Source of the DNA: an uncultured Selenomonadales bacterium
GTDB taxonomy: Bacteria; Bacillota; Negativicutes; Selenomonadales; Selenomonadaceae
Direction: 5' to 3'
DNA: 64,000 nucleotides
Assembly (NCBI GenBank): GCA_937877545.1
Contig: CALFJE010000093.1
Span: 27,519 to 91,518 of the forward strand
In this document: positions 1-64,000 of the stretch, one piece after another
Layout of the letters: each line of letters begins with the position of its first letter
Numbering within the stretch: position 1 is the first letter of the stretch
Made by a program: the position numbers and the translations under genes
The notes under the pieces: model-generated
Seen by the model: only the letters and a program-made list of their open reading frames with translations
Databases searched by the model: none
Told to the model about the DNA's origin: nothing

Positions 1-1682
1 AAGTTTTCAATCTTCACGTCACGCTCGGCAATCTGCGCGTTTAGAGTTTCAACCTGCGCGGCGTGGCTGGCGTTAAGGTCTTCAATCTGCGCGGCGTGGT
101 TTGCGTTGAGGGTTTCAATCTGCGCGGCGTGGTTTGCGTTGAGGTCTTCAATCTGCGCGGCGTGATTTATGTTGAGGTTTTCAATCTGCGCGGCGTGATT
201 TGCGTTAAGGTCGTCAATATGGGTGTTGAGGTCGGCAATATTGGCGGCGCGACGATTATTTTCCGCAACGAAATCTTTAATCGTCTGTTCGACAATCGCG
301 GGGTAATCTTTTTCCAACTCGCCCGAAATCTCAAAAGTCACGTGCCCCGCCGGTTCGTCAACGTTGAAGATAAATTGCGGGTCGCTCGTCCAAAATCGAC
401 GAAAGCCGCCGACATTCTCGCCCGCGTTCCCGAAAAATTTATCGACGGGCTTGCCGTTAATCGCGACGCGGCTTATCTTGACGGAAATAAAATCGGTATC
501 GGGGTCGAAGCGCAGAATTTTGGTCGGCTTATCGAGGTCGAAATCAAAACGTCCGTAGAATCTTTGTCCCATATCGACACTCAGGGTTTCTTTCGCCATA
601 CGGAAATATTCGCCGTCGAATTGGGCAAAAACTTCCGCACGCATCATGGAAAGCTTTTGGGCAAGATTGAACACGTCATAGGAGCCGCCGTCGCGCAGAA
701 AGCTTTTCTCGTCGTAGCCGTAGAGCGTCTTAATTTCGGCGGCATTGGCGGGACTGTTGAGCAGATTTTTCAAAATGGTCAAGCCCGCGATTTGGAAGGC
801 GGCAAGGTTTTTGTCCAGGCAAATTTTCGCGAAGGCAAAGCGGCGATTGATTTGCCCGTTGACGACAAAACGCTCGGCTTCGGGGAAAGTGTCCAGAAAA
901 AATTTGTTGTCCGTGAAATTGTAAACAAACTCCTGCGCCACGAAGTAAAATTCCAAATCTGCGCGGACAAGCTTTTCAAAGGAGGTCGCCGAAGTATTTT
1001 CCTGCCGCGAACGCCGTAATCTGAATTGAGTGAGCCGCTCCGGGAAAATAAAAATATCCGCGTGCGAACACAGGCGAATCCACATCAGATAATCGGGCAA
1101 CTGCCAAAAGCCTTGCACGTCAAGCAAGTGATATTTTTCGTAAACCTCGCGCCGCACCACCGCCGACGGGTGACAGAGACAATTCCCGTTGTGAAAAAAA
1201 TGATTGAGCCACTCGGCTCGCGAACGATTCGGCTGGTCAAAAATGCTTTTGTACGAATCGCCCTCGTCAAGCTCGCGAACGTTGCCCGCCTCGTCGACGA
1301 AATCAACCCACGTAAAACACGCCGCATAATTCGGCTTGCCGTCGAGGAATTTAACTTGCTTAGCCAACTTATTGGGCGTCCACAAGTCGTCGGAGTGATG
1401 CACCGCGATATACTTGCCCCGCGCAGAGTTCACGGCGTCACGAATCGCAATGACGGGACCGCGATTTTCGGTGTACAGGAACGTCTTGATTCGCGGGTCG
1501 TTGAAACGCTTTATAATTTCACGGCTGGAGTCGGTCGAGCCGTCGTCAACAATCAGCAACTCAAAATCGGCAAACGTCTGATTGAGCACGCTGTCAATCG
1601 CCGCCGCCAAATACGCCGCATGATTGTAGCTCGTCAATATCACGCTGACCTTGGGATTTTTCTTAGCTTTCGCCAAAGCCAT
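1..1682 (-). CDS. Family-2 glycosyltransferase with a C-terminal 11-residue-repeat coiled-coil tail; 3' end runs off the window
   Basis: Absent from the ORF track because there is no stop in the window. Reverse translation from ATG at 1682 (GAGAGGAGA RBS upstream) gives MALAKAKKNPKVSVILTSYNH...LLIVDDGSTD, a GT2 signature. Frame checked open around 1000-1050 and at nt 1-60 (..AQVETLNAQIAERDVKIEN). Confidence 0.8.
   Translation of the reverse strand, partial: MALAKAKKNPKVSVILTSYNHAAYLAAAIDSVLNQTFADFELLIVDDGSTDSSREIIKRFNDPRIKTFLYTENRGPVIAIRDAVNSARGKYIAVHHSDDLWTPNKLAKQVKFLDGKPNYAACFTWVDFVDEAGNVRELDEGDSYKSIFDQPNRSRAEWLNHFFHNGNCLCHPSAVVRREVYEKYHLLDVQGFWQLPDYLMWIRLCSHADIFIFPERLTQFRLRRSRQENTSATSFEKLVRADLEFYFVAQEFVYNFTDNKFFLDTFPEAERFVVNGQINRRFAFAKICLDKNLAAFQIAGLTILKNLLNSPANAAEIKTLYGYDEKSFLRDGGSYDVFNLAQKLSMMRAEVFAQFDGEYFRMAKETLSVDMGQRFYGRFDFDLDKPTKILRFDPDTDFISVKISRVAINGKPVDKFFGNAGENVGGFRRFWTSDPQFIFNVDEPAGHVTFEISGELEKDYPAIVEQTIKDFVAENNRRAANIADLNTHIDDLNANHAAQIENLNINHAAQIEDLNANHAAQIETLNANHAAQIEDLNASHAAQVETLNAQIAERDVKIEN
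48..212 (-). repeat. Five tandem 33-nt units (+ strand TTCAAYCTGCGCGGCGTG.. unit), encoding LNANHAAQIE(D/T/N) in frame inside the GT2 CDS
   Basis: Unit starts at 48, 81, 114, 147 and 180. Degenerate copies at about 27-47 and 213-245. The period of 33 nt equals 11 codons. Confidence 0.9.
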
Positions 1683-1697
1683 TCTCCTCTCTGTCGG

Positions 1698-1767
1698 TTA
1701 GGAATTAGGAACTAGGAACTAGTAAAACCTGTTCCCTGATTCCTGATTCCTGATTCCTAATCCCTGC
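1698..1767. repeat. Inverted arrays of 7-nt units forming a long imperfect hairpin between the fabH-like stop and the GT2 start
   Basis: TTAGGAA TTAGGAA CTAGGAA CTAG - taaaacc - TGTTCCC TGATTCC TGATTCC TGATTCC TAATCCC. The AGGAAY and RTTCCT arms are complementary. Confidence 0.85.
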
Positions 1768-1789
1768 TTAGAATACTTTTTACGGTGGC

Positions 1790-2794
1790 TTATGTCAAAT
1801 TTCCAATGGCAGAAAGGTCTGCGATACAGCCCGCCCAACTCAAGCCCACGCCGAAGCCCGCCAACATGACGCGTTGCAAACCTGCCGCGCCGTGAGCCTT
1901 AACAACCTGCTCAATCGCCAACGGCACGCTGCCCGATACGATGTTGCCCGTGGTCTCTATGTCGTTGTGAAACGGCACGTCGTTTAAGTTCGCCTTATCG
2001 CGCAGGTAAGTCATCATGAACTTGTTGGCTTGGTGGAAAATGCAATAGTCCAAGTCGGCGCGGGTAATTTGCGCGGAAGCAAGAACGTTATCGACGAGCT
2101 TTGGAATTTCGCGGAGCGTGAAGTAGGTTATCGCCATGCCGTCCATAAAGACTTCGTAGTTGGAGCGGGTGTTGTGATTGTCGTCGGTGGTGAAGACTTC
2201 GGGATTGTCGCGGGGCGGATACTTACTGCCGCCGACGGGAATTATCAGCTTATCGTAACGCGAACCGTCAGAGCCGAACACGAACGCCTTCAAGCCTTCG
2301 GTATCGCCGCCGTCGAGCCAAGTGGCAGTAGCTCCGTCGCCGAACAGCGGGCGCGCCGACTTATCCGCCGTGTTGATATACTTGCTGTAAACGCTTGACG
2401 TAAGGAACAGCACATTTCGGACAAGCCCCGCCTCAATTAAACCCTTGGCAACGGCAAGCCCGTAAACGTAGCCCGAACAGCCCAGCCCGATGTCCAAACT
2501 CCCGACGCCTTTGCTTAAGCCCAAGCGGTCTTGAATCTGCGCGGCGGTGTGCGGCATCTGATAATCGGGGTGTTGCGTGCACAGCAAGATAAAATCCGTC
2601 GCGTGGCGGTCAAGCCCGTATTCGGCAAAAAGTTTCTCGGCAGCTTCCAATGCCAAATCGCCCGCAGTCTCCGCCGTCACGACGTGCCGACTTTTCACGC
2701 CGATTTTCTTCATGAATCGCGCCTCAACCAAGCCGTCGTTTTGCTCAATCTGCGCGGGCAAGTAAGAGCTTATCGCCCGTATCCTCGCAAACAT
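1790..2794 (-). CDS. 3-oxoacyl-ACP synthase III-like (FabH/KAS III family) condensing enzyme
   Basis: 334 aa. Catalytic Cys context GLGCSGYVYGL, His motif IFHQANKF, Asn motif TGNIVSGSVP. Family-typical length. Confidence 0.8.
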   Translation of the reverse strand: MFARIRAISSYLPAQIEQNDGLVEARFMKKIGVKSRHVVTAETAGDLALEAAEKLFAEYGLDRHATDFILLCTQHPDYQMPHTAAQIQDRLGLSKGVGSLDIGLGCSGYVYGLAVAKGLIEAGLVRNVLFLTSSVYSKYINTADKSARPLFGDGATATWLDGGDTEGLKAFVFGSDGSRYDKLIIPVGGSKYPPRDNPEVFTTDDNHNTRSNYEVFMDGMAITYFTLREIPKLVDNVLASAQITRADLDYCIFHQANKFMMTYLRDKANLNDVPFHNDIETTGNIVSGSVPLAIEQVVKAHGAAGLQRVMLAGFGVGLSWAGCIADLSAIGNLT

Positions 2795-2818
2795 TTAATC
2801 GCCTCCCCAATCACGAAT

Positions 2819-2849
2819 AAACCCCGAGTAGCCGGCTCGGGGTTTTTTT
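2819..2849. terminator. GC-rich hairpin CCCCGAG-tagccgg-CTCGGGG flanked by an A-run and a T-run
   Basis: Stem 2822-2828/2836-2842 with T7 at 2843-2849 on the + strand. On the - strand (direction of rfbD) the hairpin is followed by TTTATT. Orientation of function is uncertain. Confidence 0.5.
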
Positions 2850-2895
2850 ACGATATTACCATTTCGACAAGTGTAGCTTTTTCGATTAACAGAGG

Positions 2896-3741
2896 TTATT
2901 GATTCAGCTCGACCAAGTAGCGTTTGAGGGCGTCTTGCCACGTCGGGAGCCGCTCAAAGCCCGCCTCGTCCAAACTCTTTTTGCTAAGTCGCGAATTGAA
3001 CGGTCTCCGCGCAGGTGTCGGATATTCCATTGTCGGGATACCTTCGACTTCGACGTCCTTGCCGGCTTGCGCGAATATTTCCCGTGCGAACTCAGCCCAG
3101 GAGCAAAAGCCCTCGTTGGTCGCGTGATACGTCCCGTATTTTTCCGAAGCCGCCATATCCGCCAGCAAACGCGCCAAATCTACCGTGTACGTCGGGGAGC
3201 CGATTTGGTCGTTGACGACGCTGATTTTGTCCTTGGTTTCGGCGAGGCGCAACATCGTCTTGATAAAGTTGTTGCCGTTGATACCGAAGACCCAGCTCGT
3301 GCGAACGATAAAGTGCTTGTCGTCGACCATGGCGCAAACCGCGTCCTCGCCGAGGAGCTTGCTGCGCCCGTAGACGTTGACGGGCTTTTTCTCGTCGTTG
3401 ACCTCGTAAGGGATATGCCCGTCGCCGCCGAAGACGTAATCGGTGCTGATATAAATCATCTTTGCATCAATTTCGTGGCAAGCCTCGGCAACCCAGCGCG
3501 TGCCCAAGCCGTTAATAGTCAGCGCAAGCTCCTGTTCGCTCTCCGCCTTATCTACCGCCGTGTACGCCGCGCAGTGAATAATCGTGTCGGGCTTCTTTGC
3601 CAAAATGAAATCCTTTGCGCCGTGTTCGGTCGTCAGCTCCAGTTCCTCCAGCGAGGGCGCAACGTATTCCACGCCGCGTTTTGTCAGTTCCTTTGCCAGG
3701 TCGTAGCCCAGCTGTCCGAGTATTCCCGTTATCAATACCAT
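2896..3741 (-). CDS. rfbD: dTDP-4-dehydrorhamnose reductase
   Basis: 281 aa. N-terminal Rossmann motif VLITGILGQLG, YGRSK (YxxxK) motif, RmlD-family length and layout. Confidence 0.85.
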   Translation of the reverse strand: MVLITGILGQLGYDLAKELTKRGVEYVAPSLEELELTTEHGAKDFILAKKPDTIIHCAAYTAVDKAESEQELALTINGLGTRWVAEACHEIDAKMIYISTDYVFGGDGHIPYEVNDEKKPVNVYGRSKLLGEDAVCAMVDDKHFIVRTSWVFGINGNNFIKTMLRLAETKDKISVVNDQIGSPTYTVDLARLLADMAASEKYGTYHATNEGFCSWAEFAREIFAQAGKDVEVEGIPTMEYPTPARRPFNSRLSKKSLDEAGFERLPTWQDALKRYLVELNQ

Positions 3742-3742
3742 T

Positions 3743-6211
3743 TTATTTAGCCTCCTTAACTACCACGTTGATTAACTTGTTCGGCACCGCGATTATTTTC
3801 ACGATACGCTTGCCCGCCGTAAGCTCCGCGATTTTGGGCAATGTCGGCGCAAGTTTCTCCAAATCCGCCTTGCTCAAGCCCACAGCCACTTTGACGTGTT
3901 CGCGCACCCGCCCGTTGATTTGGACGACGATCTCGACTTCCTCCTCCGTTATCGCCGAAGCGTCGAAGGGTATCCAACTCTGCTTGTGCACGTCGCCCGC
4001 GAAGAATTTACTCCAAAGCTCGGCGGCTATGTGCGGCACGAACGGCGCAAGCATTATCAGCAACGCCCGCGCCGCCTCCCGCGCCAACGTCGCGTTTATC
4101 GGTTTGTCTTGGAAGGCGTGCATTGCGTTGACCAGCTCCATGAGTGCGCTAATCGCCGTGTTGAACGCAAAGCGGTCGCGAATGTCCTCGGTGACTTTTT
4201 TAATCGTCTTGTGGAGCGTCCGCCGCAACGCCGTTTCCTCGTCCGTCAAAATCTGCGCGGAGTCCTTGTCGAAATTGGCGGCGAAGATGTTCACGATACG
4301 CCAGACGCGATTTAAAAATCTGAACGAACCTTGAACGCCCTCGTCGCTCCAATCCAAATCGCGCTCGACGGGTGCCGCAAACAGGATAAACAGCCTTGCC
4401 GTGTCCGCGCCGTACTTGCCGATAATTTCTTCGGGCGATACCACGTTGCCCAGAGACTTCGACATTTTTGCGCCGTCCTTGATAACCATGCCTTGGGTAA
4501 GCAGATTGGCAAAAGGCTCGTCGTAATCCAAAAGCCCGGCGTCGCGCAAAACCTTCGTGAAGAATCTGGAATACAGCAGGTGTAAAATCGCGTGCTCAAT
4601 GCCGCCGATATATTGGTCGACGGGGCTCCAGTAATTGACTTTATCGCGGGCGAAGGGTAACTTATCGTTGTGCGGGTCGGTGTAGCGCATATAGTACCAG
4701 CTCGAACAAATGAACGTGTCCATGGTGTCGGTTTCGCGGTGAGCGTGACCGCCGCATTTCGGGCAGGTGCACTCGTTGAAGGTTTTGGAAGTCGACAGCG
4801 GACTCAACGCGCCCTGCTTAAACTCCACGTCTTCAGGCAGGAGCACGGGTAAATCTTCTTCGGGGACGAGGACTTCGCCGCACTTGTCGCAATAAATCAC
4901 GGGAATGGGCGCACCCCAATAGCGTTGCCGACTGATGAGCCAATCGCGCAGACGATAGTTGACCTTACGCACGCCGAAGCCTTGAGCCTCCGCCTCGTCG
5001 ATAATCGCGCCGATAGCCGCGTGCATCTCCATACCGCTGAACTTGCCGGAATTGACTAGGACGCCCTCCTTGTCGACGTAAGCATTGGTTTGAGCCGCGA
5101 AGTCAAGCGGGGCTTTGGGATTGTCGATAACCCAGATTTTATCCAAACCGTATTTGGTGGCGAACATCCAATCGCGCTCGTCGTGGGTGGGGACGCCCAT
5201 AACCGCGCCCGTGCCGTATTCAAACACGACGTAATTGGTAACCCAAATCTGAACCTTGCCGCCGTTGAAGGGGTTGACGCAGTAAACGCCCGTGAAAATG
5301 CCCGCCTTTTCCGATTCGGAGCTGGTGCGTTCAATGTCGCTTTGAGCGCGGGCGTGTTCGCAGAAGGCTTTAATCTCGTCGGCTTTAGCGGACACCGCGC
5401 AGATTTTATCAACCAGCGGGTGTTCGGGAGCCAGAGCAAGGAACGTCACGCCAAAGGCGGTATCGGGGCGCGTGGTGTAGACGGAAATTTTTTCGCCGAG
5501 GTCGGGAACGTCAAAGAAAAATTCCAAGCCCTCGGAGCGTCCGATCCAATTCTCCTGCATAATCTTGACGCGATTTGGCCAGCCCGTCAGCTTATCCAAA
5601 TCCGCAAGGAGTTCGTCGGCATAGGCGGTTATCTTGAAGAACCACTGCGCCAAATTTTTCTTGTGAACGTCGGAGTCGCAACGCCAACACTTACCGTCAA
5701 CGACCTGCTCATTGGCAAGGACGGTACCGCACTTATCGCACCAGTTGACGGACGCCTCCTTTTTGTAGGCAAGCCCGCGCTTATAAAACAACTCGAAGAG
5801 CCACTGCGTCCAGCGATAATAATCTGCGCGGCAAGTCTCGACCTCGCGCTCCCAATCGTAGGCAAGCCCCATAGCCTTTTGCTGAGCTGTCATGTTCTTG
5901 ATATTGGCGAACGTCCAATCGCCGGGCTTTACGCCGTGAGCAATGGCGGCATTTTCGGCGGGCATACCGAAGGCGTCAAAGCCCATGGGGTGCAGGACGT
6001 TGAAGCCAGCCATCGAACGGTAGCGGGCAACCACGTCGCCGATTGAGTAGTTGCGCACATGACCCATATGCAAGTTGCCTGACGGATAGGGGAACATTTC
6101 CAGCGCGTAGTATTTGGGGCGCGAGGCGTCCTCGGTCGTGCGATAGTAGTCGGGCGCGTCCCAGACGGCTTGCCATTTGCGCTCGACTTCCTGCGGATTG
6201 TATTTCTCCAT
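3743..6211 (-). CDS. leuS: Leucyl-tRNA synthetase
   Basis: 822 aa. Class I motifs [15 protein letters not shown] and [10 protein letters not shown]1 editing region, zinc CxxC pairs. Confidence 0.97.
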
Positions 6212-6230
6212 TTAAAAACCTCCTAATTCC

Positions 6231-6476
6231 CTACATAACCGTTTTGATGACTTTAAGATAGAACGTGAGCAACAACAGCCCCGGCACGCCGAAGATACCG
6301 ACTATCAGCGCGTGAATGAACGTGATTTTAATCATGATAAGCCCCGTCATGTTAACGAGGTAGAGAATGACCGCGCCGATTATGCTGTTCCAAATGATTT
6401 TCAGCGGCAATTCGATAAAAAACTTGAGCGCGACGATTATCAAGATACCCGCCGCCAAGCCGATGATTATTTCCAA
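6231..6476 (-). CDS. Small two-TM membrane protein, BofA-like (pro-sigmaK processing inhibitor family)
   Basis: 81 aa, very hydrophobic. ..IIGAVILYLVN....ALIVGIFGVPGLLLL resembles the BofA family pattern. Confidence 0.5.
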   Translation of the reverse strand: MEIIIGLAAGILIIVALKFFIELPLKIIWNSIIGAVILYLVNMTGLIMIKITFIHALIVGIFGVPGLLLLTFYLKVIKTVM

Positions 6477-6510
6477 AGCAAGAGCCTCCTTTACCCGATT
6501 TTGTCATGCG

Positions 6511-6519
6511 TGCTATAAT
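6511..6519 (+). promoter_or_regulatory. Extended -10 element TGcTATAAT upstream of the LigB/AMMECR1 gene
   Basis: TGCTATAAT at 6511-6519, about 27 nt before the ATG at 6546. Weak -35 TTACCC at 6491-6496. Confidence 0.5.
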
Positions 6520-6545
6520 AGGCAAAATTTTTGGAGGTGTCAATC

Positions 6546-7937
6546 ATGAGCATAATTGGAGCGGCGGCAGTCCCGCACCCGCCGATAATTTTGCCGGAGA
6601 TAGGACGCGGCGAGGAGTCAAAAATCGCGGCGACGACGGCGGCTTATAAGGAGGTGGCACGGCGAATCGCGGAGTTGCAACCTGAGACGATTGTAATCAC
6701 CAGCCCGCATTCGATAATGTACGCGGACTATTTCCACATATCGCCGGGCGAATCGGCGGCGGGCAACATGGCACAATTCCGCGCTCCGCAAGTGGAGTTG
6801 GCTGTCCATTACGACGTGGAGTTTGTCAGCAAGTTGACGGCGGCGGCAATGTCGGAAGACATACCGGCGGGCACGCTCGGCGAACGCAATTCGTCACTCG
6901 ACCACGGCACCATGGTTCCGCTCTACTTCCTGCAAAAGGCGGGCGTGGACTTAGACAAGGTTAAATTCCTGCGTAGCGGGCTTAGCGGCTTGACGAACAC
7001 CGCGCATTACAAATTCGGGCAAATCATTGCCAAGACCGCGCAGACTTTGAATCGGCGGGTATTCTTCCTTGCCAGCGGCGATTTGGCGCACAAGCTCAAG
7101 GGCAGTCACTACGGCTTTGCGGAGGAGGCTCCCGTCTTCGACGAACAAGTCATGAACAATTTGGGCGGCGCGGATTTTCTGAGCTTGCTGACCATGAACG
7201 AGAAACTTTGCAATCGTGCGGCTGAATGCGGCTTGCGGAGCTTCTGGATAATGGCGGGCGCGTTGGACAGGCATAGCGTTCAGGCTGAGCGTTTGTCTTA
7301 CGAGGGGACGTTCGGCGTCGGCTACGGCATTGTTTATTTCAATGTGGGCGAGGCTGATTCGACGCGCAACTTTGCGGTGCAACTTGCCAAAGTCAAGCGA
7401 CACGAGTCGGAGCAGCGCAAGGCTAACGAGGACGCGTTTGTCCGTTTGGCGCGATACAGTTTGGAGACGTTCGTCAATACGCACAAGCCCGCCACATTGC
7501 CCGACGATTTGCCTGCCGAGCTTATGAATCGTCGAGCGGGCGCGTTCGTGAGCTTGCACAAGGGCGGCAATCTGCGCGGGTGCATTGGTACGATAATGGC
7601 GACGCAGGACACTTTGGCGGAAGAGATTCTGCAAAATGCGATAAGTGCCTGTTCGCGAGACCCGCGCTTTGACCCCGTGACGGCGGGCGAGCTTGACGAT
7701 TTGGAGTACAGCGTTGATGTCCTCGGCGAGCCGGAGCGTATCTTCGACGTTAAGGCGTTGGACGTTAAGCGTTACGGCGTCATCGTGGAAAACGGCGGGA
7801 GGCGCGGCTTGTTGTTGCCCGATTTGGAGGGCGTCGACACGGTCGAGGAGCAGATAGCCATTGCCAAGCGCAAGGCGGGTATTCGTCCCGACGAAAAAGT
7901 TTCCCTTTGGCGGTTCGAGGTCATTCGCCACCATTGA
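6546..7937 (+). CDS. Fusion of a LigB/Memo-like class III extradiol dioxygenase-type domain and an AMMECR1 domain
   Basis: N-terminal half: [36 protein letters not shown]-terminal half: [26 protein letters not shown] (AMMECR1). GGAGG RBS before the ATG at 6546. Confidence 0.8.
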
Positions 7938-7947
7938 GGAGGGCGGT

Positions 7948-9924
7948 ATGAACAAATTTAAAGTCATGTCGACGTTCCGACCGACGGGCGACCAACCTCA
8001 AGCGATAGAATCATTGGCGGCGGGCGTCGGCGACGGGCTAAGGTCTCAAGTACTTTTGGGCGCGACGGGCACGGGCAAAACCTTCACGATAGCCAAAGTT
8101 ATCGAGCGCGTTCAGCTGCCCACGCTGGTTATCGCCCACAACAAGACGCTTGCCGCCCAACTTGCCGCCGAGTTCAAAGCCTTTTTCCCCGATAATTACG
8201 TCGGCTACTTCGTCAGCTACTACGATTATTATCAGCCCGAAGCCTACATTGCCGCCACCGACACCTACATCGAAAAGGACGCCGCCATTAACGACGAGAT
8301 TGACCAAATGCGCCACTCCGCCACGTGCAGTCTTTTTGAGCGGCGCGACGTTATCATTGTGGCGAGCGTCTCCTGCATTTACGGCTTGGGTTCGCCCGAA
8401 AGTTATTATAAGCTCCTGCTCCACCTGCGCGGCGGGCAAGTCATTTCCCGCGATAAGATTTTGCGGCGGCTGATTGAGATTCGCTACAAGCGCAACGACA
8501 TGATTATTAAGCGCGGCAACTTCCGAGTGCGCGGCGACGTTATCGAGGTGACGCCGGCGGGTTATAACGGGCGGGCATTGCGCATTGAGCTTTTCGGCGA
8601 CGAGGTAGATAAAATTTCCGAGTTCGAGATTTTGACGGGCAAAGTTATCGGGCGGCGCGACGAGGTTTTTATCTTCCCCGCTTCGCATTACGTCACGGAC
8701 GTTGAGGATTTGGAGCGGGCGGAACAAGCCATACGCGCCGAGCTGACCGCGCAGGTTGAGGTTTTCACGGCGGCGGGCAAGCTTATCGAGGCGCAACGGA
8801 TTGAACAACGCACGCGCTTTGATTTGGAAATGATTCGGGAAATGGGCTATTGTTCGGGCATAGAAAATTATTCGCGACACTTGACGGGCAGAGCGGAAGG
8901 TTCGCCGCCTTTCACGCTGATTGACTACTTCCCCGAAAAATTCTTAACGGTTATCGACGAATCGCACGTGACGCTTCCGCAACTGCGAGCCATGTACGCG
9001 GGGGATAAATCGCGCAAGTCTTCGCTGATAGAAAACGGCTTCCGGCTACCCAGCGCACGCGATAACCGCCCGCTGACTTTCGACGAGTTCAACGATAAAA
9101 TTTCGCAGATAATTTACGTTTCGGCGACGCCTGCCGAATACGAACTTGCCGAATCGCAAAACACCGTTGAGCAAATCATACGCCCGACGGGCTTGCTCGA
9201 CCCCGTGGTAGAGGTGCGCCCGATAGCGAATCAAATCGACGACCTCATATCGGAAATCAATCTGCGAGCGACGGCGGGCGAGCGCGTCCTAATCACGACG
9301 CTGACGAAAAAATTCGCCGAGGAGCTGACGGATTATCTGCGCGGCGTCAAAATACGTGTGCGCTACATGCATTCGGACGTGGTGACGCTTGAGCGGGCGG
9401 AGCTGATTCACGACCTGCGAGCCGGCAAGTTCGACGTGCTTGTCGGGATAAACTTACTGCGCGAGGGATTGGATATGCCGGAAGTGTCGCTGATAGCGAT
9501 ACTGGACGCGGATAAGGAAGGCTTCCTGCGCTCCGAAACGTCGCTGATACAGACAATCGGGCGGGCAGCGCGGAACGTCAACGGCAAAGTGATTTTATAC
9601 GCGGAGCGGGTAACGGATTCGATGCGTCGGGCAATGGAGGAAACGGCGCGGCGGCGGGCGATACAGGAGGCTTACAATAAAAAATTCCGCGTGACGCCGA
9701 GGACGATTGAAAAGCCGATAGCCCCGCTGATTGACTTGCCGCTTAAAAAATCGACAAAGAAACCGCAATCGCCGAGCGAGCTTATAAAAAAATTGACGCC
9801 CGCGCAGAGACGCAACCTGGTCAAAAGTTTAACTTCGGAAATGCAAGCGGCTTCGCGAGCGTTGGAGTTCGAGCGAGCCGCCGAGCTTCGCGACATAATC
9901 TTAAAGTTGGAAGAACACTTATAA
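7948..9924 (+). CDS. uvrB: Excinuclease ABC subunit B
   Basis: Start at [20 protein letters not shown] (RBS GAGGAGGG). Walker [20 protein letters not shown]-terminal UVR motif FERAAELRD. Confidence 0.97.
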
Positions 9925-9960
9925 AAAAGCAGCCCCGACGTTTAGCCGAGGCTGTTTTAA
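9923..9960. terminator. Bidirectional hairpin between convergent uvrB and the 9975-10859 gene
   Basis: AAAAAA-GCAGCC..GGCTG-TTTT. The stem is short and imperfect. Confidence 0.5.
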
Positions 9961-9974
9961 TTTTCCGCGTCGAA

Positions 9975-10859
9975 TTATTTTATCGAGTTCAGTTCGCAAC
10001 GAAAGCCGAATATTTCTTCCAGCTGTTCCCTCGTGATGTCATCGGAAGTCAGCGGCGTTTGATTCTTGATTTTGACGGTCTGGTCGCCCGCGTTCTTCGT
10101 CAATATGAAATGCGAAAATTCGTGGCGATAATAGACGAAAGCGTTATCGGCGATATTCTGTTGAAACATGTCCTCGGAAAAAGTCAGCCCGTTCCGCTCA
10201 ACGAACCTTTTTATACCGAGCTTAGCCTTGTCGTGCGGGAAGGTGTAAATGCACAGGAACGGGAGATTTTTTGCAACCGAAGACTTAAAGATAATGGAAC
10301 CCAAAATGCTGTGATAGCCGACGCCCTTAAAATGGAAGAAGGGATACAGCTCCCCCTGGACATAGCGATAACCCCTGCAATAGCCGTAGCCCATTACGCC
10401 GGGGCAATCGGCAACTTTGCTGTGCATGTCGGCGATGGCGTCCTTGTACAGGAAATCGTCGAAGTCAAAGCGGGATTGTATGACATAGTCGTAATTGTCC
10501 ATTTCCTGCGCGATTATGGAGGGCAATTCGCTTGCCTTGTACTTCAAACGCCAATCTGTCACGTCCTTGGGCATGTACATGAATCGGCATTCCAGCGAAA
10601 GTTCGGCGCAAATATCTTTCAGCGTCGCGGCGATGAATTCGTACTTCTTGTCCTCGGCAAAGCGGGCGTTCAAGATAAACAATATCTCGAAATTCTTGTT
10701 CGTCCGGTTAGCCAGCGAGCGTAAGCCGTTGTTCCGCGCCAATGTCAAATTCTCTGCCAAAAAGTCTGCGTCAAAAATATCTTGCGGATAAGCGGGGTCG
10801 TAGAACGAAAAGAATCGCACAAGAATCAGATGCTTAATCGTCTTTTCTTCAGCGTGCAT
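9975..10859 (-). CDS. Hypothetical protein, possibly glycosyl/rhamnosyl-transferase-like
   Basis: 294 aa from ATG 10859 (GGAGG RBS). Starts MHAEEKTIKHLILVRFFSFYDP. The function guess rests only on a weak resemblance to putative rhamnosyltransferase families. Confidence 0.55.
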   Translation of the reverse strand: MHAEEKTIKHLILVRFFSFYDPAYPQDIFDADFLAENLTLARNNGLRSLANRTNKNFEILFILNARFAEDKKYEFIAATLKDICAELSLECRFMYMPKDVTDWRLKYKASELPSIIAQEMDNYDYVIQSRFDFDDFLYKDAIADMHSKVADCPGVMGYGYCRGYRYVQGELYPFFHFKGVGYHSILGSIIFKSSVAKNLPFLCIYTFPHDKAKLGIKRFVERNGLTFSEDMFQQNIADNAFVYYRHEFSHFILTKNAGDQTVKIKNQTPLTSDDITREQLEEIFGFRCELNSIK

Positions 10860-10921
10860 AATCCTTACCTCCTCAAGCGTAAAATTTAACATAACTGTCA
10901 AGCGCGTTTCTGAAAAAATCT

Positions 10922-10951
10922 TTGTACAAAATCGGCGGGTTGTGGTATCAT
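10922..10951 (+). promoter_or_regulatory. Sigma70-type promoter for the kinase/partner-switching operon
   Basis: -35 TTGTAC (10922-10927) and extended -10 TGgTATCAT (10943-10951). Confidence 0.55.
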
Positions 10952-10987
10952 TGCGAAAAAATTTTAGGCTGATTGTGAGGCAACACA

Positions 10988-12616
10988 ATGGCGAAGGATA
11001 ATTTTTTTGGCAAGAAATATTTATATGAGGTATTGCCGATGTTGAAGTGGGTAGCCGAACAGGTACCGGGCGGCTTTTTCGTCTACTCCGCCAAGGAACC
11101 CTACGAGCTTTTTTACGCCAACAGCGAGGTTTTGGAAATTTACGGTTGCGAGGATTTGGACGAGTTCAAGGCTCTGACGGGTTACACGTTCCAAGGCATG
11201 GTTCACCCCGACGACTTTTCCGCAATTCAAAAGTCAATCGAGGAGCAGATAGCCGACCCCGATAACGACCGCCTCGACCACGTGGAGTATCGAATCACGC
11301 GCAAAGACGGCTCTATCCGCTGGATTGACGACTACGGACACTTTGCGACCTTCCCAGAACACGGCGACGCCTTTTATGTCTTCATCAGCGATATAACGGA
11401 ACGGCGGCTCATTCGGGAGGAAAAGTTGCGTATGGAAATGGAACTCGACAAGGCGAAACAGGCGAACGAAATCAAGGCGGCGTTCCTGTTCAATATTTCG
11501 CACGACATCTTGACGCCGCTAAATTCAATACGCGGCTTTACGGAATTGTCATTGCGGCACCTCCACGAACCCGAACTTTTAAAGACGTATCTGGAAAAAG
11601 TCGACGAATCCAGCCGGCAAATGCTTACGCTCGTCAATGACCTGCTTGACATGAGCAAAATCACCTACGGCAAGACGCAACTGCGAACCGAGGTTTGCGA
11701 CCTGGAGGAGCAAGTTTTGACCGTCCTGCACCTCTTCCGTAAAAAAGCCGACGCCAAAAATATCGCCCTCGAAAGCGTTATCAATCTGCCCCGCGAACTC
11801 GTCTATACCGACGACGTGAACTTGAGGAAAATTCTCTCCGCGCTGATTGACAACGCCATTAAGTTCACGCCCGACGGCGGGCACGTCAAAGTTACGGCGC
11901 GTAAAAAGAAAATTTCCGATTCGGGCTACGTCCGTTGCGAATTCATAATTGAGGACGACGGCGCAGGCATCAGCGAAGATTTTATGCAACGCATGTATGA
12001 GAGCTTTGAACGCGAGGAGACTTCGACGAAGACGGGGCATATCAGCGCGGGACTCGGCTTGACGATAACCAAAAAGCTCCTTGAGGCTATGGGCGGCTCA
12101 ATCGAAGTCGTCAGCAAAAAGGACGAAGGCTCCACCTTTACGGTCGGCTTGCCGTTTAAGTTCGTGCGCGACGAAGCGGAGGACGTTGCCGCCATTGATA
12201 CGATAACCGCCGATAACAACTACATGAATCGTATCCTGCTCGTCGACGACATTGAGCTTAACCGTATGCTTGCCGAGACGATTCTGGAGGAGTCGGGCTT
12301 TTCCGTCGAGACGGTTGCCGACGGTTGCGACGCCGTGGAAGCTTTTATCAAGCACCCGCCCGGCTACTATGACCTCGTGCTTATGGATATTCAAATGCCC
12401 GTAATGAACGGCTACGAGGCGACGCGTGCTATCCGTGCGCTTGACCGCCCCGACGCCAAAGTTTTGCCGATTATCGCGCTAAGTGCCAACAGCCGCGACG
12501 AGGATAAGCGTATGAGCATGGAAAGCGGCATGAATTATCATATCGCCAAGCCCTTCGACGTGGTTCAGCTTATCGCCGCCGTCAACAAATATATCGCCGC
12601 GCGAAAGGAAGTTTGA
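10988..12616 (+). CDS. PAS-domain hybrid sensor histidine kinase / response regulator
   Basis: 542 aa. PAS region, H-box FNISHDILTPLNSI, HATPase (DNAIKFT, DDGAGI, GLGLTI), C-terminal REC (LLVDD, LVLMDIQMPVMNG, AKP). Confidence 0.9.
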   Translation: MAKDNFFGKKYLYEVLPMLKWVAEQVPGGFFVYSAKEPYELFYANSEVLEIYGCEDLDEFKALTGYTFQGMVHPDDFSAIQKSIEEQIADPDNDRLDHVEYRITRKDGSIRWIDDYGHFATFPEHGDAFYVFISDITERRLIREEKLRMEMELDKAKQANEIKAAFLFNISHDILTPLNSIRGFTELSLRHLHEPELLKTYLEKVDESSRQMLTLVNDLLDMSKITYGKTQLRTEVCDLEEQVLTVLHLFRKKADAKNIALESVINLPRELVYTDDVNLRKILSALIDNAIKFTPDGGHVKVTARKKKISDSGYVRCEFIIEDDGAGISEDFMQRMYESFEREETSTKTGHISAGLGLTITKKLLEAMGGSIEVVSKKDEGSTFTVGLPFKFVRDEAEDVAAIDTITADNNYMNRILLVDDIELNRMLAETILEESGFSVETVADGCDAVEAFIKHPPGYYDLVLMDIQMPVMNGYEATRAIRALDRPDAKVLPIIALSANSRDEDKRMSMESGMNYHIAKPFDVVQLIAAVNKYIAARKEV

Positions 12617-12667
12617 CACTGCGGCGCGAATTATCACAATAAATATTTTCAAGAAAGGAAAAGGAAC

Positions 12668-12964
12668 ATGGAAATCAAAAAGGATCAGCAAGGCAACGCA
12701 TTGACAATCAAAATCATCGGTAGGCTCGACGCGGCAAGTGCGCCCGAACTCTCCAAGGAATTGACGACCGCGCTCAACGGCGTAACGGATTTGACGTTCG
12801 ACTTCGCGGAGCTGAAGTATATCGCCTCGGCGGGACTGCGCGTGTTGCTCGTGGCTCAAAAGCGCATGAACAAGCAAGGCTCCATGAAACTTATCAACGT
12901 CAGCGAGGCTGTCATGGAAGTTTTGGATATGACGGGCTTCGCCAGCTTGATGACTATCGCTTAA
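12668..12964 (+). CDS. STAS-domain anti-sigma-factor antagonist
   Basis: 98 aa. Typical pattern ..LTIKIIGRLDA.SAPEL...DFAELKYIASAGLRVLL with a phosphorylatable Ser. Confidence 0.9.
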   Translation: MEIKKDQQGNALTIKIIGRLDAASAPELSKELTTALNGVTDLTFDFAELKYIASAGLRVLLVAQKRMNKQGSMKLINVSEAVMEVLDMTGFASLMTIA

Positions 12965-12970
12965 TGAGGA

Positions 12971-13384
12971 ATGATTATGGAAAAAATTACGGTTGAGGCG
13001 GTGCTCGACAGTCTGCAGACGGTTATCGACTTCGCGACCGAAAAACTCGAAGAGCGCGATTGCCCCATGAAAGTTTCAATGCAGTTGGAGCTGGTTATCG
13101 AAGAGATTTTCGTCAACATTGCCAGCTACGCCTATCACCCTGAAATTGGTGCCGCGACGTTTTGCATGTCATTTGAAGAAAATCCCTCCGCCGTGCTCAT
13201 GACGTTCATTGACGGCGGCAAGCCCTACAATCCCCTCGAACACGACGACCCCGATACCACCCTCGACGTTGACGAACGCGACATCGGCGGGCTTGGAATT
13301 TTCCTCGTCAAAAAGAATGTCGACGAAATTTCCTACGAATACACGGGGGGGAAAAATATTCTCCACATGAAAAAATTTTTCTGA
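12971..13384 (+). CDS. RsbW/SpoIIAB-like anti-sigma regulatory Ser kinase (GHKL ATPase)
   Basis: 137 aa. N-box LVIEEIFVNIASYAY, G1 FIDGGKPYNP, G2 IGGLGIFLV. Confidence 0.85.
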   Translation: MIMEKITVEAVLDSLQTVIDFATEKLEERDCPMKVSMQLELVIEEIFVNIASYAYHPEIGAATFCMSFEENPSAVLMTFIDGGKPYNPLEHDDPDTTLDVDERDIGGLGIFLVKKNVDEISYEYTGGKNILHMKKFF

Positions 13385-13394
13385 GGTCGTGCTC

Positions 13395-15554
13395 ATGAAG
13401 TGGACTATACAAAAAAGACTGCTCGTCCTCGTGTTGGCGGCGGGGATATTGTCATTCTTGACATTGAGCGGTCTTTCTTTTTACGGCATGAACGTTATGC
13501 GCGGCGAAATGACGAAGCTGGGCGACAAGGTCGGTGAGGCAGGCGCGGATTTTACCGAAAACCTCATGACTTATCAGCTCAAGCAGACGCTCGGCGAATT
13601 GGCGACTTCCCGCGCAGGTTTCATTGACCACGAAATAAATCTGATTCGCCTGGACGTGGAAATTATGTCGCACATAATGACGCGTATCGCCTCCAATCCC
13701 GACGATTACAAACCCGTCAAGCTCCTCAATCCGCAATCCGAGCCGGTTTTTAATACCGAAACTTATCTGACTTACGGTCCCGACGTTAAGCGCGACGGCT
13801 TAAGTCCGGCTCTGGAGCGCGAGATTGGTATTGCCGGCAATATCCGCGCCCTCATGATGCCGCTGGCAAAGTCGTTTATCAATTACAAGTCGGCTTTCTA
13901 CGTCGGCTCCAAGCACGGCTACTTTATCTGCAGCAGCGTCTTCCCCGACAGGACGGAGGCGTTGCCCTTTGAGGAAAGCGAGTTCTTTGACTACGACCCG
14001 CGTGAGCGTTCGTGGTACAAGGCTGCGATTGCGGCGGGTGCGCCCGTTTTCTCCGACATTTACACGCACGTCAACATCAGCGAATATCAGCTTATCGGCT
14101 GTTCCGCGCCCTACTACGACGCGGCGGGCAATGTGGCGGGTGTCGTCGGAATTGACGTTTCGAGTAAGGACATTTACAACGCGATTGCCGAGACGTCTAT
14201 CGGCGAGAACGGTTTCAGCTTCGTTTTGAACGGCAAGGGCGAAGTGATTCTTTCCACGCGAGCCGAAGGCGACTTGGCGGCTAAGGAGGGCGGGCTTGAC
14301 CTGCGCGGAAGTTCCGAGCCGACTTTGGCGGACGCGGCAAGCAAGATGGTCGGCGGGCAAAACGGTATCCTGCCCGTGACGGTTGACGGCGAGGAATATT
14401 TTATCGCCTTCGCGCCCATGAAACGTATCGGCTGGAGTTTCGCCACGTTGACGCCCGGTAAAGATATAGTTGCCGCCGCCGCCGACAGCCGCAATTATTT
14501 CCTCACGCAGATTGCCGGCTTCCGCACGCGCTTTCAAGATAAATTCTTCATGATGACGTTGGCGGGCATGATTCTGCTTGCGGGCTTGAGCCACGTTTTC
14601 CTTACGGCAAGCAAAAAAGAATCTGAGCGGGTCGTCAAGCCGATTCACGAGCTGGCTGACGGCGTTCGCGAAATTTCAAGCGGCAACCTCGACAAAAAGC
14701 TCGACATTCAAACGGGCGACGAGATTGAACACCTTGCTACCTGCTTTAACGCCATGACCGACGAGCTAAAAACTTATATGACGAACCTTACCAAAGTCAC
14801 GGCGGAAAAGGAGCGCATAGCCACGGAGCTGGACGTTGCCACGGAGATTCAGCGCGGCATGTTGCCCAAGGATTTTCCTAACCGCGCAGATTTTGAGCTG
14901 TTAGCGACAATGACACCCGCCAAAGAGGTCGGCGGCGACTTCTACGATTTCTACATGTTGGACGAGACGCACCTGGCGATAACGGTTGCGGACGTGTCGG
15001 GCAAGGGGATACCCGCCGCGCTGTTCATGGTTATCGCCAAGACGATACTTAACAACTTCGCGGTGTCGACGCACAATCGCGAGGGGCTGGCAGAGGTTGT
15101 AGCCGCCGCCAACGATAAGCTTTGCGCCAACAACGAGGCGATGATGTTCGTGACGGCGTTTATCGGCGTGCTGGACTTGGAGACGGGCGAATTCGTCTTC
15201 GTGAATGCGGGGCACAATCCTCCCGTATGGTTCCGCGATAATCATTGCGAATTCCTCGATGTCAAGAAAAACTTTGTCCTCGGACCTATGGACGGTATTC
15301 CTTTCGAGGAGCAGAGGATAACGCTAAAGCCCGGCGATTTGCTCTTCCTGTACACCGACGGCGTGACAGAGGCTCTTAACACTGCGGACGAGGAATATTT
15401 GCCCGACCGATTGATAGCGTTCATGAACTCAACCGATTGCCGCGCACCGTTGGAAACTTTGCTTGCGAACGTCCGCGCTGATGTGGCGGCTCACGTCGGC
15501 GAGGCTGAGCAATCCGACGATATAACCATGTTCGCCTTGAGGTTTAAGAAATGA
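13395..15554 (+). CDS. Membrane dCache-HAMP-PP2C (SpoIIE/RsbU-type) phosphatase, paralog 1
   Basis: N-terminal TM, Cache-like FDYDPRERSWYKAA..IGCSAPYYD, second TM, HAMP (PIHELADGVREISSGNLDKKL), PP2C (EVGGDFYDF, DVSGKGIPAALFM, YTDGVTEA, QSDDITM). Confidence 0.9.
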   Translation: MKWTIQKRLLVLVLAAGILSFLTLSGLSFYGMNVMRGEMTKLGDKVGEAGADFTENLMTYQLKQTLGELATSRAGFIDHEINLIRLDVEIMSHIMTRIASNPDDYKPVKLLNPQSEPVFNTETYLTYGPDVKRDGLSPALEREIGIAGNIRALMMPLAKSFINYKSAFYVGSKHGYFICSSVFPDRTEALPFEESEFFDYDPRERSWYKAAIAAGAPVFSDIYTHVNISEYQLIGCSAPYYDAAGNVAGVVGIDVSSKDIYNAIAETSIGENGFSFVLNGKGEVILSTRAEGDLAAKEGGLDLRGSSEPTLADAASKMVGGQNGILPVTVDGEEYFIAFAPMKRIGWSFATLTPGKDIVAAAADSRNYFLTQIAGFRTRFQDKFFMMTLAGMILLAGLSHVFLTASKKESERVVKPIHELADGVREISSGNLDKKLDIQTGDEIEHLATCFNAMTDELKTYMTNLTKVTAEKERIATELDVATEIQRGMLPKDFPNRADFELLATMTPAKEVGGDFYDFYMLDETHLAITVADVSGKGIPAALFMVIAKTILNNFAVSTHNREGLAEVVAAANDKLCANNEAMMFVTAFIGVLDLETGEFVFVNAGHNPPVWFRDNHCEFLDVKKNFVLGPMDGIPFEEQRITLKPGDLLFLYTDGVTEALNTADEEYLPDRLIAFMNSTDCRAPLETLLANVRADVAAHVGEAEQSDDITMFALRFKK

Positions 15555-17752
15555 AACTTAGCATCCATAAAAAAGTTTTGCGATTGGTATTGGGCGCGGG
15601 CTTGACGACGTTCCTGGTACTGGGCGCGTTTTCGTACTTCGGCAAGAGCGTAGTGCAACGCGATATGGTGGAGATGAGCGTCGAGCTGGGCGAAAAGAGC
15701 GCGGCTTACACCGAAGAACTTTTAATAGACCAACTCAAGCAGACACTGGGCGAACTTGCCGCAGCAAAGGCGCAATTCATCGATAGGGAGATGACAATCA
15801 CCCGCGACGACGCAACCATTTTGGCGAACGCCGTTACCGAGATAATGTCGCACCCCGAAAATTATTCGCCCAAGCCTTTGCCCGACCCGCACACCGACTC
15901 CATAAAGAATGCCGAGCCGTTTTGTTTTTACGCGCCCGCTGTTCGCGACAACATTACGCCCGAACTTCAAAGCGAATTGGAGCTTGCCGGTAACGCCAAA
16001 GATTTGCTCATCGAAATGATTAAGAGTTACACGGGCGTCAATGCGACGGTATTTATCGGCGGCGAGACCGGCTGGTTCATTGGCACTGCCATATCGCCCG
16101 ACGAAAACGGGCATACCGACTTCAACGCGAACATACCTCGAAACGTTTTCGACTTCGACCCGCGCAAGCGTCCCTGGTACGTATCTGCAAAAAATGCCGG
16201 TGTGCCCGTCATCTCCGACCTTTACCGCACGCTTGAGGCGGACGGTTATCAGCAAATCGGCGCGTCGGCACCCTTTTATGACGCGGCGGGCAATATGATT
16301 GGCGTCGCCGGCTTGGACTCCTCCAACACCGATATGTACGACTGGATAAATCGTGCGACCGTCGGCAAGGGCGGTATAAATTTTGTAATTAACGAACGCG
16401 GCGAGGTTATTTTTTCGTCGCAGAAAAGCGGCACGTTTGCCGTAAATGCGGACGACGACCTTACGGCGCGAGCGGGCGGGCGCGATTTGCGCAACAGCTC
16501 CGAGAAAACGTTGGCGGCGGCGGCAAGCAAAATGGTCGGCGGCGAGCAGGGCGTTTTACCGTTGAGTCTGGGCGGCGAATCTTTTTACATTGCCTACGCG
16601 CCGATACCGTCAACGGGCTGGAGTGTAGGGATGATAATCGCCGACGAGGATGTTTTCACCGCGACGCAAAGCACGCAAAATTATTTCTTAAAGCAAGTCG
16701 GCAATCTGCAGGCGCAAATGTTGCAGGATTATTCCTACCTTAACACGGTCGCGTTGGTGATACCGGTCGTCCTGCTGATAATTTTGTTCTTTATGAGCAC
16801 GAACTTATCGCAACGATTTGTTAAGCCGATTCATGAACTGGCGGACGGCGTAAGGGACATTTCAAGCGGCAACCTCGACAAAAAGCTGGATATTCACACG
16901 GGTGACGAGATTGAACACCTTGCCACCTGCTTTAACGCCATGACTGACGAACTTAAAACTTATATGGCGAACCTGACTAAGGAGACCGCCGAAAAGGAAC
17001 GCCTCGCCACGGAGCTTGACGTTGCCACGGAGATTCAGCGCGGCATGTTGCCCAAGGATTTTCCTAACCGCGCAGATTTTGAGCTGTTAGCGACAATGAC
17101 ACCCGCCAAAGAGGTCGGCGGCGATTTCTACGATTTCTACATGTTGGACGCGACGCACCTGGCGATAACGGTTGCTGACGTTTCGGGCAAGGGGATACCC
17201 GCCGCGCTTTTCATGGTCATATCAAAGACGGTGCTGAACAACTTCGCGACGAGCTTTTATCGGCAGAACGGCTTGGCACCGGTGGTGGAGGCGTCGAACG
17301 AGCAACTTTGCGCCAACAACGAGGCGATGATGTTCGTGACGGCGTTTATCGGGGTGTTGGACTTGGAAAGCGGCGAATTCGTCTTCGTGAACGGCGGGCA
17401 CAATCCTCCCGTGATTTATCGTGCGGAAAATAATCATTGTGAATTCCTCGACGTCAAGAAAAATTTCGTGCTCGGACCTATGGACGGTATTCCTTTCGAG
17501 GAGCAACGGATAACGCTAAAGCCCGGCGATTTGCTCTTCCTGTATACTGACGGCGTAACGGAGGCTTTGAACGTAAAAGACGAGGAATATCTGCCCGACC
17601 GATTGATAGCGTTCATGAACTCGACGGATTGCCGCGCCGATTTGCAAACCTTACTTGCGAATGTCCGTGCAGATGTGGCGGCTCACGTCGGCGAGGCTGA
17701 ACAATCCGACGATATAACCATGTTCGCCTTGAGATTCAAAGGCAAGGCTTAA
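15551..17752 (+). CDS. Membrane dCache-HAMP-PP2C phosphatase, paralog 2
   Basis: ATGA start/stop overlap with paralog 1. Same architecture. The HAMP-PP2C half is near-identical to paralog 1, while the sensor half has diverged. Confidence 0.9.
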   Translation: MKLSIHKKVLRLVLGAGLTTFLVLGAFSYFGKSVVQRDMVEMSVELGEKSAAYTEELLIDQLKQTLGELAAAKAQFIDREMTITRDDATILANAVTEIMSHPENYSPKPLPDPHTDSIKNAEPFCFYAPAVRDNITPELQSELELAGNAKDLLIEMIKSYTGVNATVFIGGETGWFIGTAISPDENGHTDFNANIPRNVFDFDPRKRPWYVSAKNAGVPVISDLYRTLEADGYQQIGASAPFYDAAGNMIGVAGLDSSNTDMYDWINRATVGKGGINFVINERGEVIFSSQKSGTFAVNADDDLTARAGGRDLRNSSEKTLAAAASKMVGGEQGVLPLSLGGESFYIAYAPIPSTGWSVGMIIADEDVFTATQSTQNYFLKQVGNLQAQMLQDYSYLNTVALVIPVVLLIILFFMSTNLSQRFVKPIHELADGVRDISSGNLDKKLDIHTGDEIEHLATCFNAMTDELKTYMANLTKETAEKERLATELDVATEIQRGMLPKDFPNRADFELLATMTPAKEVGGDFYDFYMLDATHLAITVADVSGKGIPAALFMVISKTVLNNFATSFYRQNGLAPVVEASNEQLCANNEAMMFVTAFIGVLDLESGEFVFVNGGHNPPVIYRAENNHCEFLDVKKNFVLGPMDGIPFEEQRITLKPGDLLFLYTDGVTEALNVKDEEYLPDRLIAFMNSTDCRADLQTLLANVRADVAAHVGEAEQSDDITMFALRFKGKA

Positions 17753-17763
17753 AGAAACCTTAA

Positions 17764-17789
17764 CCCGTCGAGAGGCGGGAATTTTTTTT
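17764..17789 (+). terminator. Rho-independent terminator after the PP2C genes
   Basis: CCCGTC-gaga-GGCGGG followed by AA and T8. Confidence 0.75.
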
Positions 17790-17922
17790 GCAAAAATCGA
17801 CGGTTCAGAATTGACAAAAAACAACTGTTACACTACTTGAGGTAGTGTTGAGTTTTCTGAAAGGGGAATGCCTGTGGAGTATGGCGGAAAATTTTTGGCG
17901 CGGCAAAGGTTTATTGGAAGGA

Positions 17923-18954
17923 ATGATGATTATGTCGACAGATCCTGATATTATTGCGAAACAACAGGAGCAAACTTGGGACAGCATAGTAAAGACCAAA
18001 AAAAGTCCGGCTGAAATGCGTCGCGATTTATCCAATAACACTAACCTCAGCAATCTGATGCTCAATCCGATTTCGCGATACGATTTACCCGGCGGCAGAA
18101 GGAGCACGGTAATGACAGGGGCGGGCAACGACTCGCTTAAAATCAGTACCGCCAATGTTAAAGTTTATGCCGGCACGGGCAATGATACCATTGATTTCAG
18201 CTCCGGCTATGGAAATTACGTACTTTATCACGCCGGTGACGGTAACGATAAAATTATCGGCTTTGCCCAAGATTATACAGCACAATTCGCGGAGGCGCAG
18301 GTCACGATTCAATTTACAACAGTGGAAGTTACACCACGATAAACGGCGGTTCGGGTAATGATACCGTTTCGCTCAACAGTTCGGGGCACCACAATGTTAT
18401 TCAATATGCGGCGGGCGACGACAACGATAAAATTTACAACTTTGGCACGACGGATTCTATCAGCATAACGGGCGCGAAGTATACGCGTTCAACCGTCGGC
18501 TCCGATGTCGTGCTTACGGTCGGTAGTGGCAAAATAACGTTGGTCGGCGCGAAAGGTAAGACGCTTAATATCAAAGGCACTCAGAAGGCGGCAACGTCGG
18601 CGCGACGATTAACAACTCTCTTTCAAGCAAGGCGATTTACGGCACGAGCTATGCCGATTCGATTTACAATACGGGCAACAAGGTCACGATAAGTACGGGC
18701 ACGGCTAACGACACCGTCACTACGGGAGCAGTGTTAAGGCGGACGCGGGCAATGATTATCTTGTTTCGTTCAGCAACGGCTCTAAGGTTACGCTAACGGG
18801 CGGCAACGGCGACGATACCTTCTGGGGCGGCTTAGGCAACGATGTCATTTACAACTTTGCCGATAACGACCTCTTGCAAATCACGGGCACGTTTAACTTC
18901 ACGGCTACGGCTTTCCACGTCAACAACAAAACTTACAAGCTCAGCGGCACGTAA
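17923..18954 (+). pseudogene. Frameshifted calcium-binding (RTX / GGxGxD-type) repeat protein gene
   Basis: Repeats GAGNDS, GTGNDT, GDGNDK, GGAGHDS, GGSGNDT, AGDDNDK, GTANDT, AGNDY, GGNGDDT and GLGNDV can be read only by changing frame near 18270, 18597 and 18725. The final frame ends at TAA 18952-18954. Confidence 0.7.
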
Positions 18955-18977
18955 CGCTTAAGCAAACAAAATTTTAA

Positions 18978-19006
18978 TCCCGTCGGAAGGTTCGGCGGGA
19001 TTTTTT
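18978..19006 (+). terminator. Rho-independent terminator
   Basis: TCCCGTCG-gaaggtt-CGGCGGGA followed by T6. Confidence 0.8.
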
Positions 19007-19007
19007 G

Positions 19008-19016
19008 TGGTATAAT
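19008..19016 (+). promoter_or_regulatory. Extended -10 element TGgTATAAT for the amidase gene
   Basis: TGGTATAAT at 19008-19016, 25 nt before the TTG start at 19041 with AAGGAGG RBS. Confidence 0.55.
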
Positions 19017-19040
19017 CTGCGCGGACAAGGAGGTTGAACT

Positions 19041-19622
19041 TTGGACAGAAGAAAATTTTTGCAAGTGTTGGCATTGGGCGCGGCGAACGTGCTTTTGGGC
19101 AACGAAAAGGCGGCTGCCTACATCTTGGATACGTGGGAGCCGCCGATAAGGAAATTATTTTTGCGATTCACCGAATACGAGGAGCGTGCGTCGACGGAGA
19201 TGATAGTTATCCACCATGCGGGCTTTCCCGACGGCGATAAGGATTCGTCCGCCGAGGATATTCACAAGTTCCACCAAGAAACCTTTGGCTGGGCGGGCAT
19301 AGGCTATCATTACGTGATTCGCAAGGACGGCACGATTGAGCAGGGGCGTCGTCCGCAAGCGGTCGGGGCGCACGCCTTGCACCACAACAAAAATTCGATT
19401 GGCATTTGCGTCGCGGGGAATTTCGACTTAGCCAAGCCCAATGCCGCGCAGATGGATTCGCTTAAGCTGTTGACGGCGTGGCTTTGTCACAAGTACAAGC
19501 TCGACCCCATGCGCAAGGGCGTTATCGTCGGGCACAGGAATTTGAACGATACGAAATGCCCCGGCGATAATCTGTACAAGAAGCTCGATGAGATACGCCG
19601 CTACTGCCGCGACTTTGAATAG
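19041..19622 (+). CDS. N-acetylmuramoyl-L-alanine amidase (Amidase_2/PGRP type) with a twin-arginine signal
   Basis: MDRRKFLQVLALGAANVLLG signal. EMIVIHHAG, GIGYHYVIRKDGTIEQGR, NKNSIGICVAGNFD and KCPG motifs. Confidence 0.85.
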   Translation: MDRRKFLQVLALGAANVLLGNEKAAAYILDTWEPPIRKLFLRFTEYEERASTEMIVIHHAGFPDGDKDSSAEDIHKFHQETFGWAGIGYHYVIRKDGTIEQGRRPQAVGAHALHHNKNSIGICVAGNFDLAKPNAAQMDSLKLLTAWLCHKYKLDPMRKGVIVGHRNLNDTKCPGDNLYKKLDEIRRYCRDFE

Positions 19623-19624
19623 GC

Positions 19625-19996
19625 TCAGCGAAGGCGGCGACCTCTGCGCGGCACTCGCCAATCGTCGTCGTCGTCTTGAACGGGCGCGGGCTTAGGCTTC
19701 CTGTTGAGCACGTAGAGCGCACCAAAGCCGGCAATGTCAAGCAAGACCAGGATTATAATCGAATAAGTGCTGTCGGATTCGGCGTTGGCTCTGTCTTCGT
19801 AGGTCGTGGATTCGTTCTTCGACGCGCCGACATAGCCCGTCCAAAAGCTTTCGAGCTTGCCGACGCCCGAACGTTGCGAAATGCCCGCGTCGTAGGACGC
19901 CATGGACATCGTATTTGAGTTGATGCGCCAAATCAGGTAAACGTTCGCGATAACCATTAACGTTATAACAGCTATGGAAATATATTTCTTGTTCAT
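19625..19996 (-). CDS. Hypothetical two-TM membrane protein
   Basis: Start [21 protein letters not shown] at 19996, overlapping the ung stop (ATGA). Second [22 protein letters not shown], acidic/basic tail. Confidence 0.6.
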
Positions 19997-20688
19997 GACA
20001 AGGCTCCTTTCGGGAGGTTGGGGATTTGCCAATCGATTGGCATTTCGCCGACGGATTGGAGGAATTGATTGACGCGGGAAAAAGGTCGGCTCCCGAAAAA
20101 GCCGCCGCTCGCCGATAACGGACTCGGATGCGCCGATTCAACGATAAAGTGGCGCGGGTTCGTTATCATATTTTTTTTGCGCCGCGCAGGGTTGCCCCAG
20201 AGGATAAACGCAAGCGGGCGTTCGTGTTCGTTGAGCAGGCGGATAATTTTATCGGTGAAGGTTTCCCAGCCGTGACCTCTGTGCGAATTGGCGGCGTGCG
20301 CCCTTACAGTCAAGACGGCGTTGAGCAACAGGACGCCTTGCTCCGCCCAGGGCTTGAGGCAACCGTTATTCGGGATAAAGCAACCGAGGTCGTCGCGCAA
20401 TTCCTTGAAGATATTCATAAGCGAGGGCGGCGCGGGCACGTCGGGCAGGACGGAAAAGCTAAGCCCGTGCGCTTGCCCCGGCTCGTGATACGGGTCTTGC
20501 CCCAGAATTACGACTTTGGTATCGGCGTAGCTCGTATAGTGCAGGGCGTTAAAGATGTCATACATGTTCGGGAAAATCTTCCGCGAGCTGTACTCGTCAA
20601 TCAGAAACTTGCGCAACTCCTGATAATACGGCTCGTTAAGCTCGTCGCCCAACAGCTCTTGCCAATCGTTTTTAAAAAGTTTTTTCAT
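19993..20688 (-). CDS. ung: Uracil-DNA glycosylase
   Basis: 231 aa. [29 protein letters not shown] and HPSPLSA motifs. Confidence 0.95.
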
Positions 20689-21599
20689 CGGATATATCTC
20701 CTGAACTCGAAGCCGTTGCGAATTTGCGCGGAAGCAAGTTTGAATTCGTCAACGTCGGGAAAAAAGGCGTCGGCTTGAACGTCGGCGTCGACGACGGTAA
20801 GGAAAAGCTCCGTCGCGTAGGGGATAAGCTCCTTAAAAATTTGCGCCCCGCCGATAACGAAATTGCCCTGCGCGGCGTCAAGGACTTCAAACAGCTTCGC
20901 GATACCGGCGACGACCTCCGCGCCCGCAATCTTATCGTGCGAACGGCTCAAGATGATATTCCTGCGACCGTCGAGCGGTTGGCGATTGGGGAAGGTGTCG
21001 AGGGTGCGCCGCCCGTAAATAATCGTGTGCCCCTGCGTGAGGCGTCGGAAATGTTTTAAGTCTTCGGCGATACGGAACAGGAGCTTGCCGCCGCGACCCA
21101 GCCCGAAATTTTTATCGACGCACGCAACGAGCTTGAACTTAAAATCGGTCGGCGAACCCGCCGTGCGAATCACCTTGTCGCCGCGCAGATTGAACTTTAA
21201 CGTCGGGCAAATCTCTGCCAGCGGTATCAAGGCGAAGTCGCGTTCAAACAGGAACTTATGCGGCACCGTCAATCGTTCCGAAGAAATTTCGCGCCCTTCA
21301 ATCAGCAAGATGTCCAAGTCAATCGTTCGCGCTCCCCAATGTTCGCGACGCACTCTGCCCAGCTCCAGTTCAATCCGTTGTAACGCGTCAAGCAGTTCAA
21401 GCGGCTCAAGCTCCGCAGAAATTTTAATCGCGGCGTTGAGGAAGGGCGGCTGATTGACGACGCCCCACGGCTCCGACTCATAAAACGACGACACCCGCCT
21501 AAGCTTAACGGCGGGGATTTTTTTTACAAGCTCAATCGCCCGCCGCAAAGTTCGTTGCCTGTCGCCGAGGTTCGCGCCCAATCCGATATGGCAAATCAT
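20685..21599 (-). CDS. Bifunctional HPPK (FolK) - dihydrofolate reductase (FolA) fusion
   Basis: N-terminal half: [39 protein letters not shown] (HPPK). C-terminal half: [54 protein letters not shown] (DHFR). ATG at 21599 preferred over TTG at 21617. Confidence 0.85.
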
Positions 21600-21601
21600 G
21601 C

Positions 21602-22009
21602 TTAACGCTGTTTCCAAATGCCGGCTAAGGATTCGTGTCCGCGACTGCGTACCAGCTCAATCGCCGCGCCCGCGAATTTATCTTTGACGTTCGGCGCGTG
21701 CTTATGGAGGACGATTTTCACGCCGTCAAGGAGCATGTAGCGTTTAAAGAGGAAGTCGGAAATTTCCTGCGCGACGGTCTCAATCAGGTTGCGCGAGGTG
21801 CCGCCGACGATTTTTTTAACGTCATCGATAACTGCGGCGTAGTCAATGGTATCGCCGAGGTCGTCGCTCTTAGCCGCCTGCGTCAAGTCAAGGTAAAGCT
21901 CCACGTCGACGATAAAAGTCTGTTCGCGACTGCGTTCCTCCTCCGAACAACCGTGCCGCCCCGAAGTTTTAATGCCCGTCAGAATGATTTTGTCCGTCAA
22001 GTGAATCAC
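21602..22009 (-). CDS. folB: Dihydroneopterin aldolase
   Basis: 135 aa. ..LTGIKTSGRHGCSEEERSREQTFIVDVELYLD..DDLGDTIDY pattern. ATGA overlap with folP. Confidence 0.85.
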   Translation of the reverse strand: MIHLTDKIILTGIKTSGRHGCSEEERSREQTFIVDVELYLDLTQAAKSDDLGDTIDYAAVIDDVKKIVGGTSRNLIETVAQEISDFLFKRYMLLDGVKIVLHKHAPNVKDKFAGAAIELVRSRGHESLAGIWKQR

Positions 22010-22830
22010 GTCTCCCTAAAAAGTTTGTCTATAATCAAGCACATTGGCGAAATCATGGCGAGGTTATGGACGCGCAGGAGGTCGAAGCCTTGCATAATCG
22101 CATGGACGCACAGTGCTCCCGTTGCTTCGTCGCGCTCTTCGACGGGAAAGCCCGTTGCCCAGCCGATAACGCTTTTGCGGCTCACGCCCAGCATTAAGGG
22201 AATTTCGCACCCGTCCAAAGTCTTAAGTTCACCGAGGCGGCGGAGTATCGTCCAATTTTCCTCTTGCGTCTTGCCGAAGCCGATACCGGGGTCGAAGATA
22301 ATCTGCGCGGGGTCTAAGCCGCGAGCCGCGCAGGTGTCCGAAGTTCTGCGGAAAAATCTTTGCAAGTCGGCAATGATGTCGCCGTCGGAGCAACGTTCGC
22401 AATGCCCGGCGATAACGGGCGCGTTGAACTTTTTGGCAACGTCAATCATGCGCGAATCCTCCAGCCCGTGCACGTCGTTGATAATGTCCGCGCCGAGTTC
22501 AAGGGCTTGGGCGGCGACTTCGGGCTTGTAGGTGTCGACGGAGACGGGAACGCCGAAAGTTTTAATGGCGGGCAAGACCTTTTCGAGACGGGTAATTTCC
22601 TCGTCGCTGCTTACGGGCGTGGAACCGGGGCGCGTGGATTCTGCGCCGATGTCGAGGATGTCCGCGCCGTCTTCAATCAGTTGCGCCGCGTGCGCCATTG
22701 CCTTATCCGCCGAGAAATATTTGCCGCCGTCGGAGAAGGAGTCGGGCGTTATGTTCAAAATCCCCATCAATAACGTTTTGCCGCCGACGGTCAGCTTGTG
22801 TCCGCCGCGCAGATTGAAAGTTCTCTTCAT
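22006..22830 (-). CDS. folP: Dihydropteroate synthase
   Basis: 274 aa. GILNITPDSFSDGG, DILDIGAESTRPG, DPGIGFGKT and SRKS motifs. Confidence 0.93.
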   Translation of the reverse strand: MKRTFNLRGGHKLTVGGKTLLMGILNITPDSFSDGGKYFSADKAMAHAAQLIEDGADILDIGAESTRPGSTPVSSDEEITRLEKVLPAIKTFGVPVSVDTYKPEVAAQALELGADIINDVHGLEDSRMIDVAKKFNAPVIAGHCERCSDGDIIADLQRFFRRTSDTCAARGLDPAQIIFDPGIGFGKTQEENWTILRRLGELKTLDGCEIPLMLGVSRKSVIGWATGFPVEERDEATGALCVHAIMQGFDLLRVHNLAMISPMCLIIDKLFRET

Positions 22831-22848
22831 AACCTGCCTCCCGGTGGC

Positions 22849-22918
22849 TAGTTCCTAGTGGCTAGTAGCTACTCCCTACTCCCTACTCCCTACTCCCTAC
22901 TCCCTAATTCCTGATTTA
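22849..22918. repeat. Ten perfectly phased heptamers: TAGTTCC TAGTGGC TAGTAGC (TACTCCC)x5 TAATTCC TGATTTA
   Basis: Read directly. Lies in the 5' region of folP (- strand) and upstream of the RND operon promoter. Confidence 0.9.
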
Positions 22919-22950
22919 GCATTATAGCGCATTGCCGGCTTAAGTTCAAA

Positions 22951-22979
22951 TTGACATTTAGCCGCCGAAACCGTAAAAT
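22951..22979 (+). promoter_or_regulatory. Sigma70-type promoter of the MFP/transporter/RND operon
   Basis: TTGACA (22951-22956), 17-nt spacer, TAAAAT (22974-22979). Confidence 0.65.
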
Positions 22980-23015
22980 TTCTTTTGAAATTTTCAATAA
23001 GTGGGAGGGGTCGAA

Positions 23016-24296
23016 GTGGTTTTATCGAAAGCCAAATTGATGATACCGGCGGCAATGTTGGCAGCGTCGTCAATAGTTTTCGGCGGCTGCGGCGACGACA
23101 ATAATCAGCAGCAAGCGCAAGTTCAAAAGGCGCAAGTCAAGGCGATGAAGGTCATTCAACGCGACACGCCGCTGGCAAGTGAGTACGCGGGACATCTCGT
23201 CGGCACGGAGGAGGTTAAAGTTCAGGCAAAAATATCCGGCAACGTCGTCGAGAAATTGGTAAACGGTGGGCAATACGTTGAGCAGGGACAGCTCCTCTAC
23301 CGAATCGATTCGCGCCAATACAAATCCGCCGTCCTTCGGGCGCAAGCAGACCTGGCTCAAGCCGAGGCGGTGCTCGACCAATCGGTAGCGACTTACAACA
23401 ACTCCTTGGCGGATCTCAGACGCGACGAACAACTCTTGGCGGAGGCGGCCATAGCCGAGCAAGTCGTCACCACTCAAGCCGCCAAAGTTCGCGCAGATGA
23501 GGCAACTTGCGCCGCCAACGAGGCAGCCATTTACGCCTGTCAAGCCGCGCTCCGCACCGCACAGGAGGATCTTGCCGATACCGAAATCTACGCGCCCATG
23601 ACGGGGCAGCTCGGCGTCGACGACGTGGCGGTCGGTACCTTCGTATCGGCGGGGCAAACCACGCTCGTAACTATCGGCTCGCCCGACCCTATCTTTGCGC
23701 AGTTTTCTATCAGCGAAGCCGATTATCTGCACTTCATGACGGTTCAGAATATGCAATCCGACCATAACCCGATTGGCGTCACCATAACGCTTGCCGACGG
23801 TAAGGAATATCCCTTCGAGGGGCGTATCGTCGAGGTTGACCGCGAACTTGCCAACAGTACCGGTTCGCTCATCATGAAAGCAATTTTCCCAAATCCCAGC
23901 GGCTTGCTTATGCCGGGCATGTTCGCCCGCGTCAAGCTCAGCGGCGAAGTCATTCCCAACGCAATCTTGGTTCCTCAACGCGCCGTCCAACAACTTTTGG
24001 GCAAATCGTTCGTTATGGTTGTCGGCGCGGAGGATAAGTCAGAAGCCCGCACCGTCGAACTCGGCGACCAGGTCGGCAGTTACTTCGTTGTCAACAAGGG
24101 CATTGGCACGAGCGATACCGTTATCGTCGAGGGCTTGACCAACTTGCGCGAGGGCGTCGAGCTTGCCGTCAAGACCGTCACGCCCGGCGAAATGGGCTTT
24201 ACCCTTGCCAACGTCGTGAGTACTTACAACGCCGACGCGGGGCTTGACGCGCCCAATACCAATCCCAACGCGCCCGACAATCTGCGCGGAAGGTAA
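23016..24296 (+). CDS. RND efflux periplasmic adaptor (membrane fusion protein, AcrA/HlyD family) lipoprotein
   Basis: GTG 23016 after GGGAGGGG. Lipobox SIVFGGC. Coiled-coil hairpin and barrel motifs (YAPMTGQLG.., GMFARVKL). Confidence 0.85.
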   Translation: MVLSKAKLMIPAAMLAASSIVFGGCGDDNNQQQAQVQKAQVKAMKVIQRDTPLASEYAGHLVGTEEVKVQAKISGNVVEKLVNGGQYVEQGQLLYRIDSRQYKSAVLRAQADLAQAEAVLDQSVATYNNSLADLRRDEQLLAEAAIAEQVVTTQAAKVRADEATCAANEAAIYACQAALRTAQEDLADTEIYAPMTGQLGVDDVAVGTFVSAGQTTLVTIGSPDPIFAQFSISEADYLHFMTVQNMQSDHNPIGVTITLADGKEYPFEGRIVEVDRELANSTGSLIMKAIFPNPSGLLMPGMFARVKLSGEVIPNAILVPQRAVQQLLGKSFVMVVGAEDKSEARTVELGDQVGSYFVVNKGIGTSDTVIVEGLTNLREGVELAVKTVTPGEMGFTLANVVSTYNADAGLDAPNTNPNAPDNLRGR

Positions 24297-24308
24297 GAGG
24301 TCGCTTTG

Positions 24309-25931
24309 ATGAAGGCTTTTCATTTGGATGCGGAAAACTTCGCCGATATGCAGACGAAACTTGAGCCGCAACTTGAGCAACTTAAAATCAAGCAGAAAGA
24401 TATTTTGGACGCGGAGCTTTTGGTCGAGGAAATTTTTTGGCGCATGGTCAACAAGGGCAAAGCCGCGCAGGTTAAAGTTCAAGTCGTCAAACGGCTTTTC
24501 GGCAAAGTTCAAGTTCAAATGACGGCGGAAGGTGCGCCTTACAGTCCGCTTATCGAATTGTCGGATTGGGACGAAGATACGGACGACGAAGATTATTTCA
24601 GCATGATGATTCTTAAAGCCAATCGGCAGAAAATGAATTGGCTCCGCAAGAATAATCTTAACGTCATCACGATTAACGTCCGCAGTGAAAGCAACTTGCA
24701 GACTGTCCTGACGGTGGCGGGCATTTTCGGCGGACTGATTTGCGGCGTCCTCATGCGCGAATTCCTTTCGCCCGAAGCCGAGGCTTTTATCTGCGAGACG
24801 ATTATCCGCCCGCCCGAAACAATGTTCCTCAACGCGCTGAGCCTGCTCATTGCGCCGGTGATTTTCTTCAGCGTGGCGAGCGGGATAATCGGCATGAACG
24901 CGGGCGCAAACGTCGGGCGAATCGGCTCAAAACTTATCGGGCTGTACCTTTGCACGAGCGTACTTGCTTCGATTGTCGGGCTGAGCGTCGCGGAATTTTT
25001 ATTCGGAAACGGCGTGCCGCAAATCGGGACGATTCCGACCGATGCCGCCGTCGAAAGCTACGAATTCTCCATGATTAAATTTATCGTCGACCTAATCCCC
25101 GCCGATTTCGTCAGACCCATTGCCGAGGGGAAAATCCTGCAGATTATTTTTATCGCGATATTTTTTGGCATATCCATTAACGCGCTCGGCAACAAAGTCG
25201 CGCCACTCAAGGAGCTGGTCGGCAACCTGAACGATGTTTTTGCAAAAATGATGTCTATGGTAATGTTCTTCGTGCCGTTGATTGCCTTCTTCGCGATGAC
25301 AATTTTGGCTCTCGAACTCGAAGCCGAAGCCGTAATGATTATATCCAAACTGATTATTGTACAACTGGTCGCGGCTCCGGTGCTGTTCGGCGTCTTCCTG
25401 ATTTTTATCGGGCGCGTCGGGAAAATTTCCTTTAAGCCCTTCGCCAAAAAAGGTCTCGCGCTTCTGCCGCCCGCCTTCGCAACAAGCAGTACAAGTGCCG
25501 TTATGTCGCAGATGATGAATCTTTGCACGGGCAAACTGGGCGTTTCGCCGAAAATCTCTTCGTTCGCCGTACCGCTTGGGGCGTCGGGTCTGAACTGTGC
25601 CGGTGCCATGATTTATATTATTACGGTCTGTGTCATGCTGTTAAAGATGTACGGCGTGGAGCTTGACTTGCAAACCTGCGCATTGTTTGCGGTCTTGTCG
25701 GTGCCGATAACTGTCAGCACACCGATGGTGCCGGCGGCTTCGGTAATTTGCATTGTGACCATTGCCGCCTGCTTTGGCGTCCCGAATGATGTTGCGGCGT
25801 TGATATTTTGCCTCGACGCTTTGAGCGACAGGATTGCCACTTGTATGAACGTCTTATCGAATATGACGGCGACGACAACGCTTGCGCGAACCGAAAATCT
25901 TTTGGACGAGAAAATTTATTTTGAGGAGTAA
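24309..25931 (+). CDS. Dicarboxylate/amino acid:cation symporter (DAACS/SDF family) with an N-terminal degenerate RsbW-like GHKL domain, paralog 1
   Basis: About 130-aa soluble N-domain alignable to the 12971-13384 protein. Then SDF core (LLIAPVIFFSVASGIIGM...GRIGSKLIGLYLCTS... ATSSTSAVMS). Confidence 0.75.
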   Translation: MKAFHLDAENFADMQTKLEPQLEQLKIKQKDILDAELLVEEIFWRMVNKGKAAQVKVQVVKRLFGKVQVQMTAEGAPYSPLIELSDWDEDTDDEDYFSMMILKANRQKMNWLRKNNLNVITINVRSESNLQTVLTVAGIFGGLICGVLMREFLSPEAEAFICETIIRPPETMFLNALSLLIAPVIFFSVASGIIGMNAGANVGRIGSKLIGLYLCTSVLASIVGLSVAEFLFGNGVPQIGTIPTDAAVESYEFSMIKFIVDLIPADFVRPIAEGKILQIIFIAIFFGISINALGNKVAPLKELVGNLNDVFAKMMSMVMFFVPLIAFFAMTILALELEAEAVMIISKLIIVQLVAAPVLFGVFLIFIGRVGKISFKPFAKKGLALLPPAFATSSTSAVMSQMMNLCTGKLGVSPKISSFAVPLGASGLNCAGAMIYIITVCVMLLKMYGVELDLQTCALFAVLSVPITVSTPMVPAASVICIVTIAACFGVPNDVAALIFCLDALSDRIATCMNVLSNMTATTTLARTENLLDEKIYFEE

Positions 25932-25936
25932 GTTTA

Positions 25937-27547
25937 ATGCAAGCTTTGAATTTGAGCGCGGAGAATTTTTCCGCCATGCAAGAGGATTTGGAAGTTCAGC
26001 TTACGCGGGCGAAGATTGAGCTTAAAGACGCCTTGCGGGCGGAGCTTTTGGTCGAAGAAATTTTTTGGCGCATGGTCAACAAAGGCGGAGCCGCGCAGGT
26101 TAAAGTTCAAGTCGTCAAAAGCTTTTTCGGCGGCGTATCAATTCAAATGACGGCGGAGGGTGCCGCTTACAATCCGCTCGTCGAAGTGTCGGATTTGGGC
26201 GAGGACGACGAAGACTATTTCAGCCTGATGATTCTTAAAGCCAATCGGCAAAAGATGACGTGGCTCCATAAAAATAATTCCAACGTCGTTACAATCCGCG
26301 TCAGCAACGAAAAGAATCTCCGCCTGAAATTTACTTTTGCGGGCATTGTCGGCGGCGTGATTTGCGGCTTCCTCCTGAAAGAATCCGCCGCGCCCGAAAC
26401 GATTGCCCTAATCACCGAAAATATCATAAATCCGATTTATACGATGTTTATGCACGCGCTGAGCATGGTTATCGCGCCGGTGATTTTCTTCAGCGTGGCG
26501 AGCGGGATAATCGGCATGAACGCGGGCGCAAACGTCGGGCGAATCGGCTCAAAACTTATCGGGCTGTACCTTTGCACGAGCGTACTTGCTTCGATTGTCG
26601 GGCTGAGCGTCGCGGAATTTTTATTCGGAAACGGCGTGCCGCAAATCGGGACGATTCCGACCGATGCCGCCGTCGAAAGCTACGAATTCTCCATGATTAA
26701 ATTTATCGTCGACATAATCCCCGCAAACCTCGTAAGCCCCATTGCCGACGGCAACTTAATGCAAGTGATTTTTATCGCGGTGCTGTGCGGGCTTGCCCTT
26801 AACGCGCTGGGCAACAAAGTCCGAATCCTCCGCGACTTTTTTGCCGACTGCAACGAATTTTTTATGAAGCTCGTCACGATGATAATTTTCTTCGTGCCGC
26901 TGATAGCGTTCTTCGCCATGACGACGTTGATAACGCAGACGGGCGGCGATGCCCTCCTCATGGTGGGCAAGCTGATTATCGGACTGATTATCGCAAGTTG
27001 CGTAATGCTCGGCGTCTATATGCTGTTGGTTCGATTTATCGGGAAACTTTCGCCGTTGCCCTTCCTGAAAAAAATCCCGTCGTTGTGGGCGGTGCCGTTC
27101 GCGACAAGCTCCAGCGCGGTCACCATGCCTTTTACCATGGATTTATGCACAAAAAAAATGGGCGTCGCGCCGAAAATCTCTTCGTTCTCCATACCGATTG
27201 GCGTGACGGTCAACATGGACGGTGCTTGTATTTACCTGCCGGTCGCCGCTATTATGCTCCTGAAAATGTACGGCGTCGCGGTCGATTTCAACGCGCTGAT
27301 TATAATTTTCGCAATGACCGCGATGTTGTCAATCGGTTCGCCCGCCGTGCCAAATGCCGCCGTCATTTGCGTTATAACCATTGTTGCGTTGTTCGGCGTG
27401 CCGGCGGACATTGCGGGGCTTTTGTTTTGTATTGATATTGTTTGCGACAGGATTGTCACTTGCTTTAACGTGACCGGCGACGTGGCGGCGACTGTGGCTT
27501 TGGCGCGAACAGAAAATCTGCTCGACAAGAAAATTTACTTCAGCTGA
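25937..27547 (+). CDS. DAACS/SDF symporter with an N-terminal degenerate GHKL-like domain, paralog 2
   Basis: Same architecture as paralog 1. GAGGAG RBS. 240 nt are identical to paralog 1. Confidence 0.75.
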   Translation: MQALNLSAENFSAMQEDLEVQLTRAKIELKDALRAELLVEEIFWRMVNKGGAAQVKVQVVKSFFGGVSIQMTAEGAAYNPLVEVSDLGEDDEDYFSLMILKANRQKMTWLHKNNSNVVTIRVSNEKNLRLKFTFAGIVGGVICGFLLKESAAPETIALITENIINPIYTMFMHALSMVIAPVIFFSVASGIIGMNAGANVGRIGSKLIGLYLCTSVLASIVGLSVAEFLFGNGVPQIGTIPTDAAVESYEFSMIKFIVDIIPANLVSPIADGNLMQVIFIAVLCGLALNALGNKVRILRDFFADCNEFFMKLVTMIIFFVPLIAFFAMTTLITQTGGDALLMVGKLIIGLIIASCVMLGVYMLLVRFIGKLSPLPFLKKIPSLWAVPFATSSSAVTMPFTMDLCTKKMGVAPKISSFSIPIGVTVNMDGACIYLPVAAIMLLKMYGVAVDFNALIIIFAMTAMLSIGSPAVPNAAVICVITIVALFGVPADIAGLLFCIDIVCDRIVTCFNVTGDVAATVALARTENLLDKKIYFS

Positions 27548-27580
27548 CCCCAAACTATAACTTGAAAAGGAGGAGGTAAC

Positions 27581-30500
27581 TTGGCAAAGTTCTTTATTCA
27601 TCGACCGATATTCGCGATAGTCATTGCGCTGATAATAACGCTCGTCGGTATCCTGGCGGCGTTGCAACTGCCTATCGCCCAATATCCGCAAATTTCCCCG
27701 CCGACAATCTCCGTAAGTACCACCTACACCGGCGCGAATGCCTCCGTCGTCAACGAGACCATTGCGCAGGTTATCGAGCAACAGGTCAACGGCACCGACG
27801 GCATGGACTACATGAGCTCCAACTCCGACGATACGGGGCGTTACAGCCTCAGCGTCGTCTTCGCGGTCGGCACCGACGGCGATATGGACTCCGTTAAAGT
27901 TCAAAACAACGTAGCCATTGCCAACGCCAGCTTGCCAACCGACGTTCAGCGCGTAGGCGTCACGACCCGTAAGGCGTCAAACGAAATGGCTCTGTTCCTC
28001 GCCATGTATTCGCCCACCGGTGAATACGACCGCGCCTTTATGAAGAATTATTCCGATATTTACCTCATGGACGAGATTAAGCGCGTCGACGGCGTGGGCG
28101 ACGTTCAAATCTTCGGCTCCGATTACTCCATGCGCATTTGGCTCAACCCCGATAAGCTTGCCGAGCTGGACTTGACGGTTGCCGAGGTTGCCGCCGCCAT
28201 TAACGAGCAAAACCTCCAAGCGGCGGCGGGTACTATCGGCTCCATGCCGCTTTCTCAAGGGCAGGAAAAGCAATATACCGGCAAAGTTCAGGGGCGTCTC
28301 ACCGAGATTGAGGAGTTCGGCAACATTATCCTCAAGGCGAACAGCGACGGCACCTTTGTTTACATGAAGGACGTTGCGCGAATCGAATCGGGGCAGAAAG
28401 CCAACAACATTATCGCCAAATTCAACGGCTATCCGTCCGTCGGCTTCGGCATTCAGCTTACCTCCGACGCAAACGCCATGACGACCGTCCGCGGCGTGCA
28501 AGACATCATCGAGCGTCAACGCCCGAATCTGCCGCCCGGACTTTACATCAGCGAAATTTTCGACAGCACCGACTTTATCCGCGCCTCAATCAACGAGGTT
28601 GCTCACACATTCTTTGAGGCGTTGCTGTTGGTCGTGCTGGTTATCTTCGTGTTCCTGCAGAGCTGGCGGGCGACGCTGATACCGCTCCTCGCGGTGCCGG
28701 TTTCGCTAATCGGGACGTTCGCGGCGTTCGTTGCCCTGGACTTCTCAATCAACACGCTGACATTATTCGCAATGGTTTTGGCAATCGGGTTGGTCGTCGA
28801 CGACGCAATAGTCGTTATAGAAAACGTCGAACACCACATGGAAGAGGGACTTCAGCCCGTCGACGCGACCGAACGCGCAATGGACGAAGTTCAAGGACCC
28901 GTCGTGGCTATCGCGTTCGTATTGGCGGCGGTGTTCGTGCCCGTGGCGTTCCTGGGCGGCATGATGGGCGTATTGTATCGGCAATTCGCTTTGACGATAG
29001 CAATATCAATGGGCTTATCGGCATTCGTCGCGCTCACGTTGACGCCGGCTCTTTGCGCCATGATCCTCAAGCCCAAAAATCCCGATGCCAAGCGCGGTTT
29101 CTTCGACAAATTCTTTGACGGCTTCAACAACTGGTTCGACCGCACGAAAAATTCTTACGTCGGCATTGTCGGCAATTTTATCAAGGTGTCGAAGTTGGCG
29201 ATAGTCTTCCTGCTTATCGTCGGCGGCGTGACGTGGCTTGTCTATCAGCGGCTCCCGTCCACGTTCGTGCCCGAAGAAGACCAAGGCTATTTCTTCACGT
29301 CGATAAACCTGCCCGAAGGTACCTCGATGAATCACACCGTTGAGACGATTGACAAGCTCGGCGCGGCGGTTATGAAGGAAATGCCCGGCTTGAAAAACTG
29401 CATGATGATTACGGGCTTTGATATTCTGTCGTTCGGCTCCAAACCCAGCGCGGGCATAATCGTTTGCGGTTTGGAGGATTGGACGAAGCGCGGCGCGGAC
29501 GCCTCAATCAACGCGTGTATCGGGACTATGTTCCGCCTCGGCGCAATGACGGTACCCGAAGCGCAAGTTATCGCGTTCAACCCGCCCGCACTGCCCGGCT
29601 TGGGTAACGTCGGCGGCTGGTCGTTGCAACTGCAGGATATGGCGGGTCACACCGACGAGGAGCTTGACGCCTTGACGAAACGAATCGTCGCCAAAGCCAA
29701 TCAGCGTCCCGAAATGCAGGGCGTGCGCACGACCTTTAACATTGCCACGCCGACCGTTGAGTATGAGATTGACCGCGAAAAGGTTAAGCTCCTCGGCGTG
29801 CAGCTGTCCGACGTGTTTGACGCGTTGCAAGTCAATTTCGGCGGTATGCAGGTCAACGACTTTAACAAATTCGGGCGGACGTATAAGGTTATGCTTCAAT
29901 CGGACGTGCTGTATCGCTCCGAGGCTGAATGCTCAAGGTTCGTCTTCGTGAAGGGTTCGGGCGGGCAAATGGTTCCGCTTGACAGCCTTGTCACGCCGCG
30001 CTACTCCACCGGTCCGACGCAAATATCAAGGTTTAACGCCGCCCGCGCCGTCACGATTCAAGGCAATGCGGGCGCGGGTTACAGCTCCGGTCAAGCCATG
30101 AACGCTATAGAGGAAATTGTCCGCGAGGAGGCGGGCGTCGGCTTCAATATCGAATGGTCGGGGCAGTCCCGCGAAGAAAAGAAAGCCGCCAGTTCAACGG
30201 GACAAGTCTTGGCGTTGGCGTTGGTGTTCGTCTTCCTTATGCTTGCCGCGCTGTACGAAAGCTGGAGCGTGCCGTTCGCGGTGCTCTTGAGCGTGCCGAC
30301 GGGCTTATTCGGCGCGGTCGTCTCGGAATACGTGTTGGCGGCAATATCGGCGTCTATGCACAACGGGCAAGCCAATGCGGGGCTTCAAGATTCGGTCTAT
30401 ATGCAGATTGGAATCATCATGATAATCGGCTTGGCGGCGAAAAACGCGATACTGATCGTCGAGTTCGCGAAAGTGCGCGTCGACAGGGGAATGGAAGTTA

Positions 30501-30775
30501 CCAAAGCGGCAATGGAGGCGGCGGGCTTACGTTTGCGCCCGATTTTGATGACGTCGTTCGCGTTCATAATCGGTTGCGTACCTTTGGCGACGGCGTCCGG
30601 GGCAGGCTCGGCGGCTCGTAACGGAATGGGCGTGGCGGTCGTCGGAGGAATGCTTTTCGCCACGATGCTTGGCGTCTTCGTTATCCCCGTGCTGTTCTAC
30701 ATAACCGAATACGTCGCAAAGAAACTCGGCTTCATGAAACAAGATCGTCATAAAACCTCCGTGGACTACATGTGA
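27581..30775 (+). CDS. RND multidrug efflux transporter (HAE1, AcrB-like)
   Basis: 1064 aa. MAKFFIHRPIFAIVIAL.. start, 12-TM layout with two large periplasmic loops, VVDDAIVVIEN motif. Confidence 0.95.
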   Translation: MAKFFIHRPIFAIVIALIITLVGILAALQLPIAQYPQISPPTISVSTTYTGANASVVNETIAQVIEQQVNGTDGMDYMSSNSDDTGRYSLSVVFAVGTDGDMDSVKVQNNVAIANASLPTDVQRVGVTTRKASNEMALFLAMYSPTGEYDRAFMKNYSDIYLMDEIKRVDGVGDVQIFGSDYSMRIWLNPDKLAELDLTVAEVAAAINEQNLQAAAGTIGSMPLSQGQEKQYTGKVQGRLTEIEEFGNIILKANSDGTFVYMKDVARIESGQKANNIIAKFNGYPSVGFGIQLTSDANAMTTVRGVQDIIERQRPNLPPGLYISEIFDSTDFIRASINEVAHTFFEALLLVVLVIFVFLQSWRATLIPLLAVPVSLIGTFAAFVALDFSINTLTLFAMVLAIGLVVDDAIVVIENVEHHMEEGLQPVDATERAMDEVQGPVVAIAFVLAAVFVPVAFLGGMMGVLYRQFALTIAISMGLSAFVALTLTPALCAMILKPKNPDAKRGFFDKFFDGFNNWFDRTKNSYVGIVGNFIKVSKLAIVFLLIVGGVTWLVYQRLPSTFVPEEDQGYFFTSINLPEGTSMNHTVETIDKLGAAVMKEMPGLKNCMMITGFDILSFGSKPSAGIIVCGLEDWTKRGADASINACIGTMFRLGAMTVPEAQVIAFNPPALPGLGNVGGWSLQLQDMAGHTDEELDALTKRIVAKANQRPEMQGVRTTFNIATPTVEYEIDREKVKLLGVQLSDVFDALQVNFGGMQVNDFNKFGRTYKVMLQSDVLYRSEAECSRFVFVKGSGGQMVPLDSLVTPRYSTGPTQISRFNAARAVTIQGNAGAGYSSGQAMNAIEEIVREEAGVGFNIEWSGQSREEKKAASSTGQVLALALVFVFLMLAALYESWSVPFAVLLSVPTGLFGAVVSEYVLAAISASMHNGQANAGLQDSVYMQIGIIMIIGLAAKNAILIVEFAKVRVDRGMEVTKAAMEAAGLRLRPILMTSFAFIIGCVPLATASGAGSAARNGMGVAVVGGMLFATMLGVFVIPVLFYITEYVAKKLGFMKQDRHKTSVDYM

Positions 30776-30784
30776 GCAAAAATT

Positions 30785-30818
30785 TAACCGTCGGAGCGAA
30801 ATGCTTTGGCGGTTTTTT
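30785..30818 (+). terminator. Rho-independent terminator after the RND pump
   Basis: AACCGTC..(AGC/GCT)..GGCGGTT followed by a T-run. Confidence 0.7.
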
Positions 30819-30876
30819 TGTGTAGCTGTCAGCTAAAGATGTCAGGCTATCAGGCAGTCGACAGTGGAAAAATTTT

Positions 30877-30885
30877 TGATAAAAT
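30877..30885 (+). promoter_or_regulatory. Extended -10 element TGaTAAAAT for the XRE-led cassette
   Basis: TGATAAAAT at 30877-30885, 30 nt before ATG 30915 with GGGAGGG RBS. Confidence 0.5.
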
Positions 30886-30914
30886 ATTTTCAAAATAGCC
30901 GGGAGGGCAACTGT

Positions 30915-31289
30915 ATGAAGGAAGACTGTCGTGAGGAGATGCGTTGTATCGGAATGCGTATTGCCGGTTTCAGGAAGATAAGGAACTTGACTCAAGCCGA
31001 ACTCGCCGACAAACTCTTCATAAGCAAAAAATATCTGTCGCATATCGAAAGTGCCTCTGCCAATAAAACTATTTCATTGCCGTTACTGATAAGAATTTCT
31101 CGCGTGTTGGACGTGGAATTGGCTTTGCTCACCGACATTGACGGCGTATATAAGTCCGACTTGAAAAATTTTTGGAGCGACATGAAAGATACTTTCGCGG
31201 AAATCAAAAAGCTCAACGACGATATGGACAGAATGCTTGATCAGCTTGAGCGGGCGGATAAAATTTTTTCCGGTAAAACTAAGGAGTGA
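30915..31289 (+). CDS. XRE-family helix-turn-helix transcriptional regulator with a helical C-terminal tail
   Basis: IGMRIAGFRKIRNLTQAELADKLFISKKYLSHIESA is a classic HTH_3 pattern. ATG at 30915 preferred over 30864. Confidence 0.85.
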   Translation: MKEDCREEMRCIGMRIAGFRKIRNLTQAELADKLFISKKYLSHIESASANKTISLPLLIRISRVLDVELALLTDIDGVYKSDLKNFWSDMKDTFAEIKKLNDDMDRMLDQLERADKIFSGKTKE

Positions 31290-31294
31290 TTTAA

Positions 31295-31471
31295 ATGGCT
31301 GAGGTCAAAAGCGCGAACTGTCCGCATGGCGGGCGCAAACTCGGCGCGTATCCGTTTGACTTGGCAAACACGCAACGCACGCACGGCACTTGTCCCGCTT
31401 GCGGCAAACGCTGCACCGTCGAATACGGCAAAGGCAAAATCAAAGTCAGCAAAGGTTTAGAAGGTGATTAG
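31295..31471 (+). CDS. 58-aa zinc-ribbon protein (not in the ORF track)
   Basis: My translation: MAEVKSANCPHGGRKLGAYPFDLANTQRTHGTCPACGKRCTVEYGKGKIKVSKGLEGD. AAGGAG RBS at 31281. CPxG..CPxCG pairs. Confidence 0.65.
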   Translation: MAEVKSANCPHGGRKLGAYPFDLANTQRTHGTCPACGKRCTVEYGKGKIKVSKGLEGD

Positions 31472-31472
31472 T

Positions 31473-32321
31473 ATGGGATTGTTTGACATGTTAGACCCCG
31501 ATGAAAGACGCGCCCGCAAAGAGGCTAAAGCGGAGGCTCGCGACTATCGCAACGAGGCAAAAAATACTCTGTCGGACGCAAAGGACGTCTACGACGATTA
31601 TAAGGAATTGAAGAAAGACGCTCAGCGTGTTGCCAATGAGCTCAACGACTTCATTAGGAGTTATAACAAATATAAAGCTGACCTTTTAAAGGAGTTGAGC
31701 GGCAACATCAGCGTTTCCATAGCCAACTTTAAGAATTTTAACATAAGCAGTCGCGTCTCCGTGCCGAATATCCGCACCGGTTCCGCGCCGAATATTCCTA
31801 CCGTTACGGTGTCGTCGATTATCTCAAGTATCCCCGGTTACAATTTCAGCCCGATAGGTATTGCGCTGTCGGTTTTCAGCGACCCCTATAAAGACCGCGA
31901 TGAAGCCATGGAACAAATGGAAGCCGCGCAGGAATATCTCTACAAAGTTCAGTGTGCCAAAGCAGATATGGAGATTTTGATAAGTGCACTTAGAGATTCA
32001 AAAACTTACATTAGCAGTGAGAAAGAAATTGTTACCGAGCTTATGGGCAAGGTGCGCAAAATCGTCAGCCGGCTCAACGACGCCATGAATCGGAATTCCT
32101 TCACGGAACAAGAGGCAAATTCTATGACGGCTATAGCTAAAATCGCCGAGAAAATTAAAGAGACCCTCGAACAGCGCGTTGTAAGCAATTCCGGCAACAT
32201 TGAAGGCAATTATAAGCTGTACAGCGACCGGCTTAGGAAAATTAACGACAAGATACCCGCCGCGCCGACTATTTCCGAATCGTCTGCGTCCACGTGGATT
32301 GACGACATTATAGTTTATTGA
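31473..32321 (+). CDS. Hypothetical 282-aa coiled-coil protein with a central hydrophobic segment
   Basis: ATG 1 nt after the zinc-ribbon stop. MGLFDMLDPDERRARKEAKAEAR.. charged helices, SSIISSIPGYNFSPIGIALSVF segment. No recognisable catalytic motif. Confidence 0.7.
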   Translation: MGLFDMLDPDERRARKEAKAEARDYRNEAKNTLSDAKDVYDDYKELKKDAQRVANELNDFIRSYNKYKADLLKELSGNISVSIANFKNFNISSRVSVPNIRTGSAPNIPTVTVSSIISSIPGYNFSPIGIALSVFSDPYKDRDEAMEQMEAAQEYLYKVQCAKADMEILISALRDSKTYISSEKEIVTELMGKVRKIVSRLNDAMNRNSFTEQEANSMTAIAKIAEKIKETLEQRVVSNSGNIEGNYKLYSDRLRKINDKIPAAPTISESSASTWIDDIIVY

Positions 32322-32331
32322 GGCAAGCGTG

Positions 32332-32679
32332 ATGTATCCGCCTCAAGAACTTGACGCGATAGACTTGCTCCAACGCTCCAAAAATTTTCTTGAACACTAC
32401 TTGAGCGACCGCGAGGCGACGATAACCGCTCATAAACGCGAACTTGCCCGACTGCAAGCGCGGTGTCTTGAAGGGGCATTGCGTTTGGAACGTGTTAAAA
32501 CATTCTCCGCCCAATTCTTTGAGAATCGGCAACGAGTGAGCGCAGTTGCAATGACGGCTCTGGACAAGGCAATCGAATTGGGCGACGAGAAAGTTGCCGA
32601 CCTTGCGCTTGCGATTATCGGCGACGAATACTCAAAGGACTTTTTCGGCATGATGAATAAAGTTGGAGGGATTGTATGA
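32332..32679 (+). CDS. Hypothetical 115-aa helical protein
   Basis: ATG at 32332 with GAGG 8 nt upstream. No recognisable motif. Confidence 0.6.
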   Translation: MYPPQELDAIDLLQRSKNFLEHYLSDREATITAHKRELARLQARCLEGALRLERVKTFSAQFFENRQRVSAVAMTALDKAIELGDEKVADLALAIIGDEYSKDFFGMMNKVGGIV

Positions 32680-33041
32680 GTTTGCCCGTTGAAGTTGGCT
32701 TGCCGATTATAAAGGAACTGATAGACGCCGTGACCGAATATCAGATGTGCAAGGAACGCGAACAGACCAAACGATTGGCGATAGAAGCGCAACTGGAGGC
32801 GTGCTTGACCGTAATTAACACGAATCACGAGCAATTTTTACGCGCCATGGACGATAATCGCAACTTGGCAATGACGGCTTATGACGCGGTTGAAAAGTTG
32901 CTTGCGGCTCCGTCCGTCGCCTCGAATCCCGAATTATTGCAAAGGGTGTTGACCTTCCTGCAGAGCGTCCACGAGCGTCACAGCAAAAATTTTATCGCCG
33001 CCGTCAATGCAAGTCCGATGCGTTTGCCGAGGATAGGGTGA
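32676..33041 (+). CDS. Hypothetical 121-aa helical protein
   Basis: ATGA overlap with the previous ORF. No recognisable motif. Confidence 0.6.
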   Translation: MSLPVEVGLPIIKELIDAVTEYQMCKEREQTKRLAIEAQLEACLTVINTNHEQFLRAMDDNRNLAMTAYDAVEKLLAAPSVASNPELLQRVLTFLQSVHERHSKNFIAAVNASPMRLPRIG

Positions 33042-33298
33042 GTGACATGACTAAGGAGCAGGAAGAACTTCGCGCCCGTATGCGGGAAAATCAGGAATTG
33101 TTGAACACGATTATCCGACACGAAGCCGCCGAACAACAGGCAATCACGCAGAATCTTGCGGAGTTCCATGAAGCCTTAGACGCTCGGAAAAAGATAATCA
33201 ACGCCGCGCTCGACGAAAAACGCGATAAAGATTTTGCAGAGCTTTCCGCGCAGATTCAACGGCTCAAAGACGCAATATCAAACCGCCCGAACGATTGA
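33038..33298 (+). CDS. Hypothetical 86-aa coiled-coil protein
   Basis: GTGA overlap with the previous ORF (alternative ATG at 33047). Highly charged heptad-like sequence. Confidence 0.55.
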   Translation: MSDMTKEQEELRARMRENQELLNTIIRHEAAEQQAITQNLAEFHEALDARKKIINAALDEKRDKDFAELSAQIQRLKDAISNRPND

Positions 33299-33311
33299 GG
33301 GCGATTTTTTT
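33284..33311 (+). terminator. Rho-independent terminator ending the cassette
   Basis: CGCCC-gaacgattga-GGGCG-A-T7. The stop codon lies in the loop. Confidence 0.6.
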
Positions 33312-33324
33312 CGACGGTCGCAAA

Positions 33325-33353
33325 TTTACAAGTCGCCGCATCTTTGGTATAAT
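33325..33353 (+). promoter_or_regulatory. recA promoter
   Basis: TTTACA (33325-33330), 17-nt spacer containing TG, TATAAT (33348-33353). Confidence 0.7.
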
Positions 33354-33388
33354 TTCTGCCCAAACTTAAATGATAGAGGAGAGCAAGT

Positions 33389-34447
33389 ATGACAAAACAA
33401 GAAGCATTAGCGGCGGCAATGAAGAAAATCGAAAAGGACTTCGGCAAAGGCGCAATCATGCGGCTGGGCGACGACACGACGCGCTTGGACGTGCGTGCGG
33501 TGTCGACGGGAATATTGCCGCTGGACGTTGCGCTCGGAATTGGCGGCTTGCCACGCGGCAGAATCACGGAGATTTACGGACCCGAAGCCGGCGGCAAGAC
33601 GACCGTAACGCTCCACATGATAGCAGCCGTTCAACGTCAGGGCGGCACGGCGGCGTTTATAGACGCGGAGCACGCGCTCGACCCCGTTTACGCAAAAAAG
33701 CTCGGCGTCGACGTGGATAACCTCCTGCTCTCTCAGCCCGATAACGGTGAACAGGGGCTTGACATTGCCGAAGCCTTGATTCGTTCGTCGGCGATTGATA
33801 TTGTCGTTATCGATTCGGTTGCCGCGCTCGTACCCAAATCCGAAATCGAAGGCGAAATGGGCGACGCCAACGTCGGACTGCACGCCCGCATGATGAGCAA
33901 GGCAATGCGCAAGCTCACGGCGGTTATCGGCAAGACGGATACGGTCGCGGTGTTTATCAATCAGATTCGCGAAAAAGTCGGTGTCATGTACGGCAACCCC
34001 GAAATCACGACGGGCGGTCGCGCTCTGAAGTTTTATTCGACGATTCGCCTTGAGATTCGCAAAGGTGAGCCGCTTAAGCAAGGTTCGGAGATTATCGGCA
34101 ATCGCGTCAAGATTAAGGTTGCCAAGAACAAAGTCGCACCGCCGTTCCGTACCGCCGAGTTCGATCTGATTTACGGCGAGGGCTATTCGCACACGGGCAG
34201 TATCGTCGATATGGGCGTTATGTTCGGTGTCGTCAGCCGTTCGGGTTCGCATTTCGCCTACAACGACACCAAACTTGGTCAGGGCAGGGAGAACGCCAAA
34301 GCTTATCTGCGCGAACACCCCGACGTTGCCGGCGAGATTGACGGTAAAATTCGCGAGGCGGTCATGAAATCGTTTAAGCCTGTTGCGGCGGAGGAAATCG
34401 TGGAAGTCGAGGACGCCGACGAAGAGGAGTTCAACGACGAGGATTGA
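33389..34447 (+). CDS. recA: Recombinase A
   Basis: 352 aa. [12 protein letters not shown] Walker [21 protein letters not shown], acidic C-terminal tail. Confidence 0.98.
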
Positions 34448-34453
34448 CGCATT

Positions 34454-34489
34454 AAAAAAGCCCGCGCTCCAAACGGAGTGGGGCTTTTT
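34454..34489. terminator. Bidirectional terminator between recA and the FHA gene
   Basis: A6-GCCC..CTCC-aaac-GGAG..GGGC-T5. Confidence 0.7.
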
Positions 34490-34492
34490 GCT

Positions 34493-35326
34493 TTACAGAA
34501 CTTTATAAGTCAGCGTGGTCTTGCCGATTAGAATTTTATCGCCGTCGCGGAGCTCACAGCGGCTAATCGGCGTCTTATTGACCCAGGTACCGTTGAGACT
34601 GCCCGCGTCGTAGAGAACGTGTCTGTGCCGCTCGTAGGCAATGTAAGCGTGAATTCGCGAAGCACTTTCGTCGTCGAGGACAAAGTCGTTGGTCTCCTTA
34701 CGTCCCAGATAAATTTGTTTTTCGCCGCAGACGACCTCCGCCTTGTCAAAATCGGTAATGACCGCCAAATTGTATTCAACCCTGCGCGGCGACGCGGTGC
34801 GCATAGTCTCGACGATTCTCATTCTGTCGGCAACCAGCGTCTCGTCGTCGTCGGCGGTGATTCTGTCCTCAAGCAGGGTTTGGCTCAGCACGTCGTTTTC
34901 CAAGTCAATGGTATCCTGCGCGGGCTCGTCGACGTAGCCCGACGCAATCACAATGGCGTTATCGCCGGCAGCCATCTTTTTAATTTTGACGGAAAGCGCA
35001 CCGTCCATGAAACAGTTTTCGCGAATGACTTTGCGCTCAACCGCCTCGTGCAAGGATTTAATCAGCCGCGCCGCGCTCAGCCGGTGACAATCCTCCTCGC
35101 AAAGATATATCGTGTAGGAATTCGGCACCCGATTGTCCCGCGCCTTTTGCTTTGCCACTTCCCGCTCCAATGCCTTGATTAGTTCCCTCGGCTCGACCTC
35201 GCCGCGTCGTTGAAATAAGTTCGCCAACTGCCCCGTTATCACGCTTGCCAACTTCAATCTTGCCGCCTCCTTCGCAAAAAAAGACGCTCCCCGAAAGGTC
35301 TCGGACAGCATCTTTTGCGTAATCAT
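34493..35326 (-). CDS. FhaA-like protein (DUF3662-type N-domain plus C-terminal FHA domain)
   Basis: C-terminus: YLGRKETNDFVLDDESASRIHAYI..YDAGSLNGTWVN..GDKILIG (FHA). Start uncertain (TTG 35347, ATG 35326 or 35311). Confidence 0.8.
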   Translation of the reverse strand: MITQKMLSETFRGASFFAKEAARLKLASVITGQLANLFQRRGEVEPRELIKALEREVAKQKARDNRVPNSYTIYLCEEDCHRLSAARLIKSLHEAVERKVIRENCFMDGALSVKIKKMAAGDNAIVIASGYVDEPAQDTIDLENDVLSQTLLEDRITADDDETLVADRMRIVETMRTASPRRVEYNLAVITDFDKAEVVCGEKQIYLGRKETNDFVLDDESASRIHAYIAYERHRHVLYDAGSLNGTWVNKTPISRCELRDGDKILIGKTTLTYKVL

Positions 35327-35333
35327 TGGAATT

Positions 35334-35675
35334 TCAAACCAGCTCAATCAGAACCATGGGCGCGGCGTCTCCGCGACGGGGCGCAAGTTTCAAGATTCTG
35401 GTGTAGCCGCCCGCACGGTCGTTGTATTTTCCGGGTATCTCCTCGAAGATTTTATGAACAACGTCGTTATCGGCGACGAGGTTTACAGCTTGACGGCGTG
35501 CGCTAAGGTCGCCGCGTTTGGCGAGCGTTATAACTTTTTCGGCGAACTTGCGCAATTCCTTGGCGCGAGCCTCCGTCGTCTCTATACGCTCATATTGGAA
35601 GAAAGCCGACAGCAGACTTTTGAACAATGCCTTGCGTGCGCCGCTGTTTCTGCCGAGTTTCCTGTAGCTCATCAA
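35334..35675 (-). CDS. rplQ: Ribosomal protein bL17
   Basis: [21 protein letters not shown]...[10 protein letters not shown]. Confidence 0.96.
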
Positions 35676-35691
35676 ATTTCCTCCTTCCTGC

Positions 35692-36795
35692 TTAATCGTC
35701 CGGCAAAGTCATTGGGACGGGGTTGGGCGACGGCTTGAACGTGACGCCGAGTTGATCCATTGTCTGCTTAATCTCCTCGAACGATTTGCGACCGAGGTTG
35801 CGGACTTTCATCATTTCCTCTTCGGTTTTATCGGCGAGGTCTGCCACGATATGAATCCCCGCACGCTTTAAACAATTCGTCGAACGCACCGACAGTTCCA
35901 ATTCCTCAATCGGTTTGGCGAGGTTTTTATCCAGCGTCATTGCAACTTCATCGTCGGATTCGGTTTCAACCGGCTCGTCGTCTTCGGGCGTTTCCTCAAC
36001 CGTTACTATGCCGTCCATATTCTGGAAAAGTTTCATGTGCGCGATTAGAATTGCCGCCGCTTTGGAGACCGCCTCTTCGGGACTGAGCGTGCCGTTCGTC
36101 CAAACTTCCAGCGTCAATTTGTCGAAGTCCATCTCGTTGCCGACGCGGGTATCTTGCACGTCGTAGTTGACGCGGAGCACCGGCGAGAATATCGAATCAA
36201 TCGGTATCGTCCCGATAATGTCGTCGGGATTTTTATTTTTTTCGGCTTGATCGTAGCCGCGCCCGCAACGCGCCAGCATTTCGATTTTGAGCTTGCCGGT
36301 TTCATTGAGCCAGGCGATATGCAGGTCGGGATTGAGAATCTCGATACTGGGGTCGCACTCAATGTCGGCGGCGGTGACTTCGCGGCGTCCGCCCGCATGG
36401 AAGCCGTCGCGAATTTCCTCGGCTACGTCCACGTCTATGCGGAGCGTGTAGGTCATGGGCGGCGCGGAACTGACTTGCGCGAACGGTTGATAAGGCTGGT
36501 CTTTTTCCTCGTCAATCTTGAGGCACAGCTGCTTGATATTGAGGACGATATTGGTAACATCCTCGCGCACGCCGGGGATTGTGGAGAATTCGTGGAGCAC
36601 GCCGTCAATCCTAATCGACGTAACCGCCGCACCTTCCAGACTTGACAGGAGCATTCGCCGCAAGCTGTTGCCGAGCGTTATGCCGTAGCCGCGTCCGAGC
36701 GGTTCGCAAATAAATTTCCCGTAGTGTTCGTCGTCGTTGACCTCAACCAGTTCAAGCTTCGGCGGCTTTTGTTCGTTTTTATCGTTGTCGTTCAT
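35692..36795 (-). CDS. rpoA: DNA-directed RNA polymerase alpha subunit (longer than usual)
   Basis: [23 protein letters not shown].., [30 protein letters not shown]. 367 aa. Confidence 0.96.
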
Positions 36796-36827
36796 TCAAA
36801 TCCGCTCCTTTCGGTATTTAGGGCGAA

Positions 36828-37433
36828 TTATCTGGAGTACAACTCGATAATGGACTGTTCGTTGACGGGAATATCGCTGATGTCCTCGCGGGTCGGAAAA
36901 CGGGTTACCGAGCCTTTGAGGTTCGCCTGATTGGAGTCGAGCCACGGCGGTGCACTCAAAGCGTTGTTAATTTCCTTAATCGCCTTGAAGACTTCCTTGC
37001 CCTGGCTTTTCTCGCAGACTTCGACGATGTCGCCGACACTGACCAATGCCGACGGAATGTCGACGCGCTTGCCGTTTACGGTGATGTGCCCGTGGCGGAC
37101 GAATTGACGCGCCTGACGGCGGGTATTTGCGAAGCCGAGGCGGAAGACTACGTTATCAAGGCGGCGTTCAAGCAGGATAAGCAGATTTTCGCCGGTGACG
37201 CCGGGCATTTTCTTAGCCTTTTCGTAGTAGTTGCGGAATTGACGTTCGAGCACGCCGTAGATAAATTTAGCCTTTTGCTTTTCCTTGAGCTGAAGCCCGT
37301 ACTCGCTGACTTTGCGGTTCATGCGTTGCTGGGGATGTTTCTTTTCGCTGACCTTGCGGGAGCGACCGATAACCGCTTGTTCAATTCCGAGTGCGCGGCA
37401 GCGTTTCAAAGCGGGAGTTCTGTCGATTGCCAT
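36828..37433 (-). CDS. rpsD: Ribosomal protein uS4
   Basis: [42 protein letters not shown]. Confidence 0.96.
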
Positions 37434-37448
37434 ATTTGCACCTCCAAA

Positions 37449-37841
37449 TTAAACTCTGCGACGTTTGGGCGGACGGCAACCGTTGTGCGGAATGGGCGTC
37501 ACGTCTTTAATCATGTTGACTTCGAGTCCGGTTGCTTGGAGCGAACGGATAGCCGCCTCACGCCCTGCGCCGGGTCCTTTGACGTAAACCTCGATTTGTT
37601 TCAAGCCGTGTTCCATAGCCGCCTTAGCTGCGACCTCTGCCGCCATCTGCGCGGCGAACGGGGTAGACTTACGCGAGCCGCGGAAGCCCAAGCCGCCCGC
37701 CGACGCCCAGGAAATTGCGTTGCCGCTTTTGTCGGTGAGCGTGACAATCGTATTGTTAAACGTGGAGCTGATATGCGCCACGCCGTATTCTATATTCTTG
37801 CGAACTTTCTTTTTGGCGCGGACTGTTTTTTTCGTTGCCAC
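37449..37841 (-). CDS. rpsK: Ribosomal protein uS11
   Basis: [32 protein letters not shown]. Confidence 0.97.
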
Positions 37842-37862
37842 CTGTCTTAACCTCCTTGAGGA

Positions 37863-38237
37863 TTAGTCTTTCTTCTTGCCGCCCTGGACGAGTTTTTTGG
37901 GACCTTTGCGAGTCCTGGCGTTGTTCTTGGTATTCTGTCCACGAACGGGCAAGCCGAGACGGTGACGGCGTCCGCGATAACAGCCAATATCAATGAGTCG
38001 CTTGATGTCCATCTGAATATCGCGGCGGAGGTCGCCCTCCACTACGAAGTTGTGGTCGATGGCATCACGAAGTTTGACAACCTCGTCGTCCGTGAGATCT
38101 TTCGTTCTGGTGTCGGGGTTGACGCCCGTCATCGCGAGGATTTTCTGCGACGTGGGAAGCCCGATTCCGAAAATGTACGTCAACGCGTATTCGATTCTCT
38201 TGTCACGGGGCAAATCTACACCGGCTATACGTGCCAT
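37863..38237 (-). CDS. rpsM: Ribosomal protein uS13
   Basis: [26 protein letters not shown]...GCYRGRRHR. Confidence 0.97.
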
Positions 38238-38252
38238 AAAGTTTTCACCTCC

Positions 38253-38366
38253 TTAACCTTGACGCTGTTTGTGCTTGGGATTTTCGCAAATAACCATGAC
38301 GCGCCCCTTGCGCTTGATGATCTTGCATTTATCGCACAGCTTTTTGACCGACGGTCTGACTTTCAT
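38253..38366 (-). CDS. rpmJ: Ribosomal protein bL36 (below the ORF-track size cutoff)
   Basis: My translation: [37 protein letters not shown]. Confidence 0.95.
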
Positions 38367-38378
38367 ATTACCGCCTCC

Positions 38379-39179
38379 TTAGAAATTATCCTTGTTTTGA
38401 GCGTAGACTTCGGCGAGTATCGACGCCAAATTTGTAAACTCCTTGATGTTGTGAGCGTAGAGACCGCGAGCCGCCTCGACGGGAATTTTCGCGCCTTCAG
38501 GCAAGCCTCTGACGATTTTGCCGTCGACCTCGGTAAGCCCTATCCAAAAACGCGAACAGAGCTTGACGCCGTCCTCGTAAGGATACCACTTGTGACACAT
38601 AGCCGCCGCGCAATCGCCCGCGCCTATGCCGCAAGCCAACGATTCACATTTCTCCGTACCGATAATGCTCTCGTCGAAGCCGAAATCTGCGGGACGCTTG
38701 AAGTTAATCGCTATCAAGCTCGCGCCGTTGCCGATGTCTTCAAGGACGTAATGCGTTACGCCCCAAGTCTTTTGCTTGACGGGAACGGTCGGGTCGCAAA
38801 CGTAAGCGGCTTTATTCGCCCGCGCAAAGTAATGATCTTCGGGATCCCAAATCTTGTAGCGCAAATCGGAGCCGACGCTGTGCCACGGGAACCACCAATC
38901 GAGCATTGCGCCGGTAACGCCGGGCATATAAGTTTCGTTGGCGACAAAGCCCGTGCCGTCCTCGGCGACGCCGTAGCCCGTTTGACAATACGCGTCGTCT
39001 TTGCCGGCGAGGAAAAGATTCTTATCGGCGAACGACACAGCCGGAATTTCCGACGGCTTGTCTATCAACGCCAACTTGTCGGCGGGAATTGTGGCAAGGT
39101 TGCGCTCAAAAAACTTGTAGTAGGGCAGAGCCTTTTCTTCCAGGCTTACGCCGACCTTCTTGCCCGTAAACAACGCCAC
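38379..39179 (-). CDS. Non-ribosomal enzyme gene, tentatively a DAPG/phloretin hydrolase (PhlG)-like protein
   Basis: 266 aa, GTG start after GGAGGAGGG. WWFPWHSVGSDLRYKIWDPEDHYF and the C-terminal HNIKEF region recall the PhlG/Phy family from memory only. Confidence 0.55.
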   Translation of the reverse strand: MALFTGKKVGVSLEEKALPYYKFFERNLATIPADKLALIDKPSEIPAVSFADKNLFLAGKDDAYCQTGYGVAEDGTGFVANETYMPGVTGAMLDWWFPWHSVGSDLRYKIWDPEDHYFARANKAAYVCDPTVPVKQKTWGVTHYVLEDIGNGASLIAINFKRPADFGFDESIIGTEKCESLACGIGAGDCAAAMCHKWYPYEDGVKLCSRFWIGLTEVDGKIVRGLPEGAKIPVEAARGLYAHNIKEFTNLASILAEVYAQNKDNF

Positions 39180-39210
39180 GACTTTTCCCTCCTCCGATAA
39201 TACGCAGGGG

Positions 39211-39238
39211 ATTATAACATTTCTTTGCGATTTGTCCA
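39211..39238 (-). promoter_or_regulatory. Internal promoter ahead of the hydrolase-like gene/rpmJ/rpsM
   Basis: On the - strand: TGGACA, 16-nt spacer, TATAAT. Confidence 0.6.
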
Positions 39239-39245
39239 GAAGTTT

Positions 39246-39464
39246 TTACTTGAAACGATAGGTAATGCGCCCGCGAGTGAGGTCGTAGGGCGTGAGTTCG
39301 ATTGTAACCTTGTCGCCGGGGAGGATTCGGATAAAGTTCATGCGGATTTTCCCCGACACGTGCGCCAAGACCTCGTGATCATTTTCCAACTTGACTTTGA
39401 ACATTGCGTTCGGCAGAGCCTCTATAACTTTGCCCTCGACTTCGATAACGTCTTGCTTTGACAT
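39246..39464 (-). CDS. infA: Translation initiation factor IF-1
   Basis: [53 protein letters not shown]. Confidence 0.98.
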
Positions 39465-39480
39465 GATTGTCGCCTCCGGT

Positions 39481-41401
<1,921 letters not shown>

Positions 41402-41402
41402 G

Positions 41403-41843
41403 TTAAATCACCTCAGCGGTACCGCCCGCCGCCTCAATCTTTTGAATCGCCGACTTGGTGAAACCCTGCGCCTTGACCGTCAACTTTTTGGTCAATTCGC
41501 CGTCACCGAGGATACGCACGCCGTCAAGGACATTCTTAAGAATGCCGACTTCGACGAGCGCGACCGCGTCAACCGTCATGTCGTCATCAAAGACGTTGAG
41601 CTTGGAGACGTTGACCTCGGCGTAATTCTTGCGCCAAATATTTTTAAAGCCGCGTTTGGGCAGGCGACGATAAATCGGCATCTGCCCGCCTTCAAAGCCG
41701 GGACGAACGCCGCCGCCGGAGCGAGACTTTTGACCCTTGTGCCCGCGCCCGGACGTCTTGCCACAACCCGAACCCGTCCCGCGTCCGACGCGTGTTTTAT
41801 CTTTGCGAGCACCGTCCGCAGGTTTCAGTTCATGCAATTTCAT
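41403..41843 (-). CDS. rplO: Ribosomal protein uL15
   Basis: [38 protein letters not shown]. Confidence 0.96.
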
Positions 41844-41863
41844 CAGCCAATCCTCCTCTCCGA

Positions 41864-42067
41864 TTATTTTTCGAGTGCAACCTTGCCGGCGTCGGCGACT
41901 TCTTCGACCTTCACGAGATGTTCGACCTTGTGAATTTGTCCGCGAATCGTCGGGTCGTCGGGCAGAATCGAAAAGGAATTCAACTTGCGCAGTCCGAGCG
42001 AGCGGACGGTTTTGCGTTGAGTTTCGGGGCGACCGATAAGGCTTCTGACCAATGTGATTTTCAGCAT
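41864..42067 (-). CDS. rpmD: Ribosomal protein uL30
   Basis: [28 protein letters not shown]. Confidence 0.93.
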
Positions 42068-42079
42068 GTCGACGCCTCC

Positions 42080-42580
42080 TCAGTTAAACAGTTCGGCAAC
42101 GGTCTTGCCGCGCAATTCGGCGACGACCTCGGCACGTTTGAGCATCTTCAAGCCCTCAAGCGTGGCGCGAACCATGTTGTTGGGGTTGGACGAGCCGAGC
42201 GATTTGGTAAGGATGTCGTGAACGCCGGCGAGTTCAAGCACAGCACGAGCCGGACCGCCCGCTATGACGCCGGTACCTTTGGAGGCGGGGCGCAACATGA
42301 CTCTGCCCGCGCCGAAGACGCCAACCACGCCGTGCGGTATGGAACGCTCTTTGAGCGCGACCTCGATAAGATTTTTCTTCGCATCGTCGACGCCTTTGCG
42401 AATCGCTTCGGGGACTTCAGCCGCCTTGCCCAGTCCGACGCCGACTTTGCCGTTCTTGTTGCCGACGACGACCAACGCGCTGAATGAAAATCTGCGACCG
42501 CCCTTAACGACCTTGGCGACACGATTTATAAAAACAACCTTCTCCTCGAATTCGGGAGTTTCAGTTTCATTTCGGGGCAT
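42080..42580 (-). CDS. rpsE: Ribosomal protein uS5
   Basis: [36 protein letters not shown]. Confidence 0.97.
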
Positions 42581-42598
42581 TAGTTCAGCCTCCTTTGC

Positions 42599-42958
42599 TT
42601 AGAATTTCAGACCGCCGTCACGAGCCGCTTGAGCCAACGCCGCAACGCGCCCGTGATAGATGTAGCCGCCGCGATCAAAGACGACCTCGGTAATGCCTTT
42701 TTCGAGAGCCTTTTTGGCTATCGCCGTGCCGACAGCCTTAGCCGCCGCTATGTTGCCGCCCGTGCCGTTGAAGTCTTTATCGAGCGTGCTGGCGGAAGCG
42801 AGCGTCATGCCCTTTTCGTCGTCGATAACCTGCGCGTAGATGTGTTTGAGACTGCGAAACACATTCAAGCGCGGACGTTCTGCCGTGCCCGCAACGCGAT
42901 TGCGAACGCGCAGATGTCTCTTTTGGCGAGTTTTATTTTTATCTGCCTTAAGAAGCAC
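42599..42958 (-). CDS. rplR: Ribosomal protein uL18
   Basis: [20 protein letters not shown]...[16 protein letters not shown] start. Confidence 0.96.
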
Positions 42959-42998
42959 TTAAGTCTTCCTCCTTCGCCGTGGAATGTCAAAAAAAATT

Positions 42999-43403
42999 TT
43001 AGTCGCGCAAACCGGGATTCTCCGCGATAATTTCAACTTCGTTGCCTTCGGGGTCGACGATAACGGCGGCATAGTAGCCGTCACCGGTCGTGCGTGCGCC
43101 GCTGACCACGATAACGCCGTCCGCGTCAAATTTCTTCATCATGTCATCAACGTCCTTGCGATCGCCGACGCTGATTGCGATGTGGTGATAGCCCGTGCGG
43201 TAACGAACTTTCTTGTCGTCGCTGGAGCTGTTGCGCGTCATAATTTCGAGGCGCGAGCCGTCGTCGAAACGCAAAAAGTAATTGCTGAAGTCACTGCGGA
43301 AATTGGTGTACTTGGAGCCTGCCTTCGCGTCGAAGTATTTGACGAAGAAATCTTTCTCCGCCTCCAAGTCATTAACGTACATGGCAACGTGGTCGATTTT
43401 CAT
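42999..43403 (-). CDS. VOC-family (glyoxalase/bleomycin resistance/dioxygenase) protein inserted between rplF and rplR
   Basis: 134 aa. MKIDHVAMYVNDLEAEKDFF...HHIAISV...DPEGNEVEI. Confidence 0.8.
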   Translation of the reverse strand: MKIDHVAMYVNDLEAEKDFFVKYFDAKAGSKYTNFRSDFSNYFLRFDDGSRLEIMTRNSSSDDKKVRYRTGYHHIAISVGDRKDVDDMMKKFDADGVIVVSGARTTGDGYYAAVIVDPEGNEVEIIAENPGLRD

Positions 43404-43454
43404 GATAGTTACCTCCGTTCAAACTCTCCAAATAATTTTATCCGCGCTTAAAAA

Positions 43455-44006
43455 TTACTTCTTGCCCTTCGCGCCGGCTTTACCTTCCTTGCGGCGGATG
43501 TGTTCACCCGCGTACTTAATGCCTTTGCCCTTGTAAGGTTCGGGTTCGCGCCACTTGCGGATATTGGCGGCGACTGCGCCGACGAGTTCCTTGTCTATGC
43601 CGTGGACAGTTATCGTCGTGGCGGTGGGAGCGTCAAGCGTGATACCTGCGGGCGGCTCAATGATAACGGGGTGCGAATAGCCGAGCGACAGATTGAGATT
43701 CTTGCCCTGCTTAGCCGCACGATAGCCGACTCCGGCGATTTCGAGGTTCTTGGTAAAACCGATCGTTACGCCGACGACCATGTTGTTAATCAGCGTGCGC
43801 GAGAGTCCGTGGAGACTCCTGTGCGTTTTATCGTCCGAGGGGCGCGTCACCGTCAAGACGCCGTCCTCTATGCTTATTTTCATTTCCGTGGAGATCTTGC
43901 GGGACAATTCGCCCTTGGGACCTTTGACGTGCACCAGATTATCTTCGCCGACAGTTACGGTGACGCCGGCGGGAATATGTATCGGTGCTCTTCCAATTCG
44001 AGACAT
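43455..44006 (-). CDS. rplF: Ribosomal protein uL6
   Basis: [17 protein letters not shown]...GVGYRA... Confidence 0.97.
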
Positions 44007-44027
44007 GTCAGCACCTCCAAAAACTTT

Positions 44028-44426
44028 TTACCAGACGTAAGCGATAACCTCGCCGCCGAGCCCTGCCTTGCGAGCCTGCTTGTCGCTCATGATGCCCTGC
44101 GACGTGGAGATAATCGCGATACCGAGCCCGCCGAGCACGCGAGGAAGTTCCTTGCGCTTGGAATATTGGCGGAGTCCGGGTCTGGAGATGCGTTTAATGC
44201 CCGTTATAACTTTTTCGCGTTCGGCACCGTATTTGAGCTTAACGGTCAAGACGCCCTGCTTGTTGTCCTCGGCGAAAGAGTAATCTTTGATATAGCCTTC
44301 GCGTTTGAGCACGTCGGCGATAGCGATTTTGATTTTCGAGCCGGGAATTTCTACCTTTTCGTGGTAGACGGAATTGGCATTGCGAATGCGCGTGAGCATA
44401 TCCGCAATAGGATCAGTCATTGCCAT
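44028..44426 (-). CDS. rpsH: Ribosomal protein uS8
   Basis: [17 protein letters not shown]....GGEVIAYVW. Confidence 0.97.
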
Positions 44427-44462
44427 AGGAAACCGATATCCTCCTTTCGATTGATGAAGATT

Positions 44463-44648
44463 TTACCAGCTGGATTTGGTTATGCCGGGGATGTCGCCGG
44501 CGTAGCTGTGGTTACGGAAGCAGATGCGGCACATTTGGAATTTGCGGATATAGCCGTGGGGTCTGCCGCAGATTTTGCAACGGTTGTACTTGCGGGTCGA
44601 GAACTTGGGTTCCTTGCTCCACTTTTCGATTAAAGCTTTCTTCGCCAT
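44463..44648 (-). CDS. rpsN: Ribosomal protein uS14, zinc-binding type Z
   Basis: 61 aa. [22 protein letters not shown]. Confidence 0.96.
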
Positions 44649-44663
44649 TTGATAATCGCCTCC

Positions 44664-45206
44664 TTAAGAATTGGCAAACGGCATGCCCATGAGGGCGAGG
44701 AATTCTCTTGCCTCTTCGTCGGACTTTGCCGTCGTGACAACGATAATATCCATGCCGCGAATCTTGTCAATCTTGTCGTAGTCGATTTCGGGGAAGATGA
44801 GCTGTTCCTTGACGCCGACCGCGTAATTGCCTCTGCCGTCGAAGGAATTTCTGCTGACGCCGCGGAAGTCGCGAACACGCGGCAGAGCGATATTCATGAA
44901 CTTATCGAGGAATTCGTACATGCGGCGACCGCGCAGGGTGACCTTGCAACCGATAGCCATTCCCTTACGGAGCTTCCACGCCGCGAGGGACTTGCGGGCG
45001 CGAGTGATGACGGGCTTTTGACCTGCTATGGCAGTGAGGTCTGCGATAGCCGATTCGAGCACCTTGGCATTGCCGACGGCGTCGCCGACCGCCATGTTGA
45101 TGACGATTTTCTCAAGCTTCGGCACCTGCATAACGTTCTTGTAGGAGAATTTCTGCGTCATTGCGCCGATAACTTCAGCTTTATACTTCTCTAAAAGTCT
45201 GCTCAC
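44664..45206 (-). CDS. rplE: Ribosomal protein uL5
   Basis: [31 protein letters not shown]. Confidence 0.97.
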
Positions 45207-45218
45207 GATTTCACCTCC

Positions 45219-45542
45219 TTATTCGATGACTTCGCCGCATTTCTTGCAAACGCGGGCGTTTTTGCCGTTTACGTCTTTATGCCCGATGCGCGTGGGCTTG
45301 TTGCAGGCGGGGCAAACCAGCTGAACTTTGCAGGCGTGAAGGGGCATTTCCTTGGTAATGATACCGCCCTGCGGAACTTTGAGGCTCGGCTTGCTGTGAC
45401 GCTTAACCTTGTTGATACCCTCGACGATGACCTTGCCGGCTTTGGGCATTGCGTTGATTATCTTGCCCTGCTTGCCCTTATCCTTGCCCGAAAGGACGAC
45501 GACTGTATCGCCCTTCTTGACGTGAAGTTTAATCAGTGACAA
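45219..45542 (-). CDS. rplX: Ribosomal protein uL24
   Basis: [22 protein letters not shown] (KOW motif). Confidence 0.96.
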
Positions 45543-45557
45543 CCTCTGACACCTCCT

Positions 45558-46160
45558 TTAAAACTTATTCCAATGAATACACTCGCTGAGCTTGGGATAA
45601 ATCTGCGCGGGATATTCGGCGTCTTGCGCGGCGTGACCGATACCAATCATGCACGGCAGGATATAACCTTCGGGACAAGCCGCCGCCGTCAAAATCTCTT
45701 CGGGCTGTTTACCCGTCGGGATCCGCATTGTGTAGGCAAGCCCCTCGTTCGTCGTCGCCAGGAAAATATTTTCAATCACGCACCAGATCTCCGCGAAGTC
45801 CATAAACCGCCGACCGAACGCCTCCTCCTTGATGATTCGAGCGTCGCGTTTGAAGAGCGGCAGGATTATGCAAGCCGCCTCCTCGAACATGGAGCGTTGC
45901 CTCGGAAAGGCTATCTTGACCATTTCTTGGAAAGGATTATTCGGCTCGTCGATACTGCATGTCAACGGCTTTATCGTGTCGAGGATTCGTACTTTAACTG
46001 CCGCGTCCGTGACGACGATAAAATTCCATTTGCGCATGTGGTCGAAGGACGGAGCCTTAATCCCCGCGTCGATAATGCGTTCGATAATTTCCTTGTCGAC
46101 GGGCTGACCGGTGAATTGCCGCGTGGTGCGTCGACGCGCTATGACTTCCCCAAACTCCAT
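45558..46160 (-). CDS. Nitroreductase-family flavoprotein inserted between rplN and rplX
   Basis: 200 aa. [31 protein letters not shown] pattern. Its ATG shares a base with the rplN stop (TAATG). Confidence 0.8.
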
Positions 46161-46528
46161 TACAAAACCTCCGGCGCGAGTGAAATAATCTTCATGAAGT
46201 CTTTTTCGCGGAGTTCGCGGGCGACCGGTCCGAAGATACGCGTGCCGCGAGGCGTCTTGTCCTCTTTGATGATGACGGCAGCGTTTTCGTCGAAACGGAT
46301 ATAGGAGCCGTCGGGGCGGCGCAAGCCTTTCTTACTGCGCACAACGACCGCCTTAACAACGTCGCCCTTCTTGACCTGACCGCCGGGCGTCGCCGACTTA
46401 ACCGAGGCAACGATGATGTCGCCGATGTTGGCGTAGCGGCGGAAGGAGCCGCCCAGCACGCGGATACACATGATTTCCTTCGCGCCGGTGTTGTCACCGA
46501 CATTCAATCTGCTCTGTTGCTGAATCAC
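46160..46528 (-). CDS. rplN: Ribosomal protein uL14
   Basis: [27 protein letters not shown]. Confidence 0.98.
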
Positions 46529-46548
46529 GATTTAACCTCCTTCCCGAA

Positions 46549-46815
46549 TTACTTCGCCTTTTCGACGATCTGAACGAGTCTCCAGCGTTTTTCCTTCGAC
46601 AGCGGGCGCGTCTCCATGATTGAAACTTTATCGCCGACTTGAGCCTCGTTGTTTTCGTCGTGCGCCTTGAACTTCACCGTGCGCTTGACTGCCTTTTTGT
46701 AAAGTTTATGTTGAACAAGCTCCTCAATCGCCACGACGATAGTCTTATCCATTTTGTTGGAAACGACCTTGCCGACGCGAACCTTGCGCTCGTTGCGTTT
46801 AATTTCTTCGCTCAC
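46549..46815 (-). CDS. rpsQ: Ribosomal protein uS17
   Basis: [34 protein letters not shown]. Confidence 0.96.
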
Positions 46816-46842
46816 GATAGTCCTCCTTCCAAAAATTTTCCG

Positions 46843-47556
46843 TTAAGCCTTAAGCACGACGGGCGTCGACCGATAGCCGATACCCATCCTGTCGATACCC
46901 ATATCAATCAGCGTCAAAAAGTGTTCACGCGTCCGAATGCAACCGCTACCCTTAACCTTAATCTTGTCGCCGCAAACGTCCAGCATTACCTTAATAATTT
47001 CGGGCGTCGCGCCGTGAGCCTCGTGCCCCGTCAAAAAACCCGTGCTCGTCTTCACGAAATCGGCTTTCGCTTCAATCGCGCAGGCGCAGGCTTTTTTAAC
47101 CTCGTCGACGGTCAGCGCGTCGGTCTCGAAGATAACCTTAACCTCGGTGCCGAACTCGTGACAGGTCTCGACGACGGCGGCAATTTCCTCGGTGACGGCG
47201 TCCCATTTGCCGGAGCGAATCCAACCGTAATTGGCTACGATGTCAAGGTCTTGAATCCTCCAATTGCGGCAATACTCCCGCGCCTGCAGAACTTTGGAGG
47301 CGGTGGTCGACGTGCCGAACGGAAAATCGCAGACGACGCAAATGCCGGTTGAAGTGCCCGCCGTCAACTCGGCGGCTATCGGCAAAGACGAAGGATTGAT
47401 ACAAACCGTCGCGCAACCGAAATCCACGCCCTCTTGAATGTAGCGGCGAATGTCCGCCTCGGTGAATTCGGGCTTCAAAACCGATTGGTCGATGTAAGCG
47501 GCGAGTTCCTTGACGGTCATATCGGCGGCTTTTTTATTCGGACGAGTCATAATCAT
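46843..47556 (-). CDS. deoC: Deoxyribose-phosphate aldolase (DeoC family) inserted between rpmC and rpsQ
   Basis: YIDQSVLKPE.T..DI, VCINP, KVIFETDAL, Schiff-base Lys context ADFVKTSTGF, VKGSGCIRT. Confidence 0.8.
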   Translation of the reverse strand: MIMTRPNKKAADMTVKELAAYIDQSVLKPEFTEADIRRYIQEGVDFGCATVCINPSSLPIAAELTAGTSTGICVVCDFPFGTSTTASKVLQAREYCRNWRIQDLDIVANYGWIRSGKWDAVTEEIAAVVETCHEFGTEVKVIFETDALTVDEVKKACACAIEAKADFVKTSTGFLTGHEAHGATPEIIKVMLDVCGDKIKVKGSGCIRTREHFLTLIDMGIDRMGIGYRSTPVVLKA

Positions 47557-47567
47557 TACTCCTTGAC

Positions 47568-47777
47568 TTACTGTCTGATTTTGAGTTCGGCTTCGCGCTG
47601 AATCGTTTTGATTTGTGCGATGGAGCGTTTGACTTCGCGGAGGCGCATGGGATTTTCAAGCTGTCCCGTAGCGTGTTGAAAGCGGAGGTTGAAGAGTTCT
47701 TCCTTGAGCGATTTGATTTTCTCGACCTGCTCTTCGGGCGTCATATCGCGAATTTCATTAACCTTCATGAGCTTCAC
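47568..47777 (-). CDS. rpmC: Ribosomal protein uL29
   Basis: ..[36 protein letters not shown]. Start at 47777 or 47768. Confidence 0.95.
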
Positions 47778-48306
47778 CGCCTTTATCGGCTTCAGCCGCT
47801 TGAGCCTCCGCCTCGTGCTCCTTGACTTCCGCCGCGTGAGCCGCCTTCTTGGCGTCGGCGAGCGTCTCGTTCACGACGGGAACATAAACGTCGCCCTGAT
47901 GATCGCTGACAACGAACTTGGTTTTAATCGGGAGCTTGTGACCTGCCAGACGCATTGCCTCGGCGGCAATTTCTTTGGGGACGCCCGCCATTTCAAACAG
48001 AACGCGACCCGGCTTGACGACGGCAACCCAGTATTCGGGCGAGCCTTTGCCGGAACCCATGCGCGTTTCGGCAGGCTTGGCGGTGACGGGCTTATCGGGG
48101 AAAATCTTTATCCAGACTTGACCGCCGCGGCGAATGTAACGCGTCATTGCGATACGAGCCGCCTCAATCTGACGATTCGTTATCCACGCCGGCTCCAACG
48201 CTACAAGACCGTACTGCCCGTGCGCTATCGTGTTGCCGCGATTGGCTTTACCCTTCATGCGACCGCGAAATTGCTTGCGATACTTTGTCCTCTTCGGAAT
48301 CAACAT
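47758..48306 (-). CDS. rplP: Ribosomal protein uL16 with an Ala/Glu-rich C-terminal extension of about 45 aa
   Basis: [17 protein letters not shown].. core ends near KLPIKTKFV. It continues [12 protein letters not shown]...[17 protein letters not shown] and overlaps the rpmC start. Confidence 0.93.
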
Positions 48307-48980
48307 TATGCGTCACTCCCTTCGGGCTTGCGGACTTTGTCCTTCTTGTCGGGGAGAATTTCGCCTTTGAAAATCCAAACCTTGATGCCGATGCGCCCGT
48401 AAGTCGTATTAGCCTCCGCGAAGCCGTAATCAATATCTGCGCGGAGCGTGTGCAAGGGGATTGAGCCTTCGCGATAAGATTCACTGCGGGCAATTTCCGC
48501 GCCGCCGAGACGACCGCTGCAGGCGATTTTGATACCCTTCGCGCCGAGCCGCATTGTCCTGCCGACCGATTGTTTCATGGCGCGGCGGAAAGCGATACGG
48601 CGTTCCAACTGCGACGCAATATTTTCCGCGACGAGCAGAGCGTCCAAATCGGGCTGGCGAATCTCCATAATGTTGATGTCGACGCGCTTATCCGAGAGCT
48701 TCTTGAGTTTATTTTTGATGTCCTCAATGCCCGCGCCGCCGCGACCGATAACCATGCCGGGCTTAGCCGTGTGAATTGTGAGCTTGAGGCGTTTCTCCGA
48801 GCGTTCAATCTCTATGCGCGAGACGCCCGCCGACGCCAGTTGCTTATCGGTTTTGATCGCTTTGCGGATTTTGATGTCTTCGTGCAGATTGGTTGCGAAG
48901 TCTTTATCGGCGTACCACTTCGCGTCCCACGTCTTGACTATGCCCAGGCGTATTCCGTGCGGATGTACCTTCTGACCCAA
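48306..48980 (-). CDS. rpsC: Ribosomal protein uS3
   Basis: TTG start at 48980 after AAGGAGGG gives [14 protein letters not shown]... The longer track ORF (to 49121) overlaps rplV and is rejected. Confidence 0.95.
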
Positions 48981-48997
48981 ACCGTTTCCCTCCTTCG

Positions 48998-49351
48998 TTA
49001 AGATTCTGCCTTTTCGCTGACGACAACCGTGATGTGCGAGGTGTGCTTGAGAATGCTGAACGCCTGCCCTCTGGAGCGCGGGTGATACCTCTTGAGCGTC
49101 GGACCTTGGTCGACGAAACATGTCGAGACGAAAAGTTTATCTGAATCCATGTCGAAATTGTTTTCGGCATTGGCGACGGCACTCTTGAGGACTTTCTCAA
49201 TCAGCGTCGCGCCGCGTTTGGGCGTGAATTTCAAAATCGCGAAGGCGTCGGCAACGTCTTTGCCGCGAATCAAATTCATGACGATACGAACTTTGCGCGG
49301 CGCAATTCTTACATACTTGGCGATTGCTTTGGCTTCCTTGACTTCTGCCAC
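48998..49351 (-). CDS. rplV: Ribosomal protein uL22
   Basis: GTG start. [25 protein letters not shown]. Confidence 0.96.
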
Positions 49352-49370
49352 TTCGTTTCCTCCTTTCCAC

Positions 49371-49398
49371 TGATTCCCAATTCCTGATTCCTACTTAA
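49371..49398. repeat. Short heptamer array TGATTCC CAATTCC TGATTCC TACTTAA between rpsS and rplV
   Basis: Read directly. The last unit contains the rpsS stop codon (TAG on the - strand). Confidence 0.8.
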
Positions 49399-49672
49399 GC
49401 GACATTTTGCGCTCCTCGCCGGCGTGACCTTTGAACGTGCGCGTCGGAGCGAATTCGCCGAGCTTATGCCCGACCATGTCTTCCGTAACGTAAACCGGAA
49501 CGTGCTTGCGACCGTCGTGAACGGCGATTGTGTGTCCGACGAACGCAGGAAGAATCGTTGAGCTGCGCGACCACGTGCGGATAACTTTCTTGTCGTTGGC
49601 GGCATTGAGAGCCTCGACCTTAGCCAAAAGCTTTTCCTGCACGAACGGTCCCTTTTTAACAGACCTGGACAA
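49391..49672 (-). CDS. rpsS: Ribosomal protein uS19
   Basis: [11 protein letters not shown]...[14 protein letters not shown]. Confidence 0.98.
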
Positions 49673-49715
49673 ATTTCTTTCCTCCCTTCCAACATCATCT
49701 TAATTGGCGTTGCGC

Positions 49716-50540
49716 TTATTTGCGACGACGAACGATAAGCTTGTCGGAAGCCTTCTTCTTGCGCGTCTTGGCACCCATAGCGCACTTGCCCCACTTGGTG
49801 ACGGGGTGCTTGCGACCGACGGGCGAACGACCCTCACCGCCGCCGTGCGGATGGTCTACAGGGTTCATGGCGACGCCGCGATTTTCGGGTCTCTTGCCGA
49901 GCCAGCGATTGCGTCCGGCTTTACCGATTGTAATGTTCTCGTGGTCGAGGTTGCCGACTTGCCCGATAGTTGCGCGACAGTTGATGTGAATCTTGCGCAC
50001 CTCACCCGACGGCATACGAATCGTTGCGTAGTTGCCTTCCTTAGCCATGAGCTGAGCCGCCGCACCCGCAGAGCGAACGAGTTGCCCGCCCTTGCCGATT
50101 TTCATTTCGATGTTGTGAATCATGGTGCCGACGGGGATATTCTTAAGCGGCAAGGCGTTGCCGGTCTTGATGTCGGCTTCCGCGCCCGATTCGACTTTGT
50201 CGCCGACCTTAAGCCCGTTCGGAGCGATGATATAACGCTTTTCGCCGTCGACGTAATGGAGCAGGGCGATACGCGCCGAGCGGTTGGGGTCATATTCAAT
50301 CGTGGCGACTTTGGCGGGGATACCGTCCTTGTTGCGCTTGAAGTCGATAATGCGATAGCGACGCTTATGCCCGCCGCCTTGATGACGAACCGTCAAACGC
50401 CCCTGCTGATTGCGACCGCCGTGTTTCTTAAGCGGAGCAAGCAAGGACTTTTCGGGCTTATCGGTCGTGATTTCCTCGAACGTCGAAACGGTCATGTGAC
50501 GGCGTCCGGGGGTGTACGGCTTGAAAGATTTAATTCCCAC
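49716..50540 (-). CDS. rplB: Ribosomal protein uL2
   Basis: [18 protein letters not shown]....[13 protein letters not shown]. Confidence 0.98.
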
Positions 50541-50567
50541 TTACGTTTTACCTCCTTTGCGAAAATT

Positions 50568-50849
50568 TTATGCGCTGAAGAGTTCAATCGTCTCGCCCGC
50601 CGCCAGCTTGACGATAGCCTTTTTGTAGCTGTTCGTCTTGCCGACCGTGCGCCCGCGACGTTTGGTCTTGCCCTTGACGTTAATCGTATTCACGTCCTCG
50701 ACCGTCACCTTGAAAATTTCCTCCACGGCGTCGGCGATTTGAATTTTATTGGCACGCTTGTCGACGACGAACACGAATTTGCCTTCCTGCATGAGGTCGG
50801 TCGAACGTTCGCTGATAAGCGGGCGAATCAAAATGTCCCTTGCCTCCAT
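50568..50849 (-). CDS. rplW: Ribosomal protein uL23
   Basis: [11 protein letters not shown]....[12 protein letters not shown]. Confidence 0.95.
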
Positions 50850-51475
50850 CAGACGTACACCTCCTCAATCTTCGCCACGGCGTCTTTGGTAAGGAAGAGT
50901 TTATCGCTGTTGAGAATGTCGTAGACGTTGAGTTGGAGCGCGGCGATTGCCTTGGCGTTCTGCAAGTTGTTTGAGGAGCGCGTTACGTTTTCGATAAGCT
51001 CCGCCGTGATAAACAGCGATTTGCAAGCGTCAACGCCGAACGTCTTTTGGAGTTCAACAAACTTTTTGGTCTTCGGCTCGTCAAAGTTCAAATCGTCGAG
51101 AACGATCAGATTGCCCTCGTTGACCTTATCGGAGAGGACGCATTTCAACGCGAGACGACGCTGCTTGCGGGGCATGGTGAAGGAATAATCGCGGGGGTGC
51201 GGTCCGAAGATTGTACCGCCGCCGCGCCACAGAGGACTCCTGCGCGAACCTGCGCGGGCTCTGCCGGTGCCCTTTTGACGCCAGGGCTTTTTGCCGCCGC
51301 CGCGAACGTCCGCACGCGTCTTTGTCGAGTGGGTGCCCAAACGCCACGACGCCATTTGCATGACAACAGCTTGGTGCACAAGCCCCGCGTTCATCTCAAC
51401 GCCGAAAACATCCGCGCTAAGCTCCAAGTCGCCGACTTTCTTGTTCGTCATATCGTAAACTGCTACAGTTGGCAT
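50849..51475 (-). CDS. rplD: Ribosomal protein uL4
   Basis: ..[30 protein letters not shown]. Confidence 0.97.
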
Positions 51476-51496
51476 TATCTCATTGCCTCCTTTCGA

Positions 51497-52150
51497 TTAG
51501 TGTTTTGGAGTCTTTTTGGGCTTAACGGTTTCGCGAACAATGACGAGCCCTTTCTTCGGACCGGGAACCGCGCCCTTGATGAGGAGTAAATTTCTGTCGG
51601 CGTCGACCTTGACGACCGTAAGACGCTGAATCGTCGTGCGAATACCGCCCATGCGACCGGGCAGACGCTTGCCCTTAATGACGCGACCGCCGGGACCGGA
51701 AAGCATTGCGCCGGTGGAGCCGGGCTCACGGTGCGATTTGGAGCCGTGCCCCATGGGACCTCTGGCGAAGTTGTGACGCTTGATTGAGCCGGCGAAGCCT
51801 TTGCCCTTGGAAGTGCCAACCACGTCAACCAGTTCGCCCGCCGCGAAGATGTCCACGCCGATAACGTCGCCGACTTTGTACTCCGACTCAGCCGCCAAAC
51901 GCACCTCGCGAATAAATTTCACGGGCTTAACGTCAGCCTTTTTGAACTGCCCCATGTCGGGCTTGTTGACCTTGCTCTCCTTGACTTCGCCGAAGCCGAT
52001 TTGAACCGCAAAGTAGCCGTCGGTGTCGACGTTCTTGTTGCGAATGACGACGTTGTTGCCCGTCTCGACGACCGTAACGGGAATGACGCGCCCCTCCTCG
52101 GTGAAGATTTGCGTCATGCCGAGCTTAATGCCCAAGATTGTTTTAGCCAA
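51497..52150 (-). CDS. rplC: Ribosomal protein uL3
   Basis: [12 protein letters not shown]....GKGFAG..KRHNF. TTG start. Confidence 0.97.
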
Positions 52151-52163
52151 TGTTCACACCTCC

Positions 52164-52475
52164 TCAGACCTTAATCTCGATGTCAACACCGGCGGGCAAG
52201 TCCAGCCGCATGAGCGCATCAACGGTTTTGTGCGTGGGCTGGAGAATGTCAATCAGGCGTTTGTGCGTGCGCATCTCGAATTGTTCACGCGAATCCTTGT
52301 TGACGTGCGGCGAACGCAGGATTGTGTAGATGTTCTTTTCGGTCGGCAACGGAATGGGACCCGATACGCTTGCGCCGGTTTTCTTGGCGGTCTCCACAAT
52401 CTTCGCCGCGCTCTGATCCAACGACTTGTGGTCGTAGGCTTTGAGGCGAATCCGAATCTTTTGCTGCTTTGCCAA
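52164..52475 (-). CDS. rpsJ: Ribosomal protein uS10
   Basis: [20 protein letters not shown]...[11 protein letters not shown] start after AAGGAGG. Confidence 0.97.
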
Positions 52476-52582
52476 AATAATTCCTCCTTAGTCGGGAGTC
52501 GCTGCTCCCAACGTTGCTCCGCGACAGTTCCCTTGACGGGCGGAATTTTTCCCGCCTAGCAATCTGCCGCGTCAAAGCCGGT

Positions 52583-52656
52583 TAGGGATTAGGGATTAGG
52601 AATTAGGAATTAGGAATTAGGATTTTCCTACTCCCTACTACCTACTACCTACTTTA
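52583..52656. repeat. Phased heptamer arrays (TAGGGAT)x2 (TAGGAAT)x3 TAGGATT - ttcc - TACTCCC (TACTACC)x2 TACTTTA between tuf and rpsJ
   Basis: Read directly. The two arms are partly complementary with periodic mismatches. Confidence 0.9.
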
Positions 52657-52737
52657 TCAGCAACAGCGGCCGGCAATCAGTTCTTGGGCTGACTACCGAC
52701 CGCCTCACCGATTTATTGACTGAGTGTCAACAATTTT

Positions 52738-53943
52738 TTACGCTTCAAGAATTTCGATAACACGCCCCGAACCGACCGTGTGACCGCCCTCGCGGATAGC
52801 GAAGAGCAAGCCTTTTTCGATAGCAATCGGGGTAATGAGTTCGACCGTCATTTCGATATGGTCGCCGGGCATGCACATTTCAGCCGCGTTGCCGTTGGTG
52901 TCCTTGAGGTCGCTGACGACGCCCGTAACGTCGGTGGTGCGGAAGTAGAACTGCGGGCGATAGTTGGCGAAGAACGGAGTATGACGTCCGCCCTCGTCTT
53001 TGGTAAGGACGTAAACCTGAGCCTTGAACTTCGTGTGCGGATGAATCGTGCCGGGCTTGGCGATAACCTGACCGCGCTCAATTTCCTTACGGTCGACGCC
53101 GCGCAGGAGGACACCGACGTTATCGCCGGCAACCGCGCTGTCGAGGAGCTTGCGGAACATTTCAATGCCAGTGGCAACAGTCTTGCGAGGCTCGTCACGA
53201 AGACCGACGATCTCAACAGGCTCGTTGATCTTCAACATGCCGCGCTCAACACGACCCGTGGCAACCGTGCCGCGACCGGTAATCGTGAACACGTCTTCAA
53301 CCGGCATAAGGAAGGGCTTATCGGTGTCGCGTTCGGGCGTCGGAATGTATTCGTCAACGGCGTCGAGGAGTTTAAGAATGTTTTCTTTCTGAGCGGCGTC
53401 GCCTTCGAGCGCGAGGAGAGCCGAACCCGCGATAACGGGGATGTCGTCGCCGGGGAATTCGTACTTGCTGAGCAGTTCGCGGACTTCCATCTCAACGAGT
53501 TCGAGGAGTTCGGGGTCGTCAACCTGATCAACCTTGTTAAGGAACACGACGATAGCGGGAACGCCGACCTGACGGGCAAGCAGGATATGTTCGCGAGTCT
53601 GGGGCATGGGACCGTCGGAGGCGGCAACGACGAGAATCGCGCCGTCCATCTGCGCGGCACCGGTGATCATGTTCTTAATATAGTCGGCGTGACCGGGGCA
53701 GTCGACGTGCGCATAGTGGCGTTTTTCGGTCTCATACTCAACGTGCGCGGTGTTAATCGTGATGCCGCGTTCGCGCTCTTCCGGAGCCTTATCGATGTTC
53801 TCGTAGGATTCGTATTTGGCGAAACCTTTTTCCGAGAGGATCTTAGTGATAGCCGCCGTCAAGGTGGTCTTGCCGTGGTCGATATGCCCGATAGTACCGA
53901 TGTTTACGTGGGGTTTACTGCGGTCAAATTTCTGTTTTGCCAT
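52738..53943 (-). CDS. tuf: Elongation factor Tu
   Basis: 401 aa. [22 protein letters not shown]. Confidence 0.99.
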
Positions 53944-53992
53944 TTAAACAAACACTCCTTAGGTTGTAAAAGATTATCCAATCATTGAGCCG

Positions 53993-56077
53993 TTAATCAA
54001 TCGGCTCTCCCTTGTATCTCGCAACGATAGCGTCCGCAATATTTTTGGGCACCTCGTCGTAGTAGGCAACTTCCATTGAGTAGGTACCGCGCCCTTGAGT
54101 TTTTGAGCGCAAGTCCGTCGAGTAGCCGAACATCTCGGACAGCGGAACGAACGCGTGGATTATCTGCAGGTTATTGCGCGGCTCCATGCCGTCAATCTTC
54201 CCGCGTCGCGAATTCAAATCGCCGATAACGTCGCCCATATAATCTTCGGGCACCGTGACCTCGACTTTGACGTAAGGCTCCAGCAACACGGGCTTAGCCT
54301 TTTCAGCCGCCGCCTTGAACGCCAACGAACCTGCGATTTTGAACGCCGCCTCGGAGCTGTCGACCTCGTGAAAACTGCCGTCGTAAACGGTCGCCTTCAC
54401 GTCGACAATCGGGAAGCCCGCCAGTACGCCGTTCTCCATGGCTTGCTTGACGCCCGCCTCAATCGGATTGATGTACTCTTTGGGAATGACGCCGCCGACG
54501 ATTTTGTTTTCAAAGACGAAGCCTGCGCCGGTCTCATTCGGCTCGATTTCAATCCAGCAGTGACCGTATTGCCCGTGTCCGCCCGTCTGACGAATGAATT
54601 TGCCTTCGCCCTTCTGCGCCTTGCGAATCGTCTCGCGGTAAGCAACTTGCGGCTCACCGACCTTGCAGTCAACGTGGAACTCTTGAAGCATACGATCAAC
54701 GATAATCTGCAAATGCAACTCGCCCATGCCCGAAATTATGACTTGCCCGGTTTCGGCGTCTGTGCGCACTTTGAAGGTCGGATCCTCCTCGGCAAGCTTT
54801 TGGAGCGCGATACCCATTTTATCCTGGTCGTTTTTGGTTGAAGGTTCGACGGCAACCGAGATAACGGGGTCGGGGAACTCCATAGACTCAAGGATAATCG
54901 GGTGCGCCTCGTCGCAAAGGGTGTCGCCGGTGGTGGTATCCTTCAAGCCGACCGCCGCCGCAATGTCGCCGCTGTAGACGGTATCGATTTCCTTGCGGTT
55001 ATTGGCGTGCATTTGGAGGATACGCCCGATGCGCTCCTTTTTGCCCTTGGTCGAGTTGTAGACGTAGGAGCCGCTTTTGAGCGAGCCGCTGTACACTCTG
55101 AAGAACGCGAGCTTGCCGACGAACGGATCGGTCATAATCTTGAACGCGAGGGCGGCAAAAGGTTCCTCGTCGCTTGCGGGACGCGAATCTTCGGAGCCGT
55201 CGGGCTTGACGCCTTCAATCGGGGGAATATCGGTGGGGGCGGGCATGTAGTCGACAATGGCGTCAAGCAACGGTTGCACGCCGCGATTGCGATAAGACGT
55301 GCCGCACGTGACGGGCGTCATTGTACAATCGAGCGTCGCCTTGCGAATGACGGCTTTAACCTCGTCGATTGTGACTTCCTCGCCGCCGAGATATTTCTCC
55401 ATAAAATCATCGTCTTGTTCCGCGCAGGCTTCCAAAAGCTTATCGCGATAATCTTCCGCCATGTCGCGCATGTCGTCGGGGATTTCAACCTCATTGGCGA
55501 CTTTGCCGAGGTCGTCCTCGTAGACAATCGCCTCCATTTTAACGAGGTCGATAATGCCTTGGAAGTTGTCCTCCGCACCTATAGGCAGTTGAATCGCAAC
55601 GGCGTTGGTATGGAGCCGGTCGCGCATCATCTGGATAACGTGGTAGAAATCCGCGCCCGTGATGTCCATTTTGTTGACGTAAGCCATACGCGGGACGTTG
55701 TAACGCTCCGCCTGCCGCCAAACGGTTTCAGTTTGTGGCTCGACGCCGCCGCGTGCCGTCAATATGGCAAGTGCGCCGTCCAATACTCTCAAAGACCTTT
55801 CGACCTCGACCGTAAAGTCAACGTGACCGGGCGTGTCGATGATATTGATTCGGTGATTCTTCCAGAAACAAGTTGTCGCCGCCGATGTTATGGTAATGCC
55901 GCGTTCTTGTTCCTGCTTCATCCAGTCCATAGTCGCCGCGCCTTCGTGCACTTCGCCGAGCTTGTGATTGACACCCGTATAAAAAAGAATCCGCTCGGTG
56001 GTGGTCGTCTTGCCGGCGTCTATGTGCGCCATGATACCGATGTTGCGAGTTTTTTCCAGTGAAAACTCTCTAGACAC
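53993..56077 (-). CDS. fusA: Elongation factor G
   Basis: 694 aa. [24 protein letters not shown]. Confidence 0.99.
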
Positions 56078-56089
56078 GAAACTTGCTCC

Positions 56090-56639
<550 letters not shown>

Positions 56640-57023
56640 TTACTTTTTCTTCGCCTTAGCTTTCTTTGCGCCGTATTTTGAACGCGCTTGCTTGCGGTCT
56701 TGAACGCCGGCGGTATCGAGGGAGCCGCGAATGATATGGTAGCGAACACCCGGCAAATCCTTGACGCGCCCGCCGCGAATTAAAACAACGCTATGCTCCT
56801 GCAGATTATGCCCTATGCCGGGGATATATGCAGTGACTTCGATAGCGTTGGTCAAGCGGACACGTGCGACCTTACGAAGTGCCGAATTCGGTTTCTTGGG
56901 CGTCGTCGTGTATACGCGAGTGCACACGCCGCGTTTCTGCGGGCACTCCTTCAGAGCCGGAGCGGTGGATTTCTCCTCCAACATCTGACGACCTTTCCTT
57001 ACCAATTGGTTTATGGTTGGCAT
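56640..57023 (-). CDS. rpsL: Ribosomal protein uS12
   Basis: [12 protein letters not shown]....[12 protein letters not shown]. Confidence 0.98.
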
Positions 57024-57070
57024 GCGCCCACCTCCTTCCGATTTATTGATGCCTGTTTAAAAGCGGCGTA

Positions 57071-57099
57071 ATGTTATCATTGGCAAAAATGGCTGTCAA
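57071..57099 (-). promoter_or_regulatory. Promoter of the str operon (rpsL)
   Basis: On the - strand: TTGACA (57099-57094), 17-nt spacer, TAACAT (57076-57071). Confidence 0.6.
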
Positions 57100-57139
57100 G
57101 CGCGCCATTACGCGACCTTTTAACGCAACTTTTCTCAGC

Positions 57140-57171
57140 AAAAAAACGCTGTCCGCCGCCGACAAACCGCG
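57140..57171 (-). terminator. Rho-independent terminator-like hairpin upstream of the rpsL promoter
   Basis: On the - strand: CGCGGTTTGTC-ggcggcg-GACAGCG followed by T7. Confidence 0.55.
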
Positions 57172-57393
57172 CCGTTACGCCAAAGTCTCGCGCCTCGATT
57201 CGTAAGCGGGGGAGGAAGGATTTCTATAGGTGTTTATCGGCGTCAATGCTTAACTGAAACCTGCGGAGCCGAAAAGCCGTTGTTCGCCATCTGACAGCAG
57301 TTGTTTGCTTGCCTGTGAAAATGTTCACTCTGCGCGGCGGCGAAATGCAAGATTACCTTCGGTCATGCCGATTCACCTTTATTTTCAGACAGT

Positions 57394-57426
57394 AAAAAAA
57401 TCTCCCCGCCCTCACGAGCGAAGAGA
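57394..57426 (-). terminator. aspS terminator
   Basis: On the - strand: TCTCTTCGC-tcgtgag-GGCGGGGAGA (two G-U pairs) followed by T7. Confidence 0.7.
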
Positions 57427-57437
57427 CCGATTATAAG

Positions 57438-59222
57438 TTACTTTTTCTTGACGGCGGTTTTTATGTAAAGCTCACGAAGTTGCTTTTCGTCGACTTCGCC
57501 GGGCGCGTGGCTCATCGGGTCAATCGCGCTCTGCGTCTTCGGGAAGGCTATCACGTCGCGAATCGATTTGCGCTTAGCCATAAGCATTACCAGGCGGTCA
57601 AGTCCGAATGCTATTCCGCCGTGCGGAGGCGTGCCGTATTCAAACGCGTCCATAAGGAAACCGAACTTCGCATGAGCCTCCTCAGCCGTCAAGCCGATAG
57701 CCTCAAAGACTTTCTCCTGAACGTCGCGGCGATATATGCGCAAACTGCCGCCGCCGACTTCCACGCCGTTTAAAACTATGTCGTAGGCGTTCGCCTTAAC
57801 CTTGTCGGGCGCGGTCAGCAGTAAGTCAATATCCTCCTCACGCGGCGACGTAAACGGGTGGTGCATTGCCTTGTAACGTTTGTCCTCCTCGACGTACTCG
57901 AACATCGGGAAATCCACTACCCACAGGAAGCAAAGCTTGTTCGGGTCGATTAAGCCTCTGCGCCGCGCCATTTCCAAACGTAATTCGCCCAAAGCTTGAG
58001 CCACGACCGACGGCTTGTCTCCGACGACCAACAGCAAATCGCCCGTCTCGCAACCCGTGGCTTTCTTGACAGCCTCGAACGTCTCCTCGCTGTAAAATTT
58101 CTTGAACGGCGATTTGACGCCCTCCGCCGAATATTGAATCCACGCCAAACCTTTAGCCCCGTAAGTCTTGACGTACTCAACCAAACCGTCAAGCTCCCTG
58201 CGCGGAATGTCCGCGTAGCCTTCGACGCGGATAACCTTAATCTGCCCGTTGTTTTCGAGGACGCTGTTAAAGACTTTGAACTCCGAACCCTTGACCAGCT
58301 CCGAAATGTCTTGAAGCTCCATACCGAATCGCATATCGGGCTTGTCGGAACCGAAACGCCGCATTGCCTCCTCCCAACTCATGCGCTCAAACGGCGTCTT
58401 AACCTCAACGTCGAGCGTCGCCTCAAAGATTTGCTTGATAAGCCCCTCCATGAGCGTGAGGATTTGGTCTTGATTGAGGAACGACGTTTCTATATCGAGT
58501 TGCGTGAATTCGGGCTGCCTGTCTGCGCGGAGGTCTTCGTCGCGGAAACAGCGCACGATTTGGAAATACTTTTCAAAGCCCGAAACCATAAGCAACTGCT
58601 TGAAGATTTGCGGCGATTGCGGCAGGGCGTAGAATTGCCCCGGATTGAGGCGGCTCGGTACCAAAAAGTCGCGGGCACCTTCGGGCGTCGAGCGGCAAAG
58701 CATCGGCGTTTCGATCTCAAGGAAGCCGTTGGCGTCGAGGTAGTCGCGCATAATCTTCGTAACGCGGTGGCGCAACATGATATTGCGTTGCATTTCGGGG
58801 CGGCGCAGGTCAAGATAGCGATAGCGCAAGCGAACGTTTTCGTCCGCGTCCACGCCGTCCTGAATGTAAAACGGCGGAGTCTTTGCCTTGTTGAGTATCC
58901 TAAGCTCGGCGACGAGAATCTCAATTTCGCCGGTCGCCATTTTCGGATTGATTGTATCTTCCGAACGCGCACGAACGGAGCCGCGCACGCCGATAACAAA
59001 TTCGTTGCGGAGCGTCTCAGCCTTGGCGAAGTCAAGCCCCTCGGTCGAGCCGTCGAAGACAATCTGAACTATGCCGCTCCTGTCGCGCATATCGACGAAG
59101 ATTAAGCCGCCGTGGTCGCGCCGACGCGATACCCAGCCCGCGAGCTGTACCTCCTTGCCCACGTCTGTGATTCGGAGTTCGCCGCATTGCGCCGTTCGCT
59201 CCATGCCTGTCAATGTTTCCAA
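57438..59222 (-). CDS. aspS: Aspartyl-tRNA synthetase
   Basis: Class II motifs (FRDEDLRADRQPEFTQLD, GGGSLRIY..., GLDRLVM). TTG 59222, 7 nt after AAGGAGG, is preferred (ATG 59204 or 59249 possible). Confidence 0.95.
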   Translation of the reverse strand: METLTGMERTAQCGELRITDVGKEVQLAGWVSRRRDHGGLIFVDMRDRSGIVQIVFDGSTEGLDFAKAETLRNEFVIGVRGSVRARSEDTINPKMATGEIEILVAELRILNKAKTPPFYIQDGVDADENVRLRYRYLDLRRPEMQRNIMLRHRVTKIMRDYLDANGFLEIETPMLCRSTPEGARDFLVPSRLNPGQFYALPQSPQIFKQLLMVSGFEKYFQIVRCFRDEDLRADRQPEFTQLDIETSFLNQDQILTLMEGLIKQIFEATLDVEVKTPFERMSWEEAMRRFGSDKPDMRFGMELQDISELVKGSEFKVFNSVLENNGQIKVIRVEGYADIPRRELDGLVEYVKTYGAKGLAWIQYSAEGVKSPFKKFYSEETFEAVKKATGCETGDLLLVVGDKPSVVAQALGELRLEMARRRGLIDPNKLCFLWVVDFPMFEYVEEDKRYKAMHHPFTSPREEDIDLLLTAPDKVKANAYDIVLNGVEVGGGSLRIYRRDVQEKVFEAIGLTAEEAHAKFGFLMDAFEYGTPPHGGIAFGLDRLVMLMAKRKSIRDVIAFPKTQSAIDPMSHAPGEVDEKQLRELYIKTAVKKK

Positions 59223-59335
59223 ATTTATTACCTCCTTAAAGTCAAACAATCATAATTAACGGCGGGCGTCCTGTCAACCATTGCCAAAGCCCGTCGCGTG
59301 TTATAAAGTACCGCAAAAACTTTGGAGGGCTGATT

Positions 59336-60409
59336 ATGAATTCTACTCCGTTCAGCGATAAGCCGTGGCGTCCGTTTTTTATCAGAGATTTATTTGAAGT
59401 GTTTTTGCCTTCGGGCGACACGCAAGCCGATAAATGCGAGCCGGGCGATATTCCATTAGTTTCGGCGGGTTCAAGCAATAACGGCGTTTGCAAGCTCATA
59501 AAGTGTGGCGACGAAAAATCCAAACTCTATGACGGCAACCTCATCAGTGTCGACATGTTCGGGCAAGCCTTTTTCCACCCTTACAAATTTTATTGCGTGT
59601 CGCATGGCAGAGTTAATCTTTTGCAGCCGCGCCGCGATTTGAATCGATACCACTTTATGTTTATTTGCACGTCGATAAACACCGCGACTAAGGGAAAGTT
59701 TTCCTATAATCAAATGTGCTCCAGCAAGCGAATTGCGCGGTTGCCCATTCAACTTCCCGTCGACGAGAGTGGCAAGCCCGATTATGACTACATGGAGACT
59801 TACACGCGTCGAATCGAGACGGAACAGATTGAACGGTATCGTGAATTCGTTTCTATCGCCGACGCCGCGCAGGTTCCGCCGCTCAATCAAAAGCGTTGGA
59901 GACCGTTCATTATCGGCGAGCTGTTCAGATTGGAGGCGGGCAAGTCCAAGGGCTTGAATCATCTGGAGGAAGACGAGCAAGGCGTTCCGTACCTTGGCGC
60001 GACCAATCGCAACAACGGCGTGCTGACGTTCGTGCGTCCCGTCGAAAGTTTGATTCAGCGCGGCAACCGCATAGCGTTCATACGCAACGGCGAGGGCTCA
60101 ATCGGCTATTCCGTCTACAAGCGCGAGGATTTCATTGCCACGAGCGACATCACCTGCGGCTACGCTGACTTCCTGAACGAATACGTCGGGCTGTTCATTA
60201 CGACGGTAGCGGATAAGGTTCGCGGCAAGTACAGCTTCAATTACAAGCGGAGCGATACGCGTCTGCGGAACGAACGGCTTATGTTACCCGTGAACGACGA
60301 CGTCGAGCCTGATTTTGATTACATGGAGGCTTACGTGCGCAACGAGACTGCAAAGATTTATCGGCGGTATTTGGCTTACGTCGACGAACAAAAACAGGAC
60401 GAGCTCTGA
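59336..60409 (+). CDS. Type I restriction-modification specificity subunit (HsdS)-like protein, orphan
   Basis: 357 aa built of two homologous halves (WRPFFIRDLF..NNGV..KGKFSYN..LP....PDYDYMETY and WRPFIIGELF..NNGV..RGKYSFN..LP....PDFDYMEAY), as in two-TRD S subunits. No hsdM/hsdR in the window. Confidence 0.5.
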   Translation: MNSTPFSDKPWRPFFIRDLFEVFLPSGDTQADKCEPGDIPLVSAGSSNNGVCKLIKCGDEKSKLYDGNLISVDMFGQAFFHPYKFYCVSHGRVNLLQPRRDLNRYHFMFICTSINTATKGKFSYNQMCSSKRIARLPIQLPVDESGKPDYDYMETYTRRIETEQIERYREFVSIADAAQVPPLNQKRWRPFIIGELFRLEAGKSKGLNHLEEDEQGVPYLGATNRNNGVLTFVRPVESLIQRGNRIAFIRNGEGSIGYSVYKREDFIATSDITCGYADFLNEYVGLFITTVADKVRGKYSFNYKRSDTRLRNERLMLPVNDDVEPDFDYMEAYVRNETAKIYRRYLAYVDEQKQDEL

Positions 60410-60441
60410 AGCCCGTCCCGTTCTTGTGCTTACGGAAAGGA

Positions 60442-60708
60442 TTATTTGCGGAGATTCAACTGCGCGATAAGTTCGCGGTAACGATTGATGTCCTTTTTGT
60501 TGAGGTAGTTCAAGAGGCGGCGGCGTTGCCCGACCATCTTCAACAACCCGCGGCGGGAATGATGATCCTTCTTGTGTTGCTTGAGGTGTTCGGTCAAGTA
60601 GGAAATACGCGCCGTGAGCAATGCGACTTGAACTTCGGGCGAGCCGGTGTCGCCTTCGTGCATCGCGAATTTGTCCATAATCTCCTGTTTTGCCTGCTTG
60701 TCTAACAT
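60442..60708 (-). CDS. rpsO: Ribosomal protein uS15
   Basis: ..[39 protein letters not shown]. Confidence 0.97.
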
Positions 60709-60820
60709 GTCATGTCCTCCTGCGTTTAAGTTTTGTCCGTCAGCTCCAGTTCGCGTCGGAGTGTCGCCGAACCGCGCCGAGGTTAAGATTGACGCAGTTT
60801 AACACAACAATAAATCGGCG

Positions 60821-61513
60821 TCAAGTCAAGGCGGGGTCTTTTGCGTCGTTGAGTTCAAAAGCCCGCGCTCTGTCAATACAGGTGGCGCATTGCCCGCAAG
60901 GAACTTCGCCGCGTTCGTAACAGCTCCACGTCAGGTGATAGGGCGCACCCAGCTCCAAACCGACCTTGACGACGGCGGCTTTGCTTTGACCGAGGAAGGG
61001 CGCGACGAGCTTAATTTTTTCATAGGTACCGATACGAATCGCCGCGCTCATGGCGGCAACGAAATCTGCGCGGCAATCGGCGTAGGCAAAAGCAGCGGCG
61101 TCGTCAGCGTGCACACCGATATAAACCGCGACGCTTGAATCGTCGTAAAGTCCGTCCGCGAAACTTGCCGCCATAGAGAGCATAAGCCCGTTGCGGAAGG
61201 GGACATAGGTCGAAATGCGCGGCGAGTTACCTTGCTTAATCTGCGCGGCGTAGGAGCCTTTATCGAGCGGGGCGTCGGAAGTGTTAAGCAACGCGGAATG
61301 CGACAGGCGGAAGACTTCCGAGGCGTCCAATTCGTAGTGGGCGACGTTGTAAAATTTGGCGACGTTTTGAGCCGCCTCCAGCTCTTTGGCGTGACGTTGC
61401 CCGTAAAAAACGGAAAGCGTCGACACGTCCGCCGCGCCGAATTTTTTAACCGCCAAAGCCAAACATGTCGTCGAATCAAGTCCGCCGCTTGAGAGTACCA
61501 GTGCCTTAGCCAT
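60821..61513 (-). CDS. queC: 7-cyano-7-deazaguanine synthase
   Basis: MAKALVLSSGGLDSTTCL (PP-loop), C-terminal zinc Cys cluster CYE..CGQCATC. The track's N-terminal extension to 61714 is rejected. Confidence 0.9.
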   Translation of the reverse strand: MAKALVLSSGGLDSTTCLALAVKKFGAADVSTLSVFYGQRHAKELEAAQNVAKFYNVAHYELDASEVFRLSHSALLNTSDAPLDKGSYAAQIKQGNSPRISTYVPFRNGLMLSMAASFADGLYDDSSVAVYIGVHADDAAAFAYADCRADFVAAMSAAIRIGTYEKIKLVAPFLGQSKAAVVKVGLELGAPYHLTWSCYERGEVPCGQCATCIDRARAFELNDAKDPALT

Positions 61514-61778
61514 TTGCCGCCTCGAAAACTTTCTTGACGTTGGCGCGGCATTCTTCGTAAGTTTCGCCGGGGTGCGCCTCGTAGATTTTATTGCCGTCAA
61601 CGTACATGGTGGGGACGTAGTAATAATCGGCGAACTTGCCGGCGAGCTTGGGCTGAGTATTTTCGTCGATAACCTCAATGTCGGCGGGCGGATAATTTTG
61701 TTTAAGTTCGTCAATCGCTCTGAAAGCCGCCGCGCAGTAGGGACAGCCCTCCATTTTAATCAGTGTGATTTTTTTCAT
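61506..61778 (-). CDS. Thioredoxin/glutaredoxin-fold protein (CPYC motif)
   Basis: 90 aa. MKKITLIKMEGCPYCAAA... Overlaps the queC start by 8 nt. Confidence 0.75.
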   Translation of the reverse strand: MKKITLIKMEGCPYCAAAFRAIDELKQNYPPADIEVIDENTQPKLAGKFADYYYVPTMYVDGNKIYEAHPGETYEECRANVKKVFEAANG

Positions 61779-61787
61779 GATAACCTC

Positions 61788-62660
61788 CTAACTTGCAAGA
61801 ACCTCCGCGCCGTTTTCGGTGATAAGAATCGTCTTTTCCCATTGCGCCGACAAACTGCCGTCTTTGGTGCGAACAGTCCAATGGTCGTCCTCGTCGACAA
61901 TAACCTTGTAATCGCCCGCGTTAATCATCGGCTCGACGGTAAGCACAATGCCCGGTACCATAAGCATACCCGTTTCCGCCTTGCAATCGTGACTGACGAA
62001 CGGCTCCAAATGGAATTGCTTGCCTACGCCGTGCCCGCCCAAATCCGTGACGACCGAGTAGCCGTTATCGTGCGCCATCTTGCCGCAAGCCGCGCCTATG
62101 TCGCCTACGAAATGCCACGCCTTAGCCGCCGCAATGCCCGCCTCCATGATGTCGTGCGTCGTGTCGATAAGGTGTTGAGCTTCGGGCGAAATGTCGCCGA
62201 CGGTGTACATGCGCGAGGCGTCGGCAAAGTAGCCGTCCAGGTCGGTGGTAATGTCAATGTTGAGTATGTCGCCCGCCTTGAGAATCTCCTTGCGCGAGGG
62301 GATACCGTGGCAGACGACGTTGTTGACGGAAATGCAAATGCTCTTTGGAAAGCCCTCAAAGCCGAGGCAACTGGGGTGTGCGCCGTGACTTACAATGAAC
62401 TCATGCGCGGCATTGTTCAGCGTCAAGGTATCGACGCCCTCTTTAACCAGCTCGTTCATCAAGTCCAATGCGCCCGTGTTGATAACCGCCGCCCGCTTAA
62501 TGCCCTCAATATCCGCCGCAGTGTTAATCAGACGTTTGGGCGGACGGACTTGCTGTTTAGCCTTGATAAATTTTATCTCGTCAATCCGTGCGTCAAAGTC
62601 GGCGTGGCATTTCTTGTACTTTTTGCCTGAGCCGCACCAACACGGGTCGTTTCGTTTCAT
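61788..62660 (-). CDS. map: Type I methionine aminopeptidase with an N-terminal SEC-C zinc motif
   Basis: MKRNDPCWCGSGKKYKKCH, then the MetAP core (..HGIPS..DITTD..GHGVGKQFH..TVEPMI..WEKTILIT). ATG 62660 after AAGGAG. Confidence 0.92.
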   Translation of the reverse strand: MKRNDPCWCGSGKKYKKCHADFDARIDEIKFIKAKQQVRPPKRLINTAADIEGIKRAAVINTGALDLMNELVKEGVDTLTLNNAAHEFIVSHGAHPSCLGFEGFPKSICISVNNVVCHGIPSRKEILKAGDILNIDITTDLDGYFADASRMYTVGDISPEAQHLIDTTHDIMEAGIAAAKAWHFVGDIGAACGKMAHDNGYSVVTDLGGHGVGKQFHLEPFVSHDCKAETGMLMVPGIVLTVEPMINAGDYKVIVDEDDHWTVRTKDGSLSAQWEKTILITENGAEVLAS

Positions 62661-62689
62661 ATGTCGCAACATCTCCTTGAAAAACCGTA

Positions 62690-63385
62690 TCATGGATTAT
62701 TCCTCATCGGACAATCGAGCTTGCCGCAAGCCGCGCAGTCTTTCTTATGTGTCGAAGATTTCTTGGCAAGCCCTATAATCGCGGTGACGGACTTGCGCGG
62801 CTCCAACATCATCGCCGAGGTTAAAGTCATGTCGATTTGCTTTGCGCCCGCGATTGTAAAAAGTTTTTCCTGCGCTGTCAAATTCCAATCGCCGTAGCCG
62901 GGGCTGAATCGCCAACGCAATTTGAATCCGTCTTTGGCGAAGGTCGCCGCGAAATGTTTTTCCATAGCGTCCGCCGCCTGTTCGACTGCCGCAGTCGCCG
63001 CCGCGTCCAAAAGCACCGAAGCCAAATATTCTCCGCGCTCGAACTTGCGGGTAATTTCGCGCTCAAGCTCCAAGCCGACGGTCGCCGCCATGCAGATAAC
63101 CCGCCGGCAACCATCCAGGTGTTTGACAATCGACTTGCCCTCAAGCTCAAAGGGCGGCTCGCTCAAGACGGTATGCCTCGCGCTGTCGTAGTCGTAAACC
63201 TCCCACGCGCCGCGAACCTCCATAAGCAACAGAGCCTCCGCGCAGGCGTCGCGGATATTTTGCTCGCCGAAGCCTTGAGCCTTCCGCAAGCCCGCATATC
63301 GACGAGTTTCCGCCGCGTCTACCTCCAAAATCTGTGCGTTGTATATCGGCACTTTGCCAGCCTCCTCTTCCACAATCCTCAACAT
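62690..63385 (-). CDS. Stand-alone MetH activation-domain-like protein (vitamin B12-dependent methionine synthase activation region family)
   Basis: 231 aa. ..RWRFSPGYGDW.L..Q..LF....A...I...LT...M..P.KS pattern. C-terminal CAACGKLDCP cysteines. Confidence 0.65.
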   Translation of the reverse strand: MLRIVEEEAGKVPIYNAQILEVDAAETRRYAGLRKAQGFGEQNIRDACAEALLLMEVRGAWEVYDYDSARHTVLSEPPFELEGKSIVKHLDGCRRVICMAATVGLELEREITRKFERGEYLASVLLDAAATAAVEQAADAMEKHFAATFAKDGFKLRWRFSPGYGDWNLTAQEKLFTIAGAKQIDMTLTSAMMLEPRKSVTAIIGLAKKSSTHKKDCAACGKLDCPMRNNP

Positions 63386-63512
63386 TACAGCCGCATTAAA
63401 ATTTGTAATTTTTTACTTAAGAATTTCATTCTGCTTATAGACAAGCCAAAAAAAATCGATTAAAATAGCGAGGCGAAAAATTTTTCAGCAACCTTTCAGG
63501 GAGGAATGTTTC

Positions 63513-63761
63513 ATGAAGAATAAAATCACAGTCAACAAGATGAACGAGAAGCTCCATTTCTACCTAATCTCAAACGGCAAGCGTTATTATCTGTTCACTC
63601 AAGATTTCTCGAAAGGCGTCTATCAATTTTTCAAGAGCGGGCGATCCGAGTCCGAACTGCACAAGTACAACTTATGGCGTAAAAATCCCCGTCTGGACAA
63701 GACTATCGAGAAACTGCCGCTGTATGTGCGCTACGTCCTGAAGGAGGAAAGTGCCGCCTAA
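63513..63761 (+). CDS. Hypothetical 82-aa basic protein
   Basis: GGGAGG RBS. No recognisable motif. More AT-rich than its surroundings by eye. Confidence 0.5.
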   Translation: MKNKITVNKMNEKLHFYLISNGKRYYLFTQDFSKGVYQFFKSGRSESELHKYNLWRKNPRLDKTIEKLPLYVRYVLKEESAA

Positions 63762-63784
63762 AAATCAATCAGAGTAAAAATTAT

Positions 63785-63814
63785 CTCCCGTCGGAAGTTC
63801 GGCGGGAGTTTTTT
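63785..63814. terminator. Bidirectional terminator between convergent genes
   Basis: CTCCCGTCG-gaagtt-CGGCGGGAG followed by T6, with A5 upstream. The core is near-identical to the hairpin at 18978. Confidence 0.8.
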
Positions 63815-63829
63815 ATTTTGTTTTCAGAA

Positions 63830-64000
63830 TTACCACGGTTGCGGGGTCATGGGGGTGACGACGCCGAATTTGTATCCCCAATCGCGCAGGAAGTGAATCA
63901 GCTCCGGCAAGGCTTTAACGGTCTCCTGCTTATCGGCGGTGGAGTGCATGAGGATAATCACCGAACGCGGCGGATTGTCGCCCAGATATTTCAAGACGTT
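63830..64000 (-). CDS. C-terminal fragment of a polysaccharide deacetylase (NodB-type) protein; 5' part lies outside the window
   Basis: My reverse translation: ..NVLKYLGDNPPRSVIILMHSTADKQETVKALPELIHFLRDWGYKFGVVTPMTPQPW*. Confidence 0.6.
   Translation of the reverse strand, partial: NVLKYLGDNPPRSVIILMHSTADKQETVKALPELIHFLRDWGYKFGVVTPMTPQPW

Follow-up and report, generated by a model that had tools for sequence, protein, structure and literature searches.

A hyper-abundant, frame-independent DNA word statistically like uptake sequences in a Quinella-like member of Selenomonadaceae

Results

The window, the whole 64-kb stretch of DNA that we analysed, comes from an uncultured, rumen-type, Quinella-like member of Selenomonadaceae (Negativicutes) and carries a short word mainly in genes, among them a GT2 glycosyltransferase gene, leuS, uvrB, folP, a ribosomal block and queC. 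Its core is the 8-mer CTGCGCGG and its exact longer form the 10-mer ATCTGCGCGG. Copies are listed below, with peptide readings in parentheses.

48–218 (+), 33-nt tandem repeat, 5.2 units, one word copy per unit
52–61 (+), ACCTGCGCGG variant (core 54–61), first repeat unit
85–94 (+), ATCTGCGCGG, repeat unit; antisense, GT2 (A-A-Q-I)
118–127 (+), ATCTGCGCGG, repeat unit; antisense, GT2 (A-A-Q-I)
151–160 (+), ATCTGCGCGG, repeat unit; antisense, GT2 (A-A-Q-I)
184–193 (+), ATCTGCGCGG, repeat unit; antisense, GT2 (A-A-Q-I)
957–966 (+), ATCTGCGCGG; antisense, GT2 (V-R-A-D)
1419–1426 (−), core CTGCGCGG; sense, GT2
2535–2544 (+), ATCTGCGCGG; antisense, FabH-like gene (A-A-Q-I)
2748–2757 (+), ATCTGCGCGG; antisense, FabH-like gene (P-A-Q-I)
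3007–3014 (−), core CTGCGCGG; sense, rmlD-like gene
3567–3574 (−), core CTGCGCGG; sense, rmlD-like gene
4251–4260 (+), ATCTGCGCGG; antisense, leuS (S-A-Q-I)
5395–5404 (−), ATCTGCGCGG; sense, leuS (I-C-A-V)
5822–5831 (+), ATCTGCGCGG; antisense, leuS (C-R-A-D)
7036–7043 (−), core CTGCGCGG; antisense, LigB-AMMECR1 fusion gene
7570–7579 (+), ATCTGCGCGG; sense, LigB-AMMECR1 fusion gene
8425–8432 (+), core (ACCTGCGCGG); sense, uvrB; lineage-specific
8747–8754 (−), core CTGCGCGG; antisense, uvrB
9335–9344 (+), ATCTGCGCGG; sense, uvrB (Y-L-R-G)
9800–9807 (−), core CTGCGCGG; antisense, uvrB
13610–13617 (−), core CTGCGCGG; antisense, dCache-HAMP-PP2C (SpoIIE) gene 1
14301–14308 (+), core CTGCGCGG; sense, PP2C gene 1
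14882–14891 (−), ATCTGCGCGG; antisense, PP2C gene 1 (N-R-A-D)
17068–17077 (−), ATCTGCGCGG; antisense, paralogous PP2C gene 2
19015–19024 (+), ATCTGCGCGG; intergenic, upstream of amidase gene RBS and TTG start
19444–19453 (−), ATCTGCGCGG; antisense, Amidase_2 gene (A-A-Q-M)
19644–19651 (+), core CTGCGCGG; antisense, 135-aa ORF
20182–20189 (−), core CTGCGCGG; sense, UDG-family gene
20868–20875 (+), core CTGCGCGG; antisense, folK-folA fusion
21181–21190 (−), ATCTGCGCGG; sense, folK-folA (N-L-R-G)
22301–22310 (+), ATCTGCGCGG; antisense, folP (P-A-Q-I)
22326–22333 (−), core CTGCGCGG; sense, folP
22805–22814 (−), ATCTGCGCGG; sense, folP (N-L-R-G)
23489–23498 (−), one-off ATCTGCGCGA ("A-dialect" form); perfect G form in second strain
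24280–24289 (+), ATCTGCGCGG; sense, HlyD/MFP gene (N-L-R-G)
24463–24470 (−), core (ACCTGCGCGG); antisense, SDF symporter 1
26091–26098 (−), core (ACCTGCGCGG); antisense, paralogous SDF symporter 2
31924–31931 (−), core CTGCGCGG; antisense, 285-aa ORF
33246–33255 (−), ATCTGCGCGG; antisense, 86-aa ORF (S-A-Q-I)
34782–34789 (+), core CTGCGCGG; antisense, FHA-domain gene
34916–34923 (+), core CTGCGCGG; antisense, FHA-domain gene
37645–37654 (+), ATCTGCGCGG; antisense, rpsK (A-A-Q-M)
40898–40905 (+), core CTGCGCGG; antisense, secY
44929–44936 (−), core CTGCGCGG; sense, rplE (L-R-G)
45601–45610 (+), ATCTGCGCGG; antisense, nitroreductase gene within ribosomal operon (P-A-Q-I)
48435–48444 (+), ATCTGCGCGG; antisense, rpsC (L-R-A-D)
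51250–51257 (+), core (ACCTGCGCGG); antisense, rplD
53099–53106 (−), core CTGCGCGG; sense, tuf (L-R-G)
53648–53657 (+), ATCTGCGCGG; antisense, tuf (A-A-Q-M)
55420–55427 (−), core CTGCGCGG; sense, fusA
56226–56233 (−), core CTGCGCGG; sense, rpsG
57330–57337 (+), core CTGCGCGG; intergenic, leader upstream of rpsL, outside any terminator
58198–58205 (+), core CTGCGCGG; antisense, aspS
58523–58530 (+), core CTGCGCGG; antisense, aspS
59865–59872 (−), core CTGCGCGG; antisense, solitary hsdS gene
61064–61073 (+), ATCTGCGCGG; antisense, queC
61239–61248 (+), ATCTGCGCGG; antisense, queC
61730–61737 (−), core CTGCGCGG; sense, 90-aa ORF
62731–62738 (−), core CTGCGCGG; sense, 220-aa ORF
63238–63245 (−), core CTGCGCGG; sense, 220-aa ORF

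We counted 27 copies of ATCTGCGCGG (20 on the + strand, 7 on the −), compared to 0.38 on average, and never more than 2, in 100 dinucleotide shuffles of the window; the preliminary description had given about 26 copies and an expectation well below 1, and both figures hold. Its coordinates were correct save that the copy at 61239 had been placed at 61229 and the − copy at 5395–5404 had been missed, and A does precede 12 of the 16 non-repeat + copies. The core occurs 59 times (32 +, 27 −; 5.9 expected), or ~1 copy per 1.2 kb, close to the ~31 and ~25 described, and the CTGCGCGG word is the top k-mer of the window at each k from 8 to 12. The consensus, (A)(A)Y-CTGCGCGG, is non-palindromic, has a motif length of 8–11 bp and is least tolerant in its inner GCGCG; one-off variants show no overall enrichment, and several are absent altogether. 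The tandem repeat lies close to the 3′ end of the − strand GT2 gene and is translated as repeats of 11 aa (...HAAQIENLNAN...); because each unit holds one copy, its five cores (four exact 10-mers) are not independent. The same holds for two pairs of copies in paralogues, 14882/17068 (34 nt identical) and 24463/26091, whose surrounding sequence is the same within each pair.

Synonymous shuffling within genes yielded 4.5 copies of ATCTGCGCGG outside the repeat (3 of them non-genic copies left unshuffled) versus 23 observed, and 6.2 copies of CTGCGCGG within genes versus 51. The excess thus survives the codon-aware null that the preliminary description had named as a refutation test. The genome strongly avoids palindromes (GGCC, GATC, CCGCGG and similar words); with GGCC, GATC and CCGCGG-type avoidance also kept in the null, the expectation was 7.4 ± 2.2, again versus 51 observed. 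All six orientation/frame classes of CTGCGCGG are enriched, 4–18 fold, and the word is read as A-Q-I/M, R-A-D, N/Y-L-R-G and I-C-A, in agreement with the earlier view that no single peptide motif is involved. Given these nulls and the six-class enrichment, codon usage, peptide motifs and palindrome avoidance do not account for the excess. The excess belongs to double-stranded DNA, not to peptides, codons or RNA.

Word spacing in the window is Poisson-like (CV 0.97), with a sole close inverted pair (22301 and 22326). Of the 54 independent cores in the window, only 2 fall between genes, and no terminator contains one; the intergenic copy at 19015–19024 shares bases with the end of an extended −10 (TGGTATAAT), as had been described, and lies outside the terminator hairpin that precedes it. 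The ~20:5 orientation bias first reported was overstated because four tandem-repeat copies had been counted: independent copies of ATCTGCGCGG are 16 antisense to 6 sense (p about 0.05), and independent cores 32 to 20 with 2 intergenic (p about 0.13). In the weakly favoured orientation the coding strand reads CCGCGCAG rather than the G-rich CTGCGCGG.

The excess extends beyond the window, with 8 copies in 9.8 kb elsewhere on the contig, and a second strain has 3+1 copies in 7.1 kb. Among Quinella-like Selenomonadaceae, represented by loci of roughly 20 kb mostly around one gene (uvrB), the word has two phylogenetically coherent dialects, CTGCGCGG (G) and, in sister lineages, CTGCGCGA (A), which differs by one base. 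Across one clade the G-word reaches 1.4–10.9 copies per 10 kb; a sister subclade holds the A-word at 5–9 per 10 kb, even where GC is 39–45%, versus zero-order expectations of 0.07–0.45 per 10 kb; density is unchanged at non-syntenic A-dialect loci (L213 and L215) and differs ~8-fold among close relatives. Other taxa of comparable GC, sampled at about 50 loci, hold only 0–3 copies per 20 kb. In one phage fragment (L134) the word is as dense as in the host, with 6 copies versus 1.0 under the synonymous null. A second word, the palindrome AAAAATTTTT (A5T5), which is unrelated to CTGCGCGG, is likewise hyper-abundant in the clade.

Most copies are lineage-specific, and word turnover is therefore fast. 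Within uvrB, the cores at 8747 and 9800 are kept in 20/33 (at the nucleotide level) and 23/33 upper-clade relatives, respectively. At 8425 the window encodes L-R-G and relatives L/V-K-V; at 9335 it encodes Y-L-R-G and relatives Y-L-S-G, and the 18-nt context of this copy recurs in a single relative (L032). Copies arise at synonymous sites and also through amino-acid changes, in uvrB via K to R, S to R and V to G replacements with stepwise intermediates in relatives. The second strain, 98.7% identical, shows 1 word difference across 40 sites compared to 4.3 expected: the 53648 core in tuf, which is CTGAGCGG there. The sole gain between the strains is at 23489–23498.

Discussion

In its statistics the word resembles DNA uptake sequences, the self-DNA tags of a few naturally transforming bacteria, or cyanobacterial HIP1. 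The earlier uptake-signal comparison stands, at this statistical level, for density, length, both orientations, frame independence, the making of copies at synonymous and amino-acid-changing sites, and lineage dialects, but not for two other hallmarks: terminators hold about half of all DUS/USS copies (bioRxiv 10.1101/2025.10.24.684340), whereas this word is almost entirely coding, and Neisseriaceae mobile elements are typically DUS-poor (PMC7371117), whereas the one examinable phage fragment shows no evident depletion. The Chi-like comparison is not supported. It was prompted by an orientation bias that proves weak in the window (32:20 overall, 6:4 within the ribosomal-protein block) and absent in relatives (235:201; 121:110 in majority-direction genes), so the data give no support for polarity of the Chi or KOPS type.

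Our leading, though tentative, reading of these sequence statistics is that the word may be a self-DNA tag that acts in natural transformation or recombination and that a drive-like process would have spread. The excess past the nulls and outside the window, frame independence, lack of meaningful polarity, Poisson-like spacing, the clade spread with its independent loci and word-poor control taxa, the copies made by amino-acid replacement, and the behaviour of one-off variants and of words within the species favour this reading, as does precedent for competence: Veillonella parvula, another member of the Negativicutes, shows type IV pilus natural competence (PMC5397411), ComEA appears in the published annotation of Quinella (PMC9585023, supplement), and HIP1 raises cyanobacterial transformation efficiency (bioRxiv 10.1101/2024.09.10.611283). 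The scarcity of intergenic and terminator copies, the phage fragment and the density spread among close relatives count against it. So does the coexisting palindrome, which may point to a broader repair- or methylation-linked cause. The main rival is a repair- or methylation-linked drive without an uptake role.

Under the self-DNA tag reading, a sequence-specific DNA-binding component of a transformation or recombination route would recognise the word, either at uptake, as for DUS/USS, or just after, as now proposed for methylated HIP1. Word-bearing fragments would then be favoured in uptake or recombination, a preference that would amount to a molecular drive, turning near-matches into perfect copies genome-wide, whatever they encode. 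Drift of receptor specificity between lineages may have given rise to the G and A dialects.

Enrichment of an octamer in the window

The window contains 27 copies of the 10-mer ATCTGCGCGG, 20 on the + strand and 7 on the - strand, compared to a mean of 0.38 and a maximum of 2 copies under dinucleotide-preserving shuffles. Its 8-mer core, CTGCGCGG (complement CCGCGCAG), was observed 59 times versus 5.9 expected, at a density of 9.2 per 10 kb, and is the top k-mer of the window at each k from 8 to 12; maximal-order Markov expectations are uninformative for so strong a word. The excess of copies reported in the preliminary description is therefore real, and the positions listed there were accurate except that the copy placed at 61229 lies at 61239 and a - strand copy at 5395 had been overlooked. 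Alignment of all copies gave the consensus (A)(A)Y-CTGCGCGG, in which T (54% of copies) or C (39%) usually occupies position -1 and G never does, A fills positions -2 and -3 in ~60%, and the flanks hold no information beyond ~11 nt. The preference for T after ...CAGAT results in part from avoidance of GATC and GATG.

One-off variants of the core show no enrichment as a class (108 versus 94 expected). The outer core positions tolerate change (CAGCGCGG, 3.6-fold; CGGCGCGG, 2.4-fold; CTGCGCGA, 2.2-fold), and one-off changes inside GCGCG match expectation or fall short of it. Several of the one-off variants are missing altogether, among them the palindromic CTGCGCAG (0 versus 3.2 expected), in a window where the perfect word is 8-fold enriched over a codon-aware null; these absences arise partly because CCGCGG, GCGCGC, and TGCGCA are avoided.

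Some copies are not independent. Five core copies fall within one 33-nt tandem repeat (48-218) that encodes an 11-residue repeat of a glycosyltransferase, and two further pairs of copies lie in identical context in paralogous genes. Each of the two tandem gene pairs listed below shares word copies in this way, indicating that the copies predate or accompanied the duplications. The spacing of the 54 independent core copies is Poisson-like (CV 0.97), with no even or periodic component at the 64-kb scale, and the sole close inverted pair of the word in the window lies inside folP.

Genes of the window referred to in the text
13389-15554 and 15551-17752, tandem paralogues, dCache-HAMP-PP2C/SpoIIE sensors
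24306-25931 and 25937-27547, tandem paralogues, SDF-family symporters with a ~130-aa N-terminal extension
38379-39179, - strand, DAPG-hydrolase-like gene between rpmJ and infA
42999-43403, - strand, glyoxalase-like gene between rplF and rplR
45558-46160, - strand, nitroreductase gene between rplN and rplX
46843-47556, - strand, DeoC-like aldolase gene between rpmC and rpsQ
59336-60409, + strand, solitary Type I hsdS with two Methylase_S domains, between aspS and rpsO, on the opposite strand

Two features of gene content can be recorded here. The S10-spc-alpha ribosomal protein cluster holds four embedded non-ribosomal genes, of which the DeoC-like gene is located elsewhere in the genome of relatives that use the A form of the word, described below. 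The solitary hsdS, which has neither hsdM nor hsdR nearby, is kept in a second strain.

The word beyond the window

We extended the window to the right along an ENA contig (ERZ922531 ... k127_236190) that is 100% identical to the window from 26.6 to 64 kb, and to the left by reading from the second strain, which is 98.7% identical to the window over 52.7 kb. The 9.76 kb past the right end hold 8 core copies (8.2 per 10 kb; 4 sense and 4 antisense), 4 of which are the full 10-mer, and lack GGCC. The 7.1 kb past the left end hold 3 copies ending in G and 1 ending in A. Thus, the excess continues outside the window. Across 40 word sites compared between the two strains, 1 of 320 positions differs versus 4.3 expected at the overall rate, a shortfall that is suggestive without being significant. 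This comparison revealed one gain and one loss of the word; the gain affects the last core position, where the window has the A form and the other strain the G form.

The excess is a property of the DNA

Genes were called with a self-trained codon model, and the calls were corrected by Pfam matches and by the gene calls of the public contig. When synonymous codons were shuffled within genes, preserving both protein sequence and codon usage, 6.2 core copies were expected compared to 51 genic copies observed, and ~1.5 genic copies of the 10-mer were expected compared to 20 observed with the same gene calls. Shuffling of whole codons gave even fewer copies. Because this genome avoids several words very strongly, we also ran a constrained null in which the strongly avoided words were never allowed to increase; this null yielded 7.4 ± 2.2 copies of the core, never more than 12, and 1.3 of the 10-mer. 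The codon-aware comparisons called for in the preliminary description thus leave a 7- to 17-fold excess under all three nulls. Frame independence, proposed in the same description, was borne out, as all six orientation/frame classes of the core are enriched 4- to 18-fold over the synonymous null. Of the 27 exact 10-mers, 13 (including 4 from the tandem repeat) code for x-A-Q-I/M via GCG-CAG.

Of the 54 independent copies, only 2 lie between genes, and ~96% of copies fall in conserved genes. One untranslated copy precedes the amidase gene, between its extended -10 element and its ribosome-binding site, and the other is in the rpsL leader; neither of these two lies in a terminator. Rfam and tRNA scans of the window were empty. 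Together, the nulls, the enrichment in six frames, the untranslated copies, and the empty scans establish that the excess is a property of the DNA. Several candidate explanations were rejected along the way: a peptide motif or codon bias by the shuffles and the per-frame test, a by-product of palindrome avoidance by the constrained null, an interspersed element of the REP/MITE/BOX type by the lack of flank conservation and of a mostly intergenic location, and an RNA element by the empty Rfam and tRNA scans.

Orientation relative to genes and replication

The orientation bias had been put at ~20:5 in the preliminary description, a ratio that includes four copies from the tandem repeat. Among independent 10-mers, 16 are antisense and 6 sense to the host gene (p ~0.05), and among independent core copies 32 are antisense, 20 sense, and 2 intergenic (p ~0.13). 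We used gene direction as a proxy for replication direction; co-orientation is the safest assumption in the ribosomal/translation block (35-57 kb, all on the - strand), where the ratio for the core is 6:4. The + block (12.6-34.4 kb) and the - block show opposite preferences, so that the preference follows genes rather than one replication direction. In 32 word-rich loci of relatives, CTGCGCGR, which covers both the G and the A form, is antisense 235 times and sense 201 times, and the ratio is 121:110 in genes of the locally dominant direction; because the loci share part of their genes, these counts are not fully independent. There may be a weak preference for the antisense orientation (~55-60%), far below the skew of Chi or KOPS; such a preference puts CCGCGCAG on the coding strand in place of the G-rich strand. 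The Chi-like reading of the preliminary description consequently fails on polarity in all four core and CTGCGCGR comparisons, and the residual bias is of the opposite sense. FtsK/SpoIIIE-orienting sequences (KOPS/SRS), with a strand skew of >80% that switches at ori and dif, were rejected on the 32:20 and 235:201 ratios.

Dialects and turnover of sites among relatives

The UvrB protein encoded in the window shares no more than 92% identity with rumen MAG proteins labelled Selenomonadaceae or Selenomonadales, including those of two named Quinella sp. MAGs. To place the ~20-kb loci from relatives (L001-L054, mostly around uvrB), we used a neighbour-joining tree of UvrB. In the window's clade, CTGCGCGG occurs at 1.4-10.9 per 10 kb compared to a zero-order expectation of 0.15-0.45; density peaks in the immediate relatives L005, L004, L011, L008, L007, and L001, and the core is the top 8-mer in several of these loci. 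A sister subclade (L033, L035, L037, L040, L045, and L054) instead carries CTGCGCGA(A), in which the core ends in A, usually after T-Y, at 5-9 per 10 kb; this density holds even at 39-45% GC, where 0.07-0.16 are expected. The G and A dialects thus fall in sister clades on the uvrB tree, and L038, L049, and L053 have essentially no word. A metagenome scan with the DeoC-like gene of the ribosomal cluster identified only two further Quinella-like loci, L213 and L215, which use the A dialect and are not syntenic with any other locus examined; as independent regions, they show the same density, with orientations of 7:7 and 4:6. About 50 loci of other taxa at 45-57% GC hold 0-3 copies per 20 kb, and the word is absent from the Clostridium outgroup. 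Dialects with a common core are a pattern described for the DNA uptake sequences (DUS) of Neisseriaceae (PMC3630211).

A codon alignment of uvrB from 40 genomes revealed two kinds of word site. The two copies at 8747 and 9800 keep their nucleotide sequence, including synonymous positions, in 20 of 33 and 23 of 33 upper-clade relatives, respectively. Two lineage-specific copies arose through protein change: in one, H-L/V-K-V became H-L-R-G, with the stepwise intermediates CTGCGCGT, TTGCGCGT, and CTGCGCAA present in relatives, and in the other, Y-L-S-G became Y-L-R-G. Over all alignable sequence, copies in the window were retained in relatives in 56 of 194 comparisons versus 36.8 for matched control 8-mers, which indicates that most copies are young and that turnover is fast. 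As a separate observation, the 18-nt GATTATCTGCGCGGCGTC in uvrB (9326-9350) is common to the window and the distant L032 (Quinella sp. 2Q5) and absent in all closer relatives, and local identity between the two around it is 0.88 compared to a gene average of 0.80. This sharing could reflect convergence or a short recombination tract. The identity bump is too weak to call a tract.

Avoided words and a second hyper-abundant word

Measured against the synonymous-codon null, the window is strikingly poor in several short words: GGCC (3 sites versus ~326 expected, a ~100-fold depletion), GATC (46 versus 224), CCGCGG (5 versus 42), RGCGCY-type words (AGCGCC/GGCGCT; 0 versus 45), and GATG/CATC (235 versus 526). 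Avoidance of GGCC and GATC is clade-wide with two exceptions, as L013 has normal GGCC and L053 is enriched in GATC at 89 per 10 kb. This pattern suggests heavy and shifting restriction-modification pressure. A further family of enriched words surrounds TTATCGGCG/CGCCGATAA, with 20 copies of the 9-mer in the window versus 2.3 expected and 184 of the 6-mer CGATAA versus 54 expected; this enrichment is probably due in part to avoidance of GATC and GATG, which forces GATA and GATT.

The same clade has a second hyper-abundant word, the 10-bp palindrome AAAAATTTTT (A5T5), with 304 copies in the 914 kb of the pooled window and relatives' loci compared to 12 copies of TTTTTAAAAA. It is found in genes, in all frames, and in intergenic DNA, and its density rises to 10 per 10 kb in L038 and also in L013, a locus of 49% GC, with other examples in L051, L011, and L001. 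The window holds 4 copies (13371, 30868, 31164, and 63476) versus ~0.03 expected, and the Clostridium outgroup (503 kb, 29% GC) holds 14. The AAATTT centre of A5T5 is itself ~9-fold enriched and fits RAATTY; as raw counts, without a null, TTTAAA occurs 690 times and AAATTT 3067 times in the pooled 914 kb. A5T5 is a classic intrinsically bent sequence, and methylation of RAATTY marks self DNA for transformation in Campylobacter.

A phage fragment with host-like word density

Among viral sequences, the 4.6-kb fragment L134 (IMGVR_UViG_3300031555_006575) encodes a DnaB-like helicase, RusA, small and large terminase subunits, and a head-tail adaptor, and shows the same GGCC/GATC avoidance signature as the window. 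It carries 6 copies of CTGCGCGR, 3 on each strand, compared to 1.0 under the synonymous null, which is a host-like density; 3 of the 6 lie within the large terminase gene. L134 probably represents a phage or prophage that infects a Quinella-like host and has the word of that host at the host's own density, although this density is a hint only, given that it was the word itself that led to this one fragment. Our scan of viral contigs with three 14-mers yielded one, perhaps two, host-matched cases among the matches listed, against a background of abundant chance single matches; L164 is possibly the second, weaker case. The large terminase (TerL) of L134, used as a query, matched only its own fragment.

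Discussion

Quinella-like Selenomonadaceae carry a hyper-abundant word that resides at the level of DNA, is non-polar, comes in dialects, and turns over fast. A literature search for the word returned incidental primer or sequence matches only. We class it with the hyper-abundant watermark words of genomes, a kind of word not previously known from this lineage and phylum. Our tentatively preferred reading, plausible although somewhat short of an even chance, is that the word would be a self-DNA tag read during natural transformation or recombination and spread by the resulting drive. The broader proposition, that these bacteria may possess sequence-specific self-DNA recognition for natural transformation, with YCTGCGCGR as a tag in G and A dialects that may act beside AAAAATTTTT as a second, palindromic tag, seems possible but rather doubtful. 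Within the Negativicutes, Veillonella parvula is naturally competent via type IV pili, and a search of that species for over-represented words of at least 10 bp was negative (PMC5397411); an excerpt of a published Quinella annotation lists ComEA (PMC9585023) and gives nothing on ComEC, DprA, pilins, or AddAB.

The closest likenesses are to the DUS of Neisseriaceae (e.g. ATGCCGTCTGAA) and the uptake signal sequences (USS) of Pasteurellaceae (core AAGTGCGGT), which are also non-palindromic, ~8-12 bp long, present about once per kb in both orientations without replication polarity and in all reading frames, able to reshape synonymous and non-synonymous sites, and divided into lineage dialects with a common core (PMC3630211). 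The word differs from them in sequence and phylum (Bacillota, Negativicutes) and, unlike them, is not known to have a cognate receptor (such as ComP) or an uptake bias. Its density varies several-fold among close relatives, and it is almost wholly coding, without association with terminators or inverted pairs, whereas about half of DUS/USS copies sit in terminators (bioRxiv 10.1101/2025.10.24.684340). One phage fragment is word-rich, whereas neisserial mobile elements are DUS-poor (PMC7371117). The uptake-signal-like reading of the preliminary description accordingly holds for density, length, strand symmetry, frame independence, imposition on proteins, and dialects, and breaks down for terminator association. 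HIP1 (GCGATCGC) of cyanobacteria offers a second likeness, as a 15- to 300-fold over-represented octamer found within and between ORFs independently of any peptide or RNA function (PMC5861425), and the Quinella-like clade, through A5T5, has a palindromic hyper-abundant word as well. The function of HIP1 was long unknown, and it has recently been linked to natural transformation and recombination, with methylation-dependent enhancement reported (bioRxiv 10.1101/2024.09.10.611283; 10.64898/2026.06.24.733823). CTGCGCGR differs from HIP1 in being non-palindromic, in lacking periodicity at the 64-kb scale, and in the weak conservation of its sites between species (HIP1 sites are clearly conserved); HIP1 is tied to cognate orphan methyltransferases (PMC4390886), and none is known for CTGCGCGR.

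Other explanations can be weighed against these properties. We give next to no weight to a coding or compositional artefact, in which A-Q, R-A, and L-R-G peptides, GCG/CAG preference, and constraints from avoided GC-rich palindromes would together generate the word. Nearly half of the exact 10-mers do write x-A-Q-I/M as GCG-CAG, word avoidance strong enough to distort simple nulls exists, and the T after ...CAGAT owes something to it; however, the excess survives every null, extends to all six frames and to untranslated DNA, persists at 5-9 copies per 10 kb in relatives of 39-45% GC, and has altered amino acids to create copies. A Chi-type hotspot, an 8-mer that on the 3'-ended strand switches AddAB/RecBCD from degradation to RecA loading and so protects and repairs self DNA, appears distinctly unlikely. 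Like Chi, including GCTGGTGG of E. coli, the word is short, GC-rich, over-represented, and specific to a species group, with a 3' end of GCGG; its GCGCGG ending resembles the Firmicute sites AGCGG (B. subtilis), GAAGCGG (S. aureus), and GCGCGTG (L. lactis) (bioRxiv 10.1101/2021.07.08.451572; PMC5959072), its core is kept across related species with small changes, and host density in a phage would suit mimicry of a protective host signal. Polarity, the hallmark of genomic Chi, is nevertheless absent from the window and its relatives, since the word is not co-oriented with gene or replication direction; the slight excess of CCGCGCAG on the coding strand is opposite to the known arrangement, and the ~60-fold enrichment of the 10-mer and an information content of 10-11 bp in this species exceed those of known Chi sites.

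We regard as unlikely, if far from negligible, an origin of the word as a by-product of repair or methylation with no role in uptake, in which a methyltransferase and a Vsr-like mismatch endonuclease, or another form of biased gene conversion, would resolve heteroduplexes, or repair damage, in favour of CTGCGCGR. Any DNA replicating and recombining inside these large and, we assume, maybe polyploid cells would then gain copies of the word over time. Consistent with this possibility, orientations and frames are enriched roughly equally, coding and non-coding DNA are affected alike, several one-off variants are missing while the perfect word is 8-fold enriched, and the phage fragment has host-like density. 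The sites are mostly young and lineage-specific, which suggests replenishment over long-term site conservation; the clade shows extreme biases of the methylation or restriction type (GGCC ~100-fold and GATC 5-fold depleted), its second hyper-abundant word is the palindrome A5T5, and HIP1 has its orphan methyltransferases. Known VSP-type effects in E. coli, however, act on 4-5-mers and are far weaker than the 8- to 60-fold enrichment seen here. The depleted one-off variants lack a deamination pattern (C to T, G to A), their depletion stems partly from avoidance of CCGCGG, GCGCGC, and TGCGCA, and no cognate enzyme is seen in the window, where the solitary Type I hsdS is the sole restriction-modification gene. 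Little credence attaches to the word being a binding site for an abundant chromosome-organising protein, of nucleoid-associated or SMC-loading type, selected for architecture. High copy number, both orientations, independence of genes, and the coexistence of the intrinsically bent A5T5 would fit such a role, which has a precedent in HIP1, for which a function in chromosome architecture was proposed from periodic spacing (PMC5861425). The word shows no periodic or even spacing (CV 0.97), nothing in our data indicates a specific binding protein, and the fast turnover of sites between species argues against position-specific selection.

Significance

To our knowledge, demonstrated uptake-sequence-type watermarks are confined to two proteobacterial families. 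The link between HIP1 and transformation in cyanobacteria was proposed only recently, and a dialect-bearing word in rumen diderm Firmicutes would widen this picture. If repair or methylation drive proves responsible instead, the word would be an unusually strong example of such drive, with a bearing on the upkeep of HIP1-like words. If self-DNA recognition is the correct reading, these bacteria would have the first uptake-sequence-type system in Bacillota and would be the third or fourth lineage with one, after Neisseriaceae, Pasteurellaceae, and possibly cyanobacteria. The word would also offer a sequence handle by which to follow gene flow and to bin the genomes of Quinella-like bacteria, and of their phages, from metagenomes, and its addition to donor DNA might permit transformation of these uncultured, methane-relevant bacteria or of their relatives.

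Follow-up and report, generated by a model that had tools for sequence, protein, structure and literature searches.

Why do two tandem genes for secondary transporters, lodged between the adaptor and the pump of an RND efflux system, each encode an additional N-terminal domain ahead of the transporter core? The question is raised by a 64,000-nt stretch of DNA from an uncultured Selenomonadales bacterium (the window; positions are counted from its first letter), whose host genome is of the rumen Selenomonadaceae type. The same window encodes a set of partner-switching proteins, so the first-pass annotation had proposed that these proteins act on the transporters instead of on transcription.

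Two tandem DAACS transporters

Both open reading frames lie where the first-pass annotation had placed them. T1 (24309..25931, + strand) encodes 540 aa and T2 (25937..27547, + strand) encodes 536 aa, with 61% identity between the proteins. Pfam SDF (PF00375) spans residues ~134-527 in each, scoring 232 bits for T1 and 300.6 bits for T2 against a cut-off of 27.9, which confirms the annotated core and places both proteins in the SDF/DAACS family (TC 2.A.23). Over ~370-400 residues this core aligns with the bacterial aspartate transporter 9bgz (213 bits) and with GltTk and GltPh (~130-139 bits), but these transporters, like DctA and SstT, do not have the extra N-terminal domain of T1 and T2. Neither protein belongs to the DctA, GltP or SstT equivalogs: NCBIfam equivalog scores of 52-165 bits are all far under the cut-offs of 308-638 (DctA, 165 vs 513; GltP, 130 vs 638; SstT, 105 vs 308), and GltPh R397, the Arg that binds the side-chain carboxylate of the substrate, corresponds to Val in T2 and to Ala in T1. 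An exact-product look-up with T2 returned no match on record.

The two cores differ in their functional motifs. T2 has kept the HP1 SSS, NMDG, HP2 and TM8 D..T..N...D motifs, including the Asp equivalent to GltPh D394. In T1, NMDG has become NCAG and the last TM8 Asp, the Na1 Asp, has been replaced by Asn. That T1 is a decaying pseudogene was considered and rejected, since four other loci (L002, L008, L003 and L018) have T1-type copies whose reading frames are intact, whose N domains are strong and whose motifs are similarly degenerate; in L018, a T1-type copy is the only fusion gene in the operon. A 240-nt tract of T1 (24852..25091, + strand) matches T2 (26474..26713, + strand) exactly against a background of ~60% nucleotide identity, the mark of gene conversion between the tandem paralogues. 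The retained Asp of T2, together with genes that neighbour related fusions elsewhere (aminotransferases, PepP, an amino-acid ABC transporter and an M4 peptidase), hints at an amino-acid substrate, with the caveat of the Val at the R397 position.

The N domain is a non-catalytic RsbW/SpoIIAB-type GHKL domain

The N domains of T1 (24309..24710, + strand) and T2 (25937..26332, + strand) are cytoplasmic, are ~130 aa long and precede the SDF core. The first-pass annotation had aligned three segments of them by hand to a free RsbW-like kinase of the window (12971..13384), and both BLASTP (28 bits, pairwise E 1e-5 over 108 aa) and MAFFT reproduce these alignments. The match to a GHKL family that was expected to follow was not obtained with public models: neither N domain matches any Pfam or NCBIfam model at E<=1, and neither reaches the PF13581 (HATPase_c_2) gathering score of 27.4, whereas the free kinase of the window scores 68.8 bits. 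A profile search of the PDB with the N domain alignment also gave only noise (best E 0.36, designed coiled coils). Taken alone, the miss in Pfam and NCBIfam would refute a GHKL identity, but it is overturned by subfamily profiles and by the predicted structure.

The window kinase obtains 37.4 bits, across almost its whole length, from an HMM of 49 fused N domains, and a kinase-only HMM in turn gives the N domains 43.0 bits (T2) and 41.6 bits (T1). When 48 fused N domains are compared by hhalign with six active kinases, including that of the window, the alignment covers 124 columns with 98.8% probability and E 8.8e-17. Word-indexed homologue searches had yielded no more than 4 and 9 close fragments, and an exhaustive profile search of 1.84 billion proteins was needed to reach the wider family; it also found the bona fide HATPase_c_2 proteins P0119, P0136 and P0137 (E 2e-5 to 1e-4). 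The window gene 11 kb upstream encodes the closest free relative of the N domains, and their nearest active relatives are kinases of its subfamily.

The structure prediction agrees with these profiles. AF2 modelling of the T2 N domain was useless with a 5-sequence alignment (pLDDT 40) and became reliable only with 48 sequences (pLDDT 91.2, pTM 0.85). The model has the Bergerat alpha/beta sandwich of anti-sigma kinases, and its top Foldseek matches, at TM 0.5-0.67, are UsfX (8ih8/8jzt), SpoIIAB (1tid/1l0o/1th8), RsbW (6m36/6m37), SiaB in the SiaB-SiaC structure (6kko) and 3ke6, with UsfX, SpoIIAB, RsbW and SiaB filling ranks 1-11 and 13-17. The N domain thus shares its fold, its order of secondary structure elements, its ~130-aa size and the EEIF, G.xYNP and KN..N..I motifs with RsbW, SpoIIAB and UsfX (PF13581); unlike these free proteins, it is fused to a transporter, is devoid of the residues needed for canonical Mg-ATP binding and occurs in a window whose scanned proteins include no sigma factor.

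The loss of ATP-binding signatures noted at first in T1 and T2 is real and extends to the whole family, which has lost the N-box Asn, the Asp of G1 (DxGxG) and the glycines of G2 (GxGxG). Both T1 and T2 have Arg for the N-box Asn, Ala for the G1 Asp (DGG to AEG) and no G2 glycines, with GGLG becoming DYFS. Across 92 fused N domains, Arg is the commonest replacement of the N-box Asn (52 domains), ahead of Ser, Lys and Leu; Ala, Ser or Val usually stands in for the G1 Asp, and the three G2 glycines have for the most part given way to Asp, Tyr and Arg. The ATP lid is remodelled by a 4-residue deletion and a conserved acidic loop. Other positions are under evident conservation: Glu44 (92/92) and Glu45 (88/92), one G1 glycine (87/92), and the motifs NP(L) and, at the C terminus, KNG.N. 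Profiles, predicted structure and motif losses agree that this is a non-catalytic RsbW-like module on a DAACS core, as had been proposed.

Genomic setting in the window and across the family

T1 and T2 follow an RND membrane-fusion (adaptor) protein gene (MFP; 23001..24296, + strand; 431 aa; HlyD_D23 1e-14, HlyD_3 1.5e-13) and precede an RND inner-membrane pump gene (27581..30775, + strand; 1064 aa; ACR_tran 1064 bits), with gaps of 12, 5 and 33 nt. By pattern matching, a promoter-like site, TTGACA-17-TAAAAT (22951..22979, + strand), lies upstream of MFP; no site in 22700-31400 fits the consensus better (11/12 positions), and we infer that the four-gene operon starts there. An intrinsic-terminator-like hairpin, also a pattern match (30786..30814, + strand; 13-bp stem and T-run), stands just past the RND stop codon. 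The first-pass annotation was right that the two genes split an adaptor from its pump. This is no oddity of the window but a conserved operon layout of Selenomonadaceae: an MFP orthologue precedes the fusion genes, and 16 loci show the full MFP-fusion(s)-RND order, with which 4 truncated loci agree. No OEP/TolC or sigma-70-family protein was found among the ~52 window proteins scanned, the partner-switching operon included, in line with the earlier statement that the window has neither an outer-membrane factor nor a sigma factor; the former may be encoded elsewhere.

Domain scans also uphold the annotated partner-switching genes, all on the + strand. A hybrid histidine kinase (PAS-HisKA-HATPase_c-REC, 10988..12616) heads the cluster, followed by a single-domain STAS protein of the anti-anti-sigma type (12668..12964; STAS 2e-15) with a conserved Ser in Y-I-A-S-A-G-L, the active-type RsbW-like Ser kinase (12971..13384; HATPase_c_2 5.6e-19) with intact N, G1 and G2 boxes, and two dCache_1-HAMP-SpoIIE (PP2C) membrane phosphatases (13389..15554 and 15551..17752). 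The parts of a partner-switching module are thus encoded side by side (12668-17752): a STAS protein whose phosphorylatable Ser is conserved, an intact-box kinase and PP2C phosphatases. This operon is ~11 kb from T1 and T2 and is a separate transcription unit, with opposite-strand folate genes between. Its closeness was set aside as evidence because it is not conserved across Selenomonadaceae loci: among those with full upstream flanks, a PP2C pair occurs within 10 kb only in L013, L014, L017 and L018.

A search for related loci with a 4-sequence full-length alignment reached only Selenomonadaceae. Across the whole family, the fusion falls into at least 151 clusters (50% identity) from gut and rumen anaerobes of four or more phyla, with heterogeneous substrate-site residues. 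Its members are annotated only as "dicarboxylate/amino acid:cation symporter", and the N domain has no Pfam model. In one distant clade, the fusion adjoins partner-switching genes, in the order HATPase_c_2 kinase, STAS, fusion, HD, STAS/APH (L036); STAS, fusion, STAS-containing gene (L034/L035); STAS then fusion (L041); fusion then STAS/APH (L042); or next to a kinase gene (L040). The STAS-linked operons hold further STAS-APH, HD and GAF-ABC genes. These STAS proteins (L036, L034, L041) are 48-54% identical to that of the window, the kinases (L036, L040) are 46-49% identical to the window kinase, and all aligned STAS proteins have the invariant Ser in Y-I-[SA]-S-A-G-L-R-V-L. Such adjacency is seen in 5 of ~16 distinct contexts outside Selenomonadaceae, four of the five coming from related metagenome assemblies, with a scan that targeted that clade; 11 contexts do not have it, and no Selenomonadaceae locus, the window's included, has an adjoining STAS or kinase gene. 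We had considered that the STAS-linked clade might be the most kinase-like and hence ancestral, but its N domains have the lowest scores with the kinase-only HMM (10.8-17.8 bits), and the window's own subfamily has the highest.

A possible switch on transport

The proposal that partner switching is directed onto the transporters gains genuine but partial and indirect support: STAS and kinase genes of the window's own subfamilies do adjoin fusions, but in one clade, and most loci are without them. By homology and by neighbourhood elsewhere, the transporter N domains are candidates for the output partner of the window's STAS and kinase, and the STAS protein is their candidate ligand. The best explanation overall, which we favour tentatively and at slightly under an even chance, is that a STAS switch docks on the dead-kinase N domain and controls transport. 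The N domain would have retained the ancestral binding of unphosphorylated STAS without the ability to phosphorylate it, and so would serve as a phosphorylation-sensitive dock through which the transporter is gated or tuned. Phosphorylation by the free kinase would release STAS, and the two Cache-sensor phosphatases, on an extracellular ligand, would dephosphorylate STAS and restore binding. The output would then be transport, probably of amino acids, and not transcription. T1-type copies, with cation and substrate motifs lost, would probably be non-transporting regulatory protomers or receptors alongside T2. This full scheme, in which unphosphorylated STAS sits on the transporter's own dead-kinase domain and a Cache-PP2C signal toggles amino-acid transport without a sigma factor, may hold, though we would put it a little further below an even chance. 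The catalytic-base Glu pair, conserved in the N domains, adjoins the STAS phospho-serine in SpoIIAB:SpoIIAA structures. The remodelled ATP lid counts against STAS docking, since the lid contributes to STAS binding in SpoIIAB, and the docking geometry is not obviously compatible, since RsbW-type proteins work as dimers and DAACS carriers are trimers. The low kinase-only HMM scores of the STAS-linked clade and the distance of the STAS operon from T1 and T2 in the window also count against the model, while the lack of a sigma factor among the scanned window proteins is in its favour.

It seems rather unlikely, if worth serious attention, that the domain acts independently of STAS proteins, as an autoinhibitory plug, an oligomerization module or a metabolite binder in the remodelled pocket, with the STAS adjacency in one clade either added in that lineage or left over from the origin of the domain. 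The many contexts with no adjoining STAS or kinase gene, the acidic loop in place of the ATP lid, and the spread over at least four phyla with varied substrate sites would all suit such a role. However, one specific STAS/kinase subfamily recurs beside the fusion and is the one that the window encodes, and the Glu pair by the STAS phospho-serine is almost invariant despite lost ATP binding. Still less probable is that T1 and T2 primarily serve the efflux pump in Selenomonadaceae, by importing a counter-substrate or modulating it; we consider this very improbable. The conserved gene order, the short gaps, the promoter- and terminator-like sites that bracket the four genes, and the L018 operon with its lone transport-degenerate copy are consistent with an accessory role, but the whole FolB-FolP ... 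HTH ... RecA neighbourhood is syntenic, so the order may reflect vertical inheritance. Outside Selenomonadaceae the fusion is never beside RND genes and occurs instead in ABC, flagellar export and pepP-efp operons, and no RND system is known to use a DAACS partner.

Signal flow might also be the reverse, which we judge unlikely: the transporter would be the sensor, its pseudo-kinase domain would sequester STAS or heterodimerize with the free kinase, substrate flux would set the phosphorylation state of the partner-switching proteins, and the true output would lie elsewhere. Such a transceptor would draw on the same homology and gene neighbourhoods as the STAS-docking model. A pseudo-kinase:kinase heterodimer is plausible since RsbW-type kinases are obligate dimers, and T1-type copies without transport motifs are kept across genomes, as expected of a receptor. 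DAACS carriers have precedent as kinase co-sensors in DctA-DcuS (PMC5703999). Against this reading, the window operon shows no evident candidate for another output protein.

The nearest functional analogue of the N domain would be M. tuberculosis UsfX, which likewise does without phosphorylation of its antagonists. Partner switching onto non-sigma targets is known from Pseudomonas aeruginosa SiaB-SiaC, which acts on the cyclase SiaD, Bordetella BtrW-BtrV and Vibrio SypE-SypA (PMC8256260). These systems combine a STAS protein, a GHKL Ser kinase and a PP2C phosphatase, as proposed here, but our model puts a secondary transporter at the output, with STAS received by a dead kinase paralogue that is covalently part of its target. 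Our literature searches found no description of an RsbW-like domain fused to a DAACS core, nor any case of a STAS receptor that is a dead kinase fused to a transporter. SLC26/SulP anion transporters also combine a secondary transporter with a partner-switching-type domain, their C-terminal STAS domain being a cytoplasmic regulatory module (PMC8256260, PMC5703999). In SLC26, however, this is the antagonist fold at the C terminus, whereas T1 and T2 have the kinase/anti-sigma fold at the N terminus, and the transporter folds are unrelated. We rejected DauA-DctA (PMC5703999) as a precedent for a STAS-mediated interaction, since these two proteins interact through transmembrane domains.

Partner-switching modules without an associated sigma factor occur commonly in genomes, and few of them have a known output; a dead-kinase receptor within a transporter would give a concrete, testable one. 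If the STAS-docking model is true, a phosphorylation switch would directly control nutrient uptake, and the fusions would be a previously unrecognized, multi-phylum family of regulated DAACS carriers and the mirror image of SLC26. This would complete a long-noted symmetry, with the STAS fold on SLC26 and the partner fold on DAACS. A family definition for the N domain would allow better annotation of the at least 151 clusters that have it, and the conservation of motif-degenerate T1-type paralogues raises the possibility that non-transporting DAACS protomers serve as regulators.

The pseudo-kinase domain and its family

The tandem carriers T1 and T2 of the window have a catalytically dead RsbW-like domain at the N-terminus of a DAACS transporter, and in one clade of such fusions linkage to STAS and kinase genes is recurrent. 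T1 (24309-25931, forward strand; 540 aa, with an in-frame TTG one codon upstream) and T2 (25937-27547, forward strand; 536 aa) are 61% identical, and in both the SDF domain (PF00375) spans residues ~134-527 (Pfam, 232 and 300.6 bits, respectively). The first-pass annotation had placed both reading frames exactly, and ~130 residues do precede SDF in each. These residues have no Pfam or NCBIfam match even at E ≤ 1. BLASTP reproduced the earlier hand alignment to the free HATPase_c_2 kinase of the window (12971-13384, forward strand), with 108 residues of T1 aligned at 23% identity (pairwise E 1e-5). The predicted match to GHKL/RsbW profiles thus failed for curated models but held for subfamily profiles, as hhalign of 48 N-domains against six kinases gave 98.8% probability (E 8.8e-17, 124 columns).

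Other searches agree. An exhaustive hmmsearch of 1.84 billion representatives with a small N-domain profile returned 151 proteins at E ≤ 1e-3, and among the weakest of these are the stand-alone proteins P0119, P0136 and P0137 (134-138 aa, E 2e-5 to 1e-4), which are bona fide HATPase_c_2 members by Pfam (45-76 bits). The window kinase scores 37.4 bits, along almost all of its length, against an HMM trained on nothing but the N-domains of 49 full-length fusions. In the reverse direction, T2 (43.0 bits) and T1 (41.6 bits) are the top fusions against an HMM of six active kinases, apart from fragment P0001, and jackhmmer seeded with the window kinase recruited every fusion. An AlphaFold model of the N-domain from the 48-sequence alignment (pLDDT 91.2, pTM 0.85) has as its best PDB matches in Foldseek only anti-sigma-type Ser kinases, with TM-scores of 0.5-0.67: Mycobacterium tuberculosis UsfX (8ih8, 8jzt), SpoIIAB (1tid, 1l0o, 1th8, 1til), RsbW (6m36, 6m37), SiaB (6kko) and the RsbW domain of Rv1364c (3ke6). 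Histidine-kinase CA domains rank behind these, with weaker scores only. Since BLASTP, hmmsearch, reciprocal HMMs, hhalign and AlphaFold/Foldseek all agree, the N-domain belongs, within the GHKL fold, to the RsbW/SpoIIAB branch and has diverged beyond the reach of the curated model.

The ATP-binding signatures are lost across the family, as had been proposed for the window proteins. When 92 fused domains are aligned to four active kinases (window kinase numbering), N-box Asn49 of the active kinases is replaced by Arg (52), Ser (8), Lys (8) or Leu (5), with Asn outside the six commonest residues; G1 Asp81 by Ala (38), Ser (17), Val (10) or Tyr (9); and the G2 residues Gly106, Gly107 and Gly109 mostly by Asp, Tyr and Arg, respectively. 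The G2 box of the fused domains also has a 4-residue deletion, followed by a retained (Y/F)NP motif. Other residues of the active kinases are kept, namely Glu44 (92/92), Glu45 (88/92) and G1 Gly83 (87/92). The pattern suggests a pseudo-kinase selected for something other than catalysis. The N-domain descends from RsbW/SpoIIAB-type proteins and probably works like them, but as it lacks the catalytic motifs and escapes the curated model we call it a pseudo-kinase relative and not a member.

The N-domain/SDF architecture is found in 53 of the 151 matches, at 500-590 aa, and most of the shorter proteins look like contig-end fragments of it. By source name, sequence clusters of the family come from Slackia piriformis, Synergistaceae, Treponema sp. 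and Selenomonadaceae; the sole annotation of the named members is “dicarboxylate/amino acid:cation symporter”, and we found no description of the fusion in the literature searched. Some members have at least one additional transmembrane helix ahead of the N-domain. A subfamily with one extra N-terminal helix comprises P0054, P0059, P0060, P0072, P0078, P0079, P0082, P0092, P0114, P0145 and P0150, and in P0150 a multi-helix membrane extension of ~200 aa precedes the pseudo-kinase domain. An ABC ATPase gene 3′ of the Treponema-type fusion (L031, 3431-4552; also L032, 3323-4444) encodes a C-terminal extension (aa ~267-348) with a weak match to the HMM of fused N-domains (E 3e-6, small database), so some ABC ATPases may likewise carry a related dead-GHKL module.

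The putative RND operon and the carrier cores

T1 and T2 lie between an RND adaptor (MFP; 23001-24296, forward strand; HlyD_D23, HlyD_3) and its pump (27581-30775, forward strand; ACR_tran, 1064 bits). Gaps of 12, 5 and 33 nt separate the four genes, a promoter-like site (22951-22979, forward strand; 11/12 consensus, the best in the region) precedes them, and a terminator-like hairpin (30786-30814, forward strand; 13-bp stem) follows. Judged by these short gaps and bracketing pattern matches, MFP, T1, T2 and RND apparently form a single operon. All 25 loci that a genome scan gave come from MAGs of rumen or gut Selenomonadaceae or Selenomonadales, among them a Quinella sp. The complete order of MFP, one to three fusion genes and RND is present in 16, and 4 more fit it but end at contig ends. 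The separation of adaptor from pump, rightly read in the window, is therefore a conserved family trait and no accident of this contig. The wider FolB-FolP/HTH/RecA synteny is usually kept as well. Fusion genes interrupt other contiguous pairs too: amino-acid ABC permease and ATPase (L031, 3-4552); FlhB and FlhA, separated by two tandem copies and His_Phos_1 (L051, 5106-12473); and, in a second Selenomonadaceae paralogue group (L019-L023, around 8700-12200), PepP and EF-P. Such placement between normally adjacent genes could reflect chance, promoter-less acquisition or functional coupling.

Elsewhere in the window, Pfam matches none of three successive ORFs (285, 116 and 121 aa; 31464-33041, forward strand) 3′ of the HTH regulator; the syntenic locus L010 encodes a homologue of the 285-aa ORF (325 bits). 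An FhaA_N and FHA domain protein (34493-35347, reverse strand) adjoins recA. The cluster of rpoA, secY, adk, ribosomal-protein, EF-Tu and EF-G genes occupies 35 to 57 kb; among its ribosomal-protein, secY and rpoA genes lie a DAPG_hydrolase (PhiG) domain ORF (38379-39179, reverse strand; 238 bits) and, at 46843-47556 on the reverse strand, an ORF with weak DeoC similarity that may be a gene or an antisense artefact. A type I restriction-modification specificity (S) subunit (59336-60409, forward strand) lies close to the window end.

T2 retains the HP1 SSS, NMDG, HP2 and TM8 D..T..N...D motifs, whereas in T1 NCAG replaces NMDG and Asn replaces the terminal TM8 Asp. The two genes share a perfectly identical 240-nt tract (24852-25091 in T1, 26474-26713 in T2) within DNA that is otherwise ~60% identical, which points to recent gene conversion between tandem paralogues. 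T1-type copies with degenerate motifs occur at 24309-25931 of the window and in L002 (8305-9975), L008 (1486-3114), L003 (864-2519) and L018 (9815-11587), where the degenerate copy is the sole fusion in the RND operon. NMDG is lost in favor of NCAG, NLPG, DATS, NMSS or NTAG, and the terminal TM8 Asp is usually gone. Since their ORFs are intact and their N-domains strong across genomes, T1-type copies are maintained, possibly as non-transporting DAACS protomers. Many Selenomonadaceae T2-type orthologues (L005, L009, L010, L011, L013, L014, L017, the second copy of L008, and L012) have NMNG or NSNG for NMDG, a replacement of the cation-site Asp that is unusual for DAACS carriers. The best solved homologue of T2 is the aspartate transporter 9bgz (213 bits), from which it differs by a Val at the carboxylate-binding Arg position while retaining the amino-group Asp. 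All NCBIfam equivalog scores for T1 and T2 are far under cut-offs, and our best guess at the T2 substrate is an amino acid lacking a side-chain carboxylate.

Linkage to partner-switching genes

The partner-switching genes read earlier from the window are real by their domain matches: a STAS protein (12668-12964), the HATPase_c_2 kinase and two dCache-HAMP-SpoIIE phosphatases, the PP2C pair (13389-15554 and 15551-17752), all on the forward strand and preceded by a PAS-HisKA-HATPase-REC hybrid kinase gene. As also noted then, the ~52 window proteins scanned include no sigma-70-family and no outer-membrane-factor match. The STAS operon ends ~6.5 kb ahead of the transporter operon without direct linkage; the interval contains an amidase gene and, on the opposite strand, UDG and folate genes. 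Of the Selenomonadaceae loci whose upstream flank is complete, only L013, L014, L017 and L018 have the PP2C pair within 10 kb.

Direct linkage is seen in other genomes. P0026, ~30% identical to T2, is encoded in a same-strand run of HATPase_c_2, STAS, fusion, HD, STAS-APH and GAF-ABC_tran genes, with gaps of 13-29 nt flanking the fusion. A 98-aa STAS gene stops 4 nt upstream of P0045 and a STAS-containing gene lies downstream; STAS precedes the fusion in L041, STAS-APH follows it in L042, and a HATPase_c_2 gene (83 bits) adjoins it in L040. These five contexts represent one clade, most having been found by a scan aimed at it and several coming from related assemblies, and 11 other distinct fusion contexts examined have no adjacent STAS or kinase gene. 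By the six-kinase HMM, the N-domains of the STAS-linked clade are the least kinase-like of the fusions. The fusion-abutting STAS proteins, with an invariant Ser in Y-I-[SA]-S-A-G-L-R-V-L, are 48-54% identical to the window STAS, and the abutting kinases 46-49% identical to the window kinase, so the window encodes the very STAS/kinase subfamily that shares operons with fusions in other organisms. The proteins just 3′ of fusions in this clade that join an N-terminal STAS domain to APH (aminoglycoside-phosphotransferase/protein-kinase-like) are at L036 6699-7895, L042 1077-2270, L034 2024-2647 and L035 1491-2375; in L036, an HD gene (HD_4 and HD Pfam matches) separates fusion from STAS-APH and a GAF-ABC_tran protein follows.

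A possible role in regulating transport

The normal ligand of an RsbW-type kinase is a STAS protein, and in solved GltPh structures the DAACS N-terminus is cytoplasmic, so the N-domain would sit where STAS proteins are. In active kinases the Glu pair sits beside the target Ser. We tentatively propose that the dead-kinase domain still binds unphosphorylated STAS, and that phospho-STAS would be disfavored by the near-invariant Glu pair and by the acidic loop in place of the ATP lid. Whether STAS is phosphorylated would depend on the free kinase and the two Cache-PP2C phosphatases, and the output of the switch would be transport. It is somewhat less probable that the N-domain acts independently of STAS in regulation, assembly or ligand binding, a reading to be set beside the 11 contexts with no partner gene adjacent. 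Signaling could also run in reverse, with STAS or the kinase sequestered by a transporter that serves as sensor; this seems unlikely to us, though DctA-DcuS, in which a DAACS carrier acts as co-sensor, is a precedent (PMC5703999). Least probable is functional coupling to the RND pump whose operon the fusions share.

In our preferred reading, of transport controlled by STAS, the fusion would mirror the SLC26 transporters, which carry a STAS domain. Partner switches with non-sigma outputs are already known (SiaABCD, BtrVW and SypAE, reviewed in PMC8256260); what would be new, given that the literature searched yielded no earlier example, is a dead-kinase receptor carried by a transporter.

Follow-up and report, generated by a model that had tools for sequence, protein, structure and literature searches.

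Between an RND pump gene and recA, an uncultured Selenomonadales bacterium carries a compact cassette of six genes, which raises the questions of whether these genes form one unit, whether the neighbourhood of recA is meaningful, and what the encoded small proteins might do. The window, i.e. the whole stretch of DNA that was analysed, has a length of 64,000 nt. In the window sequence, all six ORFs between the RND-pump terminator and the recA promoter turned out to be real (Table 1). This includes the previously missed 58-aa zinc-ribbon ORF, for which orthologues between an HTH gene and A were found at the loci L011 (E=2e-24, 76% identity to the window) and L005 (E=2e-21, 67%). The tight or overlapping junctions noted in the preliminary description were confirmed: a single nucleotide separates the TAG of the zinc-ribbon gene from the ATG of A, B and C share an ATGA overlap, and C and D share a GTGA overlap, with an alternative start of D at the ATG at 33047. 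The core has a size of 1.8 kb, and the module together with its own repressor and promoter comprises 2.4 kb.

Table 1. Features of the cassette and of its borders (positions within the window)
Feature	Position	Strand	Basis
RND terminator and T-run	30786-30814		signal scan
Cassette promoter TCGACA, 16 nt, TAAAAT, TG before the -10 (putative)	30858..30885	+	motif scan
XRE-family HTH regulator, 124 aa	30915..31289	+	Pfam HTH_3
Putative zinc-ribbon protein, 58 aa	31295..31471	+	conserved ORF between HTH gene and A
Protein A, 282 aa, long antiparallel coiled coil, core component	31473..32321	+	homologues, AlphaFold2
N-terminal motif of A, MGLFDML	31473..31493	+	family position counts
Central low-confidence loop of A, residues 97-136, with hydrophobic segment SSIISSIPGYNFSPIGIALSVF	31761..31880	+	pLDDT, hydropathy
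Protein B, 115 aa, core component, B/C family	32332..32679	+	jackhmmer
Protein C, 121 aa, core component, paralogue of B	32676..33041	+	jackhmmer, AlphaFold2
Protein D, 86 aa, frequent fourth component	33038..33298	+	homologues directly 3' of C
Terminator-like hairpin CGCCC, 10-nt loop, GGGCG, then AUUUUUUU	33284..33311	+	folding
Conserved recA promoter TTTACA-17-TATAAT	33325-33353		scan and cross-species comparison

An own promoter and an own terminator had also been proposed. The putative promoter matches 10 of 12 positions in the promoter scan, and the block TCGACA...AATTTTTGATAAAATA is kept 5' of the XRE orthologues of L011 and L001, i.e. in two other species. Downstream of D, the window contains a hairpin with a 5-bp GC stem, a 10-nt loop and a T7 run (-9.7 kcal/mol, z=-1.26), which overlaps the stop codon of D. 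Taken alone this hairpin is weak, so that the terminator holds in a weak form in the window; the terminator of the L011 orthologue is strong (z=-2.39), and a hairpin with a T-run is found at the equivalent spot in both L011 and L001. A candidate operator palindrome in the promoter consisted of trivial AT-rich symmetry alone, and no claim is based on it. An Rfam search of the window gave no match.

Judged by gene content across loci, the conserved unit is formed by four genes, A, B, C and D, and not by the six that had been taken as one unit; A, B/C and D alone stay associated from locus to locus. B/C-type genes come after A in 16 of 16 non-redundant loci, and D was found in 9 of them. The identity of A across these loci falls as low as about 17-26%. 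The core A-D recurs in gut and rumen bacteria, and a metagenome scan for the module yielded two short loci only.

By their distribution, the XRE gene and the zinc-ribbon gene are lineage-specific accessories outside the conserved core; both of them, like the position adjacent to recA, are restricted to Selenomonadaceae sublineages. The XRE protein is a member of Pfam HTH_3 (PF01381; 39.6 bits, cut-off 23, E=5.5e-10), matches the PADLOC models HTH_VI (3.7e-12) and capH (5.2e-8), and ends in a helical tail of ~50 aa. That this tail mimics A, with which it has LNDxM in common, was considered and dropped (BLASTP E=0.09, not significant). Orthologues of the 124-aa regulator were found in L001 and L011 only (78-79% identity), i.e. 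in three loci counting the window. L005 carries an unrelated 63-aa HTH gene in its place, and L007 and L010 lack an HTH gene. The zinc ribbon is likewise present in three loci. It had been described as a CPxG..CPxCG protein; the window sequence is CPHG...CPACG...C, with C40 also present. A zinc ribbon is characterised by two knuckles of the CxxC type that can bind one zinc ion. The first knuckle (CPHG) is degenerate in the window, as the orthologues of L011 and L005 begin with CPHCG; in L011, the second knuckle, CPACG, is complete as well. No Pfam family matched above its cut-off, Zn_ribbon_16 reaching 19.2 bits and thus staying under its cut-off of 27.

At E<=1e-3, 108 representatives of protein A were retrieved among 1.84 billion proteins, all of them about 250-340 aa long, and the close homologues fall into 29 clusters. 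No credible match to A was obtained in Pfam, NCBIfam, PADLOC, PHROGs, PDB sequences or by Foldseek, for which the best E against the PDB was 0.26, with none of the top 50 at E<=0.001. The AlphaFold2 model (pLDDT 66) is all-helical, with helices at residues 9-89, 138-205, 212-240, 245-260 and 274-281, and the pLDDT of the central loop is below 50. Two hydrophobic elements are conserved in position. At the N-terminus, the family pattern is M-G-[FL]-[FL]-D-hydrophobic-hydrophobic; in 71 sequences with an MG or MS start, taken from 86, G2 was counted 65 times, F/L at position 3 66 times, F/L at position 4 62 times, and D5 47 times. Because the mean hydrophobic moment of this motif (0.42) barely exceeds the background (0.36), we only infer a role as a membrane anchor; given its acidic residue and little amphipathic moment, the motif could alternatively be a protein-docking peptide. 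In the centre, the family hydropathy peaks at positions 117-135, and the most hydrophobic 19-mer lies within the central region in 58% of the members versus 25% expected. The homologue P0088 has a true TM helix there, and P0107, P0119 and P0121 contain hydrophobic stretches of ~50 residues that form a hairpin in this subgroup. The segment of the window protein, with a Kyte-Doolittle 19-mer average of 1.2, is moderately hydrophobic and below TM grade.

The four helical proteins had been regarded as separate. By reciprocal retrieval, B and C are paralogues within one family: jackhmmer seeded with B retrieved every C and vice versa, and all matches are ORFs adjoining A. Their common motif is Y-x3-[KR]E-x-E-x-T-x-R. 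A relationship of A to B/C was rejected (hhalign probability 0.8%). The AlphaFold2 model of C (pLDDT 83.8) is a helical hairpin of a helix at residues 5-77 and a return helix at 85-112, for which Foldseek gave a best E of 0.95 against the PDB. C homologues adjoin A in L017, L020, L022, L023, L027 and L029. No B/C match was found in Pfam, NCBIfam, PADLOC or PHROGs, and the sole PDB matches, which were discarded, were de novo designed helical repeats. D homologues, which have NL..FH.A.D in common, lie directly 3' of C in L001, L005, L007, L010, L011, L017/18, L023 and L029, and were not detected in L020 or L022. The predicted all-helical character thus applies to A and C by modelling and to B as a paralogue of C; D is presumed to be a short helical protein. 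A catalytic, DNA-binding or nuclease domain or a P-loop was not found in A-D in any profile library searched, in agreement with the preliminary description, which also saw no described family for these proteins. As far as database comparison goes, A, B/C and D are three new protein families that have no entry in Pfam, NCBIfam, PADLOC or PHROGs.

The suspicion of horizontal acquisition, raised by an AT-rich stretch, was borne out. The GC content of the cassette is 0.477 versus 0.54 in the flanks, which places it in the bottom 0.5 percentile when all segments of the same size are compared. Within the Selenomonadaceae, the module occupies four different insertion sites, the others in close relatives being beside fhs, at an amylase gene and PriA, and at birA and a kinase gene. 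It lies immediately 5' of recA in the window, L001-4 and L011, which differ in their upstream flanks. In the related genome of L027, the RND pump is directly followed by recA, i.e. the junction is empty, and a very divergent copy of the module is found at a distance of four genes from recA. An 8.3-kb low-GC island in L023 is enclosed by 163-nt, 97% identical repeats of the 3' part of purB, and L017 and L018 contain the same block within different flanks. SLT and HTH_17 genes adjoin the L017 block, which suggests a conjugative or integrative element. As had been stated, the window contains no integrase and no flanking repeats, and no tRNA gene was found either. By composition and placement, the cassette is a self-contained, horizontally acquired accessory operon and the module behaves as mobile cargo; its position next to recA, to which meaning had been attached, is probably an accident of the insertion site. 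A-D have changed far more quickly than the genes around them: between the window and L011, identities are 91% for the RND pump, 80% for recA and 52-65% for A-D, and between the window and L027 68% for recA and 26% for A. Such rapid divergence is not specific to conflict genes, because coiled-coil proteins evolve fast under any function. Neither a tblastn search of 50,697 phage records nor IMG/VR scans based on four queries detected carriage by phages, and no plasmid carrier was found; this is neutral for a role in defence and yields no direct phage link.

The genomic neighbourhoods were not uniform. Plain housekeeping genes flank the module in the window as well as in three further Selenomonadaceae lineages. 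In 6 of 11 informative lineages, a raw count from a small sample, conflict-type genes lie within about 10 kb of the module. These include cas6/cas2/cas1, CorA-like (2.4e-21), IetA-like AAA (4e-25), WYL (3.6e-27) and DEDDh (3.6e-29) genes, a DEAD/Helicase_C/MZB giant helicase, UvrD and NERD. In two diverged lineages, the module is located just upstream of tandem Dynamin_N genes on the same strand; there, L020 also has TerB and a patatin-dynamin gene as neighbours, and L029/L030 have DUF1232 and Sel1. The window contains no Dynamin gene. Comparison of the unassigned neighbour genes with PDB sequences was not informative.

With distant homologues in putative defence islands and near dynamin-like GTPases, the earlier suggestion of a stress, membrane-remodelling or anti-phage role is still the best reading. 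Specifically, we tentatively propose, at slightly less than even chances, that A-D act at the membrane as an anti-phage or envelope-stress system. This proposal draws on neighbourhood and architecture, and not on homology to any characterised protein. Membrane binding, complex formation, trigger and outcome can be envisaged as follows. A would be the membrane-engaging subunit, a long antiparallel coiled coil whose N-terminal hydrophobic motif and coil-tip loop would insert into the inner membrane from its cytoplasmic side. The hairpins of B and C may form a heterodimer that binds A, D may join as a short adaptor, and translational coupling would set a fixed stoichiometry. In the Selenomonadaceae sublineage of the window, the module would have gained an XRE repressor of its own together with a small zinc-ribbon partner, and these two would hold it off until a signal. 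Upon phage infection or envelope damage, the complex would assemble on the membrane and either stabilise or reshape it, as PspA and dynamin-like proteins do, or permeabilise it in an abortive infection. A bolder version, which we regard as doubtful, is that A-D represent an undescribed membrane-immunity or integrity machine of small helical proteins, in which A is a GTPase-less coiled-coil "paddle" with a PspA-like N-terminal motif by convergence that, alone or with paired dynamin-like GTPases, senses or counters phages at the inner membrane. If the module functions as proposed, the bacterial systems for membrane defence and repair would gain an enzyme-free, all-helical member. It would also offer candidate co-factors for the dynamin-like proteins of bacteria, about whose partners and triggers little is known. 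The compactness of the module makes cloning and testing easy. Should the defence reading prove wrong, the locus would still be a clean case of a small mobile islet inserted among housekeeping genes, for which an empty site is available for comparison.

Several other explanations have to be weighed against this proposal. The module could be the cargo of mobile elements with a role outside defence, such as addiction in the manner of toxin-antitoxin (TA) systems, entry exclusion or element maintenance, with A as a toxic membrane protein that its three partners restrain. The variable insertion sites, the islands bordered by att-like repeats, low GC, the tight coupling, an upstream XRE regulator as in many TA and prophage modules, and the genes beside the L017 block would all fit. 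However, A-D match no TA family in NCBIfam or PADLOC, a phage or plasmid carrier is missing, a four-gene stoichiometric helical complex differs from known TA pairs, and the repeated dynamin linkage would be left unexplained, so that we consider this unlikely. It is far less probable still that the cassette assists recombination or the response to DNA damage in a functional connection with recA. The proximity to recA despite differing upstream flanks, the L027 copy and the resemblance of the XRE protein to CapH-type repressors could be cited for it, but close relatives reside at unrelated sites and distant ones in putative defence islands, the cassette is equipped with a terminator and recA retains its own conserved promoter, and neither DNA-binding or nuclease domains in A-D nor a CapP-like protease were found. 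A prophage remnant with structural, tape-measure or lysis genes is the least credible origin. The match of A to the "tail protein" phrog_788 (E=1e-5) was judged to be coiled-coil noise because only 2 of 62 A members match; tape-measure PHROGs appeared sporadically, with phrog_4704 in 4 of 62 members. The searches of phage records and IMG/VR and Foldseek against viral models gave nothing, and other phage genes are absent nearby. Matches of A-D to phage structural or lysis, TA or defence families, which the preliminary description had named as a possible refutation, were sought, and none was credible.

Two further alternatives concern the nature of the proteins. Small paralogous hairpins beside a larger helical protein resemble Esx pairs and Lap1/Lap2 with LXG proteins, and the ~110-aa B and C beside A, together with weak YwqH-like similarity (best E 0.0015) seen in 3 of the 62 A members, could therefore indicate WXG100, LXG-Lap or T7SS-like secreted substrates with chaperones. 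This is very improbable: no WXG100, LXG or Lap family was matched in Pfam, the B/C alignment lacks a WXG motif, no secretion ATPase (FtsK/EssC) is encoded in any locus examined, A has no toxin domain, and the window clade resides in diderm Selenomonadaceae. There is similarly little chance that A is a divergent membrane-repair protein of the PspA/Vipp1/ESCRT-III type with accessory subunits, a kinship that the preliminary description had faintly seen. Helix alpha0 of these proteins is amphipathic, comprises 20-30 residues, starts with MGLFDRxxRV and is followed by an EDPE linker (PMC13051332). A shares the first five residues, MGLFD, has DPDE where PspA has the linker, and otherwise consists of long helices; a plausible peripheral membrane association, a presumed link to stress and the lack of enzymatic domains are further likenesses to PspA/Vipp1 (IM30). 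However, the motif of A extends over ~7 residues and lacks RxxRV, a 40-residue hydrophobic loop at the hairpin tip replaces a tight turn, and, unlike Psp systems, the module has obligatory B, C and D partners. The window protein did not match PspA_IM30 (PF04012) or Snf7 (PF03357) at E<=1, and the families to which at least three of 62 diverse A members match include neither of the two. PDB profile searches at E<=10 gave no PspA, Vipp1 or CHMP chain. None was in the Foldseek PDB top 50 either, a weak negative at a model pLDDT of 66, and a viral PspA model was reached at E=0.86 only (TM 0.24-0.28). The resemblance is thus confined to five N-terminal residues.

For the proposed membrane-acting system, other known machineries were compared. 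BDLP structures have long antiparallel helices with a hydrophobic membrane-inserting tip. The architecture of A resembles the stalk and membrane paddle of bacterial dynamin-like proteins (BDLP, DynA, LeoA/LeoBC of Eleos), and in two lineages the module is in line with tandem Dynamin_N genes. Unlike these proteins, A-D have no GTPase domain or Dynamin_N, and Dynamin_N genes occur as separate neighbours at no loci other than L020 and L029. Weak matches of the window A to DLP_helical (E=0.011) and to the C-terminal helical part of LeoBC (E=0.0074) were dismissed as coiled-coil noise because such similarity is confined to 4 of 62 members, none of which is dynamin-adjacent. Alpha-pore-forming toxins of the ClyA family (ClyA, YaxAB/XaxAB, Hbl/Nhe, AhlABC) are elongated all-helical proteins of ~300 aa with a hydrophobic mid-sequence tip element and an important N-terminus, and are encoded in multi-component operons. 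A and its operon share size, fold class, shape, tip element and multi-component organisation, but B, C and D are small hairpins and not ClyA-like paralogues, and an export signal is lacking. ClyA, Hbl-B, NheA and YaxAB were not among the Foldseek PDB top 50 or in PDB profile searches with A.

Defence-system models were taken from PADLOC 2.0.0, which covers systems described up to 2023. Assignment to a catalogued system was rejected, as coiled-coil-type matches of A (LmuB, JetC, ZorA, LeoBC) were found in a minority of members and B/C gave none. The PADLOC candidate PDC-M09A has a profile length of 282, equal to the length of A, and 8 of 62 A members aligned with it weakly and collinearly over the C-terminal third (best E=4.7e-4). 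It was not retained, since this is below significance, the window A has no match, and B/C match no PDC-M09 partner; no literature on PDC-M09A was found. In comparison with XRE/CapH-type defence-gating repressors, the window has no CapP-like protease partner, the zinc-ribbon gene coming next instead, and the regulator is missing from most loci of the module. What the window XRE protein shares with them is the N-terminal HTH with a helical tail, the capH match, and the leading position in its operon behind a conserved promoter block.

The preliminary description had proposed a six-gene unit between an RND pump and recA, and all six reading frames were found where it placed them, most of them at tight or overlapping junctions. 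A promoter-like extended -10 of its own was likewise present, and the conserved block TTTTTGATAAAATA was associated with the promoter region of the XRE-led cassette. The promoter block, a hairpin with a T-run after D, and a recA promoter separate from the cassette were kept in two other species (the homologous loci L011 and L001). The claim of a terminator of its own held in part: the hairpin and T-run are present and conserved in both relatives, but the window copy is weak (z=-1.3), in contrast to the strong one (z=-2.4) of L011. The GC content of the cassette was 0.477 compared with about 0.54 in the flanks, placing it in the lowest 0.5% among equal-sized windows and bearing out the reported AT-richness. 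As had been noted, neither an integrase nor flanking repeats were found in the window; tRNA genes and Rfam families were also not detected. In the window's 58-aa protein, the first zinc knuckle is CPHG, compared with CPHC in both orthologues; the window copy may bind zinc via the histidine or may be impaired.

Coordinates of the features in the window and in homologous loci of other genomes (L handles)
Locus	Feature	Position	Details
Window	RND-pump terminator	30786-30814	
Window	Cassette promoter	30858-30885	TCGACA-16 nt-TAAAAT, extended -10
Window	XRE gene	30915-31289	Pfam HTH_3, E=5.5e-10
Window	Zinc-ribbon gene	31295-31471	58 aa
Window	First zinc knuckle	31319-31330	
Window	A	31473-32321	ATG 1 nt past zinc-ribbon TAG
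Window	Tandem duplication in A	31758-31805	repeat VPNIRTG/SAPNIPTV
Window	B	32332-32679	
Window	C	32676-33041	ATGA overlap with B
Window	D	33038-33298	GTGA overlap with C
Window	recA promoter		TTTACA-17-TATAAT
Window	Region in recX's place	34447-35347	
Window	284-aa gene	34493-35347	minus strand
L011	443-aa ORF	3963-5294	
L014	864-aa protein gene	2349-4943	
L017	Module extension	5117-6501	
L018	Module extension	8910-10294	
L020	Dynamin_N cluster	2269-11522	one strand
L023	Direct repeat	3748-3910, 12228-12390	
L029	Dynamin_N cluster	65-11573	one strand

Comparison with other genomes reduced this unit to a conserved core of four genes. Close relatives of A formed 29 clusters, all of them full-length and with identities of 46% or more, and their only named source was Selenomonadaceae MAGs from ruminants. 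Among 1.84 billion representatives, a profile search yielded 108 members at E<=1e-3, all of about 250-340 aa and none of them a fusion. Context look-ups gave 16 non-redundant loci, and iterative searches confined to the ORFs of these loci showed B and C to be paralogues belonging to a single family, with matches only among A-adjacent ORFs. In 16 of 16 loci A was accompanied by at least one B/C-type gene, usually by two, and in nine D came next; the A-B-C-D order was retained even in L029, though A is there 24% identical to that of the window. The six-gene order, in contrast, was not kept as a unit. XRE-124, the HTH regulator, was limited to the window, L001 and L011, and the zinc ribbon to the window, L011 and L005. 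Because each occurs in three loci only, the core is limited to four genes, with the XRE gene and the zinc ribbon as lineage-specific regulatory additions.

Variants of the arrangement were also seen. In L017 and L018 the module additionally encodes a 68-aa cysteine-rich (CxxC...CxxC) protein, so that a second lineage has a small zinc-binding, non-homologous companion, and a 380-aa protein with a weak BnzA match at its N-terminus (8.5e-8); upstream lie a helical protein of 217 aa and a divergent HTH_17 gene. In L014 an 864-aa protein, with a C-terminal CorA-like domain and a faint N-terminal DHH match, is encoded directly 5' of a B/C-type gene and a 106-aa ORF; these two precede A, and the order thus departs from the usual A-first arrangement.

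The AlphaFold2 model of A (pLDDT 66) comprised helices at residues 9-89, 138-205, 212-240, 245-260 and 274-281, with a low-confidence loop at 97-136. The N-terminal pattern, M-G-[FL]-[FL]-D plus two hydrophobic residues, is conserved throughout the family. The central hydropathy peak outranked all other segments in 58% of the members, compared with an expected 25%; in one member (P0088) it forms a true transmembrane helix, and in one subgroup it extends to a hydrophobic stretch of some 50 residues. Alanines 22, 29 and 36, at seven-residue spacing, together with conserved alanines 145 and 152, suggest that the helices pack tightly and antiparallel to one another. Within the disordered linker of A, a 24-nt tandem duplication, 79% identical, suggests that the loop expanded recently. 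C (pLDDT 84) was modelled as a helical hairpin with a first helix of 73 residues.

The absence of an assignable family was confirmed for A, B/C and D, which had no credible match in Pfam, NCBIfam, PADLOC, PHROGs, PDB sequence searches, or Foldseek searches against the PDB and viral models; PHROGs and PADLOC thus gave no credible phage or defence profile for A-D. Recurrent weak matches were to generic coiled-coil families (DUF948, LmuB, JetC, ZorA), and the PADLOC candidate profile PDC-M09A was a lead below threshold. A faint resemblance of A to PspA/Vipp1 had been suggested. The alpha0 motif of those proteins, MGLFDRxxRV, lies inside a helix of 20-30 residues (PMC13051332); the likeness amounts to five residues, every profile and fold test failed, and this identity was rejected. 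Dynamin stalk-and-paddle proteins and ClyA-type toxins offered an architectural analogy only. None of the comparisons placed A-D in a known family, and literature searches found no description of the module. It is real, conserved and so far undescribed, with a composition unlike that of any catalogued system.

Its neighbours were of conflict type in 6 of 11 informative lineages. They include cas6, cas2 and cas1 (L022), a CorA-like protein of the CRISPR-associated kind (2.4e-21) and DUF4145 (L014), an IetA-like AAA protein (4e-25; L023), WYL (3.6e-27), DEDDh (3.6e-29) and an AAA gene (L017), and a 2143-aa DEAD/Helicase_C/MZB helicase, UvrD and NERD (L018). In L020 and L029/L030, tandem Dynamin_N genes lie just downstream of the module on the same strand. 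The L020 cluster runs from an upstream TerB-like 420-aa gene through A-B-C, two Dynamin_N genes and TerB to a patatin-Dynamin_N gene; that of L029 comprises a 209-aa gene, A-B-C-D, 87-aa and 64-aa ORFs, Sel1, DUF1232, a Dynamin_N pair (917 and 945 aa) and two small ORFs. Both may be uncharacterised dynamin-based conflict systems. No carrier of the family was found among sequenced phages, plasmids and IMG/VR contigs.

A stress, membrane or anti-phage role, as originally proposed, is retained as the best-supported reading, although the specific kinship with PspA/Vipp1 fails. We infer, with confidence somewhat short of even, a membrane-acting conflict or stress module; about two thirds of that confidence goes to anti-phage defence and about one third to general envelope stress. 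A would engage the inner membrane via its N-terminal motif and tip loop, B and C would heterodimerise and be joined by D to regulate or complete assembly, and the XRE protein and zinc ribbon would gate expression in the window's lineage. The outcome could be protective remodelling or abortive permeabilisation.

The position next to recA had been counted in favour of such a role. Within Selenomonadaceae, the module was found at four different sites: one is upstream of recA, another has birA/PNPOx genes on one side and a kinase on the other, a third is flanked by an amylase gene and DUF1385/PriA, and the fourth follows fhs. In L027 the RND pump is directly followed by recA and recX, an empty version of the window's site, and a very divergent module copy lies after guaA; recA is 68% identical to that of the window and A 26%. 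L011 matches the window in arrangement except for one additional gene, with 91% identity for the RND pump and 80% for recA, but just 52-65% for A-D. L017 and L018 share the same block with different flanks. From the four sites, the empty site, the variable flanks and the faster divergence of A-D, it follows that recA adjacency reflects the insertion site in a single subclade.

The L023 copy occupies an 8.3-kb island with a GC content of 35%, compared with 44-45% in the flanks, and the island is bordered on both sides by a direct repeat of 163 nt (97% identical) that duplicates the 3' part of purB. Besides A-B-C-D, the island contains two small ORFs, the IetA-like AAA gene (821 aa), an unassigned 437-aa partner and a 58-aa ORF, and it lacks an integrase. 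In L011, which is the closest relative in synteny, the RND pump and the XRE gene are separated by a 443-aa ORF whose N-terminus resembles, by eye, a GIY-YIG nuclease motif (GVIYLL...YVGQT). As this ORF is missing from the window, the RND-XRE junction looks like a small variable hotspot. On the other side, recX follows recA in L001, L011 and L027; tblastn found no recX homologue anywhere in the 64-kb window, and a convergent 284-aa gene with a C-terminal FHA domain of the GarA/Rv1827 type (E=4e-10) abuts recA in its place.

Follow-up and report, generated by a model that had tools for sequence, protein, structure and literature searches.

Heptanucleotide tandem repeats in ribosomal-protein operons of a Selenomonadaceae bacterium: probably fast-changing, mostly neutral intergenic spacer

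The spacer between tuf and rpsJ holds an array of tandem 7-nt units, which raises the question of whether such arrays serve the operons in which they stand or are spacer DNA that comes and goes with little consequence. We addressed this in the window, by which we mean the whole analyzed stretch of 64,000 nt, and in the corresponding loci of close relatives. The host is a Selenomonadaceae/Quinella-like bacterium (Bacillota) whose source is a bioreactor metagenome. Its EF-G is 93-95% identical to proteins of Selenomonadaceae bacterium and Quinella sp., in agreement with the initial annotation, which had called the genome Bacillota-like, and this placement rules out a cyanobacterial origin of the window.

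Five intergenic sites had been proposed to carry such arrays, and Tandem Repeats Finder (TRF) found period-7 arrays at all five (1699-1766, 22844-22906, 49370-49392, 52582-52653 and 56574-56640). A strict autocorrelation filter covering periods 4-15 returned arrays of period 7 and its multiple 14 only, and period 7 is the sole strongly enriched period in the window. Under a looser filter four period-7 arrays were observed, compared to 0.18 on average and never more than 2 in the 100 first-order Markov simulations of the window that served as the chance baseline. Coding sequence makes up ~91% of the window and all arrays lie in the remaining ~9%; with at least three head-to-tail copies, a frequency above chance and a non-coding location, they are heptanucleotide long SSRs. 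They form a family with units common to several sites and are restricted to junctions or leaders of minus-strand genes, as had been noted from the letters alone, with all flanking genes on the (-) strand. The flanking genes are also those first named (tuf|rpsJ, rpsL|rpsG, rpsS|rplV, FabH-like|GT2-like and folP): the gene downstream of the 22849 array is folP, with a Pterin_bind domain, FabH-like domains were found at 1790-2794, and the label GT2-like comes from a by-eye reading of the VSVILTSYN...DDGSTD motif in the translation. The positions of the arrays and of neighboring features are collected in Table 1.

Table 1. Heptamer arrays and adjoining features in the window.
Feature	Position	Strand	Basis or context
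Target array, tuf|rpsJ spacer	52583..52655	(-)	TRF period 7, 97% and 95% matches
Two stem-loops (a short one and a ~24-bp one) after the tuf stop	52656..52733	(-)	Spacer comparison
Probable S10 ribosomal-protein leader	52489..52583	(-)	Weak full-length RF03136 match
Two-arm heptamer hairpin, FabH-like (1790-2794)|GT2-like (starts 1682)	1698..1767	(-)	TRF, fold
Promoter-like TTGACA-17-TATTCT	1770..1798	(-)	Consensus match only
folP 5' leader array, single polarity	22836..22918	(-)	TRF
Promoter-like TTGAAC-17-TATAAT	22921..22949	(-)	Directly upstream of the folP-leader array
Three-unit array, rpsS stop|rplV Shine-Dalgarno	49371..49398	(-)	TRF
Two-arm array filling the rpsL|rpsG spacer, different unit family	56573..56639	(-)	TRF, fold

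At tuf|rpsJ the repeat reads exactly as first described over 52583-52656, that is (TAGGGAT)x2 (TAGGAAT)x3 TAGGATT ttcc TACTCCC (TACTACC)x2 TACTTT. On the mRNA strand this gives a purine-rich arm, GTAGGTA GTAGGTA GTAGGGA GTAGGAA, then AA, then a pyrimidine-rich arm of four TCCTAAT and two CCCTAAT units, and the two form an imperfect hairpin whose arms show 78-86% complementarity in several registers offset from one another by 7 nt. The predicted fold of the array is -22.9 kcal/mol (z -3.3); the whole tuf|rpsJ spacer folds at -112.2 kcal/mol (z -8.2), with the array as a separate domain. The two stem-loops listed after the tuf stop codon adjoin the array, lie outside the array proper and are kept in nearly all relatives. 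The array also abuts the 5' end of the probable S10 leader, a block conserved in all relatives whose match to the S10-Clostridia leader (RF03136) reaches 18.9 bits compared to a gathering score of 35.1. An Rfam search of the window gave no match at the gathering score, and neither a known RNA family nor a tRNA-derived element was found there. Since the array sits in the slot that holds the S10-operon promoter in most relatives, rpsJ is probably expressed here by read-through from tuf.

The remaining four sites differ in unit and in architecture. The 1698 array reads (AGGAATC)n, a loop and (TAGTTCC/TAATTCC)n on the mRNA, has a promoter-like sequence directly upstream and ends 8 nt before a GAGGAG Shine-Dalgarno site (fold -28.1 kcal/mol, z -4.4), while the 56577 site consists of (GCTGTTA)n and (CTAAAAG/CTGAAAG)n and includes an irregular 19-mer, AGCTCAACCGCTAAAAGCT (fold -22.9 kcal/mol, z -4.2). 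The folP-leader array runs (TAGGGAG)x5, then TAGCTAC TAGCCAC TAGGAAC TAGCCAC, then GGGAGG and ATG; it has no hairpin (fold z +0.7), and given the promoter-like site directly upstream it would form the 5' end of the folP transcript. Its sense strand carries a G-quadruplex motif, (G3 N4)x5, and it is the only array in the window with at least four G3 tracts, which the target lacks. The rpsS|rplV array is made up of GGAATCA GGAATTG GGAATCA, with neither a second arm nor a hairpin (fold z +2.0).

The initial annotation had drawn attention to hairpins, to stop codons in all frames and to arms resembling Shine-Dalgarno (SD) and anti-SD sequences, and these fared differently. Hairpins with periodic mismatches, proposed at 52583 and 1698, are predicted at both and also at 56577, leaving two of the five arrays (22849 and 49371) without folding. 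Each of the three two-arm sites consists of two convergent heptamer arrays that form imperfect hairpins able to pair in several registers offset by 7 nt. Folding is better than in shuffled sequences (z -2 to -8) for three of the five arrays in the window and for the majority of the relatives' two-arm arrays, and three arrays in the folding-energy comparison do not fold at all. Folding energies of the sense and antisense strands showed no systematic difference, for which reason we rejected RNA-level selection acting through G-U pairs. An intrinsic terminator is ruled out as well: no T-run follows the array at any of the five window sites, and no terminator-like site was found at 1698, 22849 or 52583. 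The purine-then-pyrimidine order was likewise rejected as a marker of transcription direction, because reverse-complementing such a pair leaves the order unchanged; the proper contrast is convergent versus divergent.

Stop codons occur in all three sense frames in 18 of the 24 arrays of the clade, compared to 11.0 expected from composition shuffles, and in all three antisense frames in 22. All-frame stops are nevertheless a tendency and not a rule, as several AGCTGTC and GCATTAC arrays leave a frame without a stop. Only the TAGGRAN/TCCTAAN family has SD-like and anti-SD-like arms; neither the AGCTGTY/CTRAAAG family, to which the rpsL|rpsG array belongs, nor the GCAATGC/GCATTAC family has such a motif. 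Each window array lies in transcribed spacer and closely precedes the next SD site, and downstream of the arrays, in the window and in the relatives, the genuine SD (canonical GGAGG) is always kept. The suggestion that the neighboring genes are mostly highly expressed ones is partly borne out, insofar as hand counts by gene class place arrays at 24/206 ribosomal-protein junctions and 5/135 others, a ~3-fold over-occupancy (odds ratio 3.4, p about 0.01).

The comparison with relatives covered ~11 distinct genomes with EF-G 92-97% identical, using loci of 20 kb. Four loci (L003, L005, L008 and L009) have compact spacers free of arrays in otherwise conserved operons; L005 and L009 are apparent near-duplicates of one genome, so that ~3 independent genomes are involved. 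At S12|S7, arrays are present in five genomes and belong to at least three unrelated unit families, and at tuf|S10 three genomes have an array, seven have the promoter block and two have neither. One and the same junction can differ between genomes in the unit family that it holds, the families being unrelated. The number of units also varies between related genomes, with 4+5 units at S17|L14 in L006 and 3+4 in L012/L013, and 3.5 compared to 4.5 units in the 3' arm at L23|L2 (L002 and L012, respectively). The gain of one unit in both arms of L006 relative to L012 looks like maintenance of pairing. Arm lengths in the relatives are often unequal, and in L006 a TAGGAAT array stands beside a GCATTAC array, non-complementary neighbors that do not fold. 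In the relatives' two-arm arrays with units of the GGGANTN type, a by-eye reading places the purine arm first in every case. Only a few pairs of arrays can be aligned across genomes, and covariation analysis is therefore inapplicable.

Certain arrays recur at more than one junction. A GGGACAA/TAACTCC two-arm element, with arms only ~4/7 complementary, is found at three different junctions and aligns end to end with 90% column identity. The 19-mer of the window S12|S7 array is shared with the S19|L22 array of L002 and occurs with one mismatch at S17|L14; a search of JGI metagenomes for it gave two chance matches only, both inside coding sequence.

Short tandem heptamers of this kind are already on record. 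The likening to cyanobacterial STRR made at the outset is apt, since both are tandem, dispersed and non-coding repeats of 7-nt units, but the host here belongs to the Bacillota and not to the heterocystous cyanobacteria, so that they are not STRR in the strict sense. The window arrays are also short, with at most 6 units. The classical STRR1-3 consensus units presumably differ from the window units as well. REP, BIME and REPIN elements are comparable in being short imperfect palindromes that are extragenic, transcribed, found at gene 3' ends and within operons, and dispersed in families; REPs, however, are of fixed length and lack the tandem 7-nt architecture. REPs stabilize mRNA in some cases, and REPINs are tied to RAYT transposases.

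Closest in sequence are the GGGAATC, or (GGGANTN)n, repeats of Xanthomonas, which comprise 2-26 tandem copies, are 89-93% intergenic, lie mostly between co-oriented genes and include 70-75 convergent opposite-strand pairs per genome capable of forming stem-loops (Rehm et al. 2015, PMC4692102). Their length and sequence vary between closely related species, the next 5' neighboring ORF is on average 28 nt away and the downstream ORF 160 nt, and Nostoc GGGGA(T/C)T repeats are treated alongside them (PMC4692102). The unit is near-identical to ours, AGGAATC, GGGAATC and GGGATTA all occurring in the window: a GGGANTN-type unit (these or GGGAGTA) is present at 1698, 49371, 52583 and 22849 and absent from 56577 (GCTGTTA/CTAAAAG), and convergent opposite-strand pairs of the Xanthomonas type are found at 1698 and 52583. 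The window arrays differ in ending at the next SD and in including additional unit families without G-runs, and they come from another phylum and a much smaller sample. In marine Beggiatoaceae, 2-6 copies of TAACTGA stand just upstream of start codons, also at junctions internal to ribosomal operons (fusA, L3, S4, S1); they are almost all direct (one set is inverted), overlap the position of a missing SD and are patchy among relatives, and the unit is common to cyanobacteria and Bacteroidetes (MacGregor 2015, PMC4679880). The arrays of the window and its relatives share the placement shortly before start codons inside ribosomal-protein operons, but here each array has a canonical GGAGG after it, and no tandem TAACTGA was found in the window with one mismatch allowed. 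Geobacter metallireducens has families of elements made of 4-5 tandem heptamers (GGACCGG; MTYCTGA), which occupy dozens of loci and carry the annotation of putative regulatory sites; their units are different, and some of the elements are intragenic (PMC2700814). The apparent novelty of heptamers at ribosomal-operon junctions thus does not hold, given those inside such operons in Beggiatoaceae (PMC4679880) and the convergent pairs of Xanthomonas (PMC4692102). We found no earlier report of such arrays in rumen-type Selenomonadaceae, and the Quinella genome paper does not mention them (PMC9585023). Heptamers are the most abundant long SSR class in many genomes, for which slippage has been proposed (Mrazek 2007, as cited in PMC4679880).

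Among species-representative genomes, (TCCTAAN)x3.5 is present in at least 119 stretches, compared to ~0.3 by chance, in cyanobacteria, Bacteroidota, Clostridia, Chloroflexota, Verrucomicrobiota, Acidobacteriota and others. These arrays are non-coding in 103/109 cases, and the genes flanking them are arranged in tandem in 61, convergently in 26 and divergently in 6. A purine arm lies upstream in 26 and downstream in 3; the corresponding figures for viral contigs are 15 and 2. Viral contigs contain 97 TCCTAAN arrays compared to 15-24 for scrambled heptamers of the same composition, making them 4-6 times commoner. Read on either strand, here as in many phyla and in viral contigs, the purine-rich (G-containing) array runs 5' to 3' towards the center.

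Judged from these sequence comparisons, the window arrays most likely belong to a known kind of fast-changing, largely non-conserved intergenic microsatellite. We consider it reasonably probable that they are STRR or 'GGGAATC'-type heptanucleotide long SSRs, slippage-driven, dispersed and mostly neutral as spacer, in which hairpins, stop codons and SD-like motifs are incidental. Such an array consists of 3-6 copies of a non-coding 7-nt unit, usually as two related arrays facing each other on opposite strands, so that on either strand a purine-rich arm is followed by a short loop and a pyrimidine-rich arm. It would lengthen and shorten by replication slippage in 7-nt steps, and whole two-arm elements have been copied between junctions, as their sequence identity shows. 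Survival would be limited to places where an array is nearly harmless, namely transcribed spacer that follows a stop codon or promoter and precedes the next SD, never tightly coupled junctions and, across bacteria, rarely divergent promoter regions. Transcribed within the polycistronic mRNA, most would form a moderately stable, register-slipping stem-loop lacking a U-tract, so transcription should read through. The stop triplets and the SD-like and anti-SD-like motifs would follow from the favored TAGGRAN/TCCTAAN unit, making selection unnecessary. Counted against neutrality are the over-occupancy of ribosomal-protein junctions, which could reflect selection or a transcription-linked process instead, the both-arm gain in L006, the stop triplets above the composition expectation and the excess of TCCTAAN over scrambled heptamers in viral contigs. 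Simple slippage also leaves the fixed purine-then-pyrimidine polarity unexplained.

Several of these observations would suit selected cis-acting RNA elements, intercistronic or leader stem-loops that shield the upstream mRNA against 3' exonucleases, create processing sites or uncouple or tune translation of the following cistron, with slippage as a heritable means of tuning. The arrays are always transcribed and directly precede an SD site, three in the window and most two-arm arrays in the relatives fold better than shuffles, ribosomal-protein junctions are favored, L006 gained a unit in both arms, and the genomic distribution is REP-like in avoiding divergent promoter regions. We nevertheless regard such a role as unlikely, as neither position nor sequence is conserved among close relatives, four of whose loci are array-free, some arrays are one-armed or have non-complementary neighbors and do not fold, arm lengths are often unequal, and stability has no sense-strand bias. 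Conservation among close relatives likewise gave no support for a regulatory role. The functions proposed in the initial annotation (ribosome release or re-initiation, RNA processing, slippage-based tuning) find no support in the comparative data, in which arrays come and go and unit families are swapped at 92-97% EF-G identity, the strands show no folding asymmetry and the real SD is always kept downstream. If the arrays did modulate the stoichiometry of ribosomal proteins, this would be a new layer of control, but the present evidence points the opposite way.

Entire two-arm elements, down to their idiosyncrasies, recur from junction to junction and from genome to genome, which together with an extragenic, palindromic and REP-like distribution could indicate miniature mobile elements (REP/REPIN- or MITE-like) moved by a dedicated enzyme encoded elsewhere. 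We find this improbable: neither target-site duplications nor fixed termini are visible at the arrays of the window and its relatives, unit copy number varies continuously, and ectopic recombination between arrays could yield the same pattern. There is a smaller chance that the arrays offer multiple binding sites to a protein recognizing the unit, such as CsrA (GGA), S1, a cold-shock protein or a DNA-binding protein. Units of the TAGGRAN family do place a GGA at 7-nt intervals, a small set of unit families turns up again and again across loci and genomes, scrambled versions of the unit are less favored, and binders have been proposed for TAACTGA repeats and Nostoc heptamers (PMC4679880; bioRxiv 10.1101/2022.06.06.494920). 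However, the GGA motifs are mostly paired within the hairpins, and no single binder fits because equivalent positions, in some cases the same junction, are taken by three or more unrelated unit families.

Equally slight is the chance that the two-arm elements are self-propagating DNA copied whole between junctions, their polarity being the footprint of directional synthesis. Candidate routes would be fold-back priming or a reiterative extension of both 3' ends of a break, which are then joined, both of which differ from ordinary slippage in situ. If this were true, bacteria would have a widespread and undescribed route to new spacer DNA. The preference for TAGGRAN/TCCTAAN and the fixed convergent polarity are regularities that extend across phyla. 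Assembly or sequencing artefacts are a negligible prospect, for although short-read metagenome assemblies can mishandle repeats, so that the precise number of units may be unreliable, arrays of this kind recur in assemblies produced independently by different studies, the arrays of L012 and L013 are identical, and the arrays lie within long contigs with intact genes on both sides.

Arrays of this type are accordingly not confined to cyanobacteria, Xanthomonas and Beggiatoaceae, and in a rumen Selenomonadaceae clade they also occur in the operons that are most conserved. In annotation they should not be taken for regulatory RNAs, terminators or small ORFs, and unit counts from short-read assemblies need care. 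The clade offers a compact natural experiment, in which arrays were gained, lost or replaced by another family dozens of times at a few junctions whose flanking genes are near-identical. Many of the TCCTAAN arrays in other genomes are in Nostocales, and several of these have a purine-rich partner array upstream.

The five heptamer sites listed in the initial annotation are real: Tandem Repeats Finder recovered period-7 arrays at all of them, with sequences and flanking genes as described there, and the array in the tuf-rpsJ spacer reads (TAGGGAT)x2 (TAGGAAT)x3 TAGGATT ttcc TACTCCC (TACTACC)x2 TACTTT. The observation itself is confirmed, and its interpretation was borne out in part. When periods 4 to 15 were scanned with a strict autocorrelation filter, arrays appeared in the window only at period 7 and its multiple 14; a looser filter gave four period-7 arrays, and 100 first-order Markov simulations averaged 0.18 with never more than 2. 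Coding calls cover about 91% of the window, and all arrays are non-coding. An 89.9-kb contig of bioreactor metagenome ERZ922531 contains the window. The window's EF-G shares 93-95% identity with database proteins labelled Selenomonadaceae bacterium or Quinella sp., which places the host in the Negativicutes and rules out a cyanobacterium; the guess of a Bacillota-like genome was thus right.

Arrays and other features (window coordinates, or locus coordinates where a relative's locus, L002 to L014, is named)
Feature	Position	Location	Units (mRNA arms where paired)	Fold (kcal/mol)	z against shuffles
Array	52583-52656	tuf / rpsJ	(GTAGGNA)n ... (TCCTAAT)n	-22.9	-3.3
Array	56577	rpsL / rpsG	(GCTGTTA)n ... 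(CTRAAAG)n	-22.9	-4.2
Array	1698	FabH-like / putative GT2-like (from reading the translation only)	(AGGAATC)n ... (TAGTTCC)n	-28.1	-4.4
Array	49371	rpsS / rplV	three, without partner		+2.0
Array	22849	5' of folP, divergent from HlyD/AcrB efflux operon	(TAGGGAG)x5 + four degenerate, single polarity		+0.7
Whole spacer	52476-52737 (minus)	tuf / rpsJ		-112.2	-8.2
Two stem-loops	52656-52733 (minus)	right after tuf
Inserted metabolic genes	45558-46160; 46843-47556	S10/spc operon (minus)
33-bp tandem repeat	48-218	C-terminal part of partial GT2-like glycosyltransferase running off window start	5.2 copies
Adjacent arrays	L006 3832-3901		(TTAGGAA)x4, (GCATTAC)x3-4
378-nt insertion	L002 18017-18394	rpsC / rplP (S3-L16)
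GCAACGTGACGTTGCATCC element	L004 ~20108; L008 ~19401; L014 ~5063	three different ribosomal junctions/leaders

In order to compare relatives, their str/S10/spc regions were fetched via EF-G homologues and an identical S12 protein, giving about 11 distinct genomes with EF-G 92-97% identical (L005/L009 and L012/L013 counted as near-duplicates), and 20 ribosomal junctions were mapped in each. In each locus that bears arrays, period 7 alone is strongly enriched; in four loci, L003 (Quinella sp. 2Q5), L005, L008 and L009, arrays are absent and the spacers compact (12-34 nt). Only a few junctions hold arrays (S12-S7, tuf-S10, L23-L2, S19-L22, S17-L14 and S8-L6), and in the genomes mapped none lies at the tightly coupled junctions S7-EF-G, S10-L3, L3-L4, L4-L23, L22-S3, S3-L16 and L16-L29. 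Unrelated unit families can occupy one junction in different genomes, as at S12-S7, where the units are GCTGTTA/CTAAAAG in the window, L002 and L011, GGGACAA/TAACTCC in L004 and GGTTAAT/CTAATAA in L007. Unit numbers at orthologous arrays differ between relatives: 4+5 in L006 against 3+4 in L012/L013 for the orthologous S17-L14 array, and 3.5 in L002 against 4.5 in L012 for the 3' arm at L23-L2. Whole elements also recur. The GGGACAA/TAACTCC element is found at three junctions (S12-S7 and S8-L6 of L004, S19-L22 of L007), its copies aligning over their full length (90% column identity) and its arms matching at only about 4/7 positions. The window's S12-S7 array contains an irregular 19-mer, AGCTCAACCGCTAAAAGCT, that is intact at S19-L22 in L002 and present with one change at S17-L14. 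Judged from sequence comparison, these absences, family swaps, unit changes and recurring elements indicate that the arrays turn over fast and are related to each other through copying, not independent slippage alone.

The arrays are transcribed and mostly fold. On the mRNA strand, three window sites have a 5' array joined by a 2-8 nt loop to a 3' array whose units are partly complementary to it (78-86%, in several alternative registers spaced 7 nt), so that the long hairpins proposed for 52583 and 1698 do form in prediction, as does one at 56577, whereas the folP and rpsS-rplV arrays do not fold. In L006 two adjoining arrays belong to unrelated families without complementarity, and neighbouring arrays therefore need not form a hairpin. 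The likeness of the arms to SD and anti-SD sequences holds for the TAGGRAN/TCCTAAN family and fails for other families; a canonical GGAGG follows every array within a few bases. No U-tract follows the window arrays, no terminator-like call was made at 1698, 22849 or 52583, and sense and antisense folding energies show no consistent difference. Purine-then-pyrimidine order reads the same on the reverse complement of a pair and was therefore rejected as a marker of which way transcription runs. The folP array carries a G-quadruplex motif on its sense strand. Promoter-like sites lie immediately 5' of the folP (TTGAAC-17-TATAAT) and 1698 (TTGACA-17-TATTCT) arrays, so both are probably the 5' ends of leaders.

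The tuf-rpsJ spacer folds into four separate domains, of which the array is one, the others being two conserved post-tuf stem-loops and an S10-leader-like block that matches the S10-Clostridia leader weakly over its full length. The stem-loops are kept in nearly all relatives and have no match in Rfam; in one of them the stem is near-perfect and about 24 bp long, with no U-tract. At tuf-S10, the window and the loci L004 and L014 carry their arrays at the exact position where seven relatives have the S10-operon promoter block (TTGAAA-17-TATAAT); both array and block are absent from L005 and L009. In the window's spacer no promoter-like site was found, and rpsJ is probably expressed there via read-through from tuf.

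The arrays belong to a known class, intergenic heptanucleotide repeats, and share the convergent-pair form of those in Xanthomonas, where two genomes each carry about 185 (GGGANTN)n arrays, 89-93% intergenic and the majority between co-oriented genes, differing in length and sequence between the two species (Rehm et al. 2015, PMC4692102). A Beggiatoaceae genome has 169 sets of TAACTGA repeats, mostly immediately 5' of start codons and some inside ribosomal-protein operons, with S1, Csp and CsrA discussed as candidate binders (MacGregor 2015, PMC4679880); as cited there, Mrazek 2007 describes heptamers as the most abundant long SSR class, with polymerase slippage as the proposed explanation. 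Heptamer elements occur in many copies in Geobacter metallireducens (PMC2700814), and modest effects of such arrays on promoter reporters are described in a Nostoc preprint. Our literature search found no publication linking heptamer repeats to Selenomonas, Quinella or Negativicutes.

Beyond the clade, species-representative genomes contain (TCCTAAN)x3.5 in at least 119 stretches, compared to about 0.3 expected by chance in 596 Gb. Among the matches listed, many hosts are Nostocales, and others are Bacteroidota, Clostridia/Oscillospiraceae, Anaerolineaceae, Verrucomicrobiota, Acidobacteriota, Kiritimatiellia and an actinomycete; 103 of 109 arrays with sufficient flank are non-coding, and flanking genes are tandem (61), convergent (26) or divergent (6). 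Many of these listed arrays have a purine-rich heptamer array just 5', with 26 such partners upstream against 3 downstream (binomial p~1.5e-5). Viral contigs show the same polarity (15 upstream, 2 downstream) and hold 97 TCCTAAN arrays compared to 17, 24 and 15 for three same-composition scrambled heptamers; thus heptamer arrays are generally far above chance, with TCCTAAN preferred 4-6-fold.

The best-supported reading is that these are slippage-made, slippage-resized and copied arrays, retained where harmless. Slippage would generate them and change their size, copying by an unspecified route would carry them from site to site, and they would be retained where coupling, promoters and coding sequence stay unbroken. 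A specific selected function is disfavoured by the lack of conservation, by the one-armed or non-folding examples and by the fact that one and the same junction can swap unit family. A functional reading, or one with a novel mechanism, keeps a low probability owing above all to the fixed convergent polarity, together with the TCCTAAN preference, the excess of stop triplets and the enrichment at ribosomal junctions, all of which the best-supported reading leaves unexplained. Stops in all frames are a tendency only (18 of 24 arrays on the sense strand, 11.0 expected from composition shuffles, the arrays not being independent; 22 of 24 on the antisense strand), and the ribosomal preference is modest, with 24/206 ribosomal and 5/135 other junctions occupied (odds ratio 3.4, p~0.01; small numbers, counted by hand from gene tables).

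Other insertions were seen in the same operons. In the window, rplN and rplX are separated by a nitroreductase-family gene, and rpmC and rpsQ by a DeoC/LacD-family aldolase gene; the spacers at these junctions are 11-20 nt in relatives. A glyoxalase gene follows rplF in L003 and L004, the tuf-rpsJ spacer of L003 contains a 120-aa ORF, and L006 has an opposite-strand gene in place of tuf. The insertion between rpsC and rplP in L002 is non-repetitive, and these genes overlap or abut in every other genome examined. A second dispersed type, a palindromic element of about 100 nt beginning GCAACGTGACGTTGCATCC and not built of heptamers, is present in three genomes, at L5-S14, L29-S17 and the S10 leader. 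At the start of the window, a 33-bp repeat encodes an 11-residue repeat (NANHAAQIEDL-like).
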